In this document: piece by piece, positions 1 to 64,000 of the stretch
Layout of the letters: every line of letters starts with the position of its first letter
Numbering within the stretch: position 1 is the stretch's first letter
Notes under the pieces: generated by a model
The model's database searches: none
The model's input: only the letters and a program-made list of their open reading frames with translations
Told to the model about the DNA's origin: nothing
Made by a program: the position numbers and the translations under genes
Assembly: GCF_001677475.2 (NCBI RefSeq)
Contig: NZ_CP015229.1
Source of the DNA: Escherichia coli
Lineage (GTDB): Bacteria > Pseudomonadota > Gammaproteobacteria > Enterobacterales > Enterobacteriaceae
Direction: 5' to 3' (one strand)
Length of the DNA stretch: 64,000 nt

Positions 1-1175
1 GGCCATCCACCCAGTGCCTCGCCGGCAAGCGCCTGGCCTATGTCGAACCAAACTCCGCAGCAGCGCAATGCACGCTGGATATTTTAAGTGAAACGCCGCT
101 GGAAGTGGTTTATAGCCCAACGTTCTCCGCGCTGCCTCCCGCGCATTACGACATGATGTTGTTAGGCATCGCGGTGACCTTCCGCGAGCCGCTAACAATG
201 CAACATGAGCGATTAGCGAAAGCGGTATCGATGACCGATTTCCTGATGCTGGCACTTCCTTGCCATGCACAAGTCAATGCTGAAAAACTCAAGCAAGATG
301 GTATCGGCGCGTGTCTGCTGAAACCATTAACACCTACGCGCCTGTTACCTGCCCTGACGGAATTTTGTCATCACAAACAAAACACGCTTTTGCCTGTAAC
401 CGATGAAAGTAAGCTGGCAATGACAGTCATGGCGGTTGATGACAACCCCGCTAACCTGAAACTTATCGGCGCATTGCTGGAAGATATGGTGCAACATGTG
501 GAACTTTGCGATAGCGGGCATCAGGCGGTTGAACGGGCGAAACAGATGCCGTTCGATTTGATCTTAATGGATATTCAAATGCCGGACATGGATGGCATCC
601 GGGCCTGCGAGCTCATCCACCAGCTCCCCCATCAGCAACAAACGCCGGTTATCGCGGTAACGGCGCATGCAATGGCCGGGCAAAAAGAGAAGCTGCTTGG
701 CGCAGGGATGAGCGATTATCTGGCGAAACCGATTGAAGAAGAGCGATTGCATAATTTGCTGTTGCGCTACAAGCCTGGCAGCGGCATTTCCTCTCGCGTC
801 GTGACGCCTGAAGTCAACGAAATTGTGGTGAACCCGAATGCAACCCTCGACTGGCAACTGGCACTACGCCAGGCAGCAGGAAAAACCGATTTAGCGCGCG
901 ATATGCTGCAAATGTTACTCGATTTCCTGCCTGAAGTTCGCAACAAAGTTGAGGAACAGCTGGTTGGAGAAAACCCGGAAGGCCTGGTTGATTTGATTCA
1001 TAAACTGCATGGCAGTTGCGGCTATAGCGGTGTGCCGCGTATGAAGAATCTCTGCCAGCTGATCGAACAACAGCTACGTAGCGGTACTAAAGAAGAAGAT
1101 TTGGAGCCGGAGCTGCTGGAACTGTTAGACGAGATGGATAATGTAGCGCGCGAAGCCAGCAAAATTCTCGGGTAA
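1..1175 (+). CDS. barA: Hybrid sensor histidine kinase BarA, C-terminal part (receiver + HPt domains); 5' end lies upstream of window
   Basis: ORF 105..1175 is in frame to the window start; contains receiver-domain motif ([14 protein letters not shown]...[13 protein letters not shown]) and C-terminal HPt-like segment; matches E. coli BarA C-terminus from memory. Confidence 0.9.
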
Positions 1176-1249
1176 TGGACGTCTTGTCGAGTAGCAATCG
1201 GCTTTTTATGACGCTGGTTTCAGATTGGTGACAAAGTGCCTGTGTTTAT

Positions 1250-1283
1250 GCCGGATGCGGCGTTAACGCCTTATCCGGCCTAC
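1250..1283. repeat. REP (repetitive extragenic palindromic) unit
   Basis: gccggatgcggcgttaacgccttatccggcctac matches the E. coli REP consensus. Confidence 0.75.
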
Positions 1284-1370
1284 AAAACCAATTAAATTCA
1301 ATGAATTAAAAAGTATGTTGGCCTGATACGTAGCGCAACAGGCAATTTTGCGTTTGGCATCAGTCTCAAA

Positions 1371-1400
1371 CCGGCTCCTGACAGAGCCGGTTTTGGTTTT
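1371..1400 (+). terminator. Hairpin plus T-run between convergent barA and gudD; likely rho-independent terminator (possibly bidirectional)
   Basis: ccggctc-ctgaca-gagccgg followed by ttttggtttt. Confidence 0.55.
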
Positions 1401-1405
1401 CTGTC

Positions 1406-2746
1406 TTAACGCACCATGCACGGACGCTTGTTATCGAACGTCCAGCCAGGAATCAGATACTGCATTCCCATTGCATCGTCACGCGCGCCAAGCCCGTGTT
1501 TCTGATACAGCTCGTGGGCTTTCATCACCTGATCCATATCGATTTCTACGCCCAATCCTGGTTTTTGCGGCACCTGTACCAGCCCGCCTTTGATCTCAAA
1601 CGGTTCTTTGGTCAGACGCTGATTGCCTTCCTGCCAGATCCAGTGCGTATCAATAGCAGTAATTTTACCCGGTGCAGCAGCGGCTACATGGGTAAACATC
1701 GCCAGGGAAATATCGAAGTGGTTGTTAGAGTGTGAACCCCAGGTCAGGCCAAATTCATGGCACATTTGCGCCACACGTACCGAACCTTGCATCGTCCAGA
1801 AATGCGGATCCGCCAGCGGGATATCAACGGATTGTAACGAGAGCGTATGGCCCATCTGCCGCCAGTCGGTGGCGATCATATTGGTTGCGGTCGGCAGGCC
1901 AGTCGCGCGACGGAACTCAGCCATCACTTCACGCCCGGAGAAACCTTGCTCCGCACCACACGGATCTTCTGCATAAGCCAGCGAACCTTTCAGGTATTTA
2001 CCAATTTTAATCGCTTCGTTCAGCGACCAGGCACCGTTAGGATCGAGCGTAATACGCGCCTGTGGGAAGCGTTGCGCCAGTGCCACAATAGATTCTGCTT
2101 CTTCTTCCCCGGCCAGTACACCGCCCTTCAGTTTGAAATCGTTGAAGCCATATTTTTCATATGCTGCTTCCGCCAGGCGCACCACCGCATCCGGCGTCAT
2201 CGCTTCTTCGTGACGCAGGCGATACCAGTCACATTTATCATCCGGCTGGCTTTGATACGGCAGCGGTGTGGCTTTGCGATTACCGACGAAGAACAGATAA
2301 CCGAGCATTTCGACTTCGCTACGCTGTTGACCATCGCCCAGCAGCGATGCCACGTTAACCCCCAGATGCTGCCCCAGCAGATCCAGCATTGCCGCTTCTA
2401 TCCCGGTAACTACATGAATAGTGGTACGCAAATCAAATGTCTGCAAACCGCGCCCGCCGGCATCACGATCGGCAAATGTATTACGCACCAGCGTCAGAAC
2501 GTTTTTGTATTCACCTAGCGTTTTACCCACCACCAGCGGAATCGCATCTTCCAGCGTTTTACGGATTTTCTCGCCGCCGGGAATTTCCCCTACGCCGGTG
2601 TGACCGGAATTATCTTTGATAATCACAATATTACGCGTGAAGAACGGTGCGTGTGCACCACTCAGATTCATCAGCATACTGTCATGACCCGCCACCGGGA
2701 TGACCTGCATTTCAGTAACAACAGGCGTCGTAAATTGAGAACTCAT
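1406..2746 (-). CDS. gudD: D-glucarate dehydratase (enolase superfamily), 446 aa
   Basis: ORF 1406..2770; protein from [25 protein letters not shown] matches E. coli GudD; start set at internal ATG giving 446 aa. Confidence 0.93.
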
Positions 2747-2766
2747 GTTTATGTCCTTATTCAGAA

Positions 2767-4107
2767 TCAATGACGGCCGAAAACGGGACGTTTACGGTCA
2801 AAGGTCCAGCCGGGGATCAGGTACTGCATCGGACCTGCGTCGTTACGCGCACCGCCAAGCAGACGTTTATAGGCTTCATGCGCCTTTTGTACCTGCTCCC
2901 AGTCCAGTTCCACGCCCAGACCGGGCGCATCAGGAACGGCAATTTTTCCGTTTTTAATCTCCAGCGGATTTTTGGTCAGGCGACAATCTCCCTCCTGCCA
3001 AATCCAGTGGGTATCGATAGCGGTAGGATTACCCGGTGCCGCCGCACCCACATGGGTAAACATCGCCAGAGAGATATCAAAGTGGTTATTGGAATGGCAG
3101 CCCCAGGTCAGCCCCCAGTCGTCGCAAAGCTGCGCTACGCGGACTGCACCGGAAAGCGTCCAGAAGTGCGGGTCGGCAAGTGGAATATCTACCGCATTGA
3201 GCATCACCGCATGGCCCATTTCGCGCCAGTTGGTGGCGATCATGTTAGTCGCGACGGGCAAGCCGGTCGCCCGTCGAAACTCCGCCATCACTTCACGTCC
3301 GGAGAAACCCTGTTCTGCGCCACATGGATCTTCGGCATAGGTGAGAACATCATTCAGCCCTTTGCACAGATAAATGGCTTCATCAAGCAGCCATGCACCG
3401 TTGGGATCAACGGTAATTCGCGCATCCGGGAAGAGTTTCTTCAATGCACGAACAGTGTCGATTTCTTGCTCGCCAGGTAACACTCCGCCCTTAAGTTTGA
3501 AATCTTTAAAGCCATAGCGATCCTGTGAGGCTTCCGCCAGACGTACAACGGCTTCGCTGTTCATCGCTTTCTGATGCCGCAATTGATACCACTCATGGTT
3601 GCCCGGCGTATTTTCCAGATAAGGAAGATCGGTTTTGGTCCGATCACCGATATAAAACAGATAACCGAGGACGGTAATAGCATCGCGTTGCTTGCCTGGC
3701 CCTAACAGTTCGCAGACCGGAACATTCAGCGCCTTACCTAGCAGGTCAAGCAAGGCGGCTTCCAGCGCCGCCACGGCATTAACGCGCAATTCAAAAGTCC
3801 AGGCACCTTTGCCGAAGGTATCAAAATCGGCTGCCTGATTACCTTTATGCACCTGCTGGACCACTTTATTCAGGCGCGCAACTTCCTGGCCCAGAACCAT
3901 CGGAATAGCATCGACAAGCGTCTGATAAATCACCTCTCCGCCTGGCGCTTCACCAATGCCGGAATGTCCGGCATTATCGGTGAGTACCACGATATTGCGG
4001 GTGAAATATGCGTCATGTGCACCACCAATATTAAGCAACATGCTATCGTGCCCGGCGACCGGAATGACTTTCATATCAGTAATAACAGGACTGGATTGTG
4101 TCGTCAT
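2767..4107 (-). CDS. gudX: Glucarate dehydratase-related protein (GudD paralog), 446 aa
   Basis: ORF 2767..4107; strong similarity to adjacent GudD along whole length (e.g. [38 protein letters not shown] motifs); 4-nt overlap with gudD start. Confidence 0.92.
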
Positions 4108-4108
4108 C

Positions 4109-5461
4109 TTATTGCCCCGCGACAGGTTTCAGCTCGATACGCTTGATATCGCCCACCAGCACCAGGTAGCTCAGTACCGCGATTAAGGCATGAACACCAA
4201 CATAAATCAGCGCCCCATTAAAGGAGCCAGTCGTGCCAACGATATAACCAATTGCGATTGGCGTGACGATGCCAGAAATGTTACCGAACATGTTGAACAG
4301 GCCACCGGAAAGACCGCTGATCTCTTTTGGCGCGGTATCTGCCATTACTGCCCAACCTAGCGCCCCGATGCCCTTACCGAAGAAGGCCAGCGCCATAAAG
4401 CCGATGATCATCCACTCAACATTGACGTAGTTGCAGAACACCATCACCATCGACAGCAACATGCCCATTACGATCGGTGTTTTACGCGCAATGTTCAGCG
4501 ATCCCGTGCGGCGCATCAGCCAGTCGGAAATAATCCCACCCAGCACACCGCCGATAAAACCGCAAACCGCCGGAACGGAAGCCACAAAGCCCGCTTTCAG
4601 AATCGACATCCCACGCGCCTGCACCAGATAAACCGGAAACCAGGTAATGAAAAAGTAAGTCAGGGCGTTGATACAGTACTGACCGATATAAACGCCGATC
4701 ATCATCCGTGACCCGAGCAGCTGTTTGATCTGCCCCCACTTCACGCTGAACGGCACTTTAACTTTGGTATTTTGCTGATCCATATTGATCAGCGCGCCAC
4801 CCGCGGCGATGTACTCCAACTCTTTCTGATTTACACCCGGATGTTGATTTGGCTCGTGGATGACTTTCAACCAGATAAAGCTGATGACAATGCCCAGACC
4901 GCCCATAAAGAAGAAGACGTGTGACCAGCCCACTTCATGCGTCAGCCAGCCCATAATCGGCGCGAAGATCACCGTTGCGAAGTATTGAGCGGAGTTAAAA
5001 ATCGACACCGCCGTTCCCCTTTCCTGCGCCGGAAACCAGGCCGCAACAATGCGACTGTTGCCGGGGAAAGATGGCGCTTCAGCAAGCCCGACCAGGAAGC
5101 GCAGCGTAAACAGGGCAACGATAATGCCGAATCCACTAAAGATATCGACGAAGCCTTGCAGCAAGGTAAACATCGACCAGATAAAGATCGACCAGAAGTA
5201 GACGCGTTTTGAACCAAAACGATCCAGCAACCAGCCACCTGGGATCTGCCCGATAACATAAGCCCATGAGAAGGCAGAGAACACATAGCCCATTCCCACG
5301 GGATCAAGGCCGATATCTTTGGCCATTTCCGAACCGGCAATAGAAAGCGTAGCGCGGTCGCCGTAGTTGAAGGATGTGACGATAAACAACATCACCACTA
5401 TCCAGTAACGAGCATTCGTGCGTTTTTCCACACTGCTCGCAGCCTGACTTAAAGAACTCAT
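4109..5461 (-). CDS. gudP: MFS transporter for D-glucarate/galactarate, 450 aa
   Basis: ORF 4109..5461; hydrophobic multi-TM protein, MFS signature; position upstream of gudXD. Confidence 0.92.
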
Positions 5462-5785
5462 TGTTGCACTCCTGAAAATTCGCGTTAGCCACGCTCACTC
5501 TGGACTGCGACATCGCCAGGAAATCAGAGGTGACGTAGGGTGTTTTTGCCGTTTTTATAGGTCGTTCGCCGAATACGGCGCGTGTTTATATCTGGCAATA
5601 GCAGTATAAAAAGCGCGCCATAGCGGCTCACCGTGCAACAACACAACATTAATGCGTTCAATGAGGCCCGATTTTGGCATTAGCCCTGGACGGTGGAATC
5701 CACTTCACGGAAATGAAAACAAGAACAAGAAAGGAAGGGTTAAAACGAAGAAATAAAGAAGAGTATGAAATGGATCGCTTGACTC

Positions 5786-5842
5786 CAGGCAAACGCCAGT
5801 AAAAATCCGCGCTATGAAGCAGTTTTTACTGGCATTTGCCTG
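5786..5842. repeat. Long inverted repeat (20-bp arms, 17-nt loop) in gudP/yqcA intergenic region
   Basis: caggcaaacgccagtaaaaa ... tttttactggcatttgcctg; arms complementary with one mismatch. Confidence 0.7.
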
Positions 5843-5894
5843 AAAAGATTCGATTCAGCATCGCTAAAACGGCATTTACCGCTCGCTGAACGTA

Positions 5895-6344
5895 TCAGGA
5901 CAACAGCGTGCCCCAATGTTCGACCCACGGATTTGATTCCGTTTCCGGTTCCGGGTTCTCACTGGCGTCAATCAACAGCATTTCGCCAACCCGCTGAGCG
6001 CTCTGTTCCTGCAACAATGCATCGAACTGTTTGCCGCCATTGCAGAAATTCACATAACTACTGTCGCCGAGCGCAATCACGCCATAACGCAGATTCGGCT
6101 GGAAGCCCAGACTATCTTTGATTCCCTGAAAGAGCGGCACAATGCTATCAGGAAGGTCGCCCTGCCCGGTCGTGGACGTAACCACCAGAACATACTTATC
6201 CTGATAGGGCAGCCAGTCGCTTAATTCAGGATCTTCAAATACCGTTGCTTTGTGGCCCTGCGCGGTCAGAATTGCTTCCGCTTCTTCCGCCACTAACAGC
6301 GAATTTCCGTACATAGTGCCCACAAAAATACCAATTTCCGCCAT
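5895..6344 (-). CDS. yqcA: Flavodoxin-like protein, 149 aa
   Basis: ORF 5895..6344; flavodoxin FMN-binding signature ([20 protein letters not shown]). Confidence 0.9.
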
Positions 6345-6361
6345 ACCGTTTTCTCCCTGGA

Positions 6362-7144
6362 TTAGGAACTTATCTCTCCATCCTGACCCGATGGCGCACT
6401 GAACTCAACCCTTTCATTTTCAGGAAGCAGACCCCGCCAGCCAAATTGTGATAACGCCTGCATCCAGGTGCCGTCCAGGCCCGCGTGAATAGTCAACGGC
6501 TCGCCAGTAAAAGGATGCGTCAATGACAACTGACTGGCATGCAGCATTAACCGCTGAAGGCCAAAATGTTCAGCACCGCTGCGATTCTGGCGTAAATCAC
6601 CATGTTTGCTGTCGCCAATAATCGGGTGGCGCAAATGGGCAAGATGGCGACGGAGCTGGTGCTTGCGTCCGGTTTTCGGCTCCAGTTCCACCAGGCCGTA
6701 GCGCGTGGTCGGATAACGTCCGGTCGCTACCGGCATTTCTACGGTCGCCAGACCGCGATAATGCGTCACTGCTGGCTGTGGGCCTTTATCTTCGCGGGCA
6801 AATTTATCAGCGATTTTGTCCAGTTCTTCCACCAGTGGATAATCCAGAACTGCTTCTTCCATCAACCAGCCGCGCACAATCGCATGGTAACGTTTCTGGA
6901 TTTGGTGCTGTTCAAACTGTTGTGCCAGCAGCCGTCCGGCCTCGCTGGATAATCCCATCAACAACACACCAGAAGTTGGTCGGTCCAGACGATGAGCAGT
7001 AAACACATGCTGGCCTATCTGGTCACGCACGGTTTGCATGACCACTACTTTCTCGTCGCGATCCAGCCAGCTGCGGTGAACCAGCCAGCCGGAGGGTTTA
7101 TTTACCGCAACCAGCCATTCATCCTGATAGAGTATTTCCAGCAT
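6362..7144 (-). CDS. truC: tRNA pseudouridine(65) synthase, 260 aa
   Basis: ORF 6362..7144; RluA-family motif [12 protein letters not shown]. Confidence 0.92.
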
Positions 7145-7473
7145 TAGCTCGCATCATCCGCAAAAAGAGCATCCAGTTTTTCCAGCTCAGCCAGAATAAG
7201 CGCGCGTTGCGGGTGGTCCGTCGCCAGCGCCATTTCATAATAGGGAGCAACGGCAAAAGCGCCCGGTAACGGCTGGTTGTTTTCTAACAAATCGTGCATT
7301 CGCGGGATCAGCACCCACTGCAACCACTCCAGTGGTTCCATGGTGTCCATAAAGAACGGTTGGGTACTATTAAATTGATGCGGCTGGGGTTCATCGTTTC
7401 GCCAGTGCTGATGTTCACGCAGTAACGCTTCAAGCGCCTGCAACTGGAGACGAACGCGGTCATGAGTGGTCAT
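7144..7473 (-). CDS. yqcC: DUF446 family protein, 109 aa
   Basis: ORF 7144..7473; 1-nt overlap with truC start; matches E. coli YqcC size and context. Confidence 0.85.
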   Translation of the reverse strand: MTTHDRVRLQLQALEALLREHQHWRNDEPQPHQFNSTQPFFMDTMEPLEWLQWVLIPRMHDLLENNQPLPGAFAVAPYYEMALATDHPQRALILAELEKLDALFADDAS

Positions 7474-7516
7474 AAAGCAACCTCAATAAGAAAAACTGCC
7501 GCGAAGGATAGCAGGA

Positions 7517-7551
7517 ATAAAAAAAGGGAGCACTGTATTCACAGTGCTCCC
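7517..7551 (-). terminator. Rho-independent terminator of csrB
   Basis: Minus-strand hairpin GGGAGCACUGU..ACAGUGCUCCC followed by UUUUUUUAUU. Confidence 0.85.
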
Positions 7552-7884
7552 GGTTCGTTTCGCAGCATTCCAGCTACTTTTGTTGCTCCCTGCTCATCCT
7601 TGACAACTTTTCCTCTGGCCTTGCGGCCAATCGTTCGTCCTGAACTATTGCTTCCTGCTCACACCACCCCGATGTGATACTTCATCCTGAAGTGTCCCTG
7701 GCCTTCCTGACCCACCGAATCATCCTGACCGGTTCTCATTCTCCATCCTGGAGGTGTCCTTTAACGCGTCCTGCGTCATCCTCTTCGCTTCGTCCAGAAG
7801 CCTTTCCCTGAAACACCATCCTGGTGTGTCCTTCAGAAGTGTCATCATCCTGATGTTCACTTCGTTGTCTGACTCCCTGTCGAC
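7517..7884 (-). ncRNA. csrB: CsrB small RNA (CsrA-sequestering), about 368 nt
   Basis: Minus strand begins GTCGACAGGGAGTCAGACAACGAAG and carries about 20 repeated CAGGA(U/A)G / AGGA motifs (seen as catcctg/tcctg on plus strand); ends with hairpin gggagcactgt-gaat-acagtgctccc plus U7. Confidence 0.9.
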
Positions 7885-8057
7885 GAAGATAGAATCGTCT
7901 TTTTCGCGAAGTCTTACAAGGCGCTTACAGACAATGCCTTAAGGAAAATTTCATATGAAAGTTAAGAATTGACAAGCAATATATTGATTTTAAATGAGAA
8001 TAACGATTCTTATCTTTTTAAGTATTCGCTTATTTCCTGGCGATCTCCTACAGAGTC

Positions 8058-8075
8058 TGTAAGAGATCTCTCACA
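8058..8075. promoter_or_regulatory. 18-bp near-perfect inverted repeat upstream of csrB; candidate UvrY response-regulator binding site
   Basis: tgtaagagatctctcaca (half sites tgtaagaga / tgtgagaga), about 175-190 bp upstream of the csrB 5' end. Confidence 0.6.
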
Positions 8076-8094
8076 ACCAGATGGGGTATTTGGA

Positions 8095-8640
8095 TTACAG
8101 AAGAGGCTTAAGTTGATTAAGGAATTCCGCAAGATTTGAGGCTAAATGCGCCCGTTTACGTGTTCCCAGCGTCTCTTTGCACACTTCACCGGAGAGATTA
8201 CACACCGAGATGACCTCTAACTCTTCTTCCAGTGTCGCGATAAATAGCGTGGGCGGCAGTTTTAGCCTTTTCTGAGTCACCAGATGACCAATCTGATTTT
8301 CCTGCACCCGACGGAAGTCGTCTTCACTCCAGGTTTGCAGCAATGTCAGTTTGATATCGCCAAACTGCGCATGCATATCCCCGGCAAACTGAGTCGTATA
8401 AAAGGTATGAATTGTGGGTTGTATCACAATATCAAAAGCGCGTTCAACCGCGTTTACATTTTGTTCCCCGGTAAACGGCTGGGGTTGCCAGTATACGGCG
8501 TCTTCGGTGGTTGAAATAATGCACGGTGAAGGAACGCCGTACAGTTCCTCACTCAACGGCCAGCTTTTATGCTCTTCATGCCACGCATCGCAGTAGCGTG
8601 CAGTAAAATCTGTCAGGGCTTGTGCGGTCAAATCGTCCAC
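8095..8640 (-). CDS. syd: SecY-interacting protein Syd, 181 aa
   Basis: ORF 8095..8640; matches E. coli Syd length/context. Confidence 0.9.
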
Positions 8641-8707
8641 TAATTTCTCTCTTCACTTAAACCAGATACACTTGTCGTTTAGTTTATCTGGTTTATGACG
8701 GTGAAAC

Positions 8708-9556
8708 ATGTCTTCTTATGCAAACCATCAGGCACTTGCGGGCCTGACTCTTGGAAAATCAACCGATTACCGGGATACCTATGACGCCAGCCTGCTACAA
8801 GGCGTTCCGCGTAGTCTGAATCGCGATCCGCTGGGTCTGAAAGCGGATAACCTGCCTTTTCACGGTACGGATATCTGGACGCTGTATGAACTTTCCTGGC
8901 TGAATGCGAAAGGTTTGCCGCAGGTCGCCGTCGGTCACGTTGAACTTGATTACACCAGCGCAAATCTGATTGAGTCGAAGAGTTTTAAGCTCTATCTCAA
9001 CAGTTTTAACCAGACGCGTTTCAATAAATGGGATGAGGTGCGCCAGACGCTGGAGCGCGACTTAAGCACTTGCGCCCAAGGTAAGGTTAGCGTGGCGTTA
9101 TATCGTCTTGATGAACTGGAAGGCCAACCGATAGGTCATTTCAATGGCACTTGCATTGATGACCAGGATATCACTATCGATAACTATGAATTCACTACTG
9201 ACTATCTGGAGAATGCCACCAGTGGCGAAAAAGTAGTAGAAGAGACGCTCGTCAGCCACCTGCTGAAATCAAATTGCCTGATCACCCATCAACCAGATTG
9301 GGGATCGATCCAAATTCAGTATCGTGGACGCCAAATTGACAGAGAAAAACTGCTGCGTTACCTGGTTTCTTTCCGTCATCACAACGAGTTCCACGAACAG
9401 TGCGTGGAACGCATCTTTAATGACCTGTTACGCTTCTGCCAGCCAGAGAAATTGAGCGTTTACGCACGTTATACCCGTCGTGGCGGTCTGGACATTAACC
9501 CGTGGCGCAGTAATAGCGATTTTGTCCCATCGACCACAAGACTGGTTCGGCAATAA
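8708..9556 (+). CDS. queF: NADPH-dependent 7-cyano-7-deazaguanine (preQ0) reductase, 282 aa
   Basis: ORF 8708..9556; two-domain QueF (type II) size; matches E. coli QueF N-terminus [13 protein letters not shown]. Confidence 0.92.
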
Positions 9557-9667
9557 ATTTTTTCTCAATTTTGCGTGCTGGATTCACGCAGAAGGTTGTG
9601 AAAGGTCATCAGGCAGGGCTATTGTAATCAAAGGGAATGACGATATTCGTCCCATAAGGAGTTTTTC

Positions 9668-11032
9668 TTGATTACACATATTAGCCCGCTTGGCTCCATG
9701 GATATGTTGTCGCAGCTGGAAGTGGATATGCTTAAACGCACCGCCAGCAGCGACCTCTATCAACTGTTTCGCAACTGTTCACTTGCCGTACTGAACTCCG
9801 GTAGTTTGACCGATAACAGCAAAGAATTGCTGTCTCGTTTTGAAAATTTCGATATTAACGTCCTGCGCCGTGAACGCGGCGTAAAGCTGGAACTGATTAA
9901 TCCCCCGGAAGAGGCTTTTGTCGATGGGCGAATTATTCGCGCTTTGCAGGCCAACTTGTTCGCGGTTCTGCGTGACATTCTCTTCGTTTACGGGCAAATC
10001 CATAACACCGTTCGTTTTCCCAATCTGAATCTCGACAACTCCGTCCACATCACTAACCTGGTCTTTTCCATCTTGCGTAACGCTCGCGCACTGCATGTCG
10101 GTGAAGCGCCAAATATGGTGGTCTGCTGGGGTGGTCACTCAATTAACGAAAACGAGTATTTGTATGCCCGTCGCGTCGGGAATCAGCTGGGCCTGCGTGA
10201 GCTGAATATCTGCACCGGCTGTGGTCCGGGAGCGATGGAAGCGCCGATGAAAGGTGCTGCGGTCGGACACGCGCAGCAGCGTTACAAAGACAGTCGTTTT
10301 ATTGGTATGACAGAGCCGTCGATTATCGCCGCTGAACCGCCTAACCCGCTGGTCAACGAATTGATCATCATGCCGGATATCGAAAAACGTCTGGAAGCGT
10401 TTGTGCGTATCGCTCACGGTATCATTATCTTCCCTGGCGGTGTGGGTACGGCAGAAGAGTTGCTGTATTTGCTGGGAATTTTAATGAACCCGGCCAACAA
10501 AGATCAGGTTTTACCATTGATCCTCACCGGCCCGAAAGAGAGCGCCGACTACTTCCGCGTACTGGACGAGTTTGTCGTGCATACGCTGGGTGAAAACGCG
10601 CGCCGCCATTACCGCATCATCATTGATGACGCCGCTGAAGTCGCTCGTCAGATGAAAAAATCGATGCCGCTGGTGAAAGAAAATCGCCGCGACACTGGTG
10701 ACGCTTACAGCTTTAACTGGTCAATGCGCATTGCGCCAGATTTGCAAATGCCGTTTGAGCCGTCTCACGAGAACATGGCTAATCTGAAGCTTTACCCGGA
10801 TCAACCTGTTGAAGTGCTGGCTGCCGATCTGCGCCGTGCGTTCTCCGGTATTGTGGCGGGTAACGTAAAAGAAGTCGGTATTCGCGCCATTGAAGAGTTT
10901 GGTCCTTACAAAATCAACGGCGATAAAGAGATTATGCGTCGTATGGACGACCTGCTACAGGGTTTTGTTGCCCAGCATCGTATGAAGTTGCCAGGCTCAG
11001 CCTACATCCCTTGCTACGAAATCTGCACGTAA
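9668..11032 (+). CDS. ppnN: Nucleotide 5'-monophosphate nucleosidase (LOG-family), 454 aa; TTG start
   Basis: ORF 9668..11032 begins with TTG preceded by aaggag RBS; LOG-family PGGxGTxEE motif ([13 protein letters not shown]). Confidence 0.88.
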
Positions 11033-11041
11033 TCTCCCTCC

Positions 11042-11075
11042 CCCGGTGACGTTTGTTGCCGGGTTTTCTCGTTTT
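11042..11075 (+). terminator. Putative terminator downstream of ppnN
   Basis: cccgg..ccggg hairpin followed by ttttctcgttttt. Confidence 0.45.
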
Positions 11076-11587
11076 TGGTCACATACCCATCAATTTATTT
11101 CATTTGTTATATGAATGTTTCTTACCACCATCACGCGATAAATATCATTACAGTTAATATGTCATACAATTTATGTTGTAACGCAAACGTTTTCCTATTT
11201 TCATAAACCACATTTTATCGCTATGAAAAAGAAATTATCGCCATGATTAACTAAAAGTATTGATTTTTTCAGTTCAACCTACATATATTGCGCGCCCCGG
11301 AAGAAGTCAGATGTCGTTTAATGGGCAAATATTGCCCTTAAATTCTCTTTTACTTTTGATTTACAGAGTAAAGCGTTGGGATAATCTATCTTCCAAGTAG
11401 ATTATTGTATTTGGGATCAAGATCACTGATAGATACATAACTTGTGTGTATCTTTCCGCCCTCAAATTATTACGGCGGTAAATGATTAAGCCATCGCCGA
11501 TAGACAGATTTCATTTTTACGGTCAGGCACCTTCCCGGGCTGAACTGGCTAAAAGCTGAATTATTTGCATTCCTCCAGGAGAAATAG

Positions 11588-12877
11588 ATGGAAACGACTC
11601 AAACCAGCACGATTGCGTCGAAAGACTCTCGTAGTGCCTGGCGCAAGACAGACACCATGTGGATGCTGGGCCTTTACGGCACGGCAATCGGCGCGGGCGT
11701 GCTGTTCCTGCCAATCAACGCCGGTGTTGGCGGTATGATCCCGCTGATCATCATGGCTATCCTTGCGTTCCCGATGACATTTTTTGCACACCGCGGCCTG
11801 ACTCGCTTCGTACTGTCTGGTAAAAACCCAGGCGAAGACATCACCGAGGTTGTAGAAGAACACTTTGGTATTGGCGCAGGTAAACTGATTACCCTGCTCT
11901 ACTTCTTCGCTATCTACCCGATCCTGCTGGTTTATAGCGTGGCAATCACCAATACAGTTGAAAGCTTCATGTCTCACCAGCTGGGTATGACACCACCGCC
12001 GCGTGCGATTCTGTCGCTGATCCTGATCGTGGGTATGATGACCATCGTTCGCTTCGGTGAGCAGATGATCGTTAAAGCGATGAGTATTCTGGTATTCCCG
12101 TTTGTTGGCGTACTGATGCTGCTGGCTCTGTACCTGATCCCGCAGTGGAACGGCGCAGCACTGGAAACGCTGTCTCTGGACACTGCATCGGCAACCGGAA
12201 ACGGTCTGTGGATGACCCTGTGGCTGGCAATTCCGGTAATGGTGTTCTCGTTCAACCACTCTCCGATCATCTCTTCTTTCGCTGTTGCGAAGCGTGAAGA
12301 GTACGGCGATATGGCAGAACAGAAATGCTCGAAGATCCTGGCATTCGCACACATCATGATGGTGCTGACCGTAATGTTCTTCGTCTTCAGCTGCGTACTG
12401 AGCCTGACTCCGGCAGACCTGGCTGCGGCTAAAGAGCAGAACATCTCGATTCTGTCTTACCTGGCTAACCACTTTAACGCACCGGTTATCGCGTGGATGG
12501 CTCCGATTATCGCGATTATCGCTATCACCAAATCCTTCCTCGGCCACTACCTGGGCGCACGTGAAGGCTTCAACGGTATGGTGATTAAATCTCTGCGTGG
12601 TAAAGGTAAGTCTATCGAAATCAACAAGCTGAACCGTATCACTGCGCTGTTCATGCTGGTAACGACCTGGATTGTTGCCACCCTGAACCCGAGCATCCTG
12701 GGTATGATTGAAACCTTGGGCGGCCCAATCATCGCGATGATCCTGTTCCTGATGCCGATGTACGCAATCCAGAAAGTACCGGCAATGCGTAAGTACAGCG
12801 GTCACATCAGCAACGTATTCGTTGTCGTGATGGGTCTGATTGCAATCTCCGCAATCTTCTACTCTCTGTTCAGCTAA
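11588..12877 (+). CDS. sdaC: Serine:H+ symporter, 429 aa
   Basis: ORF 11588..12877; multi-TM HAAAP-family transporter; RBS ccaggaga upstream. Confidence 0.93.
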
Positions 12878-12934
12878 GTCCTTTCGCGCCGCTTTCGGGC
12901 GGCGCTTCCTCCGTTTTAACGCGATGTATTTCCT

Positions 12935-14302
12935 ATGATTAGCGTATTCGATATTTTCAAAATCGGCATTGGCCCTTCCAGTTCTCATACCGTTGGACCA
13001 ATGAAAGCGGGTAAACAATTTACCGACGATCTGATTGCCCGTAACCTGCTTAAAGACGTGACCCGCGTGGTGGTTGATGTGTACGGCTCGCTCTCTCTGA
13101 CCGGTAAAGGCCACCACACTGATATCGCCATAATTATGGGTCTGGCGGGTAACCTGCCGGATACCGTGGATATCGATTCCATCCCTGGTTTTATTCAGGA
13201 TGTGAATACTCATGGTCGCCTGATGCTGGCAAACGGTCAGCATGAAGTGGAGTTCCCGGTTGATCAGTGCATGAACTTCCATGCCGACAACCTTTCTCTG
13301 CATGAAAACGGTATGCGCATTACCGCGCTGGCGGGCGATAAAGTCGTTTACAGCCAGACTTATTACTCTATCGGCGGTGGCTTTATTGTTGATGAAGAAC
13401 ATTTTGGTCAGCAGGATAGCGCACCGGTTGAAGTTCCTTATCCGTACAGTTCAGCAGCCGATCTGCAAAAACATTGTCAGGAAACCGGGCTGTCACTCTC
13501 TGGCCTGATGATGAAAAACGAGCTGGCGCTGCACAGCAAAGAAGAGCTGGAACAGCACCTGTCGAACGTCTGGGAAGTCATGCGTGGCGGTATTGAGCGC
13601 GGTATTTCTACCGAAGGCGTGTTGCCTGGCAAACTGCGCGTTCCGCGCCGTGCTGCGGCACTACGCCGGATGCTGGTCAGCCAGGATAAAACCACCACTG
13701 ACCCGATGGCGGTAGTTGACTGGATCAACATGTTTGCACTGGCAGTGAACGAAGAGAACGCTGCTGGCGGTCGCGTGGTGACTGCGCCGACTAACGGTGC
13801 GTGCGGGATTATCCCGGCTGTGCTGGCGTACTACGATAAGTTTATCCGCGAAGTGAACGCTAACTCTCTAGCTCGTTACCTGCTGGTAGCCAGCGCCATT
13901 GGTTCTCTTTATAAGATGAACGCGTCAATTTCTGGTGCCGAAGTGGGTTGCCAGGGTGAAGTTGGTGTGGCGTGCTCTATGGCGGCAGCTGGTCTGGCAG
14001 AACTGTTAGGCGCAAGCCCGGCGCAGGTGTGCATCGCAGCGGAGATCGCCATGGAGCACAACCTCGGTCTGACGTGTGACCCGGTCGCGGGGCAGGTTCA
14101 AGTGCCATGCATCGAGCGTAACGCCATTGCGGCAGTGAAAGCGGTGAATGCTGCACGTATGGCGCTGCGCCGTACCAGCGAGCCGCGCGTCTGCCTCGAT
14201 AAAGTTATCGAAACCATGTACGAAACAGGTAAAGATATGAACGCCAAGTACCGCGAAACCTCTCGCGGCGGCCTGGCAATGAAGATCGTTGCCTGCGATT
14301 AA
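12935..14302 (+). CDS. sdaB: L-serine deaminase II (Fe-S L-serine dehydratase), 455 aa
   Basis: ORF 12935..14302; N-terminus MISVFDIFKIGIGPSSSHTVGPM typical of Fe-S serine dehydratases. Confidence 0.93.
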   Translation: MISVFDIFKIGIGPSSSHTVGPMKAGKQFTDDLIARNLLKDVTRVVVDVYGSLSLTGKGHHTDIAIIMGLAGNLPDTVDIDSIPGFIQDVNTHGRLMLANGQHEVEFPVDQCMNFHADNLSLHENGMRITALAGDKVVYSQTYYSIGGGFIVDEEHFGQQDSAPVEVPYPYSSAADLQKHCQETGLSLSGLMMKNELALHSKEELEQHLSNVWEVMRGGIERGISTEGVLPGKLRVPRRAAALRRMLVSQDKTTTDPMAVVDWINMFALAVNEENAAGGRVVTAPTNGACGIIPAVLAYYDKFIREVNANSLARYLLVASAIGSLYKMNASISGAEVGCQGEVGVACSMAAAGLAELLGASPAQVCIAAEIAMEHNLGLTCDPVAGQVQVPCIERNAIAAVKAVNAARMALRRTSEPRVCLDKVIETMYETGKDMNAKYRETSRGGLAMKIVACD

Positions 14303-15169
<867 letters not shown>

Positions 15170-15171
15170 CG

Positions 15172-15206
15172 GCGTGCCGGATACGGCGCAAACGTCGTAT
15201 CCGGCA
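15172..15206. repeat. REP-like palindromic unit between xni and fucO
   Basis: gccggatacggcgcaaacgtcgtatccggc. Confidence 0.65.
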
Positions 15207-15223
15207 TTATCACATCAGCGCAT

Positions 15224-16372
15224 TTACCAGGCTGTATGGTAAAGCTCTACAATATCCTCAAGCGTTGCTTCACGCGGGTTGCCACCGGTACAAACATCAT
15301 CCAGTGCCGCCTGCGCCAGTGCCGGAATATCTTCCTTGCGTACACCAACATCACGCAAATGTGGCGGAATACCGACATCACGGTTGAGAGCAAACACCGC
15401 TTCAACAGCGGCATTACGCGCCTCTTCCAGGCTCATACCTTCCACTTTCACGCCCATAACGCGCGCGATATCGCGGTACTTCTCACCGGTAAAGTCAGCG
15501 TTATAGCGCATGACATGCGGTAGCAGGATGGCGTTTGCAACACCGTGTGGAGTGTTATAAAACGCGCCCAATGGATGCGCCATACCATGCACCAACCCTA
15601 ACCCAACATTCGAGAAGCCCATACCCGCAACATACTGCCCGAGCGCCATTTCTTCTCCGGCATCCTTATCACCAGCAACCGATCCTCGCAGCGCCCCAGC
15701 AATGATTTCAATCGCTTTAATGTGCAGCGCATCGGTTAGCGCCCACGCGCCACGGGTAATATACCCCTCAATAGCATGAGTGAGCGCATCGACACCCGTC
15801 GCGGCTTTCAGCGCTGGAGGCATACCATCCATCATGTCAGCGTCAATAAACGCCACCTGCGGGATATCATGCGGATCAACGCAAACAAACTTGCGCCGTT
15901 TCTCTTCGTCAGTGATCACGTAGTTAATGGTCACTTCTGCCGCAGTGCCTGCTGTGGTGGGGATTGCCAGAATCGGTACACTGGGTTTATTGGTCGGGGA
16001 AAGCCCTTCCAGGCTACGCACATCGGCAAACTCCGGGTTGTTGCTGATAATGCCAATCGCTTTACAAGTATCCTGTGGAGAACCACCACCAATAGCGATC
16101 AGGTAATCCGCGCCGCTATTCTGGAATACACCGAGCCCTTCTTTGACGACAGTAATTGTTGGGTTGGGCACTACGCCGTCGTAAATCGCCCATGCCAGCC
16201 CTTCAGCATCCATCTTATCGGTCACTTTCGCCACCACGCCGCATTGCACCAGCGTTTTATCGGTGACGATCAGCGCCTTCTGATAACCACGGCGTTTCAC
16301 CTCATCGGTTAAAGCCCCAACAGCACCCCGACCAAACCATGCCGTTTCGTTCAGAATCATTCTGTTAGCCAT
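15224..16372 (-). CDS. fucO: L-1,2-propanediol oxidoreductase (lactaldehyde reductase), 382 aa
   Basis: ORF 15224..16375; iron-containing alcohol dehydrogenase family; start taken at second Met (MANRMILNE). Confidence 0.93.
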   Translation of the reverse strand: MANRMILNETAWFGRGAVGALTDEVKRRGYQKALIVTDKTLVQCGVVAKVTDKMDAEGLAWAIYDGVVPNPTITVVKEGLGVFQNSGADYLIAIGGGSPQDTCKAIGIISNNPEFADVRSLEGLSPTNKPSVPILAIPTTAGTAAEVTINYVITDEEKRRKFVCVDPHDIPQVAFIDADMMDGMPPALKAATGVDALTHAIEGYITRGAWALTDALHIKAIEIIAGALRGSVAGDKDAGEEMALGQYVAGMGFSNVGLGLVHGMAHPLGAFYNTPHGVANAILLPHVMRYNADFTGEKYRDIARVMGVKVEGMSLEEARNAAVEAVFALNRDVGIPPHLRDVGVRKEDIPALAQAALDDVCTGGNPREATLEDIVELYHTAW

Positions 16373-16399
16373 CATCCTTCTCCTTGTTGCTTTACGAAA

Positions 16400-17047
16400 T
16401 TACTCTTCAATCCGTAACCCATAGGTTTTGAATTTCTCCAGCACTACGGCAATCTCTTCATCGCTCAGCACTGGCACCGGGTCCGTAATCGCCAGGGTCG
16501 TCAGGTAAAGTTGCGCCAGCACTTCAACTTCATGCGCCAGCCATAACGCTTTTTCCAGATTAACCTCACAAGCGATAAGCCCATGATGTTGTAACAAAGT
16601 TGCCTTACGATTTTTGAGAGCCAGCGCAACATGTTCAGAAAGTTCGCGTGTTCCAAAGGTCGCATAAGGCGCGCAAGGAATAGAATTACCGCCAGCCGCC
16701 GCAATCATGTAGTGAATAGCGGGGATCGGTCGGTTAAGAATGGAAACTGCCGTGCAATGAACGGCATGATTGTGAACAACCGCGTTGGCATCTGGTCTGC
16801 TTTGATAGGCCGCCATATGGAAACGCCACTCGCTTGAGGGGAGCTTTCCTTCCTCATGTTTACCGTTGCCATCAATAAAGACAATATGCGACTCCGTCAG
16901 TTTTTCATATGGAATGCCTGTAGGCGTAATCAGCATCCCATCCTGATAACGTACACTGACGTTACCCGCTGTCCCCTGGTTCAGTCCCAGGCGGGTCATT
17001 TCCAGGCAAGTGTCAATAATCTGACGAGCAAGTTTATTTCGTTCCAT
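16400..17047 (-). CDS. fucA: L-fuculose-1-phosphate aldolase, 215 aa
   Basis: ORF 16400..17047; class II aldolase; upstream of fucO in same orientation. Confidence 0.93.
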   Translation of the reverse strand: MERNKLARQIIDTCLEMTRLGLNQGTAGNVSVRYQDGMLITPTGIPYEKLTESHIVFIDGNGKHEEGKLPSSEWRFHMAAYQSRPDANAVVHNHAVHCTAVSILNRPIPAIHYMIAAAGGNSIPCAPYATFGTRELSEHVALALKNRKATLLQHHGLIACEVNLEKALWLAHEVEVLAQLYLTTLAITDPVPVLSDEEIAVVLEKFKTYGLRIEE

Positions 17048-17593
17048 TAGCTACCTCTCTCTGATTCAAAACAGGGCAATAATGTTGTTCCTTTCACACT
17101 ATTGAATTAGCCGTTTAATTACCCACCATCTTCTTCCTGATTAACAAGAAAGAAATTTACAAGCTTATATTTTGTGACCTGGTTCAACTAATCACAGTAA
17201 ATAACTGCAAGTTCTCTTTTTATAACCCAATTAAAAATGACCGCTCTTAAAAATATTTATCAAAACGGTCATTTTTCTATTCACCCAAGCCAGGAATGCC
17301 CGTTTTCGGCATAAACAATTAATACGGTCATCGGGTTTGTGTTTTTTATGATTTATTTTCTGAAACGGGCATGAAATTTCGATTATTAAAGTGATGGTAG
17401 TCACATAAAGTCACCTCCCAGCTAATAAGTGTGACCGCCGTCATATTACAGAGCGTTTTTTATTTGAAAATGAATCCATGAGTTCATTTCTGACAGGCAA
17501 ATATTCACTGATATGAAGCCCGAACTCGCTGGTTTTGCACTTTTGAAAACATAACCGATTACGTGCTTAAGCTTCTGAACCTAAGAGGATGCT
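17048..17593. promoter_or_regulatory. Divergent fucAO / fucPIKUR control region (FucR- and CRP-dependent promoters expected)
   Basis: 546-bp AT-rich non-coding spacer between divergent fucA and fucP; individual binding sites not resolved. Confidence 0.6.
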
Positions 17594-18910
17594 ATGGGAA
17601 ACACATCAATACAAACGCAGAGTTACCGTGCGGTAGATAAAGATGCAGGGCAAAGCAGAAGTTACATTATTCCATTCGCGCTGCTGTGCTCACTGTTTTT
17701 TCTTTGGGCGGTAGCCAATAACCTTAACGACATTTTATTACCTCAATTCCAGCAGGCTTTTACGCTGACAAATTTCCAGGCTGGCCTGATCCAATCGGCC
17801 TTTTACTTTGGTTATTTCATTATCCCAATCCCTGCCGGGATATTGATGAAAAAACTCAGTTATAAAGCAGGGATTATTACCGGATTATTTTTATATGCCT
17901 TGGGCGCTGCATTATTCTGGCCCGCTGCAGAAATAATGAACTACACCTTATTTTTAGTTGGCCTATTTATTATTGCAGCCGGATTAGGTTGTCTGGAAAC
18001 TGCCGCAAACCCTTTTGTTACGGTATTAGGGCCGGAAAGCAGTGGTCACTTCCGCTTAAATCTTGCGCAAACATTTAACTCGTTTGGCGCAATTATCGCG
18101 GTTGTCTTTGGACAAAGTCTTATTTTGTCTAACGTGCCACATCAATCGCAAGACGTTCTCGATAAAATGTCTCCAGAGCAATTGAGTGCGTATAAACACA
18201 GCCTGGTATTATCGGTACAGACACCTTATATGATCATCGTGGCTATCGTGTTACTGGTCGCCCTGCTGATCATGCTGACGAAATTCCCAGCATTGCAGAG
18301 TGATAATCACAGTGACGCCAAACAAGGATCGTTCTCCGCATCGCTTTCTCGCCTGGCGCGTATTCGTCACTGGCGCTGGGCGGTATTAGCGCAATTCTGC
18401 TATGTCGGCGCACAAACGGCCTGCTGGAGCTATTTGATTCGCTACGCTGTAGAAGAAATTCCAGGTATGACTGCAGGCTTTGCCGCTAACTATTTAACCG
18501 GAACCATGGTGTGCTTCTTTATTGGTCGTTTCACCGGTACCTGGCTCATCAGTCGCTTCGCACCACACAAAGTCCTGGCCGCCTACGCATTAATCGCTAT
18601 GGCACTGTGCCTGATCTCAGCCTTCGCTGGCGGTCATGTGGGCTTAATAGCCCTGACTTTATGCAGCGCCTTTATGTCGATTCAGTACCCAACAATCTTC
18701 TCGCTGGGCATTAAGAATCTCGGCCAGGACACCAAATACGGTTCGTCCTTCATCGTTATGACCATCATTGGCGGCGGTATTGTCACTCCGGTCATGGGTT
18801 TTGTCAGTGACGCGGCGGGCAACATCCCCACTGCTGAACTGATCCCCGCACTCTGCTTCGCGGTCATCTTTATCTTTGCCCGTTTCCGTTCTCAAACGGC
18901 AACTAACTGA
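17594..18910 (+). CDS. fucP: L-fucose:H+ symporter, 438 aa
   Basis: ORF 17594..18910; MFS transporter; RBS aagagga upstream. Confidence 0.93.
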   Translation: MGNTSIQTQSYRAVDKDAGQSRSYIIPFALLCSLFFLWAVANNLNDILLPQFQQAFTLTNFQAGLIQSAFYFGYFIIPIPAGILMKKLSYKAGIITGLFLYALGAALFWPAAEIMNYTLFLVGLFIIAAGLGCLETAANPFVTVLGPESSGHFRLNLAQTFNSFGAIIAVVFGQSLILSNVPHQSQDVLDKMSPEQLSAYKHSLVLSVQTPYMIIVAIVLLVALLIMLTKFPALQSDNHSDAKQGSFSASLSRLARIRHWRWAVLAQFCYVGAQTACWSYLIRYAVEEIPGMTAGFAANYLTGTMVCFFIGRFTGTWLISRFAPHKVLAAYALIAMALCLISAFAGGHVGLIALTLCSAFMSIQYPTIFSLGIKNLGQDTKYGSSFIVMTIIGGGIVTPVMGFVSDAAGNIPTAELIPALCFAVIFIFARFRSQTATN

Positions 18911-18942
18911 ACATATTTTCCGAATAAAGTGAGGAATCTGTA

Positions 18943-20718
18943 ATGAAAAAAATCAGCTTACCGAAAATTGGTATCCGCCCGGTTATTGACGGTCGTCGCA
19001 TGGGTGTTCGTGAGTCGCTTGAAGAACAAACAATGAATATGGCGAAAGCTACGGCCGCACTGCTGACCGAGAAACTGCGCCATGCCTGCGGAGCTGCCGT
19101 CGAGTGTGTCATTTCCGATACCTGTATCGCGGGTATGGCTGAAGCCGCTGCTTGCGAAGAAAAATTCAGCAGTCAGAATGTAGGCCTCACCATTACGGTA
19201 ACCCCTTGCTGGTGCTATGGCAGTGAAACCATCGACATGGATCCAACCCGCCCGAAAGCCATTTGGGGCTTTAACGGCACTGAACGCCCCGGTGCTGTTT
19301 ACCTGGCAGCGGCTCTGGCAGCTCACAGCCAGAAAGGCATCCCGGCATTCTCCATTTACGGTCATGACGTTCAGGATGCCGATGACACATCGATTCCTGC
19401 CGATGTTGAAGAAAAACTGCTGCGCTTTGCCCGCGCCGGTTTGGCCGTCGCCAGCATGAAAGGTAAAAGCTATCTGTCGCTGGGCGGCGTTTCGATGGGT
19501 ATCGCCGGTTCCATTGTTGATCACAACTTCTTTGAATCCTGGCTGGGAATGAAAGTCCAGGCGGTGGATATGACCGAACTGCGTCGCCGTATCGATCAGA
19601 AGATTTACGACGAAGCCGAACTGGAAATGGCGCTGGCCTGGGCTGATAAAAACTTCCGCTATGGCGAAGATGAAAATAACAAACAGTATCAACGCAATGC
19701 CGAGCAAAGCCGCGCAGTTCTGCGAGAAAGTTTACTGATGGCGATGTGTATCCGCGACATGATGCAAGGCAACAGCAAACTGGCCGATATTGGTCGCGTG
19801 GAAGAATCACTTGGCTACAACGCCATCGCTGCGGGCTTCCAGGGACAACGTCACTGGACCGATCAATATCCCAATGGCGACACCGCCGAAGCGATCCTTA
19901 ACAGTTCATTTGACTGGAATGGCGTGCGTGAACCCTTCGTCGTGGCGACCGAAAACGACAGTCTTAACGGCGTGGCAATGCTAATGGGCCACCAGCTCAC
20001 CGGTACCGCTCAGGTATTTGCCGATGTGCGTACCTACTGGTCACCAGAAGCAATTGAACGTGTAACGGGGCATAAACTGGATGGACTGGCAGAACACGGC
20101 ATCATCCATTTGATCAACTCCGGTTCTGCTGCGTTGGACGGTTCCTGTAAACAACGCGACAGCGAAGGTAACCCGACGATGAAGCCACACTGGGAAATCT
20201 CTCAGCAAGAGGCTGACGCTTGCCTCGCCGCTACCGAATGGTGCCCGGCGATCCACGAATACTTCCGTGGCGGCGGTTACTCTTCTCGCTTCCTTACCGA
20301 AGGCGGCGTCCCGTTCACTATGACTCGTGTCAACATCATCAAAGGCCTGGGACCGGTACTGCAAATCGCGGAAGGCTGGAGTGTTGAGTTACCGAAGGAT
20401 GTGCATGACATCCTCAACAAACGCACCAACTCAACCTGGCCAACCACCTGGTTTGCACCACGTCTCACCGGTAAAGGGCCGTTTACGGATGTGTACTCGG
20501 TAATGGCGAACTGGGGCGCTAACCACGGGGTTCTGACCATCGGCCACGTTGGCGCAGACTTTATCACTCTCGCCTCCATGCTGCGTATCCCGGTATGTAT
20601 GCACAACGTTGAAGAGACCAAAGTGTATCGTCCTTCTGCCTGGGCCGCGCACGGCATGGATATTGAAGGCCAGGATTATCGCGCTTGCCAGAACTACGGC
20701 CCGTTGTACAAGCGTTAA
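18943..20718 (+). CDS. fucI: L-fucose isomerase, 591 aa
   Basis: ORF 18943..20718; matches E. coli FucI length and N-terminus [19 protein letters not shown]. Confidence 0.94.
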
Positions 20719-20730
20719 TACATTACTCCC

Positions 20731-20809
20731 TGATGTGATGCCCGGTCGCTCCGGCTATCGGGCCTGAACAAGCAAGAGTGGTTAGCCGGATAAGCAATGT
20801 TATCCGGCT
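20731..20809. repeat. REP-like inverted repeats between fucI and fucK
   Basis: gcccggtcgctccggctatcgggc and perfect palindrome agccggataa-gcaatg-ttatccggct. Confidence 0.55.
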
Positions 20810-20826
20810 ATATTGCAGGAGCGATT

Positions 20827-22245
20827 ATGAAACAAGAAGTTATCCTGGTACTCGACTGTGGCGCGACCAATGTCAGGGCCATCGCGGTTAATCGGCAGGG
20901 AAAAATTGTTGCCCGCGCCTCAACGCCTAATGCCAGCGATATCGCGATGGAAAACAACACCTGGCACCAGTGGTCTTTAGACGCCATTTTGCAACGCTTT
21001 GCTGATTGCTGTCGGCAAATCAATAGTGAACTGACTGATTGCCACATCCGCGGTATCGCCGTCACCACCTTTGGTGTGGATGGCGCTCTGGTAGATAAGC
21101 AAGGCAATCTGCTCTATCCGATCATTAGCTGGAAATGTCCGCGAACAGCAGCGGTAATGGACAATATTGAACGGTTGATCTCCGCACAGCAGTTGCAGAC
21201 TATTTCTGGTGTCGGAGCCTTTAGTTTCAATACGTTATATAAATTGGTGTGGTTGAAAGAAAATTATCCACAACTGCTGGAACGCGCGCACGCCTGGCTC
21301 TTTATTTCGTCGCTGATTAACCACCGTTTAACCGGCGAATTCACTACTGATATCACGATGGCCGGAACCAGCCAGATGCTGGATATCCAGCAACGCGATT
21401 TCAGTCCGCAAATTTTACACGCCACCGGTATTCCACGCCGACTCTTCCCTCGTCTGGTGGAAGCGGGTGAACAGATTGGTACGTTACAGAACAGCGCCGC
21501 AGCAATGCTCGGCTTACCCGTTGGCATACCGGTGATTTCCGCAGGTCACGATACCCAGTTCGCCCTTTTTGGCGCTGGTGCCGAACAAAATGAACCCGTG
21601 CTCTCTTCCGGTACATGGGAAATTTTAATGGTCCGTAGCGCCCAGGTTGATACTTCGCTGTTAAGTCAGTACGCCGGTTCTACCTGCGAGCTGGATAGCC
21701 AGGCAGGGTTGTATAACCCAGGTATGCAATGGCTGGCATCCGGCGTGCTGGAATGGGTGAGAAAACTGTTCTGGACGGCTGAAACTCCCTGGCAAATATT
21801 GATTGAAGAAGCTCGCCTGATCGCGCCTGGCGCAGATGGAGTGAAAATGCAGTGTGATTTATTGTCGTGCCAGAACGCTGGCTGGCAAGGAGTGACGCTT
21901 AATACCACGCGGGGGCATTTCTATCGCGCGGCGCTGGAAGGGTTAACCACGCAATTACAGCGCAATCTACAGATGCTGGAAAAAATCGGGCACTTTAAAG
22001 CCTCTGAATTATTGTTAGTCGGCGGAGGAAGTCGCAACACATTGTGGAATCAGATTAAAGCCAATATGCTTGATATTCCGGTAAAAGTTCTCGACGATGC
22101 CGAAACGACCGTCGCAGGAGCTGCGCTGTTCGGTTGGTATGGCGTAGGGGAATTTAACAGCCCGGAAGAAGCCCGCGCGCAGATTCATTATCAGTACCGT
22201 TATTTCTACCCGCAAACTGAACCTGAATTTATAGAGGAAGTGTGA
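20827..22245 (+). CDS. fucK: L-fuculokinase, 472 aa
   Basis: ORF 20797..22245; FGGY sugar kinase; start placed at ATG 20827 after gcaggag RBS (longer ORF start 20797 also possible). Confidence 0.9.
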
Positions 22246-22246
22246 A

Positions 22247-22660
22247 ATGCTGAAAACAATTTCGCCGTTAATTTCTCCCGAACTATTGAAAGTGCTGGCA
22301 GAGATGGGGCATGGAGATGAAATTATTTTTTCCGATGCTCACTTTCCCGCCCATTCGATGGGACCGCAGGTGATCCGCGCTGATGGCCTGTTGGTGAGCG
22401 ACTTGCTCCAGGCGATTATCCCGTTATTTGAGCTGGACAGTTATGCACCACCGCTGGTGATGATGGCGGCGGTAGAAGGTGACACTCTCGATCCTGAAGT
22501 AGAACGACGTTATCGTAATGCGCTTTCACTACAAGCCCCCTGTCCTGACATCATCCGCATCAATCGTTTTGCGTTTTATGAACGGGCGCAAAAAGCCTTT
22601 GCGATCGTTATCACAGGCGAACGAGCGAAGTACGGGAATATTCTTTTAAAAAAGGGGTAA
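22247..22660 (+). CDS. fucU: L-fucose mutarotase (RbsD/FucU family), 137 aa as encoded here
   Basis: ORF 22247..22660; matches FucU; ends ...ILLKKG* at an A6 tract, 3 codons short of the 140-aa form I recall. Confidence 0.88.
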
Positions 22661-22725
22661 CACCGTAATCTCATACCGGTACGCCCGCATGACGCGGGCG
22701 GTTATCGAATGATGGGGTGAAAAAT

Positions 22726-23457
22726 ATGAAAGCGGCACGCCAGCAAGCGATAGTCGACCTGCTGCTGAACCATACCAGCCTGACCACGGAAGCTCTCTCT
22801 GAACAGCTAAAGGTCAGTAAAGAAACCATTCGTCGCGATCTCAATGAATTACAGACGCAGGGTAAAATTCTGCGCAATCATGGGCGCGCTAAATATATCC
22901 ACCGTCAAAATCAAGACAGTGGCGATCCCTTTCACATCCGGCTGAAAAGCCATTATGCGCATAAAGCAGATATCGCGCGCGAGGCGCTCGCGTGGATTGA
23001 AGAAGGGATGGTAATAGCCTTAGACGCAAGTTCAACCTGCTGGTATCTGGCACGCCAGTTGCCTGACATCAACATCCAGGTCTTCACCAATAGCCATCCG
23101 ATTTGCCATGAACTCGGTAAACGCGAACGCATTCAACTGATCAGTTCCGGCGGCACACTTGAGCGCAAATATGGTTGTTACGTCAATCCCTCTCTGATTT
23201 CCCAGCTTAAATCGCTGGAAATCGATCTGTTTATTTTTTCTTGTGAAGGGATCGATAGCAGCGGCGCACTGTGGGACTCCAATGCGATCAACGCTGATTA
23301 CAAATCAATGCTATTAAAACGTGCCGCGCAATCGTTGTTATTGATTGATAAAAGTAAATTTAATCGTTCAGGGGAAGCCCGCATCGGGCATCTGGATGAG
23401 GTCACGCACATTATTTCTGATGAGCGCCAGGTTGCGGCTTCTTTGGTAACAGCCTGA
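22726..23457 (+). CDS. fucR: L-fucose operon activator (DeoR family), 243 aa
   Basis: ORF 22717..23457; DeoR-type HTH N-terminus; start at MKAARQQ (22726). Confidence 0.9.
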   Translation: MKAARQQAIVDLLLNHTSLTTEALSEQLKVSKETIRRDLNELQTQGKILRNHGRAKYIHRQNQDSGDPFHIRLKSHYAHKADIAREALAWIEEGMVIALDASSTCWYLARQLPDINIQVFTNSHPICHELGKRERIQLISSGGTLERKYGCYVNPSLISQLKSLEIDLFIFSCEGIDSSGALWDSNAINADYKSMLLKRAAQSLLLIDKSKFNRSGEARIGHLDEVTHIISDERQVAASLVTA

Positions 23458-23500
23458 CGGAAAGGATAGCAGGCCGGAGACGACGCCCCGGCCTTGCCTG

Positions 23501-24601
23501 TTATCGCTCGTCGCGACGACCACCCACAGCAGCCCAGATACGGCGGACGTGCACCGTCACTTCTTCGCGATCGTGATACAACTGCCGCGCCTGAATCTGA
23601 GCATTTATGCCATGTTCATCAAGCTGTGCCTGAATATACGCCAGATTGTGTGACACTTCTTCATAGCGTTTTTTCATCGGCAGTTTGAGGTTGAAAATGG
23701 TTTCACGGCACCAGCCATTAACCAGCCACTGCGCCATCAATGCCGCAACTTTCGCCGGTTTTTCAACCATATCGCATACCATCCAGGAGATATTGCTGCG
23801 TGTCGGACGGAATTTGAAACCGTCTTCCCGCAGCCACGTCACCTGCCCGGTATCCATCAGACTTTGCGCCATCGGGCCGTTGTCGACGGAATAAACCCAC
23901 ATGTTGCGCTTTACCAGTTGGTAGGTCCAGCCGCCTGGGCAAGCGCCCAAATCCACCGCCCACATCCCGTTCGCCAGGCGTTCATCCCACTCATCCACAG
24001 GAATAAACACATGAAATGCCTCTTCCAGTTTGAGCGTGGAACGACTCGGCGCATCTGCCGGAAATTTCAGGCGCGGAATGCCCATATAGAACGGCGAATT
24101 ATTGTTGCTGTATGAGTAACCGGTATAGCAGCAACCTGGGGCAATAAAGAATACATGCACAACCGGACGCTTCGGCGTTTCATAGTTCGCCAGCACCCCG
24201 GCATCGCGCAAGGCAGCGCGTAGCGGCACGGTGAATTTACGGCAGAATTTCAGCAACTCTTTGCTTTCGTTGGTATCGGCAACTTCAACACGCAGTTCAC
24301 CGCCCTTCTCTACTACACCCTGTAACATGCCGACAATGGGGGTAATACGATCTTCTGGCGGCAAATGCTGCAGGAGTTCCCCCACCACAAACCACTGGCG
24401 GGCAAAAATTAATGAACTGAACGGCAGCTCACGGATTAACTTATCGCCATCATCAGGTTGATAACATTCATAAATGACATAACCCGCATTCTCTTTCACG
24501 CGGGCAAAACCGAAAATTTCCCGCTGGCCGGCTTTATCGGTAATTTCTGCGGCGCACTCTTTTTCAAAGCCCGGACGGCACAGCAATACAACCTTATTCA
24601 T
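23501..24601 (-). CDS. rlmM: 23S rRNA 2'-O-ribose C2498 methyltransferase, 366 aa
   Basis: ORF 23501..24601; SAM-dependent MTase; matches E. coli RlmM length/context. Confidence 0.9.
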
Positions 24602-24989
24602 GACTTACGCCCTTGCGCTTTAAACGGATAGCACCAACTAACATTAACGCCCAGCCCGCAAGGAAGCTCACGCCGCCAACCGGAGTGACAAACGCCCACA
24701 AACGCAGATGGGACAGTGCCAGGCAATAAAGGCTGCCGCTGAACAGCACCGTGCCTAACGCGAGGAAAACGCTACTCCAGTAAAACCAGATACTGATGCG
24801 ACGCTGCATTGCCACCGCCAGACCTAAGATCGCCAGCGTATGAAACGCCTGGTATTCGAGACCGGTCTGGATCCAGCCCATCTCAACGGCCCCCATGGTT
24901 TTACTTAACACATGCGCGCCAAAAGCGCCCAGTGCCACAAAAATGAAGCCGCTAATGGCGGCGAAAATCAGCATAAAACGGCTGGTCAT
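24594..24989 (-). CDS. ygdD: DUF423 inner-membrane protein, 131 aa
   Basis: ORF 24594..24989; four hydrophobic segments; 8-nt overlap with rlmM start. Confidence 0.85.
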
Positions 24990-25007
24990 GGTCGTACCCT
25001 ACGTAAA

Positions 25008-25925
25008 TTATTGTTCATAACGAAAGCGGAATTTTTCTTGTTCAGCAGCGGCTTTCGCCAGGATCCATTGACGAAAGGCGGCTATTTTACCCAGTTCTGC
25101 CTGGCTGTCATGACAAACCAGATAAAAAGCGTTTTTACTGACCAGAACATCATTAAACGGGCAAACAAGACGTCCGGCCTCGATTTCAGATTGCGCCATC
25201 ACGTTATTTGCCAGCGCCACTCCCTGCCCGTGGATAGCCGCTTGCAGCACCATGGCGCTATGGCTAAAAATTGGCCCTTGCTGAACGTTGATATGATTTA
25301 ACCCCAATTGGCGAGTATATGTCTGCCAGTCACGGCGTGACGCATCATGTAATAACGTATGTTTAGCCAGATCTTCCGGGGTCTTCAAGGGTTTTTCGCC
25401 AGTCAGCAGTAGCGGCGAACACACCGGCAATAAATATTCGGCGTACAGTTTTTCCACCCGTAGCCCCGGCCAGTTGCCCCGACCATAAAATATCGCCACA
25501 TCAACATCATCCGCCAGCTTATCTTCCTGACGATCAACCGCCTGGATTCGAACGTCAATTCCCGGATAAGCTGAATTAAAGCTGGAAAGTCGCGGAACCA
25601 ACCAATGAATGGCGAAACTGGGGAGTAAACTGACCGTCAACGCCCCCTTGGCGCTACGGGCCTGGAGTTTACGCGTCGCTTCGGTTAATTGCGAAAATAT
25701 CTCTTTGATATCGAGGAAATAGCTTTGACCTTCCTCGGTCAGCAGGAGTGAACGATTACGGCGGCGGAACAGTTTTAGCCCCAGAAAATCCTCAAGAGAC
25801 TTGATTTGATGACTTACTGCGGCCTGGGTCACAAAAAGCTCTTCTGCTGCGCGAGTGAAACTTAAATGGCGTGCTGCGGCATCAAAAACTCGTAAGGCAT
25901 TTAGCGGTGGTAATCGTTTAGACAT
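25008..25925 (-). CDS. gcvA: LysR-family glycine-cleavage transcriptional regulator, 305 aa
   Basis: ORF 25008..25925; LysR HTH (LSFTRAAEELFVTQAAVSHQI); divergent from gcvB. Confidence 0.93.
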   Translation of the reverse strand: MSKRLPPLNALRVFDAAARHLSFTRAAEELFVTQAAVSHQIKSLEDFLGLKLFRRRNRSLLLTEEGQSYFLDIKEIFSQLTEATRKLQARSAKGALTVSLLPSFAIHWLVPRLSSFNSAYPGIDVRIQAVDRQEDKLADDVDVAIFYGRGNWPGLRVEKLYAEYLLPVCSPLLLTGEKPLKTPEDLAKHTLLHDASRRDWQTYTRQLGLNHINVQQGPIFSHSAMVLQAAIHGQGVALANNVMAQSEIEAGRLVCPFNDVLVSKNAFYLVCHDSQAELGKIAAFRQWILAKAAAEQEKFRFRYEQ

Positions 25926-26053
25926 GGCTTTTAAACTTTGATGTTAAATGAATTTAACAATTAGATCACACTGTGTAACCTATTAGTTTTTTTAATCTGA
26001 GCCATTATAAATTGTCCGTTGAGCTTCTACCAGCAAATACCTATAGTGGCGGC

Positions 26054-26259
26054 ACTTCCTGAGCCGGAACGAAAAGTTTTATCGGAATGCGTGTTCTGGT
26101 GAACTTTTGGCTTACGGTTGTGATGTTGTGTTGTTGTGTTTGCAATTGGTCTGCGATTCAGACCATGGTAGCAAAGCTACCTTTTTTCACTTCCTGTACA
26201 TTTACCCTGTCTGTCCATAGTGATTAATGTAGCACCGCCTAATTGCGGTGCTTTTTTTT
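26054..26259 (+). ncRNA. gcvB: GcvB small RNA, about 206 nt
   Basis: ACTTCCTGAGCCGGAACGAAAAGTTTTATCGG 5' end, G/U-rich tgttgtgttgttgtgtttg region, terminal hairpin gcaccgcc-taatt-gcggtgc plus T8. Confidence 0.9.
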
Positions 26260-26275
26260 ACCTTGCGATCGCGAA

Positions 26276-26503
26276 TTACTGATCCAGTTCGACCATCTCT
26301 TTCACGTCGGTACGGTTGATCTGCTGTTTGTTGCCATTAGCGTCTTTATACGAAATCATACCGGTATCGTTATCAGTCTGTGGTTTGCCGTCAGAGACGA
26401 TGGTACGTCCGTCATTGGTGTGCATCACATAGTTCGAACCGGAACAGGCGCTCAGGGCAAAAGTCAGCATACAGGCAGAAATAATTGCGGCAGTCTTTTT
26501 CAT
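26276..26503 (-). CDS. ygdI: Small lipoprotein (DUF903), 75 aa
   Basis: ORF 26276..26506; lipobox LSAC; paralog of YgdR in this window. Confidence 0.88.
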
Positions 26504-26694
26504 CATCTTCTCCTTAAAGCGATTAATAAATCTTAATAGTATTGATTAACAGGCTAAAATTAACGCCTAACACTATTCAGCATATGTTACTGACGCGGCT
26601 TCGCCAGGATATCCAGATAATTCTGATGGTTAGCACCCTCCTTGTATCAAAGTGAATTTTGCGTCACGATCGGTGCATCAAGCCGAGGAGTACC

Positions 26695-27900
26695 ATGAAC
26701 GTTTTTAATCCCGCGCAGTTTCGCGCCCAGTTTCCCGCGCTACAGGATGCGGGCGTCTATCTCGACAGCGCCGCGACCGCGCTTAAACCTGAAGCCGTGG
26801 TTGAAGCCACCCGACAGTTTTATAGCCTGAGCGCCGGAAACGTCCATCGCAGCCAGTTTGCCGAAGCCCAACGCCTGACCGCGCGTTATGAAGCTGCGCG
26901 GGAAAAAGTGGCACAATTACTGAATGCATCAGATGACAAAAATATCGTCTGGACGCGCGGCACCACTGAATCCATCAACATGGTGGCACAATGCTATGCG
27001 CGTCCGCGTCTGCAACCGGGCGATGAGATTATTGTCAGCGTGGCAGAACACCACGCCAACCTCGTCCCCTGGCTGATGGTCGCCCAACAAACCGGAGCCA
27101 AAGTGGTGAAGTTGCCGCTTAATGCGCAGCGTCTGCCAGATGTCGATTTGTTACCAGAGCTGATTACTCCCCGTAGCCGGATTCTGGCGTTGGGCCAGAT
27201 GTCGAACGTCACTGGCGGCTGCCCGGATCTGGCGCGAGCGATTACCTTTGCCCATTCAGCCGGGATGGTGGTGATGGTTGATGGTGCTCAGGGGGCAGTG
27301 CATTTCCCCGCGGATGTTCAGCAACTGGATATTGATTTCTATGCTTTTTCAGGTCACAAACTGTATGGCCCGACAGGGATAGGCGTGCTGTATGGCAAAT
27401 CAGAACTGCTGGAAGCGATGTCGCCCTGGCTGGGCGGCGGCAAAATGGTTCACGAAGTGAGTTTTGACGGCTTCACTACTCAATCTGCGCCGTGGAAACT
27501 GGAAGCTGGAACGCCAAATGTCGCTGGTGTCATAGGATTAAGCGCGGCGCTGGAATGGCTGGCAGATTACGATATCAACCAGGCCGAAAGCTGGAGCCGT
27601 AGCTTAGCAACGCTGGCGGAAGATGCGCTGGCGAAACGTCCCGGCTTTCGTTCATTCCGCTGCCAGGATTCCAGCCTGCTGGCCTTTGATTTTGCTGGCG
27701 TTCATCACAGCGATATGGTGACGCTGCTGGCGGAGTACGGTATTGCCCTGCGGGCCGGGCAGCATTGCGCTCAGCCGCTACTGGCAGAATTAGGCGTAAC
27801 CGGCACACTGCGCGCCTCTTTTGCGCCATATAATACAAAGAGTGATGTGGATGCGCTGGTGAATGCCGTTGACCGCGCGCTGGAATTATTGGTGGATTAA
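26695..27900 (+). CDS. csdA: Cysteine sulfinate desulfinase / cysteine desulfurase (class V aminotransferase), 401 aa
   Basis: ORF 26659..27900 (TTG); start set at ATG 26695 after gaggag RBS; PLP-binding SGHK motif. Confidence 0.92.
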
Positions 27901-28343
27901 TGACGAACCCGCAATTCGCCGGACATCCGTTCGGCACAACCGTAACCGCAGAAACGTTACGCAATACCTTCGCACCGTTGACGCAATGGGAAGATAAATA
28001 TCGCCAGTTGATCATGCTGGGGAAACAGCTTCCGGCTTTGCCAGACGAGTTAAAAGCGCAGGCTAAAGAGATTGCCGGATGCGAAAACCGCGTCTGGCTG
28101 GGATATACCGTGGCTGAAAACGGTAAAATGCACTTCTTTGGCGACAGCGAAGGGCGCATTGTGCGCGGCCTGCTGGCGGTGTTGTTGACTGCCGTTGAGG
28201 GGAAAACCGCCACCGAGTTGCAGGCACAGTCACCGCTGGCATTGTTTGATGAGCTGGGATTACGTGCGCAACTTAGCGCCTCACGCAGCCAGGGGTTGAA
28301 TGCGTTAAGCGAGGCGATTATCGCTGCGGCGAAGCAGGTTTAA
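27900..28343 (+). CDS. csdE: Sulfur acceptor protein CsdE (SufE-like), 147 aa
   Basis: ORF 27900..28343; ATGA overlap with csdA stop. Confidence 0.92.
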
Positions 28344-28351
28344 GCACAGAA

Positions 28352-28388
28352 CCGGGTCGGATAAGACGTTTGCGTCGCATCCGACCTG
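28352..28388. repeat. REP-like palindromic unit between csdE and tcdA
   Basis: ggtcggataagacgtttgcgtcgcatccgacc. Confidence 0.6.
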
Positions 28389-28393
28389 ATTGT

Positions 28394-29200
28394 TTACCCC
28401 TGACGCGCCGCTTTCGCCATCATCTTCTTCAGCGCATGAGAAACCGCAACAAAACCAAAGGTGGCGGTCACCATCGTCGCGGCACCAAAGCCAGATGCAC
28501 AATCCATCCGCTTTGGCCCTTCTGCCGTGGCTTTCATCGCACACACCGTACCGTCTGACTGCGGATACACCAATGCTTCGGTAGAGAACACGCAATCCAC
28601 ACCGAGCTTACCTTTACTGTTTTTCACTACGCCAAAATCGCTTTTCAGGCGCTCGCGCAACTTCGCCGCCAACGGGTCCTGAATCGTTTTCGCCAGATCG
28701 GTAACCTGAATCTGCGTCGGGTCAATCTGCCCACCAGCGCCACCAGTCGTGACCAGCGGGATTTTATTGCGCCGACAATAAGCAATCAGCGCCGCTTTGG
28801 GCCGTACACTATCAATAGCATCAATCACGTACGAATAACCGGCATTCATATATTGCGCTACGTTATCCGGCGTCACGAAGTCATCCACCACCGTTACACG
28901 GCACTCCGGGTTAATCTGGCGAATACGCTCCGCCATTACTTCCGCTTTTGCCAGCCCGACGTTATCGCGCAGAGCGTGAATTTGCCGATTGGTATTGGTG
29001 ACGCACACATCATCCATATCGATAAGCGTGATTGCGCCAATCCCCGTGCGCGCTAGCGCTTCCGCCGCCCAGGAACCGACACCGCCAATACCCACCACAC
29101 AAATATGCGCGTCAGCAAACAGTTGCAATGCTTTTTCACCATACAGACGCGCTGTGCCACCAAAACGCTGACGCCATGCATCACTAATTACCACAGACAT
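28394..29200 (-). CDS. tcdA: tRNA threonylcarbamoyladenosine dehydratase (ThiF/MoeB E1-like), 268 aa
   Basis: ORF 28394..29200; GxGxxG nucleotide-binding motif (VVGIGGVGSWAAEALAR). Confidence 0.9.
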   Translation of the reverse strand: MSVVISDAWRQRFGGTARLYGEKALQLFADAHICVVGIGGVGSWAAEALARTGIGAITLIDMDDVCVTNTNRQIHALRDNVGLAKAEVMAERIRQINPECRVTVVDDFVTPDNVAQYMNAGYSYVIDAIDSVRPKAALIAYCRRNKIPLVTTGGAGGQIDPTQIQVTDLAKTIQDPLAAKLRERLKSDFGVVKNSKGKLGVDCVFSTEALVYPQSDGTVCAMKATAEGPKRMDCASGFGAATMVTATFGFVAVSHALKKMMAKAARQG

Positions 29201-29253
29201 AGCACCTCAGAATTAAAAAGGGCGAGGTTATCCCTCACCCTAAACGCATAAAT

Positions 29254-29360
29254 GCCTGATGCGCTACGCTTATCAGGCCTACATAACTCCTGCAATATTT
29301 TGGATTTGCATGAGTTGTAGGCCGGATAAGGCGTTCACGCCGCATCCGGCATGAACCACG
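29254..29360. repeat. BIME: two REP units in opposite orientation
   Basis: gcctgatgcgctacgcttatcaggcctac (29254..29282) and gtaggccggataaggcgttcacgccgcatccggca (29326..29360). Confidence 0.8.
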
Positions 29361-29438
29361 CGCACTTAGTCAATAATCAGGATGAGAGGTTATCCCTCAC
29401 CCTGTCGTATCCGTCAAAACGGTATACAGAATATCACA

Positions 29439-30536
29439 TCAGCCGCTAAAGACGTTACCTGCGCCCGGGGCGGTTTTCAGCACCCAGACACGTCCATAGT
29501 GGTTGTACCAACCTGCGCGGTGTCCGGCTTCCGGCCCGATCCCTTGATAGATATCGAAGTGTTGGCCTTTGATTGCGCCACCGACATCCAGCGCCACCAT
29601 CAGACGCAATTCGTACTGACCGTTAAATTTGCCGTTATTATCCAGCAGCGGCACTTCTGCCAGCAAGGTAGTACCTGGCGGAATAATTGAACGATCAGAG
29701 GCAACAGAAGCACGGCCAACCAGCGGCACCGCACTTGCCCCTTTCACCGGTGCAAAAGATTGCGGTTTAAAGAAGACGAAAGACGGGTTCTGTTCAAGCA
29801 GCTCGCGAACCTCGGCTTCACTGTGTGTTTCGCCCCAGTGACGAATCGCCTGCATCGACATATCTTCTTTTTTCACTTCGCCACGGTCGATCAGCACCTT
29901 ACCAATGCTGCGATAGGCATGACCGTTTTTCCCTGCATAGCTGAAAAAGTTAAGCGGACTGCCATCACCAAAGTCGATATACCCGCTACCCTGCACATCC
30001 ATAATGAAGTTATCCATCAGGGAGTTACTGTAAGCGAGAATATATTTATCACTCAGCGCTCCTGCGTAGATCTCCGCACGAGACGGCAGACGACCACGTT
30101 TTTGCGGCATACGGTAAATCGGATACTGGAACTCGCCCTGGCGGGTATGGCGTGCCTGAATTACCGGCGTGTAATAGCCTGTAAACTGCACGTTACCATA
30201 GTTGTCGGCACCTTCCATCTGCCAGGCATCAATGCCGAACTGGCGCATATTGCGGGTATCACCGCCTGCGCGCAGCCACTCTTGCACCGCGTTATAAACA
30301 TTACTCTGGTTGCCATACAGACGCGGTGACGAATTACGGATATGGTTAATTTGCTCGGCAAAATCACCGGCGTTAATCGGCGCGCCAACGGCATCTGGCT
30401 GGTTCACCAGAGAGAAAGGCTGGGTAAATTTCCCGTCTTTATATTGCTGTCCGCGATCGGTTGGTTTGGAAGAGCAGGCGGCAAGCATTGCCACAACCGT
30501 GCCCATAAGAAGGTACTTTACCCAACGTCCTTTCAT
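29439..30536 (-). CDS. mltA: Membrane-bound lytic murein transglycosylase A (lipoprotein), 365 aa
   Basis: Track ORF 29439..30818 is over-extended through the tRNA genes; true start at Met 30536 (MKGRWVKYLLMGTVVAMLAACSS lipobox). Confidence 0.92.
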   Translation of the reverse strand: MKGRWVKYLLMGTVVAMLAACSSKPTDRGQQYKDGKFTQPFSLVNQPDAVGAPINAGDFAEQINHIRNSSPRLYGNQSNVYNAVQEWLRAGGDTRNMRQFGIDAWQMEGADNYGNVQFTGYYTPVIQARHTRQGEFQYPIYRMPQKRGRLPSRAEIYAGALSDKYILAYSNSLMDNFIMDVQGSGYIDFGDGSPLNFFSYAGKNGHAYRSIGKVLIDRGEVKKEDMSMQAIRHWGETHSEAEVRELLEQNPSFVFFKPQSFAPVKGASAVPLVGRASVASDRSIIPPGTTLLAEVPLLDNNGKFNGQYELRLMVALDVGGAIKGQHFDIYQGIGPEAGHRAGWYNHYGRVWVLKTAPGAGNVFSG

Positions 30537-30703
30537 TGTTCTCTTCTTCAGGTTAAAAAATAAGGCGCAACGAAGATAACAAACCGCCGCGTTTAATGAA
30601 ATGAGCAGCCTCTCCCTGACGCAAATTTTGCACAAAAAATAGGCTTTAGTGATTTGTTTTTGTTCAAAATCATGCCAAATCCGTGATCGGGGTAAAAAAA
30701 AGG

Positions 30704-30731
30704 TTGCATGAAAACGCGAGCGGAGTATAGT
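30704..30731 (+). promoter_or_regulatory. Putative sigma70 promoter of the tRNA-fMet operon
   Basis: TTGCAT -N16- TATAGT, 13 nt upstream of first tRNA 5' end. Confidence 0.6.
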
Positions 30732-30744
30732 GCGCATCCACGGA

Positions 30745-30821
<77 letters not shown>

Positions 30822-30854
30822 ATTAAAATTTGATGAAGTAAAGCAGTACGGTGA

Positions 30855-30931
<77 letters not shown>

Positions 30932-30965
30932 ATCAAAATTTGATGAAGTAAAAGCAGTACGGTGA

Positions 30966-31042
<77 letters not shown>

Positions 31043-31050
31043 ATTATTGA

Positions 31051-31073
31051 ACACCCTGACGGGTGTTTTTTTG
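31051..31073 (+). terminator. Rho-independent terminator of the tRNA-fMet operon
   Basis: acaccc-tgac-gggtgt followed by ttttttt. Confidence 0.8.
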
Positions 31074-31116
31074 TTTCTGCTCTCCCATAAAAAAGGCGCC
31101 ATTCAGCGCCTTTTTA

Positions 31117-32370
31117 TCATCCCCTTCTCGCCAGCGTCGCCCCATCGGCAAAATACGCTTTAATCCCCGCAAGAATAGACTCCGCAACTTCCTGCTGGAA
31201 AGTCGCCGTTTTCAGTTTACGCTCTTCCTCAACGTTACTGATAAACGCCGTTTCGACCAGAATGGAGGGAATATCTGGTGCCTTTAGTACGGCAAACCCG
31301 GCCTGTTCAACCTGATTTTTATGCAGCTTGTTGATTTTACCGAGCTTATTCAGCACCGCTTTACCAAACTTAAGGCTGTCGGCAATGGTCAGCGACTGCA
31401 CCATATCGAACATGGTGTGGTCGACATAGCGGTCACCGCTTTTGCTCACGCCACCAATCAAGTCCGAGGCGTTCTGGGTCTGTGCCAGATATTTTGCCGC
31501 AGTACTGGTTGCGCCTTTGGTTGAGAGCGCAAACACTGAGGAACCGCTCGGCTGGCGACTGGTAAAGGCGTCTGCATGGATAGAGACAAACAGGTCGGCA
31601 CGCTGTTTCTGGGCTTTTGCTACGCGCACTTGCAACGGAATGAAGATGTCTTCATTGCGCGTCATGTACACCTTCATATTGCCCTCTTTCTCGATCAGAG
31701 AGCGCAAACGGCGAGCTATTTGCAATACCACGTCTTTTTCGCGCGTTTTGTATTTCCCCACCGCACCGGAGTCTTCGCCGCCGTGGCCAGGGTCAAGCAT
31801 AATAACAATCGGACGATCGCGCCCTGCTTTACCCGGTTGTGGACCACTTTGTGCTGGCGGCACCTGCTTTTCGAGGTCGCCTTTGTTGTAATCCTCCAGC
31901 AGCGCCAGCAGCGGGTCCTGCATATCCTGTGCATTGGCCGGATAGAGGTCCATCACCAGACGCTCTTTAAACCCGGCGACCGGCGCAAGGGCAAACAGCT
32001 GCGGTTTTACGTTTTGCTTTAATTCAAAAACCATGCGTACGGTCTGCGGGTCAAATTGCCCGACGCGCGCCGACTTGATGAACGGGTCGTCTGCACGAAT
32101 TTGTGCCGCCATCCCCTTGAGTACCGAGTTCAGGTTTACATCTTCGATATCCACCACCACGCGTTCCGGGTTACTCAACGCGAACTGCTTATATTTCAGC
32201 TGACGATTTGATTCTACCGTCACGCGGGTGTAGCTGGACGCAGGCCAGACGCGCACCGCCACGACCTGGCTAACCGCAGCCAGGCTGACCTGACTTACGC
32301 TCAATAGCCACATGGCACCCGCGCCTTGCAGTAAACGACGACGGCTGATTGCAGTGTTGGATCCTGACAT
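31117..32370 (-). CDS. amiC: N-acetylmuramoyl-L-alanine amidase AmiC (Tat-exported), 417 aa
   Basis: ORF 31117..32460; start at Met 32370 giving Tat signal [15 protein letters not shown]; amidase_3 domain. Confidence 0.92.
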
Positions 32371-32552
32371 GCCTCTCCCGAGCAAAAGAAATCTAAGCTG
32401 TGTAACAAGTAAACGACTAATTTGACCGGAAACTTTAGCGAAAGACGCATAATCTGTCATCTAATAAACGGTAAACATTCTTTTTATATTCACGGCATTA
32501 CTGATAAAAAAGTCGCTCTCGCATAAAATTTACACTTGCACCCTGCGAAAAA

Positions 32553-32588
32553 ACAGAATAAAAATACACTAATTTCGAATAATCATGC
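32553..32588. promoter_or_regulatory. Tandem ARG boxes (ArgR operator) at the argA promoter
   Basis: acagaataaaaatacact + aatttcgaataatcatgc, each close to the TGAAT-w4-ATTCA consensus, just upstream of the argA RBS. Confidence 0.7.
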
Positions 32589-32601
32589 AAAGAGGTGTGC
32601 C

Positions 32602-33933
32602 GTGGTAAAGGAACGTAAAACCGAACTGGTCGAGGGATTCCGCCATTCGGTTCCCTATATCAATACCCACCGGGGAAAAACGTTTGTCATCATGCTCGGC
32701 GGTGAAGCCATTGAGCATGAGAATTTCTCCAGTATCGTTAATGATATCGGGTTGCTGCACAGCCTCGGCATCCGTCTGGTGGTGGTCTATGGCGCACGTC
32801 CGCAGATCGACGCAAATCTGGCCGCGCATCACCACGAACCGCTGTATCACAAGAATATACGTGTGACCGACGCCAAAACACTGGAACTGGTGAAGCAGGC
32901 TGCGGGAACATTGCAACTGGATATTACTGCTCGCCTGTCGATGAGTCTCAATAACACGCCGCTGCAGGGCGCGCATATCAACGTCGTCAGTGGCAATTTT
33001 ATTATTGCCCAGCCGCTGGGCGTCGATGACGGCGTGGATTACTGCCATAGCGGGCGTATCCGGCGGATTGATGAAGACGCGATCCATCGTCAACTGGACA
33101 ACGGTGCAATAGTGCTAATGGGGCCGGTCGCTGTTTCAGTCACTGGCGAGAGCTTTAATCTGACCTCGGAAGAGATTGCCACTCAACTGGCCATCAAACT
33201 GAAAGCTGAAAAGATGATTGGTTTTTGCTCTTCCCAGGGCGTCACTAATGACGACGGTGATATTGTCTCCGAACTTTTCCCTAACGAAGCGCAAGCACGG
33301 GTAGAAGCCCAGGAAGAGAAAGGCGATTACAACTCCGGTACGGTGCGCTTTTTGCGTGGCGCAGTGAAAGCCTGCCGCAGCGGCGTGCGTCGCTGTCATT
33401 TAATCAGTTATCAGGAAGATGGCTCGCTGTTGCAAGAGTTGTTCTCACGCGACGGTATCGGTACGCAGATTGTGATGGAAAGCGCCGAGCAGATTCGTCG
33501 CGCAACAATCAACGATATTGGCGGTATTCTGGAGTTGATTCGCCCGCTGGAGCAGCAAGGTATTCTGGTGCGCCGTTCTCGCGAGCAGCTGGAGATGGAA
33601 ATCGACAAATTCACCATTATTCAGCGCGATAACACGACTATTGCCTGCGCCGCGCTCTATCCGTTCCCGGAAGAGAAGATTGGGGAAATGGCCTGTGTGG
33701 CAGTTCACCCGGATTACCGCAGTTCATCACGGGGCGAGGTTCTGCTGGAACGCATTGCCGCTCAGGCGAAGCAGAGCGGCTTAAGCAAATTATTTGTGCT
33801 GACCACGCGCAGTATTCACTGGTTCCAGGAACGTGGATTTACCCCAGTGGATATTGATTTACTGCCCGAGAGCAAAAAGCAGTTGTACAACTACCAGCGT
33901 AAATCCAAAGTGTTGATGGCGGATTTGGGGTAA
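32602..33933 (+). CDS. argA: N-acetylglutamate synthase, 443 aa; GTG start
   Basis: ORF 32536..33933; start at GTG 32602 after agagg RBS giving [13 protein letters not shown]; kinase-like + GNAT domains. Confidence 0.92.
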
Positions 33934-33945
33934 GCGATGAAAATC

Positions 33946-33986
33946 GCCGGATGCGACATGCGTAACACTCGTGCGTCGCATCCGGC
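33946..33986. repeat. REP unit between convergent argA and recD
   Basis: gccggatgcgacatgcgtaacactcgtgcgtcgcatccggc. Confidence 0.7.
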
Positions 33987-33994
33987 AATTACGT

Positions 33995-35821
33995 TTATCC
34001 CCGTGAACTAAACAACGCCGCCAGACCGCTGCGCCGCTCGGTGCGCGTGGCAATTGCCGCACTTAAAATGCGCTCATCGGCATACAGCGACAGACGGCGA
34101 CGCGCGCGGGTCACCGCAGTGTAAACCAGCTCTCGTGTTACTACTGGCGTGCGTTGGCTCGGTAAAATCAACGCCGCATGGTCGAACTCCGATCCCTGCG
34201 ATTTATGTACCGTCATCGCCCACGTAGTTTCGTGCTCTGGCAAGCGACTCGGTTGCACAGACTTAATATTGCCGTCCGGCATCGCAAACCAGACGCGCGT
34301 CCCCTGCCCGCGATCCAGCGCAATACCGATATCGCCATTAAACAACCCAAGCGCGCTGTCATTACGGGCAATCATCACCGGTCGGCCTTCGTACCAACGA
34401 GAGTGCAGATGACGATGAATTTTGCGCTTCTGTTGCATAAACTGCTCAATTCGCTCATTCAGTCCAGCCACGCCAAACGGCCCTTCCCGCAGGGCGCACA
34501 AAAGCTGGTACTCATTGAACGCCTGAATGATTAAATCCGGCTCGGCACGCGCTTGCAGCAGATCCAGATAACGTCCATAACCCGCAAGAGCTTCCTCAAG
34601 CATCGCAATATAATCTTCGCCGCTCTGTAAAAGCCGTTTTTCGATATCAGTAAAATCCTGCTGAAAAACGGTTTTCACTGCCGTTTTATCACCACGGTTG
34701 ATCGCCGCAGCTAACTGACCAATGCCAGAATCGCTGCCGAAACGATAGCTTTTTTGCAGCAGGCAGAGACTGTCGCGCAAAGATGCCGCTTCTGTGCCAG
34801 TTCCTGCCGGAACGTGAGTTCCCGTCAGGCGGCTTAGCTGCCCGGCACGCTCGGCGGTAAAGCCGGCATTGGCATAAGCGCAGATATCGCCCAGCACAGC
34901 CCCAGCCTCAACCGAGGCCAGTTGATCACGATCGCCGAGAAAGATCACTCGCGCATGATCGGGCAAGGCGTCGATCAGTCTCGACATCATAGGCAGATCG
35001 ATCATTGACGCTTCATCTACCACCAGCACATCAAGATGCAGCGGGTTACCGGCATGATGACGTAAACGCTGGCTACCCGGCTGCGCACCCAGCAATCGGT
35101 GCAAAGTGCTGGCATCTTCCGGAATGCGTTTCTTTTGTTCATCGGTCAGCGGTAACTGGCGCAAAGCCTTGCCGAGAGATTCGGTTAAGCGCGCGGCAGC
35201 TTTACCCGTTGGTGCAGCCAGACGGATACGGCAGCGTTCGCCGTCTGCCATTTGAATTAACGCTGCCAGCAACTTCGCTACGGTGGTCGTTTTACCGGTG
35301 CCAGGGCCGCCGGAAATCACCGAGATCCGCCGCGTCAGCGCCACTGCCGCCGCAACTTTTTGCCAGTTAATTTCATCGCTTACTGGAAAAAGTTTGTCCA
35401 GGGTTTGCGCCAGTAGAGCTTCATCAACCTCAATGGCATGATTCACTTCGTTGAAAAAGCGTGCCACTGTGCGCTCGTTACACCACATGCGATTCAAATA
35501 AAGACGATCACCACAGAGGATCATCGGCGTTGGTTCATCTCCCCGGCTGACCGCTTGTGAAGCCAGCAAGCATTCTTCCCAATTTTGTAGCTCACCGATT
35601 TCACTGACGCAGGTTGCTAACAGCGGATGTGACTCCTCGTTATTTTCCAGTCGTGAGAGCGGTAAACAGACATGCCCTTCCCCGGCGTCGTGGCTTAACA
35701 GGGCTGCCGCGAGGGTGACGGCAGGATGTTCATCTCCCGCCACGGTCAGGGCAAATTGCACATCCAGCGGGCGTAGCTGTTTGTGCTCCACAGCTTCCAG
35801 TAATTGCTTTTGCAATTTCAT
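33995..35821 (-). CDS. recD: Exodeoxyribonuclease V alpha subunit, 608 aa
   Basis: ORF 33995..35821; Walker [11 protein letters not shown]; SF1 helicase. Confidence 0.94.
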
Positions 35822-38800
35822 TACGCCTCCTCCAAGGTCATACCGGCAAACATCTCATCCATCAGGTCAATCAACCCGGCGTTGGGTCGGGTTGTGTAAA
35901 TCCCCTGTTGCGGATGTTCTTTATCAACGCCACGCAGGAACAGATAGATAACGCCGCCAAAGTGACGATCATAGTCGTAATCAGCAATGCGATGGCGCAG
36001 ATAACGATGCAGCGCCAGGGTATAAAGCTGATATTGCAGATCATAGCGGTGTGCCTGCATCGCTGCTGCCATAGCCTGTTGGGTGTAAGCCGAACTGTCT
36101 TCACCCAGCCAGTTGGATTTATAGTCGAGCAGGTAATAACGCCCTTCGTGGCGGAATACCAGGTCGATAAAGCCTTTTAACATGCCGCGTACCTGCATGA
36201 ACTCCAGCGGCGGGCAGCCAGCGGATAGCGGGTCAAACTGGCGAATTAGTGCATCAAGCTGGCTGGCGATGAGCGGTTCGCTAATCGGCAGGTAAAACTC
36301 CATCTCCACCTGTTTATCGCGGTCGGAAAGCTGACTCAGGCTAACACCCGTTTCATTGAGATGTGCCTGGAGGACAGCCGTGATCCACTCGGTCAACACC
36401 GGTTCCCACTGCGATTCAAAGCCGCCGAGTTCCAGTTTTTCCTGTACCCAGTTCGGGTCAACCGGCTGGGTAAAATCGAGGTCTTCAAACAAACTGTGCA
36501 AGAATGTCCCCGGTGACGCACCGCGCGGGAACTGATGCGGTGTTAACGTCGGTTCTTCAACGACGCTGACCACGCCTGCGGCATCAACATCCAGCCGTGG
36601 CATCAGATCCTGAGCGATACCGTGACCACGCTGCTGCAAACCGGAGTAGCTGGTGACACGCCAGTTATCGCCGGGCAATCGTTGTAGCGTCCTCGCATTC
36701 AGTTCTGCAGTTAAAACATCATTAACCTGCCAGGACTGGTTATCACCAGTTTGTGCCGTTTGCCAGGCAATATCATCATCGCATAACGCTTCAATACAGG
36801 TGCGAAGCCCTGCCGCATCTTGCGGTTCCCCTTTTTGCAGCAAACGCCCGAGCGCACTTTGGTGGACGTCGGTGTCACCTTTTTTATCGCCACGACGGCG
36901 CACCAGCGGTGCAACGCCGAGGCTGCAATGCCAAACCGAACGCGTCAGCGCCACGTAAAGCAAACGCAGATCTTCCGCCAGACGTTCGGCCTCCGCGAGA
37001 TCGACACTTTCTGGCGCAGCGTTAAGATCCAGAACAGCCTCAAACGAGTGGCGATCGTGATAAAACGCCTGATCCTGGACGCGGAAATTGGTAATAAATG
37101 GCAACCAGACCAGCGGATATTCCAGCCCTTTTGATTTATGGATCGTGACAATCTGCACCAGATGTTTATCACTTTCGAGGCGCATTTGTTGGCTGGAGGC
37201 ATTACTGTCTGGCTCGAGGATATGTTGCGATAACCAGCGTACCAGCGCATGTTCACTTTCCAGCTGCGTTCCGGCTTCTTGTAGCAGTTCGCTGATATGC
37301 AAGATATCGGTAAGACGCCGCTCACCGCCTGCCGTTGCCAGCAAGTTTTCAGCAATGTTACGCGCCGACATCAGCGCCCGCAGCATCGGCATAACGCCAC
37401 GTTTGCGCCAGATTTGCCGATAACCATCGAACTCTTCGACTACCGCATCCCACGCATGTTCGTCATTGTTCAGCGTTTCGATATCCAGCGCGTTCAGCCC
37501 CATCATTGACGTTGCCAGCGCACTACGCAGGGTGTTCTCACGTTCGGGCGTCATCACCGCCTGCAACAACCAAAGCATTTCCTGCGCTTCCAGAGTTTCA
37601 AAAACACTGTCGCGGTTCGAAAGGTAAACGGAAGGGATTTCCAGCAGCGTTAAGGCATCGCGCACCTGAGCGGCCTCCTGACGGCTGCGCACCAGCACGC
37701 TGATGTCCGAAGCACGCACCGGACGCGCGTCGTCGCCGTTCATCAGCAACGCTTCGCCCCGCTGTCCGGCTTGTAGCCAGTCGCGGATTTGCCCAGCACA
37801 TACCTGCGCCATGGTACTTTGATAGTCGCCAACGCCGCAGCTTTCGCCTTCCATCAGCCACATTTTCATCGCAGGCTGCGTTTCACCTTTAAATACAAAA
37901 CGTAACGCCTGATTTTTCCTAGCTGATTTCACTGGAATAAACGGTATTTCGCGAAACATGAACGCGTCATCAGTCTGGCTAAAAAGCTTGTTCACACTGT
38001 TCACCATTCCTGGTGCGGAACGCCAGTTGGTGTCTAAAGTGTAGTGGGCGTGAACTTCGCTACGCGCCTTCATATAAGTGAAGATATCCGCACCCCGGAA
38101 TGCATATATGGCCTGCTTCGGGTCGCCAATCAGCAACAATGCGGTTTCCGGCTGATGGTGCCAGATACGGCGAAAAATTCGGTACTGCTGGGGGTCGGTA
38201 TCCTGAAATTCATCGATCATTGCCACCGGGAATCGCGTACGGATCGCCGCTGCCAACACCTCGCCGCTTTCGCTACGCAGCGCGGAATCGAGCCGACTTA
38301 ACATGTCATCAAAACCCAATTCGCCACGGCGGCGTTTTTCACGCGCTACTGTTTCGCGGATCTCAGCCAATGCGCGGGTGATCACCAGATCGCGGATCGA
38401 CAATGGTTCTGCAAGCAGTTGATCGATCGCATCAAACAGTGGATGTCGCGGGGTTTCCCCCCCGGCCTTCGTGCGATCTTCTAAGAAACGCTGGGAGAAT
38501 TTTTCCAGCGACTCCGGTAACTGATAACTGTTGGTCTCTTCTTCTGCCCAGGCGCTGATCTTCTCGATCCATTTAGCCTGATTGCTACGGTTAAACTTGC
38601 GTCGATCAATACCAGAAGATTCGATCAGCGCATCCAGTTCACCCACTGCGTCGCGCCACTGCTGTTTTACGGCGTCGATACGCGCCACAATTTTCGCGTG
38701 GCGGGAAGCCAGCGTTTCATCATCGGGCGGCGGTGCTTTGATAACCGGTGCTTCGCCTTGCAGATAACGATTAATATCGCGCAGCAACGCCTGCGGCCCT

Positions 38801-39363
38801 TTCCAGGTTTCAAAGACCACCTGGGCAATTTCACGCGGCAGCGGGTAGCAGTGGCGACGCCAGAAATCGGCGCAGGCCTGGTAGCGTAGCAGAGACTCAT
38901 CTTCAATCAGCTGCTGCTCAAACAGCATGCCGGATTCAAAGGCATTCAGGTTGAGCATGCGCTGGCAAAAACCGTGAATAGTAAAGACTGCCGCTTCATC
39001 CATCTGCCGTTCGGCTAACAACAACCACTGCGCGGCTTGCGCTTTATCGTCGATCTCTTCCAGCAGGCGTTTGTACAGTGGATTGTCGGTGGTTTCACGC
39101 AGACAGGCGATGCGCAACTCGTGGATATTGCTACGGATACGACCGCGCAATTCTGCCGTGGCAGCCTCGGTAAAGGTGACCACCAGCAGTTCTTCAACGG
39201 TCAGCGGGCGGGGAAAGGCGGCAGAACCGCCTAGTCCAAGTAACAGGCGCAAATAGAGCGCCGCAATCGTAAAGGTTTTGCCTGTGCCGGCAGAGGCTTC
39301 AATCAGGCGCTCGCCCTGTAAGGGCAAGCGCAAAGGATCTAGTGTCTCGGCGACATCACTCAT
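35821..39363 (-). CDS. recB: Exodeoxyribonuclease V beta subunit, 1180 aa
   Basis: ORF 35821..39372; start at [11 protein letters not shown] (39363); Walker [11 protein letters not shown]; 1-nt overlap with recD start. Confidence 0.94.
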
Positions 39364-42244
39364 TCTTTTCACTCATCAGGGGCATTGTTTGCTGCAACGC
39401 GCTGACGTTCTCCCACACTTTCCAGCCTTCAGGATGCACATATTCGGCTTTCCCGTTCTGGCTGCCGGAAATCTGCGACAGAATAGCCATGCCTTGCGGC
39501 TCGACCACCGCCTGATGGAAGAAATCAGCAAGTTTTTGCGGCGTCAGCAGTTTTATCTGGGCCACGATTTTATCACGCGAATCGAAGCGCATATTGCCGC
39601 GATCGAAATCTTTACTTAACTTCGATGCTTCTTCGCCGAGCGTTTGCGGTGCCTGCAGCATCTGGGTTATTACCGCCTGCTGGATTTGCGCAAACTCTTC
39701 TGGCTTCATCGCCCGCAATTTTGCCTCTGCGGTTGGGAAAAACGCCTTGTAACGCTCCCACAAGAATGAAGGCTGTTTATCATTGCTTTGCAAAAGGAAG
39801 CCCATGCCCCACTGACGCCCCACGCTCATTGGAAACGCAAACACGGCATAGCCCAATTGTTCTTCGGTACGCAACTGATTGTAGAACCACGGCTGTACGA
39901 TCTGCCCCAACAGAGAGCTATAGGCTGAGCTGGTGTATTCATCGTAGCCAGTCGGTACAAATACCGCTGCCAGTGCGGAGTCGGTACTGTTACCGGCTTT
40001 TTCAAAGATGACGGATTGTTTTTTATCGACCACGACATCTTTGTTACGACACCACTCCGAACCATCAGCGCCCAACTGTTTTTGCACATCGCGTGCCAGC
40101 GTTGTTGCCTGGGCTTCGGTCATGTTGCCAATAACCATAAACTCTGGTCGAGCCCCTGATTTTAAGGCGTCGCGATAGGCCAGCACCTCTTTCAAAGTGA
40201 TTGAAGGCAAAATTTTGCGCCGTTCATCTCGCGAGAAGTACGGCACTTGCGAGAGCATCTGCGCGGGCATAATCGCCTGCTCGAACGCTTTGCCCTTTTC
40301 TGCGGAATCCATCATCTGGTTATACCAGGACTTCGCCTGCTCAAGCTGATCTTCCGTAGCGGTATAGCTAAAGTAGCCCTCCAGCAGAGCCTGGAACAGC
40401 TGCGGCAGGCGCTGGGTGTAACCATTGGCATTAACCATAAGGCCGTTGTTAGCATTGGTGGAAAAACTTATGCCACCAACCGACGCCTGGTTGCTTAACT
40501 GATCAAGCGCCAGTCCGGCAAGATAATCATTGAGCGCAAACATCACTTGATTGCGGGCGCTGTCCATGGCTTTCGGGTTACGCAAAATCAGGCTGACATC
40601 AGCTTTGGGTTCGCTGGAAAAATAACGGCTTGGCGCATACACCACACGCAGATTCGACTCATCAACAATCAGCTCTGGATGGTCATATTTCTTCTCTGAC
40701 TTAATCAGCGAGAAATCGTCAGGAATATAGGGGTTAAGCTCTGGCAAAGAGAGCGCAATGTCGGCGGCTTTTTTCTGCCAGTCAGCGAAAGTTTGTGCGC
40801 TAATTTTATCGACCTGATACGGCGCATCGACAAAGTAAGCCGTTTTGTTGTGCGGCTCTTTCGGGCTGATATACCAGATACGCGCATTCTGCGGCGTCAT
40901 CATCGCCAGGCGTTCTTTTACTGCTTTAGCGTCGTACCGATCGGCAATATTGACTGCATCCAGCGTATGCTCAACAGGAACGCGAATCATGGTATCTGCC
41001 AGCCATTCGACGTAATCCATATCACGGGTGATTGACGGATAACGAAAGTCGATATCCAGCACATTCGCCAGTTCATCGAAGTATTGTTTATCAATCCCTT
41101 TTTCGCGTAACAGATTGAGGTAGCTAAAAATGGCCGCCACAACCTGATCGCGATTCGCCAGACCTTTATCGGTTAAAGACGCAGAGATCGCTAATACGCC
41201 GCTGTTGCCGTTGACGATAGGATCGGAATTGGCGCTAATGCCCTCAACTAATCCCTGCTTTTGCAGCCAGTCAGAAAGTGTACCTGGGCTGCGATTACCG
41301 ATCAGATAGGTAATCAATTCATCCGTTTTACTACGGAACTTCGCTGAATTGTTATCGATGCGAAACTCAACGCGCAGAACTTTACGCGGCAGCGCCGGGA
41401 CGTAATGAATGATAATGCCCTTTTGCGCGTCGGTGACTACCGGCACGGTGATTTCCGGTTTTTTGCTCTCTTTGTTCGGCACGCGACCAAAGGTGTCCGC
41501 CGCCATTTTTGCCAACTCCGGCAGCGGTTTATTGCTGTAAATAACCGCCTTCATCAGATTGGCGGAATAGTACTTCTCGTGGAAATCTTTCAGCGCCTGC
41601 TGCACCGGATTTCCGGGTTTGTCGCTTAAAGTTTCGAGGTTACCACCAGAAAACTTTGAACCGGGGTGTGCCGGGTTAATGGTTTCTGCGCTGACCTGTG
41701 CCATGCGCATCCCGTCACGCGTACGCGCCATGGTTAATTCGGCATTCACTGCATTACGTTCACGTTCGGCGTATTTCTTGTCGAGCAAGGGTTCTGCAAT
41801 AGCGTCCGCCAGGCGGTCTACCGCACCGGGCAAGGCGTCGTTCTCAACTTCCAGATAGAAAGCCGTGCGATACGGTGCCGTGCTGGCATTGTGACTGCCG
41901 CCGTGCATTTTGAGATATTCGGCCAGACTGTCAGCCTGCGGGTACTTTTTCGACCCCATCAGACTCATATGTTCAAGGTAATGTGCCAGCCCCTGGTACG
42001 CCTCGGGATCTTCCAGCGACCCAACGGGCACTACCAGCGCCGAGAGCGATTTAACCGCCTGCGGATCAGAAACCAGCAAGACCACCATACCGTTATCCAG
42101 ACGTATAGCCTGATACTGGCGGTTATCTTTATCACTTTTACGGATGGTTTCCTGAATCGGCTGCCATCCCGTTTCTGCCTGACTTAAGGGTGCCCAAAGG
42201 GCAACAAACAACAATAATGCTTTGAACCAGGTGCTGCGGGGCAT
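39356..42244 (-). CDS. ptrA: Protease III (pitrilysin, M16 zinc metalloprotease), 962 aa
   Basis: ORF 39356..42244; signal peptide; inverted zinc-binding motif HYLEH; 8-nt overlap with recB start. Confidence 0.94.
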   Translation of the reverse strand: MPRSTWFKALLLFVALWAPLSQAETGWQPIQETIRKSDKDNRQYQAIRLDNGMVVLLVSDPQAVKSLSALVVPVGSLEDPEAYQGLAHYLEHMSLMGSKKYPQADSLAEYLKMHGGSHNASTAPYRTAFYLEVENDALPGAVDRLADAIAEPLLDKKYAERERNAVNAELTMARTRDGMRMAQVSAETINPAHPGSKFSGGNLETLSDKPGNPVQQALKDFHEKYYSANLMKAVIYSNKPLPELAKMAADTFGRVPNKESKKPEITVPVVTDAQKGIIIHYVPALPRKVLRVEFRIDNNSAKFRSKTDELITYLIGNRSPGTLSDWLQKQGLVEGISANSDPIVNGNSGVLAISASLTDKGLANRDQVVAAIFSYLNLLREKGIDKQYFDELANVLDIDFRYPSITRDMDYVEWLADTMIRVPVEHTLDAVNIADRYDAKAVKERLAMMTPQNARIWYISPKEPHNKTAYFVDAPYQVDKISAQTFADWQKKAADIALSLPELNPYIPDDFSLIKSEKKYDHPELIVDESNLRVVYAPSRYFSSEPKADVSLILRNPKAMDSARNQVMFALNDYLAGLALDQLSNQASVGGISFSTNANNGLMVNANGYTQRLPQLFQALLEGYFSYTATEDQLEQAKSWYNQMMDSAEKGKAFEQAIMPAQMLSQVPYFSRDERRKILPSITLKEVLAYRDALKSGARPEFMVIGNMTEAQATTLARDVQKQLGADGSEWCRNKDVVVDKKQSVIFEKAGNSTDSALAAVFVPTGYDEYTSSAYSSLLGQIVQPWFYNQLRTEEQLGYAVFAFPMSVGRQWGMGFLLQSNDKQPSFLWERYKAFFPTAEAKLRAMKPEEFAQIQQAVITQMLQAPQTLGEEASKLSKDFDRGNMRFDSRDKIVAQIKLLTPQKLADFFHQAVVEPQGMAILSQISGSQNGKAEYVHPEGWKVWENVSALQQTMPLMSEKNE

Positions 42245-42419
42245 TCACGGACCTCATAATCAACTTTATTTTCTGGCCAGATTCAACAGGTTAACGCAAA
42301 TCATCTGCCAGAATTTAATCTTGTGCTGCACGAGTCAGCCTATGTTTATATAACCATCAGTCCGTGACTGGTGCGCATCATAAAGTAAGCGGACAGATTG
42401 CGCAATTTTTATACAGCGC

Positions 42420-45400
42420 TCATGACTGATTAAAGCGAAACAGCGGTAACAGGAAACGTTGCGACTGTTCAACGATGGCCTCCATTGTCTCTGGTGTTAA
42501 TTGCCGCCAGAGCCTTTGATACCAGATATCATCACCTTCGCCACGCACCATCATGTTGCCTTCGTAAGCCTGAAGGAATTTCGTACGGGCTTTTTGCAAC
42601 GTGGAATCGTCATCCAGCATGGCATCGTTTTGCGCGTCATAACAGGTTTTTAGCCACGCGCCGCCACTTTCAGGTAACACCAGCAATGGCGCGGACATCC
42701 CTTCACGATACCCCTCAATCAGTTGTGAGAGGTAATGCAAAGCCTGTTCGGCTGCAAGCGGCGGAAAACGCCACTCGCCGTCTTTGCGTAGAAAAAGGCG
42801 ACTTTCACCATTACCACCGCTGGCACAGTAGACAAGGTGTTCCAGCCAAAGTTGCATTCCCTGCGCCACACTTAATAAAGAGGGACGCCAGCGCAACAAG
42901 CCATCCGGCTGCACCTGCGGCAACCAGCCAGTTATCTGCACACCGTTGCAAGCGAGATCAATTTCCATACTCTGCCCCGGCTGGCGACAGGCAATGACTC
43001 TGTCGGCAAGCTGCTGCATCTCCTGGCACTGTGTTTCCCAGAAAATTTCACCAAAAGCGCCATACGGTAAATCCCCTGCCGCCCGGAAGCGGCGGAACAA
43101 GCGTTCGGCATCATCCTGCTCAACCAGTGCATTCAATAACTGCTGATTGATTTGATAACGGCTAAGTCCTTCCAGAATAAATGGCTCGGTGTCGGGGATT
43201 TCGCTGTCTTCAGTACGGAAGTTCACCTGCAAACGCATCTGGAAGAACGCCCGCACCGGATGTGCCCAGAATCGTTGTAGCGTTTCCAGCGGCACGGTTT
43301 CCGGTAAGGTAAACGGCAGCGGCTGAACAAATTCAGAATGTGCTTTACCAGCCTGGCTGGCCGCAGGTAGCCATTCACGAGCATAGCTTTGTCGTTCGCC
43401 TGGCTGGTAGTTTTGTGGATCAAACGGCATCCGGGTATGGAGGCAAGTAAGATGCGCTTTTACTCTTGCCTCGCTTTCATCACAGTTGAGCGCTTCATCG
43501 CCCGGTAGATAATGACTTTGCCCGATGTAGTCGATCAGTTCCTGCACCAGTACCGACGGGAAACGTTCACTGTTATCCTGAATGGAACGCCCGATATAGC
43601 TGATATAGAGTTTTTGCTGCGCGGAAATTAACGCTTCCAGGAACAGATAGCGGTCATCATCGCGACGGCTACGGTCGCCACGCTTCGGTTTCTGGCTCAT
43701 CAGGTCAAAGCCCAATGGCGCAAGCTGACGTGGATAAACGCCGTCGTTCATTCCCAGCAGGCAAACCACTTTGAACGGAATTGAACGCATTGGCATCAGA
43801 GTACAAATGTTAACCGGTCCGGCGAGAAAACGCTGGCTGATACGTTCCTGATCCAGACGCTGTGCCAGTTCATCACGCAATAGTGACAGCGGCACCGCGT
43901 CGCCATACTGCGCACCTAAACCTTCGGCGATAATCGCCTGCCATTGTTGTTCGATCAGCGTCATCGCCGCTTCGGTTTCCGCATCCGGCAGGAAGAAGGC
44001 GTTGAGCATATCGCGACAAACCGGCAACCACTCTTCCAGCGGACGCTCCTGTGCCAGCCCGCGACGCCAGATGTTTAGCTGCATTAGCAGTGAAGCCAGA
44101 TGCCCCACCAGTTCTGCAATTAAGCCGCTCGATTCATCATAAGGTAGAACCGATTGCCACTCGCCCTGCGCGCTCTCCATCGCGTAGCCCAGCAACATAC
44201 GCGTCAGGCCAAATCGCCAGGTGTGTTGTCCGGTGGCGGGGAGTTCCAGCTCGCGAACGTTGTCGTCATCTATGCCCCAACGAATGCCGGACTCGTTGAC
44301 CCACTGGCGTAAATAACGCAGCCCTTCTTCGGTGATGTCAAACCGCGCCGCCAGCACCGGCACATCCAGTAATGCCAGCACATCCTCTGACACAAAGCGA
44401 CTGTCAGGCAGTGATAACAGGCTGATAAACGCTTCCAGTACCGGATGCGACTGCCGCGCCCGACGGTCGGAAATGGCGTAAGGCAGGTAACGATCCGCAG
44501 GTGCGCTACCAAACACAGCCTGAATAAACGGACTGTAGCTGTCGATATCAGCCACCATCACGATGATGTCGCGCGGAGTAAGTGTCGGGTCTTCCTCCAG
44601 CATCGCCAGCAGGCGATCGTGTAAAACTTCAACTTCACGCTGCGGGCTATGGCAAACGTGGAAGGTGATACTGCTATCCAGTGGATCAAGCGGGCGTTTG
44701 TTATCGCTACGGGAAAACTCTTCGATGTTCACACCAGCAACGGCGCGGTTTTCCAGTTCCAGAATGTCAGACTGAATGTTATGCAGCAGGTTATCTGGCG
44801 TGACATCGACAAAGGCGTCCAGCTCCTGGCTGCTCTCCAGGTCAGAAAGGAGATAAATGTAGTCGCGCCCAAGCTTACCCCATGAGGCCAGCAGCGGGTT
44901 GCCGACATCCTGTTCACCATCGCTGTTAAAGAGCTGCCCGGCATTTTCGCTATCGCGAAATAGCGGTAATTCGCGATCTTCAAAACTGTGTCGGCGCTGG
45001 CGAGTCAGCAGTTTCGCCAGATAAGCAGGATCTTTAATGTCGCCCCAGTAATAACGGCAGGGGTTGGTAAACAGGAGATGGATTTCAATATGTTTACCCA
45101 GCGCCTGGAGCGCCTGGAGATAAACAGGCGGTAACGCGGAAATACCGCATATAAAGACGCGCGAAGGTAACCCCGGCGGGCAGGTCGTCGCGGACTCCAG
45201 CGTTTCGATAAAGCGCTGATAGAGATTGGCGCGGTGCCAACGCGGTTGTCCGAGTTCATGGGTATATTCCACCAGCGCCTTCCACAACGGCGCTTGCCAG
45301 GCCTGTGCCTCTCCCAGCCCTTCAACCAAATGTCCTGTTTCCCACTGTGCCAGCCAGTCCGGACGATAGACCAGATACTGGTCAAACAGGTCCGCCGCTT

Positions 45401-45788
45401 TTGAGGAAAGCTGGAACAGTTTTCGCTTGTCGCTATCATCAGTCAGATAATGCCGCAGCAGGGTAAAGTCTTCGCGATCCAGCAATTGCGGCAGCAGAGT
45501 CATCAGTTTCCAGCTCATGCTCTGTTTGTTAAAGGCGCTCTCTTTGGGGATCTCCGGTAACACCCGGACGAACATATCCCAGATAAAGCTCGCAGGCAGC
45601 GGAAAATCAATGTTTGCCGCAATACCAAACTTTTGCGACAGGGTCATTTGCAGCCACTGTGCCATACCGGTACTTTGCACCAGAATCATCTCTGGTTCGA
45701 AAGGATCGTCCAGCCGTTCGCGTTCGACAATAAACTCCATCAACGCTTCCAGCACGTCCAGACGATTGGAATGGTAGACCCTTAACAT
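42420..45788 (-). CDS. recC: Exodeoxyribonuclease V gamma subunit, 1122 aa
   Basis: ORF 42420..45788; matches E. coli RecC length/N-terminus MLRVYHSNRLDVL. Confidence 0.94.
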   Translation of the reverse strand: MLRVYHSNRLDVLEALMEFIVERERLDDPFEPEMILVQSTGMAQWLQMTLSQKFGIAANIDFPLPASFIWDMFVRVLPEIPKESAFNKQSMSWKLMTLLPQLLDREDFTLLRHYLTDDSDKRKLFQLSSKAADLFDQYLVYRPDWLAQWETGHLVEGLGEAQAWQAPLWKALVEYTHELGQPRWHRANLYQRFIETLESATTCPPGLPSRVFICGISALPPVYLQALQALGKHIEIHLLFTNPCRYYWGDIKDPAYLAKLLTRQRRHSFEDRELPLFRDSENAGQLFNSDGEQDVGNPLLASWGKLGRDYIYLLSDLESSQELDAFVDVTPDNLLHNIQSDILELENRAVAGVNIEEFSRSDNKRPLDPLDSSITFHVCHSPQREVEVLHDRLLAMLEEDPTLTPRDIIVMVADIDSYSPFIQAVFGSAPADRYLPYAISDRRARQSHPVLEAFISLLSLPDSRFVSEDVLALLDVPVLAARFDITEEGLRYLRQWVNESGIRWGIDDDNVRELELPATGQHTWRFGLTRMLLGYAMESAQGEWQSVLPYDESSGLIAELVGHLASLLMQLNIWRRGLAQERPLEEWLPVCRDMLNAFFLPDAETEAAMTLIEQQWQAIIAEGLGAQYGDAVPLSLLRDELAQRLDQERISQRFLAGPVNICTLMPMRSIPFKVVCLLGMNDGVYPRQLAPLGFDLMSQKPKRGDRSRRDDDRYLFLEALISAQQKLYISYIGRSIQDNSERFPSVLVQELIDYIGQSHYLPGDEALNCDESEARVKAHLTCLHTRMPFDPQNYQPGERQSYAREWLPAASQAGKAHSEFVQPLPFTLPETVPLETLQRFWAHPVRAFFQMRLQVNFRTEDSEIPDTEPFILEGLSRYQINQQLLNALVEQDDAERLFRRFRAAGDLPYGAFGEIFWETQCQEMQQLADRVIACRQPGQSMEIDLACNGVQITGWLPQVQPDGLLRWRPSLLSVAQGMQLWLEHLVYCASGGNGESRLFLRKDGEWRFPPLAAEQALHYLSQLIEGYREGMSAPLLVLPESGGAWLKTCYDAQNDAMLDDDSTLQKARTKFLQAYEGNMMVRGEGDDIWYQRLWRQLTPETMEAIVEQSQRFLLPLFRFNQS

Positions 45789-45800
45789 AGCGGCTCCTGA

Positions 45801-46124
45801 CTACTGACGATTCGGGCAATGCAGGCGGGTCATCTCGCCTTCTCTGCCCCCGGGTGAAACTAGCGTAACGCTGATGCTGACACATCCCGCCTGCGATGTC
45901 TGCATTCGGTTGACCTGCCAGTTGGCAGGTGGCGAAATCGCGCGCAGTTGCGTTTGCTGCCAACTATGCCGCCAGAGCTGTTGGTACTGGTTTCTGCTGG
46001 CAAGACTGTTCATTAATGTTCGCTGGAAACCCGATAACGCAGTGACAATCATCACCATCAACACCATCGCCAACATTACCTCCGGCAGGCTAAAGCCTTG
46101 TTGATTCTTCAGGGAAGCTGACAT
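45801..46124 (-). CDS. ppdC: Prepilin peptidase-dependent pseudopilin-like protein C, 107 aa
   Basis: ORF 45801..46211; start at [16 protein letters not shown] (46124); type IV prepilin leader/cleavage motif G-F-x-x-x-E. Confidence 0.88.
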
Positions 46125-46516
46125 AACGCCCCCTCTTTCAGCGGACAAAAATCGCTCCAGCCGCGTGGCGAAAAAACAATGTTTCCATCGATGACTTCGC
46201 CTGTTCGCCACAACGAAACGCCTTCATAACCGGCAATCAATAAGGCTTCATTATCTGCCAGTAAACGCAAACAAACCCGGGCATCGGTTCCAGCGTACTG
46301 CGAGCACTGAACTGCGGGCTGCGTCTGCCAGGAGTGCATTTTTCCCCACGCCAGCGCCGACTGAACGATGGCCTGGCGGCGCAATGACTGACTTTCCATG
46401 CTCACGCGAGAGGCAAAACTGCGATCCTGTTGGCTCATTCCTTGTAATAGCAAGCTACCCAAAACCAGCAGCATCAGGACCAGAGCCAGTGACGAAACAC
46501 CCTTTTCGCGGTTCAC
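46109..46516 (-). CDS. ygdB: DUF2509 protein in the pseudopilin operon, 135 aa
   Basis: ORF 46109..46516; N-terminal hydrophobic segment; overlaps ppdC start and ppdB stop. Confidence 0.85.
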
Positions 46517-47076
46517 AGGTTGAATCCTGTCACGCTATAGCTGGCATCCACCACGGTTTGCGGATCAGCCTTGCTGGCAGCGTGCATATTAACCGTCAAC
46601 ACCGGCGAGAAACCGCTGACATCCTCTTGGGTAACCTGAAAAGTGTCGATAATGATGGCATCCGGATTAGTGACTTTATCCCAGCCCTTACCTTCACAGG
46701 ATGTCGCACCGCGTAGCGTTTCCAGCACATGCGCTTTCAGACGAAATCCAATCTGGTCGGACTCTTTTACCGGTTCGCGATCCCAGATACCGTTACTGTT
46801 CGCATCCCACTGCACAATGACACAGTCACCCTGTCCGACAATTTCCAGCCCTTCGCCGGTACAGCTGCCATGACAATAACCCGCCCTCTGGAGATGCTTC
46901 GCAACGGTAAATACCCGCAGCCAGATTTCATCTTCCAGCGCCAGCTTACGGGTGCTCGTTAAACTGTCACGCTGTAACGCAGGCAGAAAGCGTGCAGCCC
47001 CCAGCAACAATACGCTACTGATCGCCATAGCAATCAACACTTCCAGCAGAGAAAAACCTTGCTCTTTTACAGGCAT
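46513..47076 (-). CDS. ppdB: Prepilin peptidase-dependent pseudopilin-like protein B, 187 aa
   Basis: ORF 46513..47316; start at [18 protein letters not shown] (47076); prepilin motif. Confidence 0.88.
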
Positions 47077-47537
47077 CCTTCTGTTTCTCCTTGCTGACAA
47101 AGCCGGAGTCTTCCCCACGGCGAAACCACCAGCCACCACTCGCCCGTTGAGTTTTTGAAGCGAATATGCCCGGCCCATGCGGTATTGCGCAGGCCAAAGA
47201 AAGCAAGCGAAGGTGTCAGGTCGCTCATTTCGACTTCGGGCCAGCGTGGCACAAAGACCAATGGTGAACTGCCATGACAGGTATTCGCCCCAGCAACGGA
47301 ACTCACAAGGCACCATAACGTCCCCTCCCTGATAACACTGATACTGTGGTCGCGGTTATGCCAGTTGGCATCTTCACGTAAATAGAGCAAATAGTCCCGC
47401 GCCTGGCAGGCGGTTTGCCAAAGCCGTTGCGACTGCTGCCAGTATTGCCAGCCATAGAGCCCACTTGCGCTTAGCATGACCAAAATCAGCATCGCAACCA
47501 GCGTTTCAATCAGCGTATAACCACGTTGTGTTTTCAT
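47067..47537 (-). CDS. ppdA: Prepilin peptidase-dependent pseudopilin-like protein A, 156 aa
   Basis: ORF 47067..47537; N-terminus [19 protein letters not shown] (prepilin motif); overlaps ppdB start. Confidence 0.88.
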
Positions 47538-47721
47538 GCCGGCAGTATGGAGCGAGGAGAAAAAAAGACGAGGGCCAGTTTCTATTTCTTCGGCGCATCT
47601 TCCGGACTATTTACGCCGTTGCAGGACGTTGCAAAATTTCGGGAAGGTGTCTCGAAGAATTTAACGGAGGGTAAAAAAAACCGACGCACACTGGCGTCGG
47701 CTCTGGCAGGATGTTTCGTAA

Positions 47722-48516
47722 TTAGATAGCTACCGGCGCTTTAATGCCCGGATGCGGATCGTAGCCTTCAATCTCAAAGTCTTCGAAACGATAGTCGAAG
47801 ATGGATTTGGGTTTACGTTTGATAATCAACTTCGGCAGCGGACGCGGTTCGCGGCTTAATTGCAGATGAGTTTGATCCATATGATTGCTGTACAGGTGCG
47901 TATCGCCACCGGTCCAGACAAAATCACCCACATCCAGATCGCACTGCTGCGCCATCATATGCACCAGTAACGCGTAGCTGGCAATATTAAACGGCAGGCC
48001 GAGGAAGACGTCACAGGAGCGCTGATAAAGCTGACAAGAGAGTTTGCCGTCTGCCACATAGAACTGGAAGAATGCATGGCACGGTGCCAGCGCCATTTTA
48101 TCCAGTTCGCCTACGTTCCACGCTGAAACAATAATGCGGCGGGAATCCGGGTCGTTTTTCAGCTGGTTCAGTACCGTAGTGATCTGGTCAATATGACGAC
48201 CATCTGGCGTTGGCCAGGCGCGCCACTGTTTACCATACACTGGCCCGAGGTCGCCGTTTTCATCGGCCCATTCGTCCCAGATGGTGACATTGTTTTCGTG
48301 TAGATAAGCAATGTTAGTGTCGCCCTGCAGGAACCACAGCAGTTCGTGGATGATGGAACGCAGATGGCAACGTTTAGTTGTCACCAGCGGGAATCCATCC
48401 TGCAAGTTAAAACGCATCTGATGACCAAAAATGGAAAGCGTTCCGGTTCCGGTACGGTCGTTTTTCTGTGTGCCTTCGTCGAGCACTTTTTGCATCAGTT
48501 CTAAATACTGTTTCAT
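47722..48516 (-). CDS. thyA: Thymidylate synthase, 264 aa
   Basis: ORF 47722..48516; catalytic Cys motif [13 protein letters not shown]; matches E. coli ThyA. Confidence 0.96.
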
Positions 48517-48522
48517 GGTTCC

Positions 48523-49398
48523 TCAGGAAACGTGTTGCTGTGGGCTGCGACGATATGCCCAGACCATCATGATCACACCCGCGACAATCATCGGGATGGA
48601 AAGAATTTGCCCCATGCTGATGTACTGCACCCAGGCACCGGTAAACTGCGCGTCGGGCTGGCGGAAAAACTCAACAATGATGCGAAACGCGCCGTAACCA
48701 ATCAGGAACAAGCCTGAGACAGCTCCCATTGGGCGCGGTTTACGAATATACAGGTTGAGGATAATAAACAGCACCACACCTTCCAGCAGCAGTTCGTAAA
48801 GCTGTGATGGGTGGCGCGGCAGCACACCGTAAGTGTCGAAAATGGATTGCCACTGCGGGTTGGTTTGCAGCAGCAAAATATCTTCTGTACGGGAGCCAGG
48901 GAACAGCATGGCAAACGGGAAGTTCGGGTCAACGCGGCCCCACAATTCACCGTTAATAAAGTTGCCCAGACGCCCGGCACCAAGACCAAACGGAATGAGT
49001 GGTGCGATAAAATCAGAGACCTGGAAGAAGGAACGTTTAGTACGGCGGGCGAAGATAATCATCACCACGATAACGCCAATCAGGCCGCCGTGGAAGGACA
49101 TGCCGCCGTCCCAGACACGGAACAGATACAGCGGATCGGCCATAAACTGCGGGAAATTGTAGAACAGAACATAACCAATACGTCCACCGAGGAAGACGCC
49201 GAGGAAGCCCGCATAGAGTAAGTTTTCAACTTCATTTTTGGTCCAGCCGCTGCCCGGACGATTCGCCCGACGTGTTGCCAGCCACATTGCAAAAATGAAA
49301 CCCACCAGATACATCAGGCCGTACCAGTGAAGCGCCACGGGTCCTATTGAGAAAATGACCGGATCAAACTCCGGAAAATGCAGATAGCTACTGGTCAT
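48523..49398 (-). CDS. lgt: Prolipoprotein diacylglyceryl transferase, 291 aa
   Basis: ORF 48523..49398; multi-TM; Lgt signature; immediately upstream of thyA. Confidence 0.94.
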
Positions 49399-49548
49399 CT
49401 GTCACCACAAGTTCTTGTTATTTCGCTGAAAGAGAACAGCGATTGAAATGCGCGCCGCAGGTTTCAGGCGCTCCAAAGGTGCGAATAATAGCACAAGGGG
49501 ACCAGGCTGGTTGCCGGATACCGTTAAAAGATATGTATATGATCCGCG

Positions 49549-51795
49549 CTATAACCCTCCGCGAATCAGCCCGCCCATGCCGCGACGCTCCATAAAGGCT
49601 GCAACCTGATGGCGAACTTCGGTCGCCAGTTGCGCTTCCAGACTACGCTGCGCAAGATTCTCTGCTTCGGCATAATCAATGCGCCGCAGCAGGTATTTTA
49701 CCCGCGCTACAGAACGTCCGTTCATAGACAGATGGCGATACCCAAGCCCAATGAGGATTGCCACGCACATGGGATCGCCCGCCATTTCACCGCACAAACG
49801 GAGATCGATACCATGTATTTCCGCTTCCCGGGCGATCATCGCCAGAGCTCGTAACATTGCAGGATGAAGGCTGTCATAAATGTTCGCCACCCGGGTATTG
49901 TTGCGATCAACGGCCAGGATGTATTGAGTCAGATCGTTGGTGCCAACAGAGATGAAATCGACCCGCTTTGCCAGATGCGGCAACATAAATACCATTGACG
50001 GCACTTCCAGCATGATGCCGATACGTGGTTTGGGAATTTCGTAACCGATCATCTCCTCGACTTCACGTCCGGCACGTTCAATCAGGCGGCGTGCTTCGTC
50101 AACTTCATCGAGGCTGGTGACCATCGGCAACAGAATATTCAGGTTGCCCGTAGCGGCATTAGCACGCAGCATCGCCCGCACCTGGATCAAGAAGATCTCC
50201 GGCTGATCGAGCGTAATGCGAATCCCACGCCAACCCAGGCATGGATTCTCTTCGCTGATCGGCATGTAAGGCAGCTGCTTATCTGCTCCGACATCCAGCG
50301 TACGTAAGGTGACAGGTTTATCATTGAACATTTGCAGCATCCCCTGATACTGCGCCACCTGTTCTTCTTCCGACGGGAAACCACTTTGCAGCATGAATGG
50401 GATTTCAGTGCGATAAAGACCGATGCCATCAATACGGCTGCCCAGTTTTTCTTCATGTTCCGGGCTTAAACCAGCATTGAGCATGACTTTTATACGCTCA
50501 CCGCTTTTTAACTGCGCGGGTAAATTGACGTCATCTTCCGCCAGACGGCTAAGCTCAATCTCTTCACTAATTAGCCGCTGATATTCTTGCAGCAGTACCG
50601 GCTCCGGATCGACCAGCAATTCACCGCGATAGCCATCAACGATCAGCGTCCTACGATGCAACACTGAAGGTTGAATGTCCGCCCCCATCACCGTAGGAAT
50701 ACCCAGCGCGCGTACCATAATCGCCGCATGGGAGTTGGCCGCACCATCGCGTACGACGACGCCGACTAAGCGATCCTGAGGCAACTCCGCAAGGGTCGTC
50801 GCCGACAATTCATCTGCCACCAGAATGAAACGTTCCGGCCAGGCGTTCGGCCCTTGATTAGCGTCATCAAGATGAAACAGCAATCGCTGACCCAGCGCAC
50901 GTAAATCGCCAGCCCGCTCTTTGAGATAGTTATCGCTTAGCGCGGCAAACTGTTCGGCAAATTTTTCAATGACCGTTTTTACCGCCCATTCTGCCACCGA
51001 GCCTTTATCAACCTCGGCAAACAATTCGCGACGCAGCCGGGTGTCCGAAAGCAGGTGCGAGTAAAGATCGAAAATAGCCGCCGTTTCTTTTTGTGCACCG
51101 GCGGCAAAGCGTTTGCTGTAGCGGCGAAACTCGTTTGCCGCTTCTTCCAGCGCCCCGGTCAGTCGTTCGCGTTCCAGAGCCGGATCCAGCGTTGATGCCT
51201 GATACACCTGTTCCATTAAAGGTAACGTGGCATCCTGCCAGCCTTCGGCAATCGCCACACCAGGTGCTGCCGGTAATGCGCGGATTCGCGTCTGGCGATA
51301 TTGCCCAAACAGTGCAGTCAACTGCGACTGAGAAAGAATAGCTGCCATCTGGGTGGCAAGCGTCACCAGGAAGGATTCTTCACTTTCGTCATACTGGCGC
51401 AACTCTCGTTGCTGTACCACCAGTACACCAAGCAACTGGCGACGTTGAATAATTGGTACGCCTAAAAACGCGCGGAAACGTTCTTCTTTTACGGAGGGGA
51501 TGTATTTGAAGCTGGGGTGCTTTTGCGCATCTGCAAGGTTTATCGGTTCCGCCAGCCTGCCAACCAGGCCGACGATCCCTTCATCAAACGCGAGCGTTAC
51601 AGTGCGACCGCGTGGTTTTTTCAGCCCCCGGGTCGCCATCAGGTAGTAACAACGTCGATCATGATCGGCCAGGTAGACCGAACAGACCTCGGTATCCATC
51701 GCAAGACAGATGTCGGTAACCAGAATATTTAACGCCTCATTCAGGCGTGGTGCGCTGGCTACCTTTTCGACTATTTCGCGCAGGCGAGTGAGCAT
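49549..51795 (-). CDS. ptsP: PEP-protein phosphotransferase enzyme I-Ntr (GAF + EI domains), 748 aa
   Basis: ORF 49549..51795; N-terminal GAF domain, C-terminal enzyme I PEP-utilizing domain. Confidence 0.94.
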   Translation of the reverse strand: MLTRLREIVEKVASAPRLNEALNILVTDICLAMDTEVCSVYLADHDRRCYYLMATRGLKKPRGRTVTLAFDEGIVGLVGRLAEPINLADAQKHPSFKYIPSVKEERFRAFLGVPIIQRRQLLGVLVVQQRELRQYDESEESFLVTLATQMAAILSQSQLTALFGQYRQTRIRALPAAPGVAIAEGWQDATLPLMEQVYQASTLDPALERERLTGALEEAANEFRRYSKRFAAGAQKETAAIFDLYSHLLSDTRLRRELFAEVDKGSVAEWAVKTVIEKFAEQFAALSDNYLKERAGDLRALGQRLLFHLDDANQGPNAWPERFILVADELSATTLAELPQDRLVGVVVRDGAANSHAAIMVRALGIPTVMGADIQPSVLHRRTLIVDGYRGELLVDPEPVLLQEYQRLISEEIELSRLAEDDVNLPAQLKSGERIKVMLNAGLSPEHEEKLGSRIDGIGLYRTEIPFMLQSGFPSEEEQVAQYQGMLQMFNDKPVTLRTLDVGADKQLPYMPISEENPCLGWRGIRITLDQPEIFLIQVRAMLRANAATGNLNILLPMVTSLDEVDEARRLIERAGREVEEMIGYEIPKPRIGIMLEVPSMVFMLPHLAKRVDFISVGTNDLTQYILAVDRNNTRVANIYDSLHPAMLRALAMIAREAEIHGIDLRLCGEMAGDPMCVAILIGLGYRHLSMNGRSVARVKYLLRRIDYAEAENLAQRSLEAQLATEVRHQVAAFMERRGMGGLIRGGL

Positions 51796-51807
51796 AATTG
51801 GCGTGAC

Positions 51808-52338
51808 TTAACCTCTTTTACGTCGATAAGCAGATGCGTTTTGTGGTTTTGGCGTATTTTCCTGCAGTGACATCACCACACTCGCGAACTCTTTCATTAC
51901 CCTACGGTAGACATCACGTTTAAATGACACCACCTGTCTGACCGGATACCAGTAACTTACCCATCGCCAGCCGTCAAACTCTGGTGTACTGCTGGTTTGC
52001 ATATTGATTTCTGCATCGCCGCTCACCAGCTGCAAGAGAAACCATTTTTGTTTTTGGCCGATACAAACCGGCTTCGTGTCCCAACGCACCAAACGTTTCG
52101 GTAATTTGTAGCGCAACCAGTTACGCGTTGAAGCAAGGATTCGAACGTCTTTGCGGCTTAATCCTACTTCTTCAAACAATTCACGGTACATCGCCTGCTC
52201 TGCGGATTCTCCGGGGTTGATTCCGCCTTGCGGAAATTGCCAGGAGTGCTGACCAAATCGCCGGGCCCACATTACCTGCCCCTGGCGATTACAAATCACG
52301 ATACCTACGTTTGGGCGGTAGCCATCGTCATCAATCAC
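51808..52338 (-). CDS. rppH: RNA pyrophosphohydrolase (Nudix), 176 aa
   Basis: ORF 51808..52338; Nudix box [22 protein letters not shown]. Confidence 0.94.
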
Positions 52339-52479
52339 CGGACTACCTCAAAATAAAGCTTTATATACGAATGATTGTTTCATACTCCAGGAAGACGGTA
52401 AACCACTCTCTGCAGGGCATTACACACTAATAACAATTGAATAACTCACAGTTATGTGCAGAGTTATAAACAGAAGAAG

Positions 52480-52850
52480 GGGTGGATAGCCGTTTTTATT
52501 CACCTTTTCTGTGGATAGAGTTGTGAAGAACTACGGAATTACTACGGGAAAACCCGGAGCATTCTGAATAAGCCCGATATAGACATTTTAAAATATTCAT
52601 TATCAGTCAATGCATTACATGTAATTTGAGTAATAAAAAAGAGTAATTCGTGACCCAGGTCACACCTCTCATTTACGGGTTGGCGAAAGATCAACCAATG
52701 CGGTATTTATCCACAGAATGTGCCACTAAGTTAAGCACTGAGCCACTAAAAACTGGAGTTTCGTCGCACGTCAAGGCTGTAAATGGAAACAGTAGTGGAG
52801 GTTTTTCACAGTTATCCCAGCTTTCTGTGGATAACATGGTGTAAGATCCT
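52480..52850. promoter_or_regulatory. DnaA-box cluster in rppH-mutH intergenic region, consistent with DARS2 (DnaA-reactivating sequence 2); boundaries approximate
   Basis: Perfect DnaA boxes ttatccaca at 52708..52716 (fwd) and tgtggataa at 52826..52834 (rev); 1-mismatch box tgtggatag 52510..52518; weaker box-like 9-mers nearby; DARS2 is reported to lie between ygpD(rppH) and mutH. Confidence 0.6.
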
Positions 52851-53022
52851 GTTTATTTTCAGTGACCAGATTTGGAAAACCCGTTGCAGTGTTGCGCAAC
52901 TCGATTACCGACAATCTAAAAAGCAATATAAATCAGAGAATTGAACAACGCATGTGGAAAAAGTTACACTGCGAATATTCGGCACAGAAATGCTGTTTGT
53001 TTTTTAACCAAGGTATCGTGAC

Positions 53023-53712
53023 ATGTCCCAACCTCGCCCACTGCTCTCTCCTCCCGAAACTGAAGAACAATTGTTAGCGCAAGCACAACAACTTTCTGGT
53101 TATACATTGGGAGAACTGGCGGCACTTGCTGGGCTGGTGACGCCGGAGAATTTAAAACGCGATAAGGGCTGGATTGGCGTGTTACTGGAGATCTGGCTAG
53201 GTGCCAGCGCAGGGAGTAAACCTGAGCAAGATTTTGCTGCTCTGGGCGTGGAACTTAAAACTATCCCTGTGGATAGTCTTGGTCGTCCGCTGGAAACAAC
53301 ATTCGTTTGTGTTGCCCCGTTAACGGGTAATAGCGGGGTGACCTGGGAAACCAGCCACGTGCGCCACAAGCTCAAACGCGTGCTGTGGATACCGGTTGAA
53401 GGCGAGCGCTGCATCCCGCTGGCGCAGCGTCGCGTAGGATCACCGTTGCTGTGGAGCCCGAATGAAGAGGAAGACCGGCAGCTACGCGAAGACTGGGAAG
53501 AATTAATGGATATGATTGTTCTCGGTCAGGTTGAGCGGATTACCGCTCGTCACGGGGAATATTTACAGATACGACCGAAAGCAGCGAATGCGAAAGCGCT
53601 TACCGAAGCCATTGGTGCCCGGGGCGAACGGATTCTGACGCTGCCACGCGGCTTTTATTTGAAGAAGAATTTCACCAGTGCACTACTGGCCCGTCATTTT
53701 CTGATCCAGTAG
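53023..53712 (+). CDS. mutH: DNA mismatch repair endonuclease MutH, 229 aa
   Basis: ORF 53023..53712; matches E. coli MutH N-terminus [20 protein letters not shown]. Confidence 0.95.
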
Positions 53713-53780
53713 CCATCGCTTTGACCTGCCGCTTTCCGGGCATATAATTACCGCTTCATTTTTTTGGCAGGGCTTTTTAG

Positions 53781-54494
53781 ATGTTATTTGCATGGATAAC
53801 CGATCCTAACGCCTGGCTTGCGCTCGGTACGCTGACGCTGCTGGAGATCGTTCTTGGGATCGACAATATTATTTTCCTTTCTCTGGTGGTGGCAAAGCTC
53901 CCCACAGCACAACGTGCTCATGCGCGCCGTCTGGGGTTGGCGGGAGCCATGGTTATGCGTCTGGCGCTGCTGGCATCAATCGCCTGGGTTACGCGCCTGA
54001 CGAATCCGCTTTTTACAATATTCAGTCAGGAAATTTCCGCCCGTGATTTGATTCTGCTTCTGGGGGGCTTGTTCCTTATCTGGAAAGCCAGCAAGGAAAT
54101 CCACGAATCCATTGAAGGTGAAGAAGAAGGGCTGAAAACACGCGTTTCATCATTCCTCGGCGCTATCGTGCAGATTATGCTGCTGGATATTATCTTCAGC
54201 CTCGACTCGGTGATTACCGCTGTGGGTCTGTCAGATCACCTGTTTATTATGATGGCCGCCGTGGTGATTGCCGTAGGCGTGATGATGTTCGCCGCGCGCT
54301 CGATTGGTGATTTTGTCGAGCGCCATCCTTCGGTAAAAATGCTGGCGCTCTCTTTCCTGATTCTGGTCGGCTTTACCCTGATTCTGGAAAGTTTCGACAT
54401 CCACGTACCGAAAGGTTACATCTACTTCGCGATGTTCTTCTCTATTGCGGTTGAAAGCCTCAACCTGATTCGCAACAAAAAGAATCCGCTCTGA
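53781..54494 (+). CDS. ygdQ: TerC-family inner-membrane protein, 237 aa
   Basis: ORF 53781..54494; multi-TM, TerC-like. Confidence 0.88.
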
Positions 54495-54631
54495 TACTCC
54501 GTACGCTCTCCTGCGGGAGGGCGTACTCACTCCTGTTACCCTCACAGTTTAAGATTTTCCTGCTTTCAAGATATATAACGTCGGTTTATAAACAGACTAT
54601 TATCATAGGTGGGCCAAATGAGGATAACCGG

Positions 54632-54850
54632 ATGAAAAAATGGGCAGTAATAATTTCTGCAGTCGGACTGGCGTTTGCTGTTTCCGGGTGTTCCAGTGAT
54701 TACGTCATGGCGACCAAAGATGGCCGTATGATTTTGACCGATGGAAAACCTGAAATTGATGATGATACCGGGCTGGTGAGTTATCACGATCAGCAAGGTA
54801 ACGCGATGCAAATTAACCGTGATGATGTTTCGCAAATTATTGAACGTTAA
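54632..54850 (+). CDS. ygdR: Small lipoprotein (DUF903), 72 aa
   Basis: ORF 54632..54850; lipobox VSGC; clear paralog of YgdI (shared SDYVM..DGR..DGKP..DDTG..Q.NRDDV pattern). Confidence 0.88.
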
Positions 54851-54957
54851 CAAATAAGGTCAGCATCCGGCTGGCCTTAAGATTTTTCTCTTTCCCTTTT
54901 CCCTTCCCTCTGCCATTTTTATATTCCTTATGTTGTGATTATAAAAAGGAAACGGCT

Positions 54958-55998
54958 ATGCAATATCACCGTATACCCCACAGTTCGCTGGAAGTCAGCA
55001 CGCTGGGGCTTGGCACGATGACGTTTGGTGAACAGAACAGCGAAGCCGACGCCCACGCACAACTCGACTATGCCGTCGCTCAGGGCATTAACCTTATCGA
55101 CGTTGCCGAAATGTACCCAGTACCTCCGCGCCCCGAAACGCAAGGGTTAACCGAAACCTACGTCGGCAACTGGCTGGCGAAACATGGCAGCCGCGAAAAG
55201 TTAATTATCGCCTCCAAAGTGAGCGGACCGTCGCGCAATAATGACAAGGGCATCCGCCCGGATCAGGCGCTGGATCGGAAGAATATCCGCGAAGCGTTGC
55301 ATGACAGCCTCAAGCGTCTGCAGACTGATTACCTCGATCTTTATCAGGTGCACTGGCCGCAGCGCCCAACCAACTGCTTTGGCAAACTCGGTTATAGCTG
55401 GACGGATTCTGCGCCTGCAGTTTCGCTGCTAGATACGCTGGACGCACTGGCAGAGTACCAACGCGCGGGAAAAATTCGTTATATCGGCGTGTCGAACGAA
55501 ACTGCATTTGGCGTAATGCGCTACCTGCATCTGGCGGACAAACACGATCTGCCGCGTATTGTCACCATTCAGAACCCTTACAGTCTGTTAAACCGCAGTT
55601 TTGAAGTAGGTCTGGCAGAAGTCAGCCAGTATGAAGGGGTCGAACTGCTGGCCTATTCGTGCCTGGGTTTCGGCACGCTGACCGGGAAATATCTCAACGG
55701 TGCAAAACCCGCTGGCGCACGTAATACGCTCTTTAGTCGGTTCACCCGCTATAGCGGTGAGCAAACGCAAAAAGCCGTCGCGGCGTATGTTGATATAGCC
55801 AGACGTCATGGCCTGGATCCTGCACAGATGGCGCTCGCTTTTGTACGCCGTCAACCGTTTGTTGCCAGCACTCTGCTAGGCGCAACCACGATGGAGCAGC
55901 TGAAAACTAACGTCGAAAGTTTGCATCTGGAGTTAAGCGAAGACGTATTAGCTGAAATTGAAGCGGTACATCAGGTTTATACTTATCCGGCACCATAA
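54958..55998 (+). CDS. tas: Aldo-keto reductase Tas, 346 aa
   Basis: ORF 54958..55998; AKR family. Confidence 0.92.
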   Translation: MQYHRIPHSSLEVSTLGLGTMTFGEQNSEADAHAQLDYAVAQGINLIDVAEMYPVPPRPETQGLTETYVGNWLAKHGSREKLIIASKVSGPSRNNDKGIRPDQALDRKNIREALHDSLKRLQTDYLDLYQVHWPQRPTNCFGKLGYSWTDSAPAVSLLDTLDALAEYQRAGKIRYIGVSNETAFGVMRYLHLADKHDLPRIVTIQNPYSLLNRSFEVGLAEVSQYEGVELLAYSCLGFGTLTGKYLNGAKPAGARNTLFSRFTRYSGEQTQKAVAAYVDIARRHGLDPAQMALAFVRRQPFVASTLLGATTMEQLKTNVESLHLELSEDVLAEIEAVHQVYTYPAP

Positions 55999-56000
55999 GA

Positions 56001-56026
56001 TTAACGCCGGTTAAAACCGGCGTTAA
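56001..56026. terminator. Perfect 10-bp stem hairpin between convergent tas and lplT (probable bidirectional terminator)
   Basis: ttaacgccgg-ttaaaa-ccggcgttaa. Confidence 0.55.
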
Positions 56027-56029
56027 ATA

Positions 56030-59396
<3,367 letters not shown>

Positions 59397-59461
59397 TCAG
59401 TAAAAGCGAATGGAGGGAGATTACACGAGATAAAGAACGCGAGCGACAGTAAATTAGGTGC

Positions 59462-59550
59462 AAAAAAAAACCTGCGCATCCGCGCAGGTTGGTGCAAGAG
59501 ACAGGGTACGAAGAGCGTACCGAATAATCTCACCAATCAATACCTCTGGG
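59462..59550 (-). ncRNA. omrA: OmrA (RygA) small RNA
   Basis: Minus strand reads CCCAGAGGTATTGATTGGTGAGATTATTCGGTACGCTCTTCGTACCCTGTCTCTTGCACCAACCTGCGCGGATGCGCAGGTTTTTTTTT, including terminator hairpin. Confidence 0.9.
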
Positions 59551-59664
59551 ATCTTGATTGTGGTCTGCGCGACGACTCTTCGCCAGCGAGAAAACGCAAA
59601 GGAATGAAGGGAAATGCAACGAGGTGTGTAAATTGTCGGTTACTGTTACAGATTGATGACCGGC

Positions 59665-59747
59665 AAAAAAAAACCTGCGCATCTGCGCAGGCTGGTGTAA
59701 TTCATGTGCTCAACCCGAAGTTGACTTCACCTATCAATACCTCTGGG
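59665..59747 (-). ncRNA. omrB: OmrB (RygB) small RNA
   Basis: Minus strand reads CCCAGAGGTATTGATAGGTGAAGTCAACTTCGGGTTGAGCACATGAATTACACCAGCCTGCGCAGATGCGCAGGTTTTTTTTT; shares 5' and 3' ends with omrA. Confidence 0.9.
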
Positions 59748-59960
59748 ATCACCACTTTAGCAACCTGAAGCCAAACGCCACCAGCGGTCAATCGCAACAG
59801 CGTTTCGCAAAGTGTAACCAAAGGTTTGCAATCTCTTTTTTTGTCTTACTTATTTGCGTTTGGCTCACATTACCACGATGAAAACACGCCGCCCCTTGAA
59901 CCAACGGGCGTTTTCCGTAACACTGAAACAATGTAAGCGTTTACCCACTAAGGTATTTTC

Positions 59961-60992
59961 ATGGCGACCATAAAGGATGTAGCCCGACTGGCAGGCGTTT
60001 CAGTCGCCACCGTTTCCCGCGTCATTAATAATTCACCCAAAGCCAGCGAAGCTTCCCGGCTGGCTGTGCATAGTGCAATGGAGTCTCTTAGCTATCACCC
60101 GAACGCCAACGCCCGTGCGCTGGCGCAGCAGACCACTGAAACGGTCGGTCTGGTCGTTGGTGATGTTTCCGATCCGTTTTTCGGTGCAATGGTGAAAGCG
60201 GTCGAACAGGTGGCTTATCACACTGGTAATTTTTTATTGATTGGCAACGGTTACCACAACGAACAAAAAGAGCGTCAGGCCATTGAGCAACTGATCCGCC
60301 ATCGCTGTGCTGCGTTGGTCGTCCATGCCAAAATGATCCCGGATGCTGATTTAGCCTCATTAATGAAACAAATGCCCGGTATGGTGCTGATCAACCGTAT
60401 CCTGCCTGGCTTTGAAAACCGTTGTATTGCTCTGGACGATCGTTACGGTGCCTGGCTGGCAACGCGTCATTTAATTCAGCAAGGTCATACCCGCATTGGT
60501 TATCTGTGTTCTAACCACTCTATTTCTGACGCCGAAGATCGTCTGCAAGGGTATTACGATGCCCTTGCTGAAAGTGGTATTGCGGCCAATGACCGGCTGG
60601 TGACATTTGGCGAACCAGACGAAAGCGGCGGCGAACAGGCAATGACCGAGCTTTTGGGACGAGGCAGAAATTTCACTGCGGTAGCCTGTTATAACGATTC
60701 AATGGCGGCGGGTGCGATGGGCGTTCTCAATGATAATGGTATTGACGTACCGGGTGAGATTTCGTTAATTGGCTTTGATGATGTGCTGGTGTCACGCTAT
60801 GTGCGTCCGCGCCTGACCACCGTGCGTTACCCAATCGTGACGATGGCGACGCAGGCTGCCGAACTGGCTTTGGCGCTGGCGGATAATCGCCCTCTCCCGG
60901 AAATCACTAATGTCTTTAGTCCGACGCTGGTACGTCGCCATTCAGTGTCAACTCCGTCGCTGGAGGCAAGTCATCATGCAACCAGCGACTAA
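59961..60992 (+). CDS. galR: Galactose operon repressor (LacI/GalR family), 343 aa
   Basis: ORF 59961..60992; HTH MATIKDVARLAGVSVATVSRVIN. Confidence 0.95.
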   Translation: MATIKDVARLAGVSVATVSRVINNSPKASEASRLAVHSAMESLSYHPNANARALAQQTTETVGLVVGDVSDPFFGAMVKAVEQVAYHTGNFLLIGNGYHNEQKERQAIEQLIRHRCAALVVHAKMIPDADLASLMKQMPGMVLINRILPGFENRCIALDDRYGAWLATRHLIQQGHTRIGYLCSNHSISDAEDRLQGYYDALAESGIAANDRLVTFGEPDESGGEQAMTELLGRGRNFTAVACYNDSMAAGAMGVLNDNGIDVPGEISLIGFDDVLVSRYVRPRLTTVRYPIVTMATQAAELALALADNRPLPEITNVFSPTLVRRHSVSTPSLEASHHATSD

Positions 60993-60998
60993 CCGCAG

Positions 60999-62261
60999 TT
61001 AAAGCAATTCCAGCGCCAGTAATTCTTCGATGGTCTGGCGACGGCGAATCAACCGCGCCTGACCATTATCAAACAGAACTTCTGGTAACAGCGGACGGCT
61101 ATTGTAGTTGGATGACATTGACGCGCCATATGCCCCCGTATCATGCAGTACCAGATAATCCCCTGCCTTCACTTCCGGCAAGGCGCGGGTTTCAACATTT
61201 CCCCCTTCCTGCTGGGTAAAGACATCGCCCGATTCACATAATGGCCCGGCGACGACGGTTTCCACCGTTGGCGCGTGTTCCAGAGAACGACCATCAGCTG
61301 CCAGGGCACTGATATGGTGGTAACTACCGTACATTGCCGGACGCATCAGATCGTTGAACCCGGCATCAACCAGCACAAAGTGGCGGCTACCCATTTGTTT
61401 GACGCTCCGCACTTGAGTAATTAATACGCCAGCCTGCGCTACCAGAAAGCGACCCGGTTCAATTTCCAGTTTCACAGGATGGCCCAAATGGCGGGCGATT
61501 TGCTCACGCGCGGCATTCCACAGACCATAATAATGTTCGGTATCAACCGCCTCTTCACCCTGTTGATAAGGAATAGAAAGCCCACCGCCCGCAGAAATAG
61601 CCTGTATATCCTGACCGAATTCGAGGACCTGACGCACCATAGCACCACATACCTGTTCCAGATGGGCATAATCAACGCCAGAACCAATGTGCATGTGAAT
61701 GCCGACCAGCTGTAGATGATGACGTTGTATCACGTCCAGTGCGGCGGGCAGATCGGTGTACCAGATACCGTGCTTGCTGTTTTCGCCACCAGTATTGGTT
61801 TTTTGGCTATGCCCGTGACCAAACCCCGGATTAACACGCAGCCATACCCGATGCCCTGGCGAAACCTGACCCAGTTGGTCGAGCATATCAACAGAACCCG
61901 CATTCACCGGAATTTGCAATGCACTGACGCGTTCAAGCGTCGCCTGATCGATAACATCTGCCGTAAAAACAATATCATCGGGGTGCGTTTGCGGATTGTA
62001 ACCCGCCGCCAACGCACGCTCTATTTCGCCTAACGAGACGGAATCCACTTTCACGCCCTGCTCACGCATTAAGCGCAAAATATGAATATTGGAACAGGCT
62101 TTCTGTGCGAAGCGCACCACATCAAACTGTTTCAGCGCTGCAATCTGCCGACGAATAATTTGCGCATCGTAGACCCACACCGGGCAGCCAAATTCTGCGG
62201 GCAAACGCAGCAGATTTTCGGCGGTGAGATCGGTATCAGTGCTGAACAGTGAATGTGGCAT
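60999..62261 (-). CDS. lysA: Diaminopimelate decarboxylase, 420 aa
   Basis: ORF 60999..62261; PLP-dependent fold-III decarboxylase. Confidence 0.94.
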   Translation of the reverse strand: MPHSLFSTDTDLTAENLLRLPAEFGCPVWVYDAQIIRRQIAALKQFDVVRFAQKACSNIHILRLMREQGVKVDSVSLGEIERALAAGYNPQTHPDDIVFTADVIDQATLERVSALQIPVNAGSVDMLDQLGQVSPGHRVWLRVNPGFGHGHSQKTNTGGENSKHGIWYTDLPAALDVIQRHHLQLVGIHMHIGSGVDYAHLEQVCGAMVRQVLEFGQDIQAISAGGGLSIPYQQGEEAVDTEHYYGLWNAAREQIARHLGHPVKLEIEPGRFLVAQAGVLITQVRSVKQMGSRHFVLVDAGFNDLMRPAMYGSYHHISALAADGRSLEHAPTVETVVAGPLCESGDVFTQQEGGNVETRALPEVKAGDYLVLHDTGAYGASMSSNYNSRPLLPEVLFDNGQARLIRRRQTIEELLALELL

Positions 62262-62382
62262 AACAAACTCCAGATAAGTGCTTTTTTATGATTACGCCAC
62301 ATCATAAAAAGAATAAAAAATATCGATTTGTGTCGAGTCTATGCAAAAATGATATGGATTACCGGATTGCGAGAGAGCGCTA
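62262..62382. promoter_or_regulatory. Divergent lysA / lysR promoter region
   Basis: 121-bp AT-rich spacer between divergent lysA and lysR; LysR-type activator arrangement. Confidence 0.55.
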
Positions 62383-63318
62383 ATGGCCGCCGTTAACTTA
62401 CGTCATATTGAAATTTTTCATGCGGTAATGACCGCCGGAAGCCTGACTGAGGCGGCACACCTGCTACACACCTCACAGCCAACTGTCAGCCGCGAACTGG
62501 CGCGCTTTGAGAAGGTGATCGGGCTGAAATTGTTTGAGCGCGTACGTGGACGATTGCATCCTACCGTGCAAGGACTGCGTCTGTTTGAAGAAGTGCAACG
62601 ATCCTGGTACGGACTGGATCGCATTGTCAGCGCCGCAGAAAGTCTGCGCGAGTTTCGCCAGGGAGAACTGTCTATTGCCTGCCTGCCGGTCTTTTCGCAA
62701 TCTTTTTTACCGCAGCTCCTGCAACCCTTTCTGGCACGTTATCCCGATGTCAGCTTAAATATCGTGCCCCAGGAATCACCGCTACTTGAAGAGTGGCTCT
62801 CGGCCCAGCGTCATGATTTAGGACTCACTGAGACACTCCATACGCCTGCGGGAACAGAACGTACCGAATTACTCTCTTTAGATGAAGTGTGTGTGTTACC
62901 TCCGGGCCATCCGCTGGCGGTAAAAAAGGTATTAACGCCGGATGATTTTCACGGTGAAAACTACATCAGCCTTTCCCGTACTGACAGCTATCGCCAGTTG
63001 CTGGATCAATTGTTTACTGAGAATCAGGTTAAACGACGCATGATCGTAGAAACCCACAGCGCCGCGTCAGTCTGCGCAATGGTACGGGCGGGGGTAGGCG
63101 TTTCGGTAGTTAACCCACTCACCGCACTGGATTATGCGGCAAGCGGTTTAGTGGTGCGGCGGTTCAGCATTGCGGTTCCATTCACCGTCAGCCTGATCCG
63201 CCCCCTGCACCGCCCGTCATCAGCGCTGGTGCAGGCGTTTAGTGAGCATTTACAAGCGGGATTACCGAAACTGGTCACTTCTCTTGACGCTATTTTGTCG
63301 TCAGCTACGACAGCATAA
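62383..63318 (+). CDS. lysR: LysR-family transcriptional activator of lysA, 311 aa
   Basis: ORF 62383..63318; LysR HTH ([21 protein letters not shown]). Confidence 0.94.
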
Positions 63319-63997
63319 AAGCGACAGCATCCTCGGCATGGATCGCCGCGGTATCAAACACAGGCAGAACACTGCGCTCTTCTGGCACCAGTAAACCAAT
63401 TTCTGTGCAGCCAAAAATAACGCCCTGTGCGCCCTGTTCTGCAAGGCGAGCAATCACTTGCGCATAATAAGCGCGTGACGCTTCGGTAAATTGCCCCAGA
63501 CACAGTTCTTCAAAAATAATCTGATTAATTTTCGCCCGTTCATCCGCTTCAGGAATAAGACAGTTGATGGAAAATTGTTCCGTCAGCCGCCCGCGATAAA
63601 AATCCTGTTCCATGGTGTAACGTGTACCCAGCAGCGCCACACGAGTCATTCCTGCCCCGGTAATTGCACGTCCAGTGGCATCCGCTATGTGTAAGAAAGG
63701 CAGAGAGCAACGAGACTCAATGGCATCCGCCACTTTGTGCATCGTATTGGTACATAACACAATACCTTCTGCGCCCGCCCGCTGTAAGCCAAGCGCCGCC
63801 TCAGCCAGAATATCCCCGGTTTTGTCCCACTCACCGCGACGCTGGCACTCTTCTATTTCATGAAAATCGACGCTATGTAGCAGCACTTGCGCAGAGTGAA
63901 GCCCACCAAGCCGCTGTTTAATGCCTTCATTTATCAGACGATAGTAAGGAATAGTGGATTCCCAAGTCATTCCTCCCAGCAAACCAATTGTTTTCAT
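63305..63997 (-). CDS. ygeA: Asp/Glu/hydantoin-family amino-acid racemase, 230 aa
   Basis: ORF 63305..63997; N-terminus [19 protein letters not shown]; overlaps lysR 3' end by 14 nt. Confidence 0.88.
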
Positions 63998-64000
63998 TCC

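Follow-up and report, generated by a model that had tools for sequence, protein, structure and literature searches.

The glucarate locus of E. coli raises a question about two neighbouring genes. GudD is a Mg2+-dependent D-glucarate/L-idarate dehydratase of the enolase superfamily, with 5-keto-4-deoxy-D-glucarate as its product, and its gene stands beside gudX, which encodes a paralog; what is the role of GudX? The pair is already known: descriptions of it date back to the late 1990s, crystal structures exist for both proteins, and the two genes are E. coli core genes. Glucarate use matters to Enterobacteriaceae in the inflamed or antibiotic-treated gut, and an answer would therefore be of modest physiological relevance. 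The first-pass annotation of this DNA called the physiological role of gudX poorly defined, and so it is in the literature searched, where we found no paper on GudX function and where a gud/gar pathway study of 2025 leaves gudX unmentioned. In this work, the locus was analyzed in a window of 64,000 nt, which is the whole stretch of DNA studied. We hypothesize that gudX and gudD are the last two genes of a gudP-gudX-gudD operon, and that GudX, an ancient paralog, probably functions as a partner subunit for GudD.

Gene order and annotation

Three co-oriented open reading frames (ORFs) were observed on the minus strand, in the order gudP, gudX, gudD. The features of the locus are as follows, in the direction of transcription:

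5462-5894, minus strand: intergenic region 5' of gudP, presumed from its position alone to contain the promoter of the operon and its regulator sites
4109-5461, minus strand: gudP, MFS glucarate/galactarate/glycerate transporter, 450 aa, first gene of the operon (ORF, RefSeq)
2767-4107, minus strand: gudX, glucarate dehydratase-related protein (GlucDRP), 446 aa, with ATG at 4107 and TGA at 2767-2769 (ORF, RefSeq)
1406-2746, minus strand: gudD, D-glucarate dehydratase (GlucD), 446 aa, with ATG at 2746 and stop codon at 1406-1408 (ORF, RefSeq, TIGR03247, PDB 1EC7)

The same gudP, gudX and gudD are annotated in RefSeq, flanked by barA and yqcA, and their lengths are identical to those of the ORFs found here. 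Position 1406 is the end of the gudD stop codon and position 4107 the first base of the gudX ATG, and the distance of 2702 nt (4107 - 1406 + 1) is equal to 2 x 1341 + 20. The alignment of GudX and GudD spans their whole length (E = 0), with 63% of the positions identical and 78% positive. The paralogs and their coordinates are confirmed because this end-to-end alignment and the RefSeq annotation agree, and the description of gudD and gudX as a head-to-tail tandem of 446-aa enolase-superfamily paralogs was thus correct. No ORF was found between gudP and yqcA in either the ORF list or the RefSeq annotation, and a consensus scan of the minus strand gave no sigma-70-like match in 5462-5894. Plus-strand ORFs within both genes (e.g. 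1847-2518 and 2770-3480) were rejected as antisense frames of the kind that conserved coding sequence usually produces, without support, and their recurrence at homologous positions is due only to gudX and gudD being paralogs. The stretch is approximately 98.5% identical to E. coli chromosomes, and 5,425 of 5,426 complete E. coli genomes contain the locus.

The two proteins are separated by the NCBIfam equivalog model for glucarate dehydratase, TIGR03247, which has a curated cut-off of 828.7 bits for the whole-protein score. GudD reaches 899.3 bits, in agreement with its initial designation as the characterised glucarate dehydratase, and matches PDB 1EC7 from residue 1-446 to residue 1-446 with 1030.6 bits. 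GudX reaches 743.2 bits. RefSeq gives it the generic product name 'enolase C-terminal domain-like protein' because this score falls below the cut-off, and gudD carries the name 'glucarate dehydratase'. GudX matches PDB 4IL0 and chain C of 4GYP (GlucDRP), both with 1024 bits, and its close homologs carry the Pfam entries PF02746 and PF13378. PDB 4GYP contains, in addition to the GlucDRP chain, the GlucD sequence of 1EC7. GudD and GudX were thus crystallised together.

Junctions between the genes

Three further features bear on how the genes are expressed:

2747-2766, minus strand: gudX-gudD intergenic spacer of 20 nt, ttctgaataaggacataaac, in which a Shine-Dalgarno (AAGGA) lies 7 nt 5' of the gudD ATG
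2768-2770, minus strand: in-frame TTG, a spurious gudD start taken by the mechanical longest ORF (454 aa), unannotated in RefSeq
1368-1393, no strand assigned: 10-bp GC-rich terminator-like hairpin, 12 nt past the gudD stop, between the convergent barA and gudD

The minus-strand sequence of the gudX-gudD junction is ...CGT CAT TGA-ttctgaataaggacataaac-ATG AGT TCT... The 4-nt overlap of gudX and gudD given in the first-pass annotation exists only with the 454-aa form of gudD, in which the TG of TTG 2770 is shared with the gudX TGA. The apparent overlap is an ORF-calling artefact. The duplex with the anti-Shine-Dalgarno at the 3' end of 16S rRNA has -5.9 kcal/mol at ATG 2746 compared with -1.7 kcal/mol at TTG 2770, where there is no Shine-Dalgarno, and GlucD was crystallised as a chain of 446 aa, which aligns 1-446 to 1-446 with the GudD of this stretch. 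Furthermore, in 37 other species with the tandem, the spacer was 8-87 nt long (median 20), no overlap was found, and an AGGA-type motif was present in 36 of the 37 spacers. The 8-aa TTG extension is unconserved, because spacer length and frame differ among these species. An apparent overlap of -8 at one locus (L027), produced by automatic start choice, was rejected, as the sequence there is TAA, 10 nt, ATG.

The translational coupling of gudX and gudD had been argued from the overlap, so that the argument fails when the overlap is absent and gudD has its own AAGGA Shine-Dalgarno. Coupling through a 4-nt overlap of the ATGA/TTGA type could be defended by TTG 2770, which shares the gudD frame and overlaps the stop codon of gudX. 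However, such a start yields 454 and not 446 aa, it has the weaker duplex and no Shine-Dalgarno, both RefSeq and the crystallised GlucD begin at the ATG, and a spacer separates the genes in each of the 37 other species. The RNA structure around the gudX-gudD and gudP-gudX junctions was also unremarkable, being no better than shuffles (z = +0.83 each). The junction at which two genes do abut is gudP-gudX instead, and coupling by overlap of gudX and gudD is extremely improbable. A weak coupling of the two genes via re-initiation over 20 nt is possible. Sequestration of the start sites by RNA structure was considered for both junctions and rejected, since the folding was no stronger than in the shuffles.

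The tight junction of the locus is that of gudP with gudX, not that of gudX with gudD. The gudP TAA is 1 nt from the gudX ATG (TAAgATG), and in many Enterobacteriaceae this junction measures -4, -1, +1 or +2 nt. The hairpin at 1368-1393, whose T-run is on the plus (barA) side, is the sole intergenic terminator-like site; the other seven lie within coding sequence, and the number of such sites in the region is not above that in shuffles. No terminator-like site was found in the gudP-gudX or gudX-gudD junction. The hairpin may serve as the gudD terminator. By their orientation, the junctions of 1 and 20 nt and the terminator-like hairpin after gudD, the three genes gudP-gudX-gudD appear operon-like.

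Phylogeny, synteny and selection

A scan of species-representative genomes gave 80 loci. The order gudP-gudX-gudD was observed across many Enterobacterales genera, as well as in Orbaceae and one Pasteurellaceae genome, and a single GlucD only was found in Pseudomonas, Bradyrhizobium, Bacillus and others. In a neighbour-joining tree, the rooting of which on one distant outgroup is approximate, 43 GudX sequences branch as one monophyletic group, outside every canonical GlucD. The E. coli GudD is 72-77% identical to solo GlucDs (including those of Pseudomonas and Bacillus) compared with 63% to its own GudX. A protein of Actinobacillus succinogenes (PDB 3N6H, 3N6J and 3PFR, 'mandelate racemase/muconate lactonizing protein') scores 783 bits to GudX and 625 bits to GudD. 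Because the GudX score exceeds the GudD score, it probably belongs to the GudX clade as a representative from Pasteurellaceae, which fits the Pasteurellaceae locus (L034) of the scan.

By comparing the 41 informative GudX loci, gudD was found immediately downstream of gudX in 37, and nearby on the other strand in one. One locus has a GudX::GudD chimera, and two, which are basal in the clade, have no GlucD within 6 kb. The solo GudX-clade gene of Halomonas eurihalina adjoins kdgD, and that of Paludibacterium yongneupense adjoins gudP and two glycerate kinases. Since both genes adjoin glucarate-pathway genes, their position suggests that GudX-type proteins may act alone as dehydratases. In Pantoea stewartii, a natural chimera joins an N-terminal GudX part to a C-terminal GudD part.

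The dN/dS against 11 other species was 0.018-0.071 for gudX and 0-0.106 for gudD, and the number of invariant columns was 202 for GudX and 213 for GudD. These values point to gudX as an old gene under purifying selection as strong as that on gudD. The view of gudX as a decaying pseudogene was rejected on its dN/dS (approximately 0.02-0.07) and because 5,408 of 5,426 complete E. coli genomes carry it in intact form. The synonymous sites of the two paralogs are saturated, with pS of 0.69 overall and 0.5-1.0 in each 30-codon window. Recent gene conversion between gudX and gudD was ruled out, since this saturation holds even in blocks with 90% amino-acid identity.

Active site and lid loops

In GlucD, the KxK lysines Lys205 and Lys207 and the dyad His339-Asp313 act as acid/base, and Asp235, Glu260 and Asn289 as metal ligands. 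For the comparison, the active site was defined by the GlucD numbering reported by Gulick et al. (2000, 2001), i.e. His32, Thr103, Tyr150, Lys205, Lys207, Asp235, Asn237, Glu260, Asn289, Asp313, His339, Asn341, Asp366, His368 and Arg422, together with neighbouring residues. At these numbers, the GudD sequence has the expected residue types. All 17 of these catalytic or ligand positions are identical in GudX, where K204/K206, D234, E259, N288, D312 and H338 correspond to K205/K207, D235, E260, N289, D313 and H339 of GudD. The 17 positions are invariant in 43 GudX-clade and 78 GlucD proteins, except for one GlucD with Glu in place of Thr103. Because all of them are kept, GudX is no pseudoenzyme by loss of catalytic residues. 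The KxK motif, the D/E/N ligands and the His-Asp dyad are invariant in the 121 family members, which assigns these proteins to the mandelate-racemase-type/GlucD subgroup of the enolase superfamily. In this subgroup, the KxK motif is placed at the end of barrel strand 2, and the His and Asp of the dyad on strands 7 and 6, respectively.

The differences between the two clades lie at other positions. With a clade-fixed position defined as one that is at least 90% fixed within each clade and differs between GudX and GlucD, 13 such differences were found among the 43 GudX-clade and 78 GlucD proteins. In GudD numbering, with the change from GudD to GudX, they are:

L28I and S29G: adjoin His32
R88H and an inserted Gly: N-terminal capping region
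Q102W and D105E: flank Thr103
I110V, H111N and T114A: N-terminal capping region
D294N and S322A: clade-fixed
S338C: adjoins His339
G418P: near Arg422

The N-terminal capping region contains nine of the 13 (28, 29, 88, the inserted Gly, 102, 105, 110, 111 and 114), and in the enolase superfamily the lids formed by this region determine the specificity for the substrate. The GudX of this stretch has 12 of the 13 signature residues, including I27, G28, H87, W103, E106, N110, A113, N293, A321 and C337, and at the thirteenth site it has a private Leu417 in place of Pro. The suggestion that the paralog may have diverged in substrate, to be judged by its active-site residues, received a divided answer: the metal ligands and the general acid/base are identical in GudD and GudX, and the clade-fixed changes of the lid loops remain. 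In Lucifera butyrica, an apparently independent tandem duplication has diverged at the same lid positions.

According to the first-pass annotation, identical active-site residues and kinetics would speak for simple redundancy, with GudX as a back-up isozyme of the same activity as GudD. The identity of catalytic and metal-binding residues was indeed found, and the location of gudX and gudD in one operon also agrees with a back-up copy. Nevertheless, the two proteins share only 63% identity with saturated synonymous divergence, GudD is nearer to the GlucD of Pseudomonas and Bacillus (72-77%) than to its own GudX, and 13 clade-fixed differences separate them. A dN/dS of approximately 0.03, kept across many genera of Enterobacterales, Orbaceae and Pasteurellaceae, would be unexpected for a spare copy. 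Moreover, Hubbard et al. in 1998 reportedly found an identity of about 65% between GlucDRP and GlucD, with GlucDRP being 'significantly impaired' both as a dehydratase and as an epimerase. With the lid changes, the ancient separate clade and the co-crystal with GudD, simple redundancy is very unlikely in spite of the identical active-site residues.

Role of GudX

We hypothesize that GudX would be translated from the common mRNA immediately ahead of gudD, and that gudD would initiate at its own Shine-Dalgarno in the 20-nt spacer and not at an overlapping stop-start. The two proteins would then assemble into a mixed oligomer for glucarate/idarate dehydration, in which the GudX subunit, with its altered lid, would have little activity by itself and would change the properties of the mixed enzyme. 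The lid-loop substitutions of GudX are in loops that shut over the substrate at its distal end. On this view, GudX would not be a redundant isozyme, nor would it serve an unrelated pathway. We infer that the GudD/GudX heteromer is the physiological form and that it acts in this way. No kinetics for the heteromer were found in the literature searched.

The partner-subunit role is consistent with the near-obligatory adjacency of gudD (37 of 41 informative loci) and with the presence of GudD and GudX in one PDB entry, 4GYP. On the other side, a co-crystal is no proof that the heteromer exists in the cell, two solo GudX-clade loci lie beside glucarate-pathway genes, and a full catalytic set fits an independent enzyme equally well. 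In the stricter form of this proposal, GudX would be an obligate partner of GudD, whose lid (W103, E106, N110 and others) alters the specificity, regulation or stability of the mixed dehydratase; this is conceivable but doubtful. If it were true, the placing of a divergent-lid paralog directly 5' of a canonical GlucD would represent a design that recurs, at which the L. butyrica duplication and the P. stewartii chimera hint.

The second possibility is that GudX is an independent enzyme with a diverged substrate, and that it dehydrates or epimerises another acid sugar, e.g. a hexarate stereoisomer imported by GudP, into the same pathway. The complete catalytic set, the clustering of clade-fixed changes in the specificity-determining lid loops, the score below the TIGR03247 cut-off, the solo GudX-clade genes beside kdgD or gudP/garK and the strong purifying selection would all agree with such an enzyme. 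However, in nearly all cases GudX has GudD as its neighbour, for which an autonomous enzyme would have no need, and GudX was co-crystallised with GudD. To our knowledge, the acid-sugar screens of Gerlt and the EFI have reported no efficient alternative substrate for GudX, which also counts against an independent enzyme.

A galactarate phenotype might also be taken as support for an own substrate of GudX, but polarity can account for it. In a Tn-seq study of Dickeya solani, gudP, gudD, gudX and garL were fitness genes on galactarate (PMC10202176). In Dickeya, one co-oriented cluster comprises gudP-gudX-gudD-garL-garR-garK, and garD is separate. Because the genes share this cluster, insertions in gudX are probably polar, and the phenotype was discounted as a sign of GudX acting in galactarate use, in favour of the simpler polarity on garL, garR and garK. 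We consider the independent enzyme rather unlikely, and a partner subunit of GudD remains the preferred role of GudX.

The gudX/gudD pair being known biology, these results have little weight as a discovery. The additions are the corrected junction, the residue-level comparison of the active sites and a few side observations. GudX is set apart by a few fixed lid-loop changes and by its near-obligatory place 5' of gudD, and the question of its role is narrowed to two options, i.e. a partner subunit or a lid-retuned enzyme.

Comparison with known systems

The gudD of this stretch is the E. coli GudD/GlucD (b2787; PDB 1EC7, 1ECQ, 1JCT and 1JDF), and its gudX is the GudX/GlucDRP of E. coli K-12 (b2788, formerly ygcY; PDB 4IL0 and 4GYP chains C/D). 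GudX has the same length (446 aa) and the same gudP/gudD setting as in K-12, and few residues differ. The allele carries N32D, R225L, S246Y and P417L, unlike K-12 and the other Escherichia/Citrobacter sequences compared, and exactly this allele occurs in public E. coli genomes. Two other types of dehydratase, the enolase-superfamily enzyme TalrD/GalrD (L-talarate/galactarate dehydratase) and GarD, also convert hexarates to 5-keto-4-deoxy-glucarate. TalrD/GalrD is only distantly related, with 64 bits on the NF047820 model compared with a cut-off of 500, and GarD belongs to a separate family, TIGR03248; GudX is outside both. With GudD/GlucD, GudX has in common the fold family, the length and the 17 active-site residues, whereas it differs by its identity of 63%, the 13 clade-fixed positions and the TIGR03247 score below the cut-off.

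Probable recombination between the tandem gudX and gudD genes

In Pantoea stewartii subsp. stewartii, gudP is followed by one gene where the gudX–gudD pair is expected (locus L032 of the genome scan, 6001–7335). By its residue matches, this gene is a natural GudX::GudD chimera. The N-terminal part (residues 1 to ~260) matches Pantoea GudX with 70–96% per 40-residue window, and the C-terminal part, from ~261 to the end, matches Pantoea GudD with 74–98% per window. The crossover lies within a conserved block of 27 residues. The lid residues are of the GudX type and the barrel residues of the GudD type. The chimera likely originated by unequal recombination with the loss of one gene-length. GudX–GudD fusions of 583–690 aa were also observed among the predicted proteins (P0001–P0005, P0009, and P0011). 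In P0002 and P0003, the gudX stop is read through into gudD, and internal joins are present in, e.g., P0004 and P0005 (GudX 1–274 with GudD 29–446) and P0009 (GudX 1–229 with GudD 92–446), the last of which was found on 23 contigs. These fusion proteins could either reflect true rearrangements of the two neighboring paralogs or result from errors in sequencing and assembly.

GudX-type and lid-divergent proteins in other bacteria

Two basal GudX-clade genes occur with no canonical glucarate dehydratase (GlucD) within 6 kb, namely in Halomonas eurihalina (L041, 4866–7338) and Paludibacterium yongneupense (L030, 566–7335). One of them lies directly 3′ of kdgD, encoding 5-dehydro-4-deoxyglucarate dehydratase, and the other follows gudP and two glycerate kinase genes. 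Since these solo genes adjoin such partners and have no GlucD nearby, GudX-type proteins are suggested to be able to act as the local hexarate dehydratase.

A tandem duplication of GlucD was observed in Lucifera butyrica, a member of Negativicutes (L057, 4584–7323). Judging from sequence similarity, it seems to be independent of the GudX clade, because each copy resembles canonical GlucD more closely than it does GudX. In the upstream copy, the lid positions that changed in GudX are likewise altered (S29C, Q102H, D105N, H111N, and a gap at 110), and this copy may be the bearer of the only Thr103-to-Glu change found in the solo GlucD set. The lid-divergent upstream paralog may have arisen by parallel evolution.

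The gudX allele and other features of the window

GudX of the window (2767–4107) carries four substitutions (N32D, R225L, S246Y, and P417L) that occur neither in the K-12 protein (4IL0) nor in three further Escherichia sequences or Citrobacter. Both R225 and P417 are well conserved across the family. The amino-acid sequences of GudD and GudP are identical to those of E. coli strain 7/2. Public E. coli genomes include the exact GudX allele (e.g., ANO90593.1, 40 contigs), and no complete RefSeq E. coli genome contained gudX with a DNA identity >98.1%. Constraint on GudX may be slightly relaxed in this lineage.

The following RNA features matched Rfam at gathering level and are ordinary, already known features of E. 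coli.

RNA features of the window (Rfam matches)
7516–7875, minus strand, CsrB sRNA
26054–26259, plus strand, GcvB sRNA
29275–29317, minus strand, ES036 (CssrF) sRNA
30745–31039, plus strand, three tandem tRNAs with identical scores
59463–59747, minus strand, OmrA/OmrB pair

The species representative Escherichia coli strain SCPM-O-B-8794 (L028) differs from the window by a dS of ~0.36–0.42 in gudP, gudX, and gudD, whereas the values for strain 7/2 are far lower (0.04–0.08). L028 is probably a cryptic Escherichia lineage and not E. coli proper.

Comparison of gud/gar gene clustering

In Dickeya oryzae (L025, 2492–11771), the entire pathway forms one cluster adjoining barA, with garD on one strand and gudP–gudX–gudD–garL–garR–garK on the opposite strand. 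On the other hand, E. coli has kept only gudPXD beside barA. This difference suggests an ancestral single gud/gar cluster, from which the gar genes of E. coli were later split off.

Follow-up and report, generated by a model that had tools for sequence, protein, structure and literature searches.

What is a near-perfect palindrome doing between yqcA and gudP in Escherichia coli? In the DNA analysed here (a stretch of 64,000 nucleotides, hereafter the window), an inverted repeat occupies positions 5786-5842 and reads CAGGCAAACGCCAGTAAAAA / 17 nt / TTTTTACTGGCATTTGCCTG on the plus strand. An earlier note on this DNA had described a 20-bp stem with a 17-nt loop at this place, a description that the sequence confirms, and had left three options unranked: an RNA-stability element, a protein-binding palindrome or a bidirectional attenuator. 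Our analysis favours the second, since the arms are conserved boxes standing in a phased array. The palindrome is a real, conserved and previously unannotated element of an ordinary kind, best read as a pair of operator boxes. More specifically, we propose that it represents the inverted box pair of a CdaR-type leftward promoter unit, placed back-to-back with the gudP promoter, a reading to which we give a probability of about one half.

The inverted repeat and its surroundings

The neighbouring genes all lie on the minus strand, in the order yqcC (7144-7473), truC (6362-7144), yqcA (5895-6344) and gudP (4109-5461), followed by gudX, and CsrB is found at 7516-7875. The spacer separating yqcA from gudP measures 433 bp (5462-5894). 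Within it, the hairpin starts 52 nt past the yqcA stop codon, and not 55 bp as had been noted earlier, and its other end lies 324 nt from the gudP ATG, for which about 320 bp had been noted. Applying an offset of +2,916,640, the hairpin falls at 2,922,426-2,922,482 of the MG1655 chromosome, an interval for which the curated MG1655 record holds no annotation.

The stem comprises 20 pairs with a single A.C mismatch on the plus strand, which becomes a G.U pair on the minus strand, the sense strand of yqcA and gudP. Beyond these 20 bp, weaker complementarity extends the arms to 35 nt (77%). The T5 of the right arm is located directly 3' of a weak 4-bp apical stem (-2.8 kcal/mol). The earlier note had suggested examining the folding energy and looking for the same palindrome elsewhere. 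The minus-strand RNA folds with -36.8 kcal/mol (z = -9.0), far beyond chance, and the plus-strand RNA with -30.2 kcal/mol (z = -7.9); none of 200 shuffles folded as stably as the hairpin. As for further copies, the palindrome is single-copy in E. coli genomes: a second copy of an arm is absent from the 64 kb when up to 3 mismatches are allowed (chance expectation 0), and the hairpin is found with 90% identity or more in all but one of 5426 complete E. coli genomes, at a median of one place per genome in these 5425, also at blastn sensitivity. In addition, the hairpin is conserved in related genomes, one of the points on which the earlier note had made its reading depend, and related forms are found in Citrobacter, Salmonella, Superficieibacter and a few other genera.

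The features discussed below are the following, listed in the direction from yqcA to gudP.

5865..5870 (plus strand): degenerate -10-like hexamer TAAAAC, 23 nt from box B1, without a T at position 6.
5847..5859 (minus strand): block A, sense GCTGAATCGAATC, in other genera RCTGAATCGWGTWAGC; near-invariant across genera, it occupies the spacer that separates B1 from the opposite-strand -10-like hexamer.
5823..5842 (minus strand): left arm, sense CAGGCAAATGCCAGTAAAAA; it carries box B1, with core GCAAATGC at 5832-5839, which reads GCATTTGCCT on the plus strand and has a core matching GCWWWTGC.
5806..5822 (minus strand): loop or spacer of 17 nt, sense CTGCTTCATAGCGCGGA, with the weak 4-bp apical stem.
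5786..5805 (minus strand): right arm, sense TTTTTACTGGCGTTTGCCTG; it carries the partner box B2, with core GCGTTTGC at 5789-5796 fitting GCWWWTGC at 7 of 8 positions, 43 bp from B1.
5775..5783 (minus strand): anchor GTCAAGCGA, directly after the right arm, at fixed spacing from the flanking blocks and kept even in genera without the hairpin.
5713..5774 (minus strand): pyrimidine-rich, G-poor tract (C 16, G 3, T 36 of 62), a candidate rut site.
5693..5712 (minus strand): block D, sense TTCCGTGAAGTGGATTCCAC, resembling a CRP half-site; conserved in almost every genus in which gudP still follows yqcA.
5675..5686 (minus strand): box B3, sense GGGCTAATGCCA, which is the partner in the gudP unit and stands 42 bp upstream of the proximal box; at 11.4 bits it is the fifth best in the 64-kb window, and it is conserved across genera.
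5603..5642 (minus strand): putative gudP core promoter, GTTGTTGCAC (5633-5642), then 24 nt, then TATACT (5603-5608), found in 70 species.

An intergenic palindrome just 3' of a gene recalls REP/BIME elements. The hairpin differs from these, however, in being single-copy in E. coli genomes and in having no sequence similarity to REP, and we reject a dispersed repeat or mobile element of any of the classes considered (REP/BIME, ERIC, box C, MITEs), given the single copy and the lack of terminal inverted repeats and of extra copies. True REP-like hairpins do occur at the equivalent position in Enterobacter and C. koseri.

A conserved module upstream of gudP

We compared 80 yqcA loci, one genome per species, bearing in mind that species counts in such cross-genus comparisons are phylogenetically non-independent. 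yqcA is widely followed by gudP, across spacers of ~280-520 bp, and the E. coli hairpin turns out to be the Escherichia form of a conserved module of ~75 bp. The earlier note had missed this membership in the gudP-side control region, as well as the putative promoter on the opposite strand described below. The aligned module consists of block A (RCTGAATCGWGTWAGC), B1 (GGCAAATGCC), a variable centre, B2 (GGCATTTTCA) and the anchor (GTCAAGCGACCTGTTTCACAC). Downstream of it follow block D (TTCCGTGAA..CCA), B3 (GGGCTTATGCCA), a near-invariant TGTTGTGTTGTTGCACGGTGAG and TATACT, and conservation of these elements extends to all of the 70 species in the alignment. Many genera that retain the gudP core promoter do not have the module, which is therefore dispensable in those genera. 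In some genera, direct repeats of the form A(A/G)CGACCTGT..CACA bracket the module.

Pairing between the arms is itself a property of the alignment. Over 25 module sequences, the positions of the E. coli stem pair in 70% of cases, a figure that drops to 32-46% if the partner columns are shifted. True covariation is seen at pair 16-48 (A-U 7, C-G 7 and U-A 3 in the same 25 sequences), a pattern that would fit either a DNA-box model or an RNA model. The outermost 5 pairs are found in Escherichia only; the shared stem is thus of ~15 bp and was extended by Escherichia. In Silvania, Kosakonia, Phytobacter and Atlantibacter the pairing has decayed, and the boxes and flanks are retained.

Across at least 10 genera, the spacing of the blocks is fixed: 75-76 nt from block A to the anchor, 71-72 from the anchor to TTCCGTGA, 75 nt from TTCCGTGA to TGCAC and 29-30 from TGCAC to TATAC. 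Real deviations in length amount to ~10 bp and lie inside the module in Salmonella and downstream of it in loci L038 and L042; two other outlying rows, L022 (53/94, sum unchanged) and L081, come from the search for block D having matched a different position. No such constraint is seen for the gudP 5'UTR (133-171 nt) or for the interval separating the module from the yqcA stop, both of which are free to vary in length. Distances from the module to the gudP -10 that are fixed and change only by ~10 bp point to a phased DNA architecture.

Divergence was also compared among Escherichia species. It reaches 14-17% at third codon positions. The 52-nt segment separating the hairpin from the yqcA stop, at 20%, evolves at about the neutral rate, although block A, at the hairpin-proximal end of this segment, is conserved despite the neutral overall rate. 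The arms diverge by 3-7%, which argues that they are under purifying selection in Escherichia. The loop, with 35% divergence, keeps a constant length of 17 nt, and the stretch from the hairpin down to gudP diverges by only 1.7-3.2%. Taken together, low divergence and fixed spacing place the hairpin in a constrained, phased block that runs into the gudP promoter, and the nearly neutral sequence on the yqcA side assigns the conserved unit to the gudP side.

Promoter design shared by gudP, gar and cdaR

We aligned the garD-upstream spacers of E. coli and eight further genera. In all nine genera, garP/garL shows a box followed by N24 and TATACT, the E. coli version being GCATTTGCAC-N24-TATACT. The same layout is found in gudP, as GTTGTTGCAC-N24-TATACT, and in cdaR, as GCATTTGCAC-N24-TATGCT, and a 14-mer, GCATTTGCACAATG, is identical between the garP and cdaR promoters. 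Thus, gudP, garP/garL and cdaR have in common a proximal box GCWWWTGCAC, with consensus GCATATGCACAAAG and palindromic core GCWWWTGC, followed after 24 nt by a -10 hexamer. An inverted partner box lies 42 bp upstream in the gar and gudP units, and 43 bp away in the hairpin. The core is concentrated in both spacers, with 4 matches against 0.115 expected in the gud spacer (P = 0.0005) and 4 against 0.07 in the gar spacer (P <= 0.0005), and is unenriched over the whole window (29 against 39 expected). Exact k-mers common to the gud and gar sets are essentially limited to TTATACT, and an initial view of the arms as simple homologues of the gar boxes TGTGCAAATGCT-N30-AGCATATGCACA was refined by the nine-genus alignment into proximal and partner boxes.

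Activation of the gud and gar promoters by CdaR, the sugar-diacid regulator, has been reported (PMC11077982), and autoregulation of cdaR has been suggested (PMC4551912). We infer that the boxes are CdaR sites because gudP, garP/garL and cdaR are the operons that CdaR activates; as judged from this shared design, they most likely constitute the CdaR operator. Our literature search, including SELEX, ChIP and biosensor papers, found no definition of the CdaR operator, no CdaR binding data and no gudP start site.

Other regulators were considered at these positions. A CRP site at the gudP proximal box is rejected since, by eye, it does not fit TGTGA-N6-TCACA; block D and the anchor resemble a CRP half-site only. 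A Cra (FruR) operator at block A (gcTGAAtCGaTTCAgc) is rejected as well, given that the left half (CTGAATCG) only is present and the T of the right half is unmatched; Cra-like matches with up to 2 mismatches number 13 against 10 expected, as by chance. A sigma-54 promoter has, by eye, the wrong spacing.

In order to score the arms against the shared design, we used a 14-nt box matrix built from the gar and cdaR boxes only. The left-arm box reaches 9-13 bits in most other genera (at least the 99.97th percentile), the gudP proximal box scoring 5.1. In Salmonella arizonae the sequence is GCATATGCAC-N24-TACACT, and its 14-mer is exactly the gar/cdaR matrix consensus. On the opposite strand, 15 of the 19 sequences from outside Escherichia have a hexamer with A at position 2 and T at position 6 at 24±1 nt from the left-arm box, in 13 of them at exactly 24 nt. 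The hexamer varies (TAGGAT, TAGAAT, TACACT, CATAAT, TAAAAT, TATGAT, TAAACT) and keeps these two key positions. The right arm is a weak box in all genera (2.0 bits in E. coli).

Salmonella, Citrobacter, Kosakonia, Silvania, Phytobacter and Superficieibacter have an intact-looking leftward unit. In genera other than Escherichia, a GC-rich hairpin, T1, abuts the yqcA stop codon, and ~60-75 nt are conserved downstream of the putative leftward promoter, from a start at GGTCGTT.TTTTGCTTACTGGC to an end at T1; this stretch, for which Rfam gave no match, is a candidate small transcript.

In Escherichia, the transcribed part of the leftward unit and T1 are lost. The left-arm boxes of this genus (GCATTTGCCT) score 5.0-7.3 bits; that of E. 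coli, with 5.0 bits, is on a level with the gudP proximal box (5.1) and stands at the 99.85th percentile, so that about one such match is expected per 433-bp spacer. The opposite-strand hexamer of E. coli, TAAAAC at 23 nt, does not have the A2/T6 pattern at 24 nt, and the promoter reading consequently rests on the other genera. We therefore file the E. coli sequence as a probable decayed copy of a CdaR-type promoter unit and not as a functional member. Moreover, complementarity has gone up in Escherichia, from ~15 to 20 bp, and box quality has gone down, a combination that fits selection on pairing, or homogenisation by template switching, better than selection on protein binding.

With a box as its left arm and the right arm 43 bp away, the palindrome would be the box pair of the leftward unit, and the inverted repeat would be intrinsic to such a pair. 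In this regard, it resembles paired or auxiliary operators such as those of the divergent garP-garD region: the inverted boxes are about four helical turns apart (43 bp), much like the garP/garD pair (42 bp) and the pair formed by B3 and the gudP proximal box (42 bp), and the sequence of the spacer is free, with its length fixed and only 10-bp indels tolerated. It differs in that the protein is deduced here from the operons served, in the weak boxes and non-functional-looking -10 of E. coli, in arms complementary over 20 bp where the box has 8-14 bp, and in its distance of ~200-245 bp from the promoter. Several observations count against our main reading, among them the degenerate opposite-strand hexamer of E. 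coli and the rise of pairing at the cost of box quality in Escherichia. The E. coli boxes taken alone fail a chance test, the argument resting on the cross-genus architecture, and the module lies ~200-245 bp upstream of the presumed gudP start and is missing from many genera with a gudP core promoter.

RNA-level signals and competing explanations

The same DNA would be transcribed as the tail of the yqcC-truC-yqcA operon, giving a hairpin of -37 kcal/mol followed by a rut-like tract. A purely RNA-based account would make the hairpin the 3'-terminal stem-loop of this operon, generated by Rho termination on the downstream tract and exonuclease trimming back to the hairpin, which would stabilise the mRNA and insulate gudPXD; in other genera it would act as a weak, partly bidirectional terminator. 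We regard this account, taken on its own, as possible although doubtful.

Several findings are in line with it. The one position that mismatches on the plus strand pairs as G.U in the sense RNA, and sense folding is favoured over antisense folding by 1.4-10.5 kcal/mol in 6 of 6 Escherichia sequences. Overall, the strand asymmetry of G.U versus A.C is 39 versus 32, which is suggestive only, these counts being phylogenetically non-independent. The covariation at pair 16-48 is equally expected from RNA pairing. Downstream of the stem, the untranslated 78 nt at 5709-5786 are C-rich and G-poor in the sense direction (C 20, G 8); among 78-nt windows of the 64 kb, they rank in the lowest 0.3% for G count and at the 99.7th percentile for C/G. 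Past the anchor, the spacer contains 607 C against 233 G when all genera are summed, and C is the more frequent of the two in each genus even as the sequence diverges, a bias that would fit a rut site. In addition, T1 is absent from Escherichia and from loci L072 and L012, all of which keep a paired module hairpin (-24 to -37 kcal/mol in Escherichia, -19 to -22 in L072 and L012), and the genera in which the hairpin has decayed all keep T1; Escherichia has no other strong hairpin between yqcA and gudP. With these signals, the RNA-stability option of the earlier note survives as a possible second or alternative role.

A comparable arrangement is that of trp t/t', where a stable hairpin is reportedly followed by a Rho-dependent zone, with exonuclease trimming. 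The likeness lies in an operon whose last gene is soon followed by a strong hairpin that lacks a usable U-tract, and then at once by an untranslated, C-rich and G-poor tract. Unlike what such hairpins need, however, the one described here is constrained in sequence and spacing at the DNA level.

With regard to intrinsic termination, 28 orthologues were scanned with uniform criteria that allowed sub-maximal stems. A canonical but weak sense-strand terminator occurs at the module centre in 5 of them (L008, L022, L064, L066 and L072), which have a canonical stem followed by T5-T7, several others coming close, and an antisense-strand terminator in 3, L008 and L072 qualifying on both strands. The bidirectional attenuator put forward in the earlier note has weak support from these counts. 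Neither of two terminator scans found an intrinsic terminator at this place in any Escherichia sequence, bearing out the earlier statement that the E. coli hairpin is not a canonical one: where such a terminator requires a G+C-rich stem of 5 bp or more closed by a 3-8-nt loop, the full stem has a loop of 17 nt and the apical sub-stem only 4 bp, and where it requires 5 or more U within the 8 nt directly 3' of the stem, GGAGUCAAGC follows the full stem. The accompanying remark that no U-run flanks the repeat holds for the full stem; in several other genera, a canonical stem with T5-T7 stands at the same position. As in bidirectional intrinsic terminators, A5 and T5 flank the centre; in E. coli, however, the centre is of 4 bp (-2.8 kcal/mol) and the A/T tracts are buried in the 20-bp stem.

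What a terminator leaves unexplained is the fixed length of the module and its fixed distance to the gudP promoter. Box sequence is retained where pairing has decayed, an opposite-strand -10 is conserved at 24 nt, and the arms match the gar and cdaR boxes; furthermore, the sequence from the yqcA stop to the element evolves almost neutrally, and in E. coli no U-tract follows the full stem, the internal U5 being preceded by an apical stem of just -2.8 kcal/mol. The parts of the Term-seq and SMRT-Cappable-seq supplements that we consulted hold no yqcA or gudP entry, which is weak negative evidence, and our literature search found no paper pairing yqcA with gudP or with a terminator.

Alternatively, the palindrome could be a relic, that is, a decayed promoter whose arms were perfected by replication template-switching and which has no function in E. 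coli. Quasi-palindrome correction by template-switching during replication yields multi-base changes that perfect the arms, and the outer 5 pairs arose by a change of this multi-base type. The decay in Escherichia of the leftward -10, of its distance from the box and of the stretch that the promoter would transcribe, the fallen box scores, the hypervariable loop and the lack of the module in many genera would all agree with a relic. Against it speak the divergence of the arms, 3-7% where third codon positions reach 14-17% and the upstream 52 nt reach 20%, and the near-universal presence of the hairpin (5425 of 5426 complete E. coli genomes, with an identity of 90% or more). We consider a functionless relic quite unlikely, with a smaller chance than either the binding-site or the 3'-hairpin role.

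Finally, a sense-strand sRNA, 3'UTR-derived or independent, or an attenuator in a long gudP leader is highly improbable: block A, directly upstream of the stem, is near-invariant, as sRNA seeds often are, and several genera have a stem with a U-run, but no Rfam match was found in E. coli, Salmonella, Citrobacter, Superficieibacter or Phytobacter, E. coli has no 3' U-tail, and the position of the gudP -10 and box matches that in garP and cdaR, which disfavours a start upstream of the hairpin. The Rfam 15 search, covering 4000-9000 of the window and the four orthologous loci, returned only CsrB at E <= 1. A sense-strand sRNA promoter upstream of block A is rejected, the conserved T.TA at that place being the -10 of the opposite strand. 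On the plus strand, TTGACT-16-AAAAAT at 5779-5806 is taken as a chance match, since one site is found against 0.8 expected and its start would fall in the loop.

Origin and significance of the palindrome

Our preferred reading, the box pair of a leftward CdaR-type unit, starts from what is directly observed, that is, the anatomy, conservation and spacing of the module, the architecture shared with gar and cdaR and the similarity of the boxes. In the proposed unit, a proximal box would lie 24 nt upstream of the -10 and an inverted partner 42-43 bp, or four helical turns, further away, with a CdaR oligomer presumably bridging the two boxes. The leftward unit would point to yqcA, with the left arm as its proximal box and the right arm as its partner. 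In Escherichia, the -10 and the transcribed region would have decayed, and the box pair would have been kept and remodelled into the 20-bp palindrome. An origin from an operator pair appears well supported by the comparison between genera. As to its present function, the palindrome may still act in E. coli at a distance, as a site for protein binding or for the architecture of the phased gudPXD region.

Given the RNA hairpin and the rut-like tract, the palindrome probably serves also as the 3'-end hairpin of the yqcA operon and as an insulator of gudP. A binding-site role and a 3'-hairpin/insulator role in E. coli are compatible and do not exclude each other.

A broader proposal joins these elements, and we advance it tentatively, as its parts may well not all hold together. 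According to it, an unrecognised CdaR-dependent promoter of Enterobacteriaceae would diverge from gudP and, in Salmonella, Citrobacter, Kosakonia and relatives, would drive an sRNA of ~60-75 nt with a conserved 5' end GGUCGUU.UUUUGCUUACUGGC, ending at the hairpin that abuts the yqcA stop. In Escherichia, the sRNA gene would have been lost and the operator pair converted into an RNA/DNA palindrome that took over 3'-end formation of the yqcA operon. As a by-product, this would provide the first definition of the CdaR operator, namely GCATATGCACAAAG, separated by 24 nt from the -10 and accompanied by an inverted partner box 42 bp away.

CdaR-based biosensors for glucarate and glycerate rely on the gudP upstream fragment as their standard promoter; as this published fragment contains the hairpin, it is uninformative on whether the hairpin is needed. 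The use of glucarate and galactarate matters for the growth of enteric bacteria in the inflamed gut (PMC11077982). Our reading accounts for a palindrome that is universally conserved in E. coli and had no annotation, and from it follow an operator and a promoter architecture of the CdaR regulon that can be put to the test. For Salmonella and relatives, it predicts a hidden divergent promoter, perhaps together with a small RNA. Should the palindrome prove to act at the RNA level too, as a 3' hairpin, it would offer a clear case of a DNA operator pair turning into an RNA element.

Promoter layout common to gudP, gar and cdaR

The promoters of gudP, garP/garL (in 9 genera) and cdaR share one layout, in which a 10-nt box is separated by exactly 24 nt from TATACT or TATGCT:

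Window 5603-5642, - strand; comparison loci L083, about 4995-5050, and L084, 1900-1945: shared box-N24-hexamer promoters

A GCAC at the 3' end of the box is conserved in E. coli and most genera, and garP and cdaR of E. coli carry exactly the same 14-mer, GCATTTGCACAATG. Together, these features point to the box as a probable operator for CdaR, the sugar-diacid regulator, the accessible literature having yielded no definition of such an operator.

Predicted leftward promoter and variation downstream of yqcA

On the strand opposite yqcA and gudP, the predicted CdaR-type promoter directed towards yqcA, decayed in Escherichia, looks intact in Salmonella diarizonae (L024, about 2951-3110; e.g. ATGCAC-N24-TACACT), and likewise in L008, L023, L047, L051 and L064. 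Downstream of this promoter lies a conserved stretch of about 60-75 nt (GGTCGTT.TTTTGCTTACTGGC...), missing in Escherichia, that extends as far as a GC-rich hairpin directly adjoining the yqcA stop codon. This stretch is a candidate CdaR-dependent small RNA, for which no Rfam match was found.

Just after the yqcA stop codon, C. koseri, Enterobacter and Lelliottia (L012, L026-L046) carry REP-like hairpins (GCCGGGTAAGGCG...CGCCACCCGGC or GCCTGATAAGCG...CATCAGGC) in place of T1, the GC-rich hairpin adjoining that codon in other genera, or of the conserved module of about 75 bp. Additionally, about 2 kb are inserted between yqcA and gudP in Citrobacter sp. FP75 (L016), and gudP does not adjoin yqcA in several Citrobacter species and E. 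albertii (L011, L014, L015, L017, L020).

Hairpins and other features of the window

Window 5496-5530, - strand: conserved hairpin in the gudP 5'UTR
Window 5674-5802, + strand: 42-aa ORF on the purine-rich strand, extending into the right arm of the spacer hairpin (5786-5805)
Window 7516-7875, - strand: CsrB small RNA (Rfam RF00018, 380 bits), between yqcC and syd

E. coli, Citrobacter and Salmonella have CTCTGA...CCAGAG as the arms of the 5'UTR hairpin; most other genera have CATTCTGA...TCAGAATG, both sides being changed. Within Escherichia, constraint on the spacer is strongest in this 5'UTR (1.7% divergence). The loop of the spacer hairpin (window 5806-5822) keeps a constant length across Escherichia species and differs between them at up to 10 of its 17 positions, with a mean divergence of 35% against about 15% expected under neutrality. 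As the sequence of the 42-aa ORF region is not conserved between genera, this ORF is probably spurious.

Conserved blocks and their spacing upstream of gudP

Window 5847-5859, - strand: block A (RCTGAATCGWGTWAGC), near-invariant across genera despite its position in a promoter spacer

Block A matches the Cra consensus in its left half only, and may be a repressor site. Both the anchor (window 5775-5783, - strand; in most genera GTCAAGCGACCTGTTTCACAC) and block D (window 5693-5712, - strand; CGTGAA-N-CCA) look like CRP sites in which one half-site is good. A published footprinting table (3275166) lists a CRP site for garP/garD, the main text of that study making no mention of gudP.

Across genera, the conserved blocks upstream of gudP (window 5603-5859, - strand) lie at fixed spacings of 75, 71-72, 75 and 29 nt. 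Since the length changes tolerated among them are of about 10 bp, this arrangement is suggestive of about 250 bp of DNA being helically phased or wrapped upstream of gudP.

Follow-up and report, generated by a model that had tools for sequence, protein, structure and literature searches.

Small RNAs that regulate CsrA have been recognised by a common set of sequence features, i.e. an intergenic location, GGA motifs, a rho-independent terminator, the placement of GGA motifs in loops or free regions, and an upstream site, and the csrB-syd context was found to be conserved (Kulkarni et al. 2006, PMC1488887). For E. coli csrB, Zere et al. (2015, PMC4682653) reported exactly the sequence TGTGAGAGATCTCTTACA, centred at -183/-182, at the mid-point of the distal UvrY ChIP-exo peak. 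In their DNase I footprint UvrY-P protected no site but the upstream one of csrB, and the in vivo binding of UvrY was BarA-dependent; BarA-dependent UvrY-P occupancy and activation were reported for K-12 and Salmonella. A putative IHF site was described between the distal UvrY site and the csrB promoter, together with a dependence on IHF, whereas csrC, whose repeat is far less symmetric (TGTGAGACATTGCCGATA), does not need IHF (PMC4682653).

We analysed a window of 64,000 nucleotides of E. coli DNA that begins within barA and carries csrB on the minus strand. We are highly confident that this is a canonical enterobacterial csrB locus with a UvrY/IHF control region, and we found no sequence evidence in the window that contradicts this reading. 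We computed the identity of the RNA and of BarA, the placement of the motifs, the terminator, the synteny, and the match of the repeat to the published site together with its conservation; that UvrY-P binds, that this depends on BarA and that IHF is required is known from the literature. The coordinates are collected in Table 1.

Table 1. Features of the csrB locus and its surroundings (positions in the window; negative numbers are relative to the csrB 5' end)
Feature	Position	Strand	Basis
barA, 3' part, cut by the window edge	1..1175	+	NCBIfam NF008318; colinear with MG1655 b2786
yqcC, downstream of csrB	7144..7473	-	ORF list; named in RefSeq E. coli and MG1655
Mechanical ORF (not a gene) opposite the 3' half of csrB and the start of yqcC	7462..7677	+	ORF list
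csrB, 369-nt CsrB sRNA, predicted to sequester CsrA	7516..7884	-	RF00018; alignment to b4408
csrB intrinsic terminator (stem 7526-7551, T7 tract 7519-7525)	7519..7551	-	Terminator scan
Mechanical ORF (not a gene) opposite the 5' half of csrB and its promoter	7754..7942	+	ORF list
Putative -10 element GATTCT (-12 to -7)	7891..7896	-	Conservation and spacing
Putative -35 element TTGTAA (-35 to -30)	7914..7919	-	Conservation and spacing, 17 nt from the putative -10
IHF core match AATCAATATATTG (-105 to -93)	7977..7989	-	Read from sequence
Extra half-site TGTAGGAGA	8044..8052	-	Read from sequence; described in PMC4682653
UvrY-P site, 18-bp inverted repeat TGTGAGAGATCTCTTACA	8058..8075	-	Match to published footprint (PMC4682653)
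syd, upstream of csrB	8095..8640	-	NCBIfam NF003439, SecY-interacting protein, E 3e-84

The CsrB RNA and the reading frames opposite to it

The first-pass annotation of this DNA had placed CsrB on the minus strand, and a covariance-model scan of the whole window against Rfam bears this out. The CsrB model RF00018 matches 7516-7875 (-) with 380.4 bits against a gathering score of 71, covering model positions 1-356 of 356 with an E-value of 1e-110, and the RNA is a member of the CsrB/RsmB family. The Rfam model begins nine bases inside the annotated 5' end of csrB, and the ends in Table 1 come from the alignment to the annotated MG1655 gene b4408. The boundary of 7517 proposed earlier is one base off, and the proposed length of about 368 nt agrees with the 369 nt found here; 8075, then given as the upper bound of the region, marks the far end of the upstream palindrome. 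The gene is intergenic, with yqcC (start at 7473) on one side and syd (stop at 8095) on the other. The RefSeq/PGAP records of E. coli have no feature over csrB, while the curated MG1655 record has the gene; with csrB unannotated, only mechanical ORFs are visible on the gene track.

About 20 GGA repeats had been claimed for this RNA, and we counted 22 in the 369 nt, together with 14 AGGA, 7 ARGGA and 9 CAGGA[ACU]G motifs. The background across the window is 4.5 GGA per 369 nt per strand on average, and the maximum outside csrB on either strand of the 64 kb is 13-14. Dinucleotide shuffles of csrB give a mean of 15.2 GGA (standard deviation 2.5, maximum 23), so that its G/A-rich composition accounts for part of the excess. 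The placement of the GGA motifs is more telling than their count. Eleven of them lie in hairpin loops of the Rfam consensus structure, 9 in single-stranded linkers and 2 in stems, leaving 20 of the 22 unpaired, and the single-sequence minimum free energy fold has 9 fully within hairpin loops. The csrB homologues of 59 species carry 21-27 GGA each.

The structure itself is well supported. The minimum free energy of csrB is -118.8 kcal/mol (z = -4.0 against shuffles), and compensatory double changes are present at 19 of the 70 consensus pairs in an alignment of csrB from 35 Enterobacteriaceae species, with individual pairs in four different hairpins showing such changes in 11 to 14 sequences. 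The loop GGAs are invariant across these 35 species while the hairpin stems covary, and the alignment has many 1-2 nt indels. The terminator, described as strong in the first-pass annotation, deserves the word: it has an 11-bp stem with 7 G-C pairs and a 4-nt loop followed by T7, and the stem is essentially unchanged in the 35 species. All five sequence features given by Kulkarni et al. (2006, PMC1488887) for CsrA-regulating sRNAs are found at this csrB, including a conserved 18-bp upstream site of the csrB type. At 99% identity to the K-12 RNA, the transcript is expected to bind and sequester CsrA and to be turned over through CsrD and RNase E.

Two ORFs on the plus strand over csrB, at 7462-7677 and 7754-7942, have start codons and run for 71 and 62 codons without a stop, which is what can be said for one or both being real small proteins. 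We regard this as extremely improbable. Neither ORF has an NCBIfam match, and no CDS is annotated over csrB in MG1655 or in RefSeq E. coli. Over the 35 species the stop-free stretches on the antisense strand shift in frame, place and length, with one species lacking any of at least 40 codons, and the 1-2 nt indels of the csrB alignment also speak against a conserved frame. A GGA-rich sense strand makes the antisense strand TCC-rich and poor in stops, and open frames are hence expected from composition. The earlier view that these ORFs are artefacts is upheld, as they match no family, lie antisense to an RNA verified by its model, and are not conserved as stop-free stretches.

The UvrY site and the csrB control region

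A near-palindrome of the UvrY type had been noticed about 180 bp upstream of csrB, and it is indeed the site detected by ChIP-exo and DNase I footprinting. The 18-mer, which reads tgtaagagatctctcaca on the plus strand and pairs at 8 of 9 positions, spans -191 to -174 with its centre at -183/-182 relative to the csrB 5' end, and has the same sequence and the same position as the UvrY-P footprint of Zere et al. 2015 (PMC4682653). Its palindromy does not exceed chance, with 12 18-mers having 8 of 9 pairs in the 64-kb window, and what counts is therefore that it equals the published footprint and that it is conserved. Of 59 Enterobacteriaceae species, 49 have the 18-mer unchanged, and the others differ from it by no more than 2 mismatches. 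Its position is -181 to -185 in 57 of these species; in the remaining two it is at -232, where the csrB alignments begin at query position 54 and the 5' ends were extrapolated. Within E. coli, 4,378 of 5,422 genomes match a 50-nt query containing the repeat with an identity of 99% or more.

The extra half-site TGTAGGAGA lies 5 bp downstream of the 18-bp repeat and forms a second inverted repeat with its promoter-proximal arm, an arrangement in which the window has the repeat near -183/-182 and the half-site expected of a UvrY/SirA promoter. The motif TGT[AG][AG]GA is retained at this half-site in the 59 species. Based on these matches, csrB in the window is likely to be occupied and activated by UvrY-P in a BarA-dependent manner.

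The predicted IHF site AATCAATATATTG is a perfect match to the IHF consensus WATCAANNNNTTR and lies between the distal UvrY site and the promoter, as described for csrB (PMC4682653). The consensus is exact at the same position in about 20 of 59 species, and the conserved columns are ATCAA and TT. Over the 260 nt upstream of csrB, conservation in 57 species peaks at the repeat, the half-site, the ATCAA and TT of the IHF site, TTGTAAGAC and GATTCTAT.

A sigma-70 consensus scan of 7400-8200 returned no promoter, which fits what is expected of an activator-dependent promoter, and the -10 and -35 elements of csrB were consequently assigned by conservation and spacing alone. The putative -10 element belongs to a block at -12 to -5 (GATTCTAT) that is at least 95% conserved in 57 species; GATTCT agrees with TATAAT at 3 of 6 positions, a weak match. 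The putative -35 hexamer TTGTAA is included in the block TTGTAAGAC (7911-7919, -35 to -27), whose positions are 80-95% or more conserved in the 57 species.

The block TTGTAAGAC could also be more than a -35 element, namely a low-affinity UvrY half-site that UvrY bound at the distal repeat touches after the IHF bend, which would explain the promoter-proximal ChIP-exo signal. It shares 7 of its 9 positions with one half of the repeat (TGTAAGACT compared with TGTAAGAGA), its conservation extends three bases past the -35 hexamer, and it lies within the zone of UvrY crosslinking from -56 to +25 (PMC4682653). However, the protection by UvrY-P from DNase I was confined to the upstream site, and Zere et al. 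favour an indirect crosslinking through RNA polymerase, the repeat not being preserved at the downstream sites (PMC4682653). The MG1655 csrC promoter shows the same promoter-proximal crosslinking, yet it has no TGTAAG near its -35, and we looked there for a second UvrY site similar to TGTAAGA and found none. The conservation of a -35 region, moreover, needs no second explanation. We thus consider a role of TTGTAAGAC as a UvrY half-site besides that of a -35 element to be unlikely, and read the block as the -35 region of csrB. A second TGTAAG, which is not conserved, is present at -45 to -40, 11 bp upstream of TTGTAAGAC.

Several other features of the spacer were observed. Between the IHF core and the -35 element there is an AT-rich palindrome, AACTTTCATATGAAATTT (7946-7963, -79 to -62), in which 8 of 9 positions pair; it is just 60-80% conserved across species, and no known regulator could be assigned to it. 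The inverted repeat GACGA-N8-TCGTC at 7882-7899 covers the putative -10 element and the csrB start and was scanned as a plus-strand terminator-like site, and it is probably incidental because there is no upstream plus-strand gene to terminate. Only 19 nt separate the syd stop codon (8095-8097) from the UvrY repeat, so that the csrB control region occupies the entire 210-nt spacer between syd and csrB. The terminator scan gave no terminator-like site between the syd stop and the repeat, and any read-through from syd would hence traverse the UvrY and IHF sites.

Linkage of barA and csrB

The BarA C-terminus was said to lie at the start of the window, and the BarA equivalog model NF008318 matches there at 3-1172 (+), over profile positions 530-917 of 920 with an E-value of 4e-168. 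The score of 561 bits is below the whole-protein cut-off of 890 bits because the window holds just the last 390 of the 918 barA codons, which encode the last part of the kinase core together with the receiver and Hpt domains, and we count the protein as BarA. This C-terminus is 100% identical in protein to that of Escherichia sp. E1V33, with about 95% identity in DNA. From the end of the barA stop codon at 1175 it is 6,340 nt to the csrB 3' end and about 6.9 kb to the UvrY site, and the genes in between are gudD, gudX, gudP, yqcA, truC and yqcC, as in MG1655. The yqcC start codon is 42 nt beyond the csrB 3' end. No uvrY was found in the window, where the receiver domain of BarA is the sole weak match (29% identity); in MG1655 uvrY is about 930 kb from csrB, and csrC is unlinked to the csrB/barA locus.

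The sample for the linkage consists of 80 barA loci, one genome per species and all from Enterobacteriaceae, in which csrB was identified by nhmmer and GGA density; the count was restricted to the 62 loci having at least 9 kb downstream of barA. In 59 of these 62, csrB is on the opposite strand at 1.6-8.9 kb from barA (median 7.4 kb). The 10-kb flank ends short of the expected csrB position in the other three (L010, L072 and L079). The L010 sequence ends directly after yqcC, and in L079 about 5.7 kb separate barA from the start of gudD, pointing to an insertion. What varies between barA and yqcA is the operon gudD-gudX-gudP (1406-5461 in the window). Six of the 62 species lack it (L007, L021, L025, L061, L065 and L073), among them E. 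albertii, a Pluralibacter sp., Yokenella regensburgei and some Citrobacter; there yqcA-truC-yqcC-csrB comes directly after barA, and the gap between barA and csrB is 1.6-3.3 kb.

The first-pass annotation pointed to a close linkage between the sensor and its target. The closeness itself stands but probably carries no special meaning, since the neighbouring genes are linked equally well and uvrY lies outside the window. The closeness of barA and csrB might be functionally selected, through co-inheritance or shared effects of the chromosomal neighbourhood, and it is kept in nearly all of the species counted, including the six without gudDXP. But yqcA, truC, yqcC, syd and queF are beside barA in 57-60 of the 62 loci, as often as csrB, and nothing is specific to the pair. 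As these protein genes are retained at the rate of csrB, the conserved unit is the backbone block barA-(gudDXP)-yqcA-truC-yqcC-csrB-syd-queF and not the sensor and its target. The signal also runs through UvrY, which is encoded far off, and csrC, a second strong UvrY target, is not linked to barA either in MG1655. No barA, gacS or varS adjoins the csrB or rsm genes in Vibrio, Pseudomonas, Shewanella, Legionella and Acinetobacter, as judged from immediate neighbours only (PMC1488887). Since BarA works in trans, by way of a diffusible regulator whose gene lies elsewhere, the position at 6.3 kb reflects an inherited order rather than a cis arrangement. A selected linkage is, in our judgement, very unlikely. 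The linkage is real but most likely a passive synteny, an inherited gene order, as sampled within Enterobacteriaceae, where gene order is generally stable and the synteny sample leaves room for weak selection on the linkage.

Some other RNAs were detected in the window by Rfam, all at gathering level. They are GcvB at 26054-26259 (+) with 199 bits, the pair OmrA/OmrB at 59463-59550 (-) and 59666-59747 (-) with 97 and 86 bits, three identical tandem tRNA genes at 30745-31039 (+) with 61 bits each, and ES036/CssrF at 29275-29317 (-) with 46.6 bits against 37.6. The spacing of GcvB, OmrA/OmrB, the tRNA genes and ES036/CssrF from csrB presumably agrees with the K-12 map.

A model of csrB control and comparison with known systems

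In the model that we propose, BarA would autophosphorylate and hand the phosphate to UvrY, and UvrY-P would then occupy the 18-bp repeat (8058-8075) and probably also the half-site at 8044-8052. An IHF bend at about -100 (7977-7989) may carry the bound UvrY-P to the promoter, a looping geometry that we infer. The weak promoter, apparently of the sigma-70 type (7891-7919), would thus be activated from a distance, with the transcript starting at 7884. The 369-nt transcript, running from 7884 to 7516, would stop at the strong intrinsic terminator, and some 20 accessible GGA motifs in its loops and linkers would bind CsrA dimers and titrate CsrA off its mRNA targets.

csrB, its GGA repeats, the UvrY repeat, the half-site and the IHF requirement are already published for E. 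coli and Salmonella. A mutational analysis of the repeat and the IHF site of Salmonella csrB is reported to have been carried out by Martinez et al. (J Bacteriol 2014). The window reproduces the published csrB features almost base for base, and its significance goes little beyond a correct annotation. Its value is that two spurious ORFs are flagged, that a functional RNA missing from RefSeq/PGAP is marked, and that the neighbourhood of barA and csrB is documented as a stable Enterobacteriaceae backbone in which gudDXP alone varies. A real promoter-proximal UvrY half-site in TTGTAAGAC, reached via the IHF bend, or, weaker still, a selected linkage of barA and csrB, seems quite improbable to us. 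If true, such a half-site would give a direct-contact account of the unexplained second ChIP-exo crosslink near -35.

The closest relative among the described systems is csrB of MG1655 (b4408), which has the same length of 369 nt, the same strand, the same flanks yqcC and syd and a similar distance of about 6.3 kb from barA. The two sequences are about 99% identical over 711 nt with no internal gaps, and they do not differ in the 18-bp repeat at -183/-182, in the extra half-site, in the -35/-10 region or in the architecture of the terminator. The RNA in the window differs from that of MG1655 by four substitutions, i.e. A for C at +52, C for U at +93, C for U at +248 and A for G at +340. The A at +340 turns a G-U pair of the MG1655 terminator stem into an A-U pair, and it is also present in 34 other species. 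Five substitutions are found in the spacer (-114, -99, -96, -92 and -87), of which two hit the NNNN stretch of the IHF core, where any base is allowed. The substitutions remove no GGA and no base of the IHF consensus. The exact csrB of the window is absent from 5,426 complete E. coli genomes, with 99.5% as the best identity, and the first 12 kb of the window are at most 98.8% identical to any complete E. coli genome. The GTDB species representatives in our locus set are 90-95% identical. The window thus comes from a chromosome of the E. coli/Shigella group whose lineage is missing from these collections.

The csrB of Salmonella enterica, which depends on SirA, shares the yqcC-csrB-syd context and has the identical 18-bp repeat at the same distance (L017 and L018; PMC4682653), with barA at about 7.5 kb from csrB. 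Its RNA is more diverged, with nhmmer scores of about 250 against about 350 for Escherichia species, and the sequence separating the repeat from the extra half-site is not that of the window. CsrC of E. coli, RsmB of Pectobacterium and RsmX/Y/Z of Pseudomonas are more distant, being other genes at other loci with other sequences, and the assignment to RF00018 by Rfam rules out that the window RNA is one of them. Nevertheless, they follow the same principle of titrating CsrA or RsmA, and they share with csrB the GGAs in loops, a rho-independent terminator and an upstream UvrY/GacA box (PMC1488887).

Follow-up and report, generated by a model that had tools for sequence, protein, structure and literature searches.

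Translation of three genes in the window, the 64,000-nt stretch of Escherichia coli DNA analysed here, most likely starts at the annotated non-ATG codons, namely TTG at position 9668 for ppnN, GTG at 14414 for xni, and GTG at 32602 for argA, a reading to which we assign a probability of roughly 0.86. All three coordinates were checked on the sequence, and the same start codons are annotated in the RefSeq record of K-12 MG1655 and in a PGAP-annotated strain (M00057). The original prediction that several genes of this region use non-ATG starts is thus confirmed at every coordinate. These starts are already known, ordinary, and found at a rate typical of the genome. Relative to K-12 MG1655, which is a different strain, the window has identical start codons, equal protein lengths (454, 251, and 443 aa for ppnN, xni, and argA, respectively), and identical sequence over the 20 nt upstream of ppnN and xni. 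It differs by two amino-acid substitutions in Xni and, close to the start of argA, by a few synonymous changes. The closest complete E. coli genome shares 98.5% identity over 25 kb.

Support for the three starts comes from the strength and spacing of the Shine-Dalgarno (SD) sequences and from cross-species comparison, both of which are independent of the annotation. SD strength was calculated as the predicted pairing energy with the 3′ end of 16S rRNA, and all in-frame candidate starts of each gene were compared. For each gene, the strongest SD belonged to the annotated codon (−8.8 kcal/mol for ppnN, −11.9 for xni, and −7.1 for argA), with the paired end located at −6, −4, and −5 relative to the start, respectively. 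Across related loci (n = 82 for ppnN, 66 for xni, and 103 for argA), third-position periodicity and amino-acid conservation set in at or just after the start codon, and the columns on its 5′ side are unconstrained except for the SD. Direct experimental evidence was also sought in published datasets. The TRAINSPOTTER N-terminomics data (PMC13245402) contain no rows for b2795, b2798, or b2818 in the relevant b-number range, and the published datasets examined yielded neither an N-terminal peptide of PpnN, Xni, or ArgA nor a footprint at their start codons. Nothing relevant to these starts was found in PMC11005335, and a Rfam scan at the gathering threshold across positions 7000–34000 returned only CsrB, GcvB, three tRNAs, and ES036, and hence no curated cis-regulatory RNA in the 5′ region of any of the three genes. 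An autoregulated rare start of the infC type (AUU, discriminated by IF3) was considered and ruled out, the starts here being TTG and GTG, i.e., standard alternatives, and the single ATT candidate (ppnN, +12) varying among relatives.

Non-ATG starts account for 3 of the 21 genes in the range of the original prediction and for 6 of the 52 in the whole window, the remaining ones (syd, ygdB, and rppH) all being GTG. The occurrence of three such starts within 23 kb, in the same stretch as three initiator tRNA-fMet genes (metZWV, anticodon CAT, 30745..31042 on the + strand, identified from the K-12 annotation and Rfam tRNA matches), could be read as a local enrichment under common regulation and hence as a feature in itself. 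Initiator tRNA-fMet reads ATG, GTG, and TTG start codons. Such an enrichment is nevertheless very improbable, as the counts fit the genome-wide expectation of ~12% (binomial P(X ≥ k) = 0.5–0.6), and ppnN, xni, and argA function in unrelated pathways and are transcribed separately. This expectation derives from the ~88% of ATG starts reported for E. coli (PMC9825163). Just outside the range, on the − strand, the GTG start of syd (8638..8640) is backed by N-terminal peptide, Ribo-RET, and INRI evidence (PMC13245402).

For ppnN (b2795, ygdH; CDS 9668–11032, + strand), the TTG (9668..9670) had been predicted to follow a good ribosome-binding site, and a 6-nt spacer indeed separates it from an AAGGAG SD (9656..9661, + strand) present in 82 of 82 relatives. 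An in-frame TGA lies upstream at 9638–9640, and TTG 9668 is the first canonical start after it. The start codon is TTG in all 82 genomes, which span the Enterobacteriaceae, Pectobacteriaceae, and Erwiniaceae; each has an in-frame stop 5′ of the gene, and 81 have no other upstream start. On the coding side, variation at codons 7–10 is confined to third positions among these relatives, and residues 5–16 are conserved in the Vibrio cholerae homologue and in representatives at 45–55% identity. No interchange with ATG was observed among the 82 genomes, so that the ppnN start rests on these other criteria. A stable structure masking the start was considered and rejected, the predicted fold being indistinguishable from that of shuffled sequence (z = 0.56). 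A literature search on the ygdH start codon turned up nothing about the TTG, the hits being a list of deletions, a table of sigma-S ChIP results, and a list of Rsm targets in Pseudomonas putida.

Initiation mapped at a different codon had been named as the observation that would count against these starts, and published data touch on this for ppnN only, through a putative alternative site at ATT (Ile5; 9680..9682, + strand). This site is listed by INRI-seq (b2795 ygdH, ATT, +12, in frame; 188 CPM in 4 of 5 replicates) and was flagged in vivo as well, with a Ribo-RET value of 5.28, just above the threshold (PMC9825163, Table S3). If ppnN were translated mainly or additionally from this ATT, the protein would be four residues shorter. 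We consider this improbable, and use of the ATT as the main start unlikely, since no SD lies at a workable distance from it (+0.6 kcal/mol; the AAGGAG is 18 nt away), and since codon 5 encodes Val in 15 of the 82 relatives (GTT, GTA, or GTC, not start-like) and position 5 is likewise Val in the V. cholerae homologue. In addition, the spacer adjoining the TTG varies among relatives and the TTG itself does not. Adjacent rows of the same table place "new sites" at non-ATG triplets located at −8, −7, and +4 of other genes (PMC9825163), and Meydan et al. described "tailing peaks" up to 10 nt away from true starts, which together make an offset footprint of the initiation complex at the ppnN TTG plausible. 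The ATT peak, borderline in vivo, falls just outside this tailing range. As with internal in-frame sites detected by Ribo-RET and INRI-seq, e.g., Met26 of speA, ppnN has a listed downstream peak, but here the distance from the annotated start is just 4 codons, and the ATT is neither conserved nor preceded by an SD.

The GTG start of xni (14414..14416, + strand; b2798, ygdG; CDS 14414–15169) was likewise borne out, being annotated and preceded by an AAGGGGG SD (14402..14408, + strand). At the homologous codon, GTG is found in 54 relatives and ATG in 7–8, and 3 more have GTG one codon later, and this alternation marks 14414 as the start. The columns 5′ of it are near-random (1.4–1.9 bits) except for the SD, and third-position periodicity runs from codon 2. 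A GUG start with a ribosome-binding site is described for xni in PMC1919509, and the active, crystallised Xni is the 251-aa form beginning with MAVHLL, which as an engineered construct does not prove the native N-terminus. The longest open reading frame would instead extend to a TTG at 14324 and encode 281 aa. The frame is open from this TTG to 15169, and the K-12 Xni record stands at version 4 (NP_417278.4), which would be consistent with a past revision. However, TTG 14324 sits in the loop of a hairpin directly 3′ of the sdaB stop (14312..14336, + strand; −24.2 kcal/mol, z = −5.2), a probable terminator that a consensus terminator scan missed because of its weak T-tail. The 30 codons 5′ of the GTG also display neither conservation nor codon periodicity, and 58 of the 66 relatives have an in-frame stop at most 30 codons upstream. 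Together with the GTG/ATG alternation and the 251-aa form, this leaves translation from TTG 14324 highly unlikely.

The third start, GTG of argA (32602..32604, + strand; b2818; CDS 32602–33933), was expected just downstream of tandem ARG boxes and is found there, behind an AGAGGTG SD (32591..32597, + strand; AGAGG core at 32591–32595). Among related loci, 49 carry GTG and 35 carry ATG at the homologous codon, and in more distant relatives the start is one codon later, as GTG or ATG. The native initiation codon is reported as GTG and has been swapped experimentally to ATG, in engineered constructs that do not prove the native N-terminus (PMC8674398). A longer 465-aa product, initiated at TTG 32536, would be permitted by the open frame that leads from there into argA. 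We regard it as extremely improbable, since this TTG has no SD (+1.6 kcal/mol), the extension would traverse both ARG boxes, an in-frame stop occurs at most 30 codons upstream in 93 of the 103 related loci, and the GTG/ATG alternation falls at 32602 rather than 32536.

Box 1 (32553..32570, + strand; ACAGAATAAAAATACACT, 2 mismatches to the consensus) and box 2 (32574..32591, + strand; TTCGAATAATCATGCAAA, 3 mismatches, adjoining the argA SD) are imperfect 18-bp palindromes that fit WNTGAATWWWWATTCANW. Exactly 3 bp separate them, and 10 nt lie between the end of box 2 and the GTG. With 10 single ARG box matches in the window vs 7 expected, isolated boxes are at chance level; two on the same strand with precisely this offset should arise only ~0.0006 times by chance. 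The core cgaataa.cat.ca is conserved 5′ of argA in metagenome loci, and the sole match near argA in a consensus promoter scan (32501–32529) lies upstream of both boxes. This arrangement resembles known ArgR operators such as that of carAB P2, with two 18-bp boxes 3 bp apart upstream of an arginine-biosynthesis gene (PMC6245113), but differs in that box 2 abuts the SD. Arginine-dependent binding of ArgR to these boxes is predicted from sequence, and transcription of argA is reported to be repressed by ArgR (PMC8674398). The same work, citing Igarashi et al. 2015, assigns argA, which has the GTG start, to the polyamine modulon of mRNAs with weak starts (an inefficient start codon or a distant SD) whose translation is stimulated by polyamines.

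The existence of alternative starts for fucK, fucR, and csdA was also confirmed, and the evidence leans toward the annotated ATG in all three cases (+ strand). For fucK, the annotated ATG (20827..20829) has an SD of −6.6 kcal/mol vs −3.3 for an in-frame ATG 10 codons upstream (20797), the latter being located within a −20.9 kcal/mol structure. Among the genes of interest, fucK is the only one to appear in the tetracycline ribosome profiling tables (PMC4909307), where it is assigned to the 2014 start (the shorter of the two), the meaning of the category label being deduced from the text of that paper. For csdA, the annotated ATG (26695..26697) has an SD of −8.4 kcal/mol vs −1.8 for a TTG 12 codons upstream (26659), and an N-terminal peptide maps to the annotated ATG (PMC13245402, Table S1). 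For fucR, SD spacing would favour the annotated ATG (22726..22728) over an in-frame GTG 3 codons upstream (22717), with the start annotated inconsistently, as ATG or non-ATG, across E. coli genomes (PMC11445065). No alternative-site row for any of these three genes, or for xni or argA, is found in the INRI-seq Table S3 (PMC9825163). The view that these N-termini are uncertain by a few residues holds when judged from bare sequence, but for fucK and csdA the alternatives are largely resolved by published data.

Given established knowledge of bacterial initiation, ppnN, xni, and argA would all be expected to follow the same route, in which the 30S subunit is positioned through pairing of the 16S rRNA 3′ end with an SD 4–6 nt upstream of the start. 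GUG or UUG would then be read by the CAU anticodon of initiator fMet-tRNA, the product of metZWV in this window, despite a mismatch at the first position. The first residue would presumably still be formyl-methionine, and initiation would be several-fold less efficient than at AUG. At argA, the tandem ArgR operator 10 nt before the start may thereby combine arginine-repressed transcription with low translation from the GTG. It is from the positions, SD matches, conservation, and coding signature established here that we infer initiation in this strain and any tuning of expression. GTG and TTG starts acting as expression-tuning devices are reported to give expression rates 8- to 12-fold below those of ATG (PMC11445065). 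Like the GTG starts of lacI, cra, and mlc (PMC11445065), the starts described here are near-cognate codons with a normal SD, conserved across the Enterobacteriaceae. Among relatives, however, GTG and ATG replace each other freely in xni and argA, so that codon identity looks weakly constrained in these two genes; only the ppnN TTG looks fixed.

Cloning, proteomics, and expression modelling all rely on N-termini that are set by correct start codons. Here, sequence and reference annotation coincide, and comparative evidence shows the annotated starts of ppnN, xni, and argA to be well founded. The practical importance of the three non-ATG starts is small. Beyond this, the AAGGAG, the TTG, and the following codons ATT ACA of ppnN are identical in 82–83 genomes from three Enterobacterales families, and only 2 of 132 four-fold-degenerate sites of the gene are invariant in the same genome set. 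This raises the tentative suggestion, one we hold to be doubtful for now, that the weak TTG may be actively maintained and not merely tolerated. If true, it would point to selection for low or condition-dependent initiation of PpnN, a (p)ppGpp-regulated nucleosidase, in which the additional ribosome position that retapamulin profiling places 12 nt further downstream might be involved. The invariant ppnN TTG may thus offer a small, testable lead on the translational tuning of a stringent-response enzyme.

The original prediction that ppnN, xni and argA initiate at non-ATG codons was correct in its coordinates: ppnN starts at TTG (9668-9670) with an AAGGAG ribosome-binding site (9656-9661, 6-nt spacer) and an in-frame TGA upstream (9638-9640), xni at GTG (14414-14416) after AAGGGGG (14402-14408), and argA at GTG (32602-32604) after AGAGG (32591-32595), just 3' of tandem ARG boxes. 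All three start codons are identical in the K-12 RefSeq annotation and in that of the PGAP-annotated strain M00057. In-frame ATG, GTG, TTG, CTG, ATT, ATC and ATA candidates between the upstream stop and +60 nt were scored for pairing with the 3' end of 16S rRNA and, across all candidates, the strongest properly spaced Shine-Dalgarno match belonged to the annotated codon in every gene scored (ppnN, -8.8 kcal/mol; xni, -11.9; argA, -7.1; fucK, -6.6; fucR, -6.1; csdA, -8.4; syd, -5.0). The TRAINSPOTTER N-terminomics table (PMC13245402) does not include ppnN, xni or argA; the GTG start of syd is present there, with an N-terminal peptide plus Ribo-RET and INRI support. Overall, the observation is confirmed and its interpretation supported, and the three non-ATG starts are already known from reference annotation and literature.

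Among the 66 loci of the ppnN scan that carry xni, 54 have GTG and 7-8 have ATG as the codon homologous to 14414, and in 3 a GTG lies one codon later. Columns 5' of this codon are near-random (1.4-1.9 bits) except for the Shine-Dalgarno sequence, and third-position periodicity runs from codon 2 onward. For argA, 120 metagenome loci were recovered with a degenerate DNA pattern encoding FRHSVPYI, about 103-105 of them with a usable argA 5' end; the codon homologous to 32602 reads GTG in 49 loci and ATG in 35, and in relatives below about 89% identity the start, GTG or ATG, is shifted one codon later. Start codons are classically recognised in comparisons by such interchange of GTG and ATG at a fixed position next to unconstrained upstream sequence. 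Immediately 3' of the sdaB stop, a hairpin (-24.2 kcal/mol; z = -5.2) that is probably the sdaB terminator carries in its loop the upstream TTG of a longer xni open reading frame. The GUG start, ribosome-binding site and 251-aa product of exo/xni have been described (PMC1919509), crystallised Xni is a 251-aa protein with N-terminus MAVHLL, and PMC8674398 gives GTG as the native argA initiation codon and describes its replacement by ATG.

Unlike the freely interchanging GTG/ATG codons of xni and argA, the ppnN TTG looks fixed among relatives. The comparison covered 80 Enterobacteriaceae loci (one genome scanned per species, 90-100% protein identity) and single loci from Pectobacterium and Erwinia. 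In 82/82, TTG occupies the position homologous to 9668 and AAGGAG precedes it; an in-frame stop lies within 30 codons 5' in all 82, with no other canonical start between in 81. Codons 7-10 vary at third positions only in these loci, and recognisable conservation of residues 5-16 extends to the V. cholerae homologue (PDB 4NPA) and to representatives at 45-55% identity, so that translation must start no later than codon 5. Of 132 four-fold-degenerate sites in ppnN whose amino acid is conserved, just 2 are invariant across 83 sequences (mean entropy 1.30 bits), and codon 3 is one of these two. Within the initiation region (9656-9679), AAGGAG, TTG, ATT and ACA are unchanged in 82-83 genomes from three Enterobacterales families. 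Neither an Rfam family nor unusual structure was found to account for this invariance. From these alignments, purifying selection appears to hold the weak TTG and its surroundings in place; we regard this as a modest lead rather than a finding. In the Pectobacterium (L204, 1743-1965) and Erwinia (L205, 1699-1965) loci, an xni-like 5'-3' exonuclease gene directly follows ppnN, without intervening sdaC and sdaB.

In INRI-seq Table S3, ppnN (as ygdH) is entered with a "putative new TIS" at an in-frame ATT, +12 nt, with 188 CPM in 4/5 replicates and an in vivo Ribo-RET value of 5.28, barely over threshold (PMC9825163). That this ATT (9680-9682, Ile5), rather than the TTG 12 nt upstream, is the main ppnN start is improbable despite the peak in both datasets. 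Instead, the peak is most likely an offset footprint or minor site, because no suitably spaced Shine-Dalgarno sequence precedes the ATT (+0.6 kcal/mol), 15/82 relatives have at codon 5 a Val codon that is unusable as a start (Vibrio likewise has Val), and the TTG never varies although the adjoining 6-nt spacer does. Nearby rows of the same table also place "new sites" on non-ATG triplets at -8, -7 and +4 of gudP, fucI and tcdA, and "tailing peaks" up to 10 nt away from a true start are known from the work of Meydan et al.

The alternative in-frame starts noted for fucK, fucR and csdA are all present. For fucK, the alternative ATG (20797), 10 codons upstream of the annotated ATG (20827), lies within stable local structure (-20.9 kcal/mol); tetracycline-profiling tables place fucK in category "3. 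2014", with its two starts 30 nt apart (PMC4909307), a label that we infer from the paper's text to mean reads at the newer, shorter start only. E. coli genomes are reported to differ in the annotated fucR start, ATG or non-ATG (PMC11445065), in agreement with the ambiguity between GTG 22717 and ATG 22726 three codons later; Shine-Dalgarno spacing favours the ATG. The annotated csdA ATG (26695), 12 codons from the alternative TTG (26659), is present in the TRAINSPOTTER table with an N-terminal peptide plus Ribo-RET and INRI support. The genes fucO (16372-16375, minus strand) and ygdI (26503, minus strand) each carry a second ATG directly 5' of the annotated one (...gatg ATG), a one-codon start ambiguity absent from the original prediction.

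The window is collinear with K-12 MG1655 (2.915 to 2.98 Mb), and its 9000-33900 section aligned with 5,012 complete E. coli RefSeq genomes at a coverage of 80% or more. The top identity was 98.5%, which places the source strain outside this set; it might be a Shigella or belong to an uncommon lineage. BLAST placement of all K-12 coding starts gave 52 gene starts in the window, 6 of them non-ATG, including 3/21 within 9668-32604; the others are GTG starts, all on the minus strand, of syd (8640), ygdB (46516) and rppH (52338). Against the 88% ATG and ~12% non-ATG starts of E. coli (PMC9825163), binomial P(X>=k) is 0.5-0.6 for both counts: non-ATG starts occur here at the background rate, with no excess over chance. 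Elsewhere, fucU (22247-22660) encodes 137 aa versus 140 aa in K-12, an A7 run close to the 3' end of the gene (near 22650-22656) being one A short (C-terminus KKG* versus KKGVTP*), which may reflect true polymorphism or a sequencing error in the homopolymer. Rfam also matched the ES036 (CssrF) sRNA between tcdA and mltA (29275-29317, minus strand; 46.6 bits versus a gathering score of 37.6).

From established knowledge of initiation, Shine-Dalgarno pairing would set the 30S P site on GUG or UUG, which initiator fMet-tRNA would decode with a first-position mismatch, such that fMet would still be the first residue of all three products. Initiation would be several-fold slower than at AUG, and a rate 8- to 12-fold lower has been reported (PMC11445065). 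The three initiator tRNA-fMet genes metZWV stand in tandem between ppnN and argA (30745-30821, 30855-30931 and 30966-31042); M00057, the best-matching strain, has two such copies. Upstream of argA, the ARG boxes (32553-32570 and 32574-32591) match the consensus WNTGAATWWWWATTCANW and are separated by exactly 3 bp. Single consensus matches in the window are at chance level (10 versus 7 expected), and about 0.0006 same-strand pairs at 3-bp spacing would be expected; this two-box layout matches the canonical architecture of an ArgR operator (PMC6245113). In argA, a low-rate GTG start may add to ArgR repression exerted via the tandem ARG boxes.

Follow-up and report, generated by a model that had tools for sequence, protein, structure and literature searches.

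Results

The ppnN-sdaC spacer is long, AT-rich, and a conserved property of the locus

Within the window, the 64,000-nucleotide stretch of Escherichia coli DNA analyzed here, translation of the open reading frames (ORFs) around the region of interest identified QueF, PpnN (YgdH), SdaC, SdaB, and Xni. The stop codon of ppnN ends at 11032 and the ATG of sdaC begins at 11588, leaving a spacer of exactly 555 bp (11033-11587); its counterpart in K-12 MG1655 spans 2927673-2928228 (556 bp), and window positions are converted to MG1655 (U00096.3) coordinates by adding 2916641. The terminator, promoter elements, palindrome hairpin, and leader features described below are given on the plus strand of the window, and binding sites and the AT-rich block are given without orientation.

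A sequence-only reading of this DNA had called the spacer an AT-rich noncoding region of 555 bp and an unusually long gap, and both descriptions proved accurate. Its GC content is 36.9%, compared to 51.7% for the window and 51-52% for the flanking genes, and only 0.35% of 555-bp windows across the 64 kb are equally AT-rich. Of the 47 gaps that separate features in the surrounding 50 kb of K-12 it is the longest, ahead of fucA/fucP (546 bp, between divergent genes) and gudP/yqcA (434 bp). The fucA/fucP gap serves divergent promoters, while the ppnN-sdaC spacer separates co-directional genes. RefSeq lists no feature between ppnN and sdaC in K-12 or in the closest strain. The spacer is core E. 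coli DNA, matched at 90-100% identity in 5425 of 5426 complete genomes, and no annotation lies beneath it in any of those 5425.

We scanned for SdaC in one genome per species and obtained 80 Enterobacteriaceae loci. Because 76 of these keep ppnN directly upstream of sdaC, with spacers of 436-648 bp, we regard a long spacer as something that the locus has conserved. Across the 76 loci, the E. coli spacer is conserved very unevenly (overall mean identity, 0.45): the first 110 bp past the ppnN terminator are essentially unalignable, the middle is patchy, and the best-conserved block lies at 11396-11485 (mean identity, 0.77-0.80), with the Shine-Dalgarno region forming a second conserved stretch. 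In every genus the 11396-11485 block reads GATTATTGcATTTGnGATCnnnGATCACTGATAcAT...ATGTATCTTTCCGCC. Distances to the sdaC ATG are held in most genera for three elements discussed below, namely, the start of a PurR box (~405 nt), the start of a motif, TGGTAGCCTTCGCGCC (~264 nt), and the center of a CRP-like site (~165 nt). The conservation check that had been proposed for the spacer thus found a nearly invariant core promoter block, while no ORF is kept and neither is the palindrome.

ppnN is followed by an intrinsic terminator

A terminator scan placed an intrinsic terminator at 11042-11073, immediately inside the spacer, consisting of a 9-bp GC-rich hairpin (11042-11063) followed by TTTTCTCGTT; the fold has a free energy of -14.9 kcal/mol (z = -2.8). 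Published Term-seq data put the primary 3' end of ygdH (ppnN) at MG1655 2927709/10, which is window position 11068/9. Its features are those of intrinsic terminators: a GC-rich stem of 9 bp closed by a 4-nt loop, with a T tract behind it and a 3' end that has been mapped. The same 3' end recurs in a second supplementary table of the Term-seq paper with a ratio of 2.2, and reading that table as the bicyclomycin (Rho) comparison suggests that Rho acts on read-through too. Transcription of ppnN would then stop at the intrinsic terminator, with Rho probably removing read-through as well.

The mapped sdaC start lies downstream of an invariant CRP-like site

SMRT-Cappable-seq (one dataset) assigns b2796 and the unit b2796-b2797-b2798 a single start at 2928102, corresponding to window position 11461, and also reports a read-through unit that runs from the ppnN start into sdaC. 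The start at 11461 is preceded by a core promoter, which we designate P2 (11426-11454), with a -35-like CTGATA at 11426-11431, a 17-bp spacer, and a -10 element, TATCTT, at 11449-11454. TATCTT ends 7 nt ahead of the mapped start and has the A at position 2 and the T at position 6 that are characteristic of a class II -10 element. Of 77 sequences, 76 have the arrangement CTGATA-17-TATCTT or something close to it (7-8 of 12 matches), and the last has 6 of 12; TGTATCTTTCCG is identical in 60 of the 76 loci.

A CRP-like site at 11409-11430, with its core TGGGATCAAGATCACT at 11412-11427, is centered at 11419.5, that is, at -41.5 from the mapped start, which is the class II position. Its core agrees with TGTGA-N6-TCACA at 8 of 10 positions, a level of match that occurs at chance frequency in the 64 kb (25 found, 25.3 expected). 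Across the 76 loci the half-sites TGnGA/TCACT hardly change, while variation is seen at the third base and in the 6-bp spacer; invariant contact positions around a varying spacer are the pattern expected if this is a real CRP site. We base the assignment on position, conservation, and the reported CRP control of sdaC (PMC10882989, PMC7213987), not on the pattern or a footprint, and infer that CRP acts via this candidate site at -41.5.

P2 would accordingly be read as a class II CRP-type promoter, in which the CRP-like site at -41.5 overlaps CTGATA, a poor -35, with the -10 TATCTT and the start at 11461 farther downstream, and cAMP-CRP bound at -41.5 would recruit RNA polymerase to an otherwise poor promoter. 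The galP1 and melR promoters are examples of class II CRP-dependent sigma-70 promoters. Compared with these, P2 has the same CRP-type site at -41.5 over a weak -35, the same recognizable -10, and a gene dependent on cAMP-CRP (for the definition of the class, see PMC10882989). It differs in its left half-site, which is TGGGA here (TGAGA in K-12) rather than TGTGA, in a pattern that is at chance level, and in that CRP binding is putative.

The 127-nt leader carries covarying hairpins and the ArcZ site

From the SMRT-Cappable-seq start, the sdaC 5' untranslated leader spans 127 nt (11461-11587). Two helices in this leader first came to our attention in single-sequence folds and were then tested by explicit pair counts. 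In the E. coli fold, hairpin A (11473-11499) pairs CGGCGGU with AUCGCCG around a 13-nt A/U-rich loop, and hairpin B (11521-11561) pairs UCAG (11523-11526) with CUGA (11556-11559). In most genera hairpin B is longer, with GUCAGG paired to CCUGAC; in E. coli it is cut down to 4 bp plus a G-U pair, and it is missing from the shorter leaders of Klebsiella, Raoultella, Trabulsiella, and Yokenella. For hairpin A, other genera have an equivalent helix with changed sequence. Both hairpins recur when 29 diverse leaders are folded one by one; A lies close to the 5' end and has a large A-rich loop, and B is located 20-60 nt before the Shine-Dalgarno sequence.

Pair counts bore out both helices. In a structure-blind alignment, the two helices together were 69% paired, compared to 59% in shuffles and 18-42% when the partners were slid against each other, and all 12 pairs change on both sides. 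A covariance-model alignment of 78 leaders gave 73% paired, compared to 59% for shuffles and 16-45% for slid helices, although an alignment fitted to the structure favors the pairing figure. Taken separately, helix A is 61-67% paired across the family, with 6 of 6 pairs changing on both sides, and helix B is 78-79% paired, with 6 of 6 pairs compensatory (one pair is GC in 38 sequences, AU in 17, UA in 4, and CG in 3). The E. coli leader as a whole folds no better than shuffled sequence (z = +0.48), and RNAalifold applied to a plain MAFFT alignment of the leaders returned almost no consensus structure (-0.57 kcal/mol). The hairpins correspond to no described family and gave no match in Rfam 15. 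We read them as what may be ordinary stabilizing or accessibility elements of a leader regulated by a small RNA (sRNA).

That sRNA is ArcZ, which represses sdaC by pairing at mRNA positions -13 to -2 (Papenfort 2009, as summarized in PMC11331407). The Shine-Dalgarno region at 11572-11587, CCUCCAGGAGAAAUAG, contains this pairing site: the ArcZ sequence 5'-UUUCCCUGG is complementary to CCAGG(A)GAAA at 11575-11584, in agreement with the published site, and TCCTCCAGGAGA is identical in 50 of the 76 loci. The predicted duplex of ArcZ with the initiation region has an energy of -13.7 kcal/mol, a value equaled by 49 of 500 shuffles, and an unrestricted duplex search over the whole leader did not single out the site. 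Set beside the ArcZ-repressed mRNAs (sdaC, tpx, and STM3216), the site shows no difference, being the published sdaC target itself. According to the published work, ArcZ together with Hfq masks the ribosome-binding site under aerobic or stationary conditions. The suggestion of a long regulated leader in the sequence-only reading was therefore correct as to regulation, by ArcZ at the ribosome-binding site, but not as to length, the leader from the one mapped start being 127 nt rather than 500 nt.

YieP, PurR, and Lrp sites lie in the distal spacer

The regulator sites that had been supposed to lie in the spacer are present: in addition to the CRP-like site at -41.5, it contains two YieP sites, a PurR site listed by ChIP-chip, and Lrp binding. 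An IPOD-HR study observed an orphan occupancy peak in the spacer, and YieP was purified on that peak (PMC8282354); pull-down with a bait ending at window position 11334 gave only YieP and UlaR, and binding of YieP to the spacer was confirmed by gel shift (PMC8282354). Both site sequences reported in that paper were found in the window, as ATTTGTTATATGAAT at 11102-11116 (site 1) and as ATATGTCATACAATT at 11157-11171 (site 2), the latter coinciding with the IPOD-HR and ChIP-exo occupancy peak. In a lacZ reporter of 2927672-2928228, scrambling both sites had the same effect as deletion of yieP (PMC8282354). Site 1 falls where the spacer varies and has gaps in other genera.

A PurR operator, ACGCAAACGTTTTCCT, lies at 11181-11196. 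It matches the 16-bp palindromic consensus ACGCAAACGTTTGCGT, with its central CG, at 14 of 16 positions, and it is the sole match with at most 2 mismatches in the 64 kb, where 0.04 would be expected. The consensus search found this box independently of the ChIP-chip listing. Purine-responsive occupancy in vivo comes from the literature and was not computed here: in the PurR ChIP-chip study of Cho 2011, the "sdaC-sdaB" region was among the strongest peaks, with a log2 enrichment of 2.08 with adenine and 0.83 without, and the motif given for it, AGGGAAACGTTTGCGT, corresponds to 11181-11196 in the K-12 allele, read as the reverse complement. In genera with at most 4 mismatches, the box starts 386-413 nt before the ATG. 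Which half-site is the better one differs by genus, the right being perfect in Klebsiella and the left in E. coli, and this switching, as seen in the aligned loci, argues for selection on PurR binding.

For Lrp, a repressive EcoCyc site has been placed ~200 bp downstream of the YieP peak (PMC8282354), and ChIP enrichment has been reported at sdaC and ygdH (PMC2689187). The approximate EcoCyc site falls in an AT-rich block upstream of the CRP-like site (11355-11411), which also contains the invariant GATTATTG at 11400-11407 and in which conservation climbs to 0.8 from 11403 on.

In the mechanism that we propose, the ~350 bp of AT-rich upstream DNA, carrying the two YieP sites, the one PurR site, and the Lrp sites along with P1 and the young palindrome described below, would be coated by Lrp and other nucleoid proteins that damp the promoter, with relief by leucine or rich medium; the binding is published, and the damping is proposed. 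Together the YieP and PurR sites span positions ~270-360 bp ahead of the mapped start, with ~290 bp to YieP and ~270 bp to PurR. Simple activation or repression would not reach that far, and direct contact with polymerase is less likely. More probably, YieP and PurR modulate the complex of Lrp and nucleoid proteins or block read-through and P1 transcription, although this is the weakest part of our account.

An Escherichia-specific promoter element and palindrome lie in the middle of the spacer

The best sigma-70 match within the spacer in our promoter scan is a sigma-70-like element, designated P1 (11260-11289), with TTGATT, an 18-bp spacer, TATATT, and a GC-rich discriminator (9 of 12 matches). 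Its predicted start, if any, would be near 11296 (MG1655 2927937). The 9-of-12 match is restricted to four Escherichia sequences among the 77 compared. A second promoter-like match, at 11356-11385, is no more than chance would give (2 found, 1.9 expected), and inspection by eye for a sigma-32 promoter, which the literature has implicated, found no convincing CTTGAA/CCCCAT pair.

P1 has been brought to attention by suppressor genetics. When a cya mutant is plated on MacConkey-maltose, two insertions recur, +A at 2927924 and +ATT at 2927928, which increase expression of sdaC and permit growth on serine. The insertions map to window positions 11283 (+A) and 11287 (+ATT), at the edge of and inside the P1 -10 element, and by our own reading the +ATT insertion converts TATATT to a perfect TATAAT. 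A 2024 paper takes P1 for the sdaC promoter and states that no sdaC promoter has been experimentally verified to date.

Downstream of P1 is the near-palindrome that had also been singled out from the sequence, GGGCAAATATTGCCC at 11323-11337. It is real, with perfect 6-bp arms around a 3-nt center (extendable to 11-nt arms at 82%), and its occurrence is close to chance level: each shuffle is expected to contain 1.7 short-looped inverted repeats with perfect 6-bp arms (P = 0.73), and a GC-rich one in such AT-rich DNA is less expected (P about 0.06). Together with its pairing flanks (11316-11343), it folds into a 12-bp bulged hairpin of -10.4 kcal/mol (z = -3.3; unmatched by any shuffle), with a T-rich tract after it that extends to ~11362. 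The predicted hairpin resembles a weak terminator for P1 or read-through transcripts. It differs from intrinsic terminators in having 4 G-C pairs, a bulge, and an interrupted U tract, and in that Term-seq mapped no 3' end at it.

These features allow an alternative in which P1 is the main sdaC promoter and produces a leader of ~290 nt, with the palindrome hairpin (11316-11343) and its U-rich tail serving as an attenuator or pause site and the CRP-like site falling within the leader. The hairpin outfolds all 200 shuffles and is followed by UCUCUUUUACUUUU, but no Term-seq 3' end maps to it; P1 is the best sigma-70 match in the spacer, but the SMRT-Cappable-seq table lists no start near 2927937. 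Published up-mutations hit the P1 -10, and their authors annotate P1 as the sdaC promoter; these mutations were, however, selected without cAMP, and a native promoter dependent on CRP would be inactive in such cells. In addition, P1 and the palindrome are found only in Escherichia, whereas the downstream promoter block is family-wide. We consider it unlikely that P1 is the main promoter and continue to favor P2. Up-mutations that appear in a cya mutant are what one would expect were the native promoter CRP dependent. On this view P1 would be a weak promoter, cryptic or minor, that evolution improves when cAMP-CRP, and hence P2, is unavailable. Of the multiple promoters suggested by the sequence-only reading, what stands is one mapped start plus read-through from ppnN; P1 is known from up-mutations, is specific to Escherichia, and has no start in SMRT-Cappable-seq.

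The window strain and K-12, TUM9975, and Escherichia sp. MOD1-EC7003 all keep the palindrome intact; strain N64 has one arm altered by a C-to-T change, and in E. whittamii and the cryptic-clade strain SCPM-O-B-8794 the left arm differs and the palindrome is broken. Because it is intact only in E. coli and its closest relatives, it is young. Other genera have TGGTAGCCTTCGCGCC at the palindrome's distance from the ATG, with at most 3 mismatches in 55 of 76 loci, a motif that Escherichia lacks in the 76-locus comparison. TGGTAGCCTTCGCGCC has sigma-54-type GG-N10-GC spacing without the rest of the consensus and is missing from E. coli. Two readings of the palindrome itself were rejected: as a sigma-54 promoter (TGGGCA-N-TTGCC), its GG-to-GC spacing is one base short by eye, and as a CytR-like site (GCAA-ATA-TTGC), each of its half-sites has one mismatch, and tandem CRP sites do not flank it.

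One could also take GGGCAAATATTGCCC for the operator of a dimeric transcription factor that controls sdaCB in E. coli only. Its arms are perfect, a GC-rich repeat is somewhat unexpected here (P about 0.06), and it occupies the position of the motif conserved in other genera, but short perfect inverted repeats are expected by chance, and to our knowledge no known factor has a motif that matches it. It is unchanged across the window strain, K-12, and TUM9975, yet it is broken in E. whittamii and one cryptic-clade strain and altered in one arm in N64. The pull-down bait ending at 11334 reported only YieP and UlaR (PMC8282354). An operator function thus appears improbable, chance is a fair explanation of the palindrome, and the comparison of loci does not support a conserved role for it. 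We hold as a long shot the broader idea that Escherichia remodeled the distal portion of a family-wide sdaC control region whose spacing is otherwise rigid, losing TGGTAGCCTTCGCGCC and gaining the palindrome or hairpin and P1, and that this, possibly along with the leader hairpins, created a lineage-specific device such as an operator or a conditional attenuator of transcripts from P1 and of read-through.

The spacer is not found to encode a small RNA or peptide

The sequence-only reading had also raised an unannotated sRNA or peptide, and neither suggestion was upheld. A scan of 10500-12200 against Rfam 15 with E values up to 10 gave no match in 11033-11587, the three weak matches (E values of 4-9) falling inside sdaC, and the Term-seq tables list no 3' end between 2927710 and 2928350. 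What the spacer has in the way of an sRNA gene is promoter-like and hairpin-like only, confined to Escherichia, with no start, no 3' end, and no Rfam match. An independent sRNA of ~55 nt running from P1 to the palindrome hairpin as its terminator could be drawn from the promoter-like element and the hairpin with a U-rich tail 30-60 nt farther on, but with 4 G-C pairs the stem is weak, the U tract is not continuous, neither end is mapped, Rfam has no match, and the arrangement is not conserved beyond Escherichia; we consider such an sRNA very improbable.

For coding potential, we tested 21 ORFs of at least 10 codons on both strands against 73 non-Escherichia loci. The longest (46, 43, and 34 codons) have TTG starts. 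None of the 21 is kept intact in those loci except one 11-codon frame, in keeping with the earlier remark that the spacer has no credible ORF. That frame coincides with the invariant CRP-like site, ahead of the mapped start. Translation of a small protein or of a regulatory upstream ORF (uORF) from the spacer might instead be sought in the 25-codon ORF at 11482-11559, which starts with ATG and sits within the mapped 5' leader. Among the 73 non-Escherichia loci, however, its start codon is kept in 3, its frame in 6, and the intact ORF in none, so the pattern is not that of a leader peptide or uORF attenuator; the G of the start codon at 11482-11484 is almost never kept and has near-zero conservation. 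We give this possibility almost no credence.

Discussion

Collectively, these data indicate that the spacer serves to control how the sdaCB (L-serine transporter/deaminase) operon is transcribed and translated, a reading to which we assign a probability of roughly 85%; we found nothing else in it. The evidence, from this work or the cited papers, comprises the terminator 3' end, the start, the occupancy by YieP, PurR, and Lrp, the ArcZ site, the places where the up-mutations fall, the pattern of conservation, and the covarying leader hairpins.

Control regions of amino acid catabolic operons that answer to several regulators include those of gcvTHP (Lrp, PurR, CRP, and GcvA) and tdcABC. The sdaCB spacer resembles them in being long AT-rich DNA that binds Lrp, PurR, and CRP (for CRP, here a candidate site) and that links the use of serine and glycine to carbon, nitrogen, and purine status. 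It differs in that its PurR box lies ~270 bp upstream of the start and not over the promoter, in the addition of the GntR-family regulator YieP, and in lying between co-directional genes rather than divergent ones. Like sdaC-sdaB, gcvTHP is present in the PurR ChIP table (Cho 2011).

We regard the spacer as an ordinary multiregulator promoter region, the major parts of which are already published or textbook knowledge. The additions made here are small: the mapped start coincides with a family-invariant CRP-like site at -41.5, and P2 is separate from the mutated element. The fixed distal spacing across genera, the covarying leader hairpins, and the lineage-specific origin of the palindrome are likewise new but small.

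The SMRT-Cappable-seq start, the CRP dependence of sdaC, and the cya-suppressor insertions fit together if sdaC is natively expressed from a class II CRP promoter at 11426-11461. If this is true, the cya insertions would improve a separate, Escherichia-specific upstream element located 165 bp away. A correct map of the sdaC promoter would help the engineering and modeling of serine use, with little beyond a tidier annotation and no new question raised. The operon that it serves, sdaCB, is relevant to serine detoxification, survival on glucose exhaustion, and gut colonization.

A family motif at the position of the palindrome

The palindrome seen in Escherichia (11323-11337) occupies the exact position of a motif found in other Enterobacteriaceae. 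This motif, TGGTAGCCTTCGCGCC, is conserved in most Enterobacteriaceae: it is present with 0 to 3 mismatches in 55 of the 76 loci that have ppnN directly upstream (L006-L082), lies about 264 nt before the sdaC ATG and aligns to 11322-11337. It resembles an extended -10 element (TGnTAGCCT), and a GG-N10-GC spacing can also be recognized in it.

The palindrome core (CAAATATTGC, 11326-11335) forms a 10-nt direct repeat with the -10 region of the promoter-like element P1 (CATATATTGC, 11282-11291), 44 bp away. A second direct repeat, TTATCGCTATGA and TTATCGCCATGA (11215-11226 and 11235-11246; 20-bp spacing), lies between the PurR box and P1, and the TTATC of its first copy is kept in other genera. 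Another promoter-like sequence, TTGATT-18-GATAAT with TG in front of it, occurs at 11356-11385. It is restricted to Escherichia and lacks a mapped start, and matches of this kind are as numerous in the region as expected by chance. At the core promoter itself, an inverted repeat (GATAGATACA and TGTATCTTTC, 11428-11456) covers the interval from -35 to -10, with a counterpart, GATACAT...ATGTATC, retained in other genera. This repeat could be an operator overlapping the core promoter.

Variation in the spacer and leader

Comparison of the spacer with that of K-12 revealed 13 differences, 12 of them base substitutions. Eleven of the 13 (11/12 base substitutions) are grouped in 130 bp (11083-11211), around the YieP sites and within the PurR box (T/C at 11193), and 11212-11587 contains one difference. 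At most of the clustered positions, the K-12 allele also occurs in other E. coli strains. In E. coli 23AR0151 (locus L083), an IS903B copy (3838-4894) has replaced the start of sdaC along with 220 bp of the distal spacer, and RefSeq records this sdaC as a pseudogene without its N-terminus. In the group formed by Klebsiella, Raoultella, Trabulsiella and Yokenella (loci L008, L009, L011, L017-L020, L023, L027, L043 and L049), the sdaC leader is about 20 nt shorter and entirely lacks hairpin B (11521-11561).

Read-through from ppnN

The ppnN 3' end (11069 onward; MG1655 2927710) also appears in a second Term-seq supplementary table (ratio 2.2, P = 8e-10), which we read as a bicyclomycin comparison; if so, transcripts would also be terminated by Rho within the untranslated spacer. 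SMRT-Cappable-seq also includes a ppnN-sdaC read-through unit.

Spacing of the distal sites

Across all loci, with 11181-11427 as the corresponding interval here, distances to the sdaC ATG are preserved in most genera (about 405 nt from the PurR box start, 264 nt from the family motif start and 165 nt from the CRP centre), while the sequence between the sites has turned over. Such preserved spacing may point to a nucleoprotein complex that is looped or phased.

Follow-up and report, generated by a model that had tools for sequence, protein, structure and literature searches.

The problem posed by the 3' end of fucU

Does the fucU gene in the 64,000-nt stretch of E. coli DNA analysed here (henceforth the window) truly encode a shortened L-fucose mutarotase, or was one base of a homopolymer lost on the way from the chromosome to the database? 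The initial annotation of the window had described a 137-aa product ending in ILLKKG, with a stop after a run of six A residues, and had left open whether this reflected a strain-specific indel or a homopolymer error. The description is exact. The features at the end of the gene are the following:

22247..22660, + strand: fucU (L-fucose mutarotase, RbsD/FucU family), 137 codons plus stop, from the list of open reading frames.
22648..22653, + strand: A6 homopolymer, site of a 1-bp deletion, from the gap relative to K-12 at 22647/22648 and from population counts.
22658..22660, + strand: new TAA stop in the shifted frame, right after Gly137, from the sequence and the reading frame.
22666..22668, + strand: ancestral fucU TAA stop, now out of frame (-1 frame), from the alignment to K-12.
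22726..23457, + strand: fucR (L-fucose operon activator), intact, 243 aa.

From 22640 to 22668 the window reads attctttt-aaaaaa-gggg-taa-caccgtaa, such that the protein ends in YGNILLKKG, three codons short of the 140-aa norm, and the ancestral TAA lies 8 nt downstream of the new stop. The initial annotation had put the norm at 140 aa ending in KKGVTP, and had named a reference FucU of 137 aa ending at KKG as the outcome that would undo its reading. The norm was stated correctly, and the reference is 140 aa: fucU of K-12 MG1655 (b2804, NP_417284.1) spans 423 nt and encodes 140 aa, and the solved structure of E. coli L-fucose mutarotase (PDB 2WCV) likewise has 140 aa and ends in KKGVTP. Strain ATCC 11775 reads ttaaaaaaaggggtaacaccgtaa at the fucU 3' end, corresponding to a run of seven A residues (A7). 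An 81-mer carrying A7 finds an exact match in 5,380 of 5,423 complete E. coli genomes (99.2%), while the corresponding A6 80-mer of the window matches exactly in four of the 5,423 (APEC IMT5155, ETEC1734, ETEC1706, and Z1324SEC0014). Thus, the window fucU differs from the E. coli norm and the 137-aa form is a rare state. Judged from these genome counts, from K-12, ATCC 11775, and 2WCV, and from the close relatives considered below, A7 is the ancestral state.

The surroundings of the gene are conventional. Upstream of fucU, fucK ends at 22245, and downstream lies fucR (22726-23457), an arrangement common to all E. coli records examined. One base separates the fucK stop (22245) from the fucU start (22247). 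The fucK reading frame can be extended upstream by 10 codons (window 20797-20826) to give 482 aa, whereas the RefSeq start at 20827 gives 472 aa. With the new stop, the spacer between fucU and fucR measures 65 nt, versus 57 nt before the deletion. It contains one structured element:

22678..22706, + strand: GC-rich stem-loop in the fucU-fucR spacer, core cgcccgc-atgac-gcgggcg, from an RNA fold.

This stem-loop has no T tail, and the deletion leaves both it and fucR untouched. A promoter and terminator scan of 22500-22800 called no site, and no terminator or promoter consensus in that interval is affected. Folding of 22630-22730 yielded -35.6 kcal/mol (z = -4.1) with two predicted hairpins. The second of these (22631-22667) has the arms UAUUCUUUU and AAAGGGGUA and encloses part of the A run.

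The window comes from a rare lineage and carries few indels

We placed the window among sequenced E. coli by DNA identity. Throughout its 64 kb it keeps the gene order of K-12 with perfect colinearity, at an identity of about 98.0-98.5%, and it is about equidistant from K-12 (98.0%) and B2 strains (98.4%). The closest of the 5,426 complete RefSeq E. coli genomes compared reach 98.5% at 10-35 kb (10001-35000), 98.5% at 22.7-29.2 kb (22700-29200), and 98.9% at 50-58 kb (50001-58000). By these identities, the window is a member of a rare E. coli lineage for which RefSeq has no close complete genome. There are draft assemblies that are 99.7-100% identical to the window, and the GenBank proteins ANO90609 and ANO90612, encoded on one contig of 5,498,453 bp, carry the FucK and RlmM alleles of the window. 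Hence, a complete genome of the lineage exists outside RefSeq.

If the missing A were a basecalling or assembly fault, similar faults might be expected elsewhere in the same assembly. Along the 64 kb, comparison with K-12 shows eight single-base indels. Seven lie between genes (window positions 1314, 5542, 11037, 30935, 31095, 47673, and 59665), and the eighth is the fucU A run. The comparison therefore revealed no further frame-breaking homopolymer indel and no other indel in a coding sequence, in line with the impression recorded in the initial annotation that the other genes have their expected lengths. Random homopolymer errors would put most indels inside genes, and the pattern along the window, as read from the alignment, is different. 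Nearly all indels being intergenic, and the sole coding one lying in the last four codons of fucU, the distribution points to real variation filtered by selection. Several of the intergenic indels fall in A/T runs, including A8 versus A7 at 47673 and A9 versus A8 at 59665, beside omrB.

The A6 tract is probably derived within a sub-clade

To read the tract in close relatives, we used exact matches to neighbouring proteins with lineage-specific alleles (RlmM and FucK) as lineage probes. An exact look-up of FucI was uninformative, since this allele is very common, and all its matches lie beside a 140-aa FucU in DNA of about 98.5% identity. The RlmM allele led to a draft assembly, GCA_043014985.2, whose contig ABVVWG020000002.1 carries A6 and matches the window at 100% identity along 21.1-21.4 kb; it is the sole lineage assembly besides the window in which A6 was read as DNA, and it could be the window's own source. 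By contrast, the relative L026 (GCA_019142465.1) has A7 and differs from the window by two SNPs plus the fucU indel in 17.3 kb. The relatives L027, L028, L029, and L036 also have A7 and are 99.7-99.8% identical to the window, which sets the range for these A7 relatives, L026 included, at 99.7-99.98%.

The FucK allele gave a broader count. With a flank of 100 nt, fucU is the sole neighbouring gene in the look-up, so contigs encoding 137-aa and 140-aa products separate. The gene index has about 56 blocks with the window's FucK allele. Among the 25 contigs read that carry it, FucU has 137 aa in 13 and 140 aa in 12; beyond the draft read as DNA, A6 in the remaining 12 is deduced from the FucU length listed in that index, and some of the 13 may share isolates. 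Wider flanks pool places encoding 137 aa with places encoding 140 aa, and the '15 similar places' returned for RlmM are accordingly not countable as A6. The tract thus differs by a single unit from the ancestral state preserved in close relatives, and A6 recurs in other assemblies of the same clade. The presence of A7 in the close relatives, along with the 13 to 12 split under one FucK allele, argues that A6 is derived, recent, and common to a sub-clade.

Two further observations concern the structure of these relatives. In L026 (3122-4066, corresponding to window position ~30821 in the metZWV tRNA-Met cluster), similarity to the window ends inside the tRNA-fMet array beside mltA, and past the array the contig runs into rimP-nusA-infB, genes that neighbour metY in K-12. 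The junction is suggestive of an inversion or rearrangement via recombination between initiator-tRNA genes. In the relatives L029, L036, and L008, a cluster of ABC-transporter and FGGY-kinase genes replaces fucP upstream of fucI.

On the comparative sequence evidence, we consider it highly probable that the change from A7 to A6 in fucU is a genuine, heritable, clade-specific one-base deletion. Most likely, one A was lost through slippage during replication of this mononucleotide run near the 3' end of fucU, and the A6 form became fixed in a sub-clade of this rare lineage. The frameshift leads directly into a TAA, giving a 137-aa FucU that lacks only V138-T139-P140, while the motifs of the catalytic core (GHGD and YGN) and the remainder of the fuc operon are intact.

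The same allele recurs elsewhere, in part as an artefact

The 137-aa FucU is already known: it is catalogued in UniProt and in RefSeq, there as WP_000920839.1 under a product name of the form 'MULTISPECIES ... [Enterobacteriaceae]', and public data hold 3,923 index blocks, on at least 1,000 contigs, for a product of this length. WP_000920839.1, present in IMT5155, ETEC1734, and Z1324SEC0014, shares both its protein sequence and its A6 DNA context with the window, yet these genomes are unrelated to the window, with flanks of 98.3-98.4% identity and B2 or K-12-like backgrounds. Since its carriers are unrelated to the window, the allele is homoplasic.

The individual carriers differ in how far they can be trusted. 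APEC IMT5155 gave the sole 100% match to the window over the fucU region (474 nt), its flanks being only 98.4% identical, and its assembly used 454 reads exclusively, at a depth of about 23x (PMC4232414); its A6 may be a 454 artefact. ETEC1734 carries A6 in a sequence 99.97% identical to K-12 over 20 kb, and its neighbouring genes are intact except for a partial sdaC. Z1324SEC0014 also has A6, is 99.5% identical both to K-12 and to ETEC1734, and has intact neighbouring genes. Outside E. coli, a Mangrovibacter FucU (P0106) likewise ends at KKG. Occurrence on the unrelated backgrounds of IMT5155 (B2), ETEC1734, Z1324SEC0014, and Mangrovibacter identifies the fucU A tract as a hot spot, at which true slippage and miscalls yield the same allele. 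Published work describes a depletion of seven-A runs (AAAAAAA) from E. coli genes in every reading frame, for which a high rate of indel mutation or slippage during transcription is a possible cause (PMC4066793).

Chromosome-scale A6 assemblies were also found in which many neighbouring genes are split (L012, L006, and L009-L011); in L012, fucI is broken into six pieces and fucK into three. Assemblies of the L012 type contain pervasive indel errors, and the 137-aa FucU of the databases is therefore a mixture of real alleles and artefacts. A different frameshift variant at the fucU 3' end is represented by P0065, a 156-aa E. coli FucU on a 5.3-Mb contig.

The foremost alternative to an inherited deletion is that the organism truly has A7 and that a basecaller or assembler dropped one A. 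The great rarity of A6 among complete genomes, with one of the four carriers known from 454 reads alone, speaks for such an error, as do the visibly error-ridden long-read assemblies among the many public 137-aa contigs and the over-representation of the 137-aa product, relative to the common FucI allele, in contigs above 1 Mb and below 5 kb. However, an error private to the window does not sit well with the lineage count, in which 13 of the 25 contigs encode 137 aa and 12 encode 140 aa, with a draft that agrees with the window at every base over 21 kb, the A6 run among them, or with coding sequences otherwise free of indels across 64 kb. We therefore judge a sequencing or assembly error unlikely, and of the two possibilities left open by the initial annotation, the identical draft and the lineage contigs favour the real indel.

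The deletion removes an invariant tail from an otherwise intact FucU

We asked what an inherited deletion would mean for the protein. Pfam PF05025 recognizes the window FucU with E=1.1e-36 and 126.8 bits (cut-off 25) over profile positions 1-136 of 138; the 140-aa form scores 130.9 bits, the difference accompanying the loss of the last two profile positions. By profile, the window protein is thus a member of the RbsD/FucU family, and by identity and position in the fucPIKUR operon, with fucK and fucR as flanks, it is an ortholog of FucU. Residues 1-137 are identical to those of K-12 FucU and 2WCV (137/137), and the window gene shares with its K-12 counterpart the fucPIK-U-R context, the Pfam domain, and the motifs GHGD and YGN. 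The difference lies in V138, T139, and P140 of K-12 FucU, which are absent from the window protein.

Among enterobacterial FucU proteins these three residues do not vary, and by sequence the end is no loose, variable tail. The stretch K128-P140 is invariant in 30 FucU representatives of 81-91% identity that come from at least about 10 genera, including Citrobacter, Salmonella, Enterobacter, Raoultella, Edwardsiella, and Hafnia. The full 12-letter C-terminal motif ends 96 of 122 cluster representatives, whereas the window FucU has it incomplete and stops at KKG. In the first four solved homologues, KG(V/T) is conserved and the chain continues past the glycine. An AlphaFold model of FucU built from the 30-sequence alignment had a pLDDT of 42, too low to support a reading of residues 138-140.

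We also computed the product of each tract length around the norm:

A5 tract: 154 aa, with a foreign tail of 19 residues.
A6 tract: 137 aa.
A7 tract: 140 aa, the norm.
A8 tract: 155 aa, with the same foreign tail as A5.

Lengthening the window tract by one A restores the KKGVTP ending followed by a stop, as had been anticipated from the sequence. The A6 form is the mildest one-base slip, since A5 or A8 swaps the tail for about 19 unrelated residues.

Invariance of the tail in at least 10 genera argues against V138-T139-P140 being dispensable, and a modest cost to stability or activity from their loss is plausible. On the physiological side, the Keio deletion of fucU in K-12 causes only an extended lag on fucose (PMC10221146). 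As full loss of fucU only lengthens the fucose lag, selection against the truncation is probably weak. The 137-aa FucU is likely a functional or slightly impaired mutarotase.

A slippery heptamer created by the deletion is a poor candidate for rescue

The deletion has a second consequence for the reading frame, because shortening the run creates an in-frame slippery motif of the -1, dnaX type:

22648..22654, + strand: A_AAA_AAG heptamer in the zero frame (codons TTA AAA AAG), from the sequence and the reading frame.

This raises the possibility that the deletion corrects itself, with some ribosomes slipping by -1 on the new heptamer and producing a 140-aa FucU beside the 137-aa form. In the zero frame the A6 codons are TTA AAA AAG GGG TAA, whereas the -1 frame reads GGG GTA ACA CCG TAA, that is G, V, T, P, and stop, and from the sequence a -1 slip at 22648-22654 would yield precisely the KKGVTP terminus of the wild type. 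A_AAA_AAG ranks with the most efficient motifs for -1 shifts in E. coli (PMC4066793), and reportedly more than 1% of ribosomes shift on it in ordinary genes (PMC10861913). One-base deletions near AAA-AAA were rescued by -1 frameshifting in constructs for expression in E. coli (PMC1851650).

Against this stands the lack of a stimulatory context. The programmed -1 site of dnaX (PMC4344849, PMC4066793) and the putative one in the window fucU share the heptamer and its reading-frame register. They differ in that the fucU site is not conserved and would add only three residues. No dnaX-like stimulator (upstream SD-like element or close downstream stem-loop) was found near the heptamer: about 24 nt separate it from the start of the GC-rich hairpin, which lies past the stop of the -1 frame, and the other hairpin predicted in the fold of 22630-22730 contains the heptamer itself. 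Hence, of the hallmarks of a dnaX-type site, fucU displays the zero-frame X_XXY_YYZ heptamer and lacks both a stimulatory element and conservation, the heptamer being confined to the A6 allele, derived in a single sub-clade, whereas 99.2% of E. coli have A7. Unstimulated heptamers in a reporter reached at most about 10x a background of 0.055% (PMC4066793), and published rates without stimulators span from a few tenths of a percent in that work to the >1% of PMC10861913.

The yield of rescue in fucU would probably be 1% or less, without evident benefit. A naturally self-rescuing indel, in which both FucU forms are made, could explain why A6, and not another slip at the tract, persists in clades despite the invariance of the tail, an idea that we regard on the sequence as improbable, and we think it very improbable that the self-correcting deletion accounts for the locus. 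Frameshift rescue is, speculatively, a low-probability curiosity rather than a mechanism.

Transcriptional slippage needs longer runs, of about nine or more A/T. The fucU run is shorter, and this route to rescue was set aside.

Slipped-strand polymorphisms of mononucleotide repeats are familiar as phase-variable homopolymer tracts in bacterial genes. The fucU tract resembles such polymorphisms in its one-unit change and its independent recurrence, but differs from phase-variable tracts in being short and in lying at the extreme 3' end, so that the gene is not switched off. That it acts as a contingency switch, toggling between A6 and A7 at high frequency and thereby modulating FucU, is extremely improbable: although both tract states occur in near-identical genomes (L026 and the window) and A6 recurs on several backgrounds, seven bases make a short tract for a contingency locus, the change affects the last three residues alone with no on/off effect, A7 is found exactly in 99.2% of genomes, and the 13 to 12 split fits a single event in one clade.

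What the allele means

The inherited one-base deletion accordingly stays the preferred reading of the fucU 3' end. Its biological weight is small, the allele being probably a near-neutral variant in the last codons of a gene for accessory sugar metabolism. For the lineage, A6 provides a clean marker that parts a sub-clade of these rare E. coli from their nearest relatives. The locus also illustrates that a difference in homopolymer length is not automatically an assembly error, since some assemblies carry A6 as an artefact, whereas in others it is probably real. For the FucU family, the loss of three invariant residues offers a natural test of the role of the tail.

Follow-up and report, generated by a model that had tools for sequence, protein, structure and literature searches.

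[quoted passage not shown] We examined both in a window of 64 kb (64,000 nucleotides; all positions are those of this whole stretch) from E. coli NZ_CP015229.1. The original prediction for this DNA held that ygdI and ygdR are paralogous DUF903 lipoprotein genes in opposite orientation, that the ygdI stop codon is only 17 bp from the end of the gcvB terminator, and that convergent transcription could therefore couple the small RNA and the lipoprotein gene. Every feature it named was found, none displaced by more than 3 nt. The elements on which the argument draws are the following.

25008..25925, minus strand: gcvA, a LysR-type regulator (305-aa ORF, RefSeq annotation).
26019..26047, plus strand: sigma-70-like promoter of gcvB (pattern scan).
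26054..26259, plus strand: gcvB, an Hfq-dependent small RNA of 206 nt (Rfam RF00022).
26167..26187, plus strand: terminator-like hairpin followed by T6 inside gcvB (pattern scan; paired in the Rfam consensus structure).
26231..26252, both strands: common terminator hairpin with 8 pairs (6 G-C) and a 6-nt loop (scan, fold and Term-seq).
26228..26275, minus strand: ygdI 3' UTR, 48 nt (Term-seq primary 3' end).
26276..26503, minus strand: ygdI coding sequence, a 75-aa prolipoprotein (the RefSeq start is the second ATG).
26331..26359, plus strand: antisense promoter-like site in ygdI, TTGCCA-17 nt-AATCAT (pattern scan).
54632..54850, plus strand: ygdR coding sequence, a 72-aa prolipoprotein and paralog of ygdI (ORF, BLASTP, Pfam and NCBIfam).
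54855..54889, plus strand: intrinsic terminator of ygdR, a 10-pair hairpin (54855..54879) followed by a T-run (pattern scan).

The locus is part of the well-annotated E. coli core genome. An 801-bp query spanning it matched 5425 of 5426 complete E. coli genomes (5384 with at least 99% identity), RefSeq names gcvA, ygdI and csdA there, and every element is already annotated or contained in published datasets. The gcvB sequence matched the whole of Rfam RF00022, positions 1-204 of 204, with 199 bits against a gathering score of 42 (E=5e-48). It resembles GcvB RNA in its full length, in its divergence from gcvA (128 bp from the gcvB 5' end), in its GU-rich R1 region and in a Rho-independent terminator with U8; we found no differences. 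GcvB was enriched 33.5-fold in a Salmonella Hfq co-immunoprecipitation described in the literature. Further known RNA genes of the window are CsrB (7516..7875, minus strand), the OmrA/OmrB pair (59463..59550 and 59666..59747, minus strand) and three identical tandem tRNA genes (30745..31039, plus strand); the Rfam small RNA family ES036 (CssrF) was matched at 29275..29317 on the minus strand (46.6 bits; gathering score 37.6).

For ygdI, the predicted gene, strand and length of 75 aa agreed with the annotation, but the predicted end at 26506 did not: it belongs to the upstream one (26504..26506, minus strand) of two consecutive in-frame ATG codons, whereas the RefSeq start is at 26503. Reading from the first ATG gives an ORF of 76 aa (26276..26506, minus strand). 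The spacing from the Shine-Dalgarno motif AAGGAG, as read in the sequence, is 3 nt for the first ATG but 6 nt for the second, which favours the second (26503) as the start of ygdI. Between the last U of gcvB at 26259 and the ygdI stop codon (26276..26278) there are 16 bases; the predicted 17 bp is the difference between the two coordinates. The ygdR gene was located on the opposite strand, 28.1 kb from ygdI, with the predicted position and length.

A pairwise alignment, which had been suggested as a check of the paralogy, bore it out. YgdI and YgdR shared 43 of 72 residues in BLASTP (60%; E=1e-31), and the mature domains, with signal peptides removed, aligned with a score of 168 against 24.4±4.9 in 2000 shuffles (z=29). 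Both proteins exceeded the cut-offs of Pfam PF06004 (DUF903; 83.9 bits for YgdI and 85.9 bits for YgdR; cut-off 27) and of NCBIfam NF033216, lipo_YgdI_YgdR (113.2 and 105.9 bits; cut-off 42). The relationship is already known, as it is built into the NCBIfam name "YgdI/YgdR family lipoprotein". The two proteins are the namesakes of this family and share its size, lipobox and Sm-like beta-barrel, without any difference except the start-codon discrepancy (76 versus 75 aa). The family comprises 283 clusters at 50% identity among 1.84 billion representatives, mostly of about 70-80 aa, the rest being shorter fragments or, in a few cases, gene calls of greater length. At the DNA level the similarity of ygdI and ygdR is almost erased (merely 69% identity over 59 nt), which indicates that the duplication is old. 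A tblastn search of the 64-kb window yielded no third DUF903 copy.

We then turned to the question of what ends the ygdI transcript. A pattern scan of the gcvB-ygdI junction detected no terminator-like site on the minus strand. Minus-strand RNA folds into the hairpin of the gcvB terminator (26231..26252); on the plus strand this hairpin is followed by U8 of gcvB, and on the minus strand it is preceded by A8 and followed by UACAUUAAUC. The minus-strand tail, UACAUUAA, holds 3 U in its first 8 nt, too few for a canonical intrinsic terminator. As the scan gave no minus-strand terminator pattern and the same hairpin is folded, we conclude that ygdI is without a terminator of its own.

The Term-seq data of Adams et al. 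2021 (eLife, Supplementary file 1) class the ygdI 3' end as "primary, antisense to gcvB". In the gcvB region, window positions equal MG1655 positions minus 2916642, an offset fixed by the printed flanking sequences, which match the window. In LB at OD 0.4, the ygdI 3' end was at 2942870 (minus strand; score 36.6k) and that of gcvB at 2942894 (plus strand, window 26252; 134.8k). In LB at OD 2.0, ygdI ended at 2942869 (minus strand; 1.16M) and gcvB was represented only by an internal end at 2942768 (132k); the corresponding positions in M63 were 2942870 (minus strand; 442k) and 2942763, again the internal end only (1.7k). The ygdI 3' end was thus at window position 26228/26227, 4-5 nt beyond the hairpin, in three growth conditions. 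The convergent 3' ends map to opposite sides of a single stem-loop, the arrangement of a bidirectional terminator. We conclude that one hairpin is common to both RNAs and that the two overlap by 32 nt, the last 32 nt of the ygdI 3' UTR (26259..26228) being antisense to the GcvB 3' end. As an example of a convergent mRNA whose 3' end is made by the terminator of a small RNA, the locus is clean and well documented. The ygdR primary 3' end in Term-seq was at the start of the T-run of that gene's terminator. The internal GcvB ends (2942768 and 2942763) correspond to window 26121..26126 in the GU-rich R1 region; they were listed where the full-length end was not, which suggests that about 70 nt at the GcvB 5' end persist as a stable fragment.

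We propose that the ygdI transcript, 16 bases past its stop codon, would run into the gcvB terminator in reverse complement, as A8, hairpin and U-poor tail, and end 4-5 nt past the hairpin, a single hairpin thereby shaping the 3' ends of both RNAs. The end at 26228 would accordingly arise by termination. With 3 U in 8 nt of tail, the mapped end could also be a processing product: polymerase would continue into gcvB and past it, and the RNA would then be shortened to the stable hairpin by 3'-to-5' exonucleases. Such trimming fits the tail UACAUUAA, which does not make a canonical minus-strand terminator, the distance of merely 4-5 nt between the end and the stem, and the double-stranded RNA at gcvB nucleotides 1-163 (see below), which implies minus-strand RNA well past the hairpin. 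It fits less well with an ygdI end that is identical and sharp in three conditions and has very high scores, and with the Term-seq lists, which contain no second, downstream minus-strand 3' end between gcvB and rlmM. Moreover, hairpins with imperfect U-tracts and bidirectional terminators of convergent genes are common in E. coli. We consider trimming possible but clearly the less probable origin of this end.

A bidirectional-terminator model for convergent E. coli genes was reportedly put forward by Ju et al. in 2019. In E. coli, convergent polymerases have been proposed to terminate by colliding at hairpins (Wang et al. 2022 preprint), and the ygdI 3' end might likewise result from head-on collision with polymerases transcribing gcvB. 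With the bidirectional terminators of these two accounts, whose model covers hundreds of convergent pairs in E. coli, the pair shares the stem-loop between convergent units, the flanking 3' ends and the overlap, and its ygdI (minus-strand) side likewise lacks the features of an intrinsic terminator. The gcvB (plus-strand) side, in contrast, is a textbook intrinsic terminator. More importantly, the same ygdI end persisted while gcvB was barely expressed, with scores 12- to 30-fold higher in LB at OD 2.0 and in M63. The full-length GcvB end was not listed in these two conditions, so that convergent gcvB polymerases should be rare there, which argues that collision is not needed; we regard it as an unlikely cause of the ygdI end. 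Termination at the shared hairpin remains our preferred explanation, although it would be incomplete, as the double-stranded RNA over gcvB nucleotides 1-163 indicates that some ygdI transcripts pass the hairpin.

Strand-specific RNA sequencing had been suggested as a check for read-through antisense to ygdI, and published strand-specific datasets already report antisense and double-stranded RNA at gcvB-ygdI. Huang et al. 2020 (mBio, Table S1e) captured with p19, from stationary-phase cells, an RNase III double-stranded RNA cluster, number 231, "gcvB ygdI", at U00096.2 2940762-2941125 (window 26098..26461). Sense and antisense reads of this cluster were roughly equal in two repeats (817/1101 RPM and 1206/1238 RPM), in a method by which 87% of E. 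coli genes yield some captured double-stranded RNA. Table S3 of the same study contains a perfect 21-nt duplex at window 26443..26463, and the match of its sequence to the window fixed the U00096.2 offset. Cluster 231 overlaps MS-301, a double-stranded-RNA-immunoprecipitation locus of Lybecker et al. (2940717-2940880, window 26053..26216, gcvB nucleotides 1-163). On the plus strand, Adams et al. 2021 (Supplementary file 2) placed a region of Rho termination antisense to ygdI at 2943134 (window 26492), with a score of 10.25 (p=2e-71); as the score is computed from 800-nt windows, its position is coarse, and the downstream window takes in the start of csdA.

An antisense transcription start site of Thomason et al., as reproduced in Table S1e of Huang et al. 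("2941030 +", U00096.2), falls at window position 26366. This is 7 nt past the -10 hexamer of the promoter-like site in ygdI (26331..26359), which our scan had returned before we saw the published site. We considered whether this promoter is conserved and rejected the idea: among 81 orthologues TTGCCA occurred in 15, and the -10 hexamer was AATCAT in 58 and GATCAT in 20, with drift at synonymous sites and no constraint beyond coding. Judged by its sequence, the antisense promoter looks fortuitous.

Since gcvA and ygdI are on the same strand, read-through from ygdI would run antisense over gcvB towards gcvA. The start of gcvA presumably lies outside gcvB, and the simplest explanation for the double-stranded RNA over gcvB nucleotides 1-163 is that some ygdI transcripts extend beyond the hairpin. 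We propose that polymerases would leak through the hairpin in both directions and that the weak promoter in ygdI may fire antisense; the resulting low-level antisense RNA would form duplexes cut by RNase III, and the plus-strand RNA would be terminated by Rho. Such antisense RNA would be the usual by-product of compact convergent genes rather than a regulatory circuit, and it probably has no function.

We next considered how far the layout is conserved. A profile of YgdI/YgdR was used to scan one genome per species in 100,044 species and yielded 539 relatives. Each of the best 80 of these 539 was an orthologue of ygdI, with 80-100% identity, and nearly every one came from Enterobacteriaceae; in 80 of 80 a gcvB gene (89-100% identical) lay convergent and directly downstream of ygdI, with a spacer of 8-66 nt (modes 13 and 16). 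Two loci from a more distant lineage had a gcvB that was 78% identical, a 9-nt spacer and the gene order csdA-ygdI-gcvB-gcvA-ygdD-rlmM. The tail-to-tail arrangement was therefore present in 82 of 82 ygdI-orthologue loci examined. The sequence of the spacer itself was unconserved; the block of A8, hairpin and TACATTAATCAC was nearly invariant but is part of gcvB. In Entomohabitans teleogrylli (locus L061, 3225..3295), the 66-nt spacer contains an additional GC-rich hairpin of 10 bp, with UUGCGUUUUGC after it, which separates the ygdI stop codon from the gcvB terminator. This was the only one of the 80 species with a separate hairpin on the ygdI side, and it indicates that sharing of the hairpin is not obligatory.

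Linkage to gcvB across the whole DUF903 family was also considered and rejected, as members 47-51% identical to YgdI were found in unrelated contexts, and none of the more distant DUF903 genes examined had a GcvB match nearby. The linkage is a property of the ygdI orthologue group. The distant genes, such as those at loci L086 (3001..3234) and L084 (3001..3237), were in other conserved contexts, either next to genes for YfaZ and BOF or with an MFS transporter gene on one side and kefF-kefC-folA on the other. Their varied contexts indicate that the family has spread to new places in enterobacterial genomes on several occasions.

Taken together, the presented results are best accounted for by separately regulated tail-to-tail genes that share a hairpin, with antisense RNA as a by-product and ygdR as an old paralog; we put the probability of this explanation as a whole at about 0.8. 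Its main competitor on the regulatory side is the coupling proposed by the original prediction, of which the physical part stood, that is, the 32-nt overlap and the antisense and double-stranded RNA are real, but the functional part was not supported, and disruptions of ygdI do not phenocopy loss of gcvB. There is no sign so far that the overlap regulates either gene.

In a cis-antisense scheme, RpoS-driven transcription of ygdI would help to shut GcvB off in stationary phase and minimal medium: polymerases would collide, transcription of gcvB would suffer interference, or RNase III would cut the duplex between the ygdI 3' UTR and GcvB; in reverse, read-through from gcvB would damp ygdI in rich medium. 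The 3'-end overlap of the two RNAs, the double-stranded RNA and RNase III products across both genes, and the polymerase collisions proposed for such hairpins in E. coli would all supply the means. Selection for coupling would likewise produce a layout kept in 82 of 82 loci, and the reciprocal Term-seq scores across conditions are compatible with interference. However, gcvB is controlled by GcvA with glycine and rich medium, and the reciprocal scores are explained by separate regulators, RpoS for ygdI and GcvA/glycine for gcvB, which already account for the expression patterns. Genetic findings from the literature give indirect hints against coupling: a ygdI deletion was wild-type in acid resistance whereas a gcvB deletion was not, and Salmonella ygdI::cat, inserted 71 bp downstream of gcvB, behaved as a neutral linked marker that left GcvB repression of yifK intact. 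Against coupling are also the variation of the spacer in sequence and length, with one species having an extra hairpin between the genes, and the location of the overlap within stable hairpins of both RNAs, which disfavours pairing. Nor is the double-stranded RNA signal special, given that 87% of E. coli genes produce some in the p19 capture. We consider coupling in either direction quite improbable. If it were real, a sigma-S input would be added to the amino-acid regulon of GcvB. More specifically, the abutment might have been kept since sigma-S-driven transcription of ygdI, running into the hairpin and past it, helps to switch GcvB off in stationary phase and poor media through collision and RNase III cleavage; we give this very little credence, but if true, ygdI would be a lipoprotein gene and a cis-acting anti-GcvB element at once.

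The shared hairpin has a practical consequence: cassettes in ygdI, or deletions that remove the hairpin, alter both transcripts, which is relevant to the engineering of either gene. We also rejected regulation of ygdI or ygdR by GcvB in trans. RNAduplex pairing of GcvB R1, R2 or the full-length RNA with the translation-initiation regions (-50..+30) of ygdI and ygdR was no better than that of dinucleotide shuffles (z from -0.45 to +1.6).

The residue after the lipid-carrying cysteine directs the sorting of lipoproteins (the +2 rule). Both proteins have a signal peptide that ends in the lipobox pattern [LVI][ASTVI][GAS]C. In the translations, the lipobox of YgdI is L-S-A-C20 (Cys20 codon 26444..26446) and that of YgdR is V-S-G-C20 (Cys20 codon 54689..54691), each with Ser at +2. 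As this residue is Ser and not Asp, Lol-dependent export to the outer membrane is predicted for both. The YgdI signal peptide would be cut before Cys20 and this residue lipidated, Ser at +2 would lead to sorting by Lol to the outer membrane, and the mature protein, a 56-aa Sm-like beta-barrel, would be tethered in the periplasm. In the literature YgdI has been used and detected as an outer-membrane lipoprotein and as vesicle cargo.

Mature YgdI consists of a single DUF903 Sm-like beta-barrel of 56 aa (AlphaFold2 model, pLDDT 86), SCOP assigns YgdR to the Sm-like superfamily, and the solved structures of close homologues are small Sm-like beta-barrels. Seven sequences of the family are represented in the PDB (2ra2, 5cai, 3bdu, 2jn0/3fif, 2rd1, 2rb6 and 2k57), among them 2ra2, which is the orthologue of YgdI in Salmonella, and 2jn0/3fif, entered under the name YgdR. 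Crystal entries differ in their number of copies (2, 3, 6, 6 and 7), and the two that have the YgdR sequence contain 9 chains in total. Given that Hfq and LSm proteins share this fold, we considered it as a hint of RNA binding and rejected it: identity to YgdI is 6-12%, YgdI carries a lipoprotein signal peptide and is periplasmic, and a small beta-barrel is a generic fold. The likeness is one of fold alone and is not evidence for RNA binding. In an alignment of 45 family members, Cys20, Gly32, Pro41 and Gly57 were nearly invariant; these are structural or lipidation residues, with no catalytic-looking set among them.

The literature describes ygdI as RpoS-dependent and ygdR as induced by Rcs. 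Expression of ygdI was lower in a cpxRA mutant of Citrobacter rodentium, and inhibition of LolCDE raised both genes, ygdI 25- to 53-fold and ygdR 8- to 12-fold. The original prediction called the function of DUF903 unknown, and this is still true, although structures, outer-membrane location and induction by RpoS or Rcs have been described. As abundant, stress-induced envelope lipoproteins with solved structures, the two proteins pose a question of function that has long been recognised and to which the window adds nothing new. We tentatively suggest that they may be small, non-enzymatic binding or adaptor modules, induced by envelope stress, at the inner face of the outer membrane.

In sum, ygdR is an ancient duplicate of ygdI that has a promoter region and a canonical terminator to itself and is regulated by Rcs rather than RpoS. 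The window is not identical to MG1655: the offset between the two shifts by 3 nt between the gcvB and ygdR regions (interval 26.3k-54.8k), and a T/G difference from the sequence in the Term-seq table was seen downstream of ygdQ, in its terminator region at about 54480..54545.
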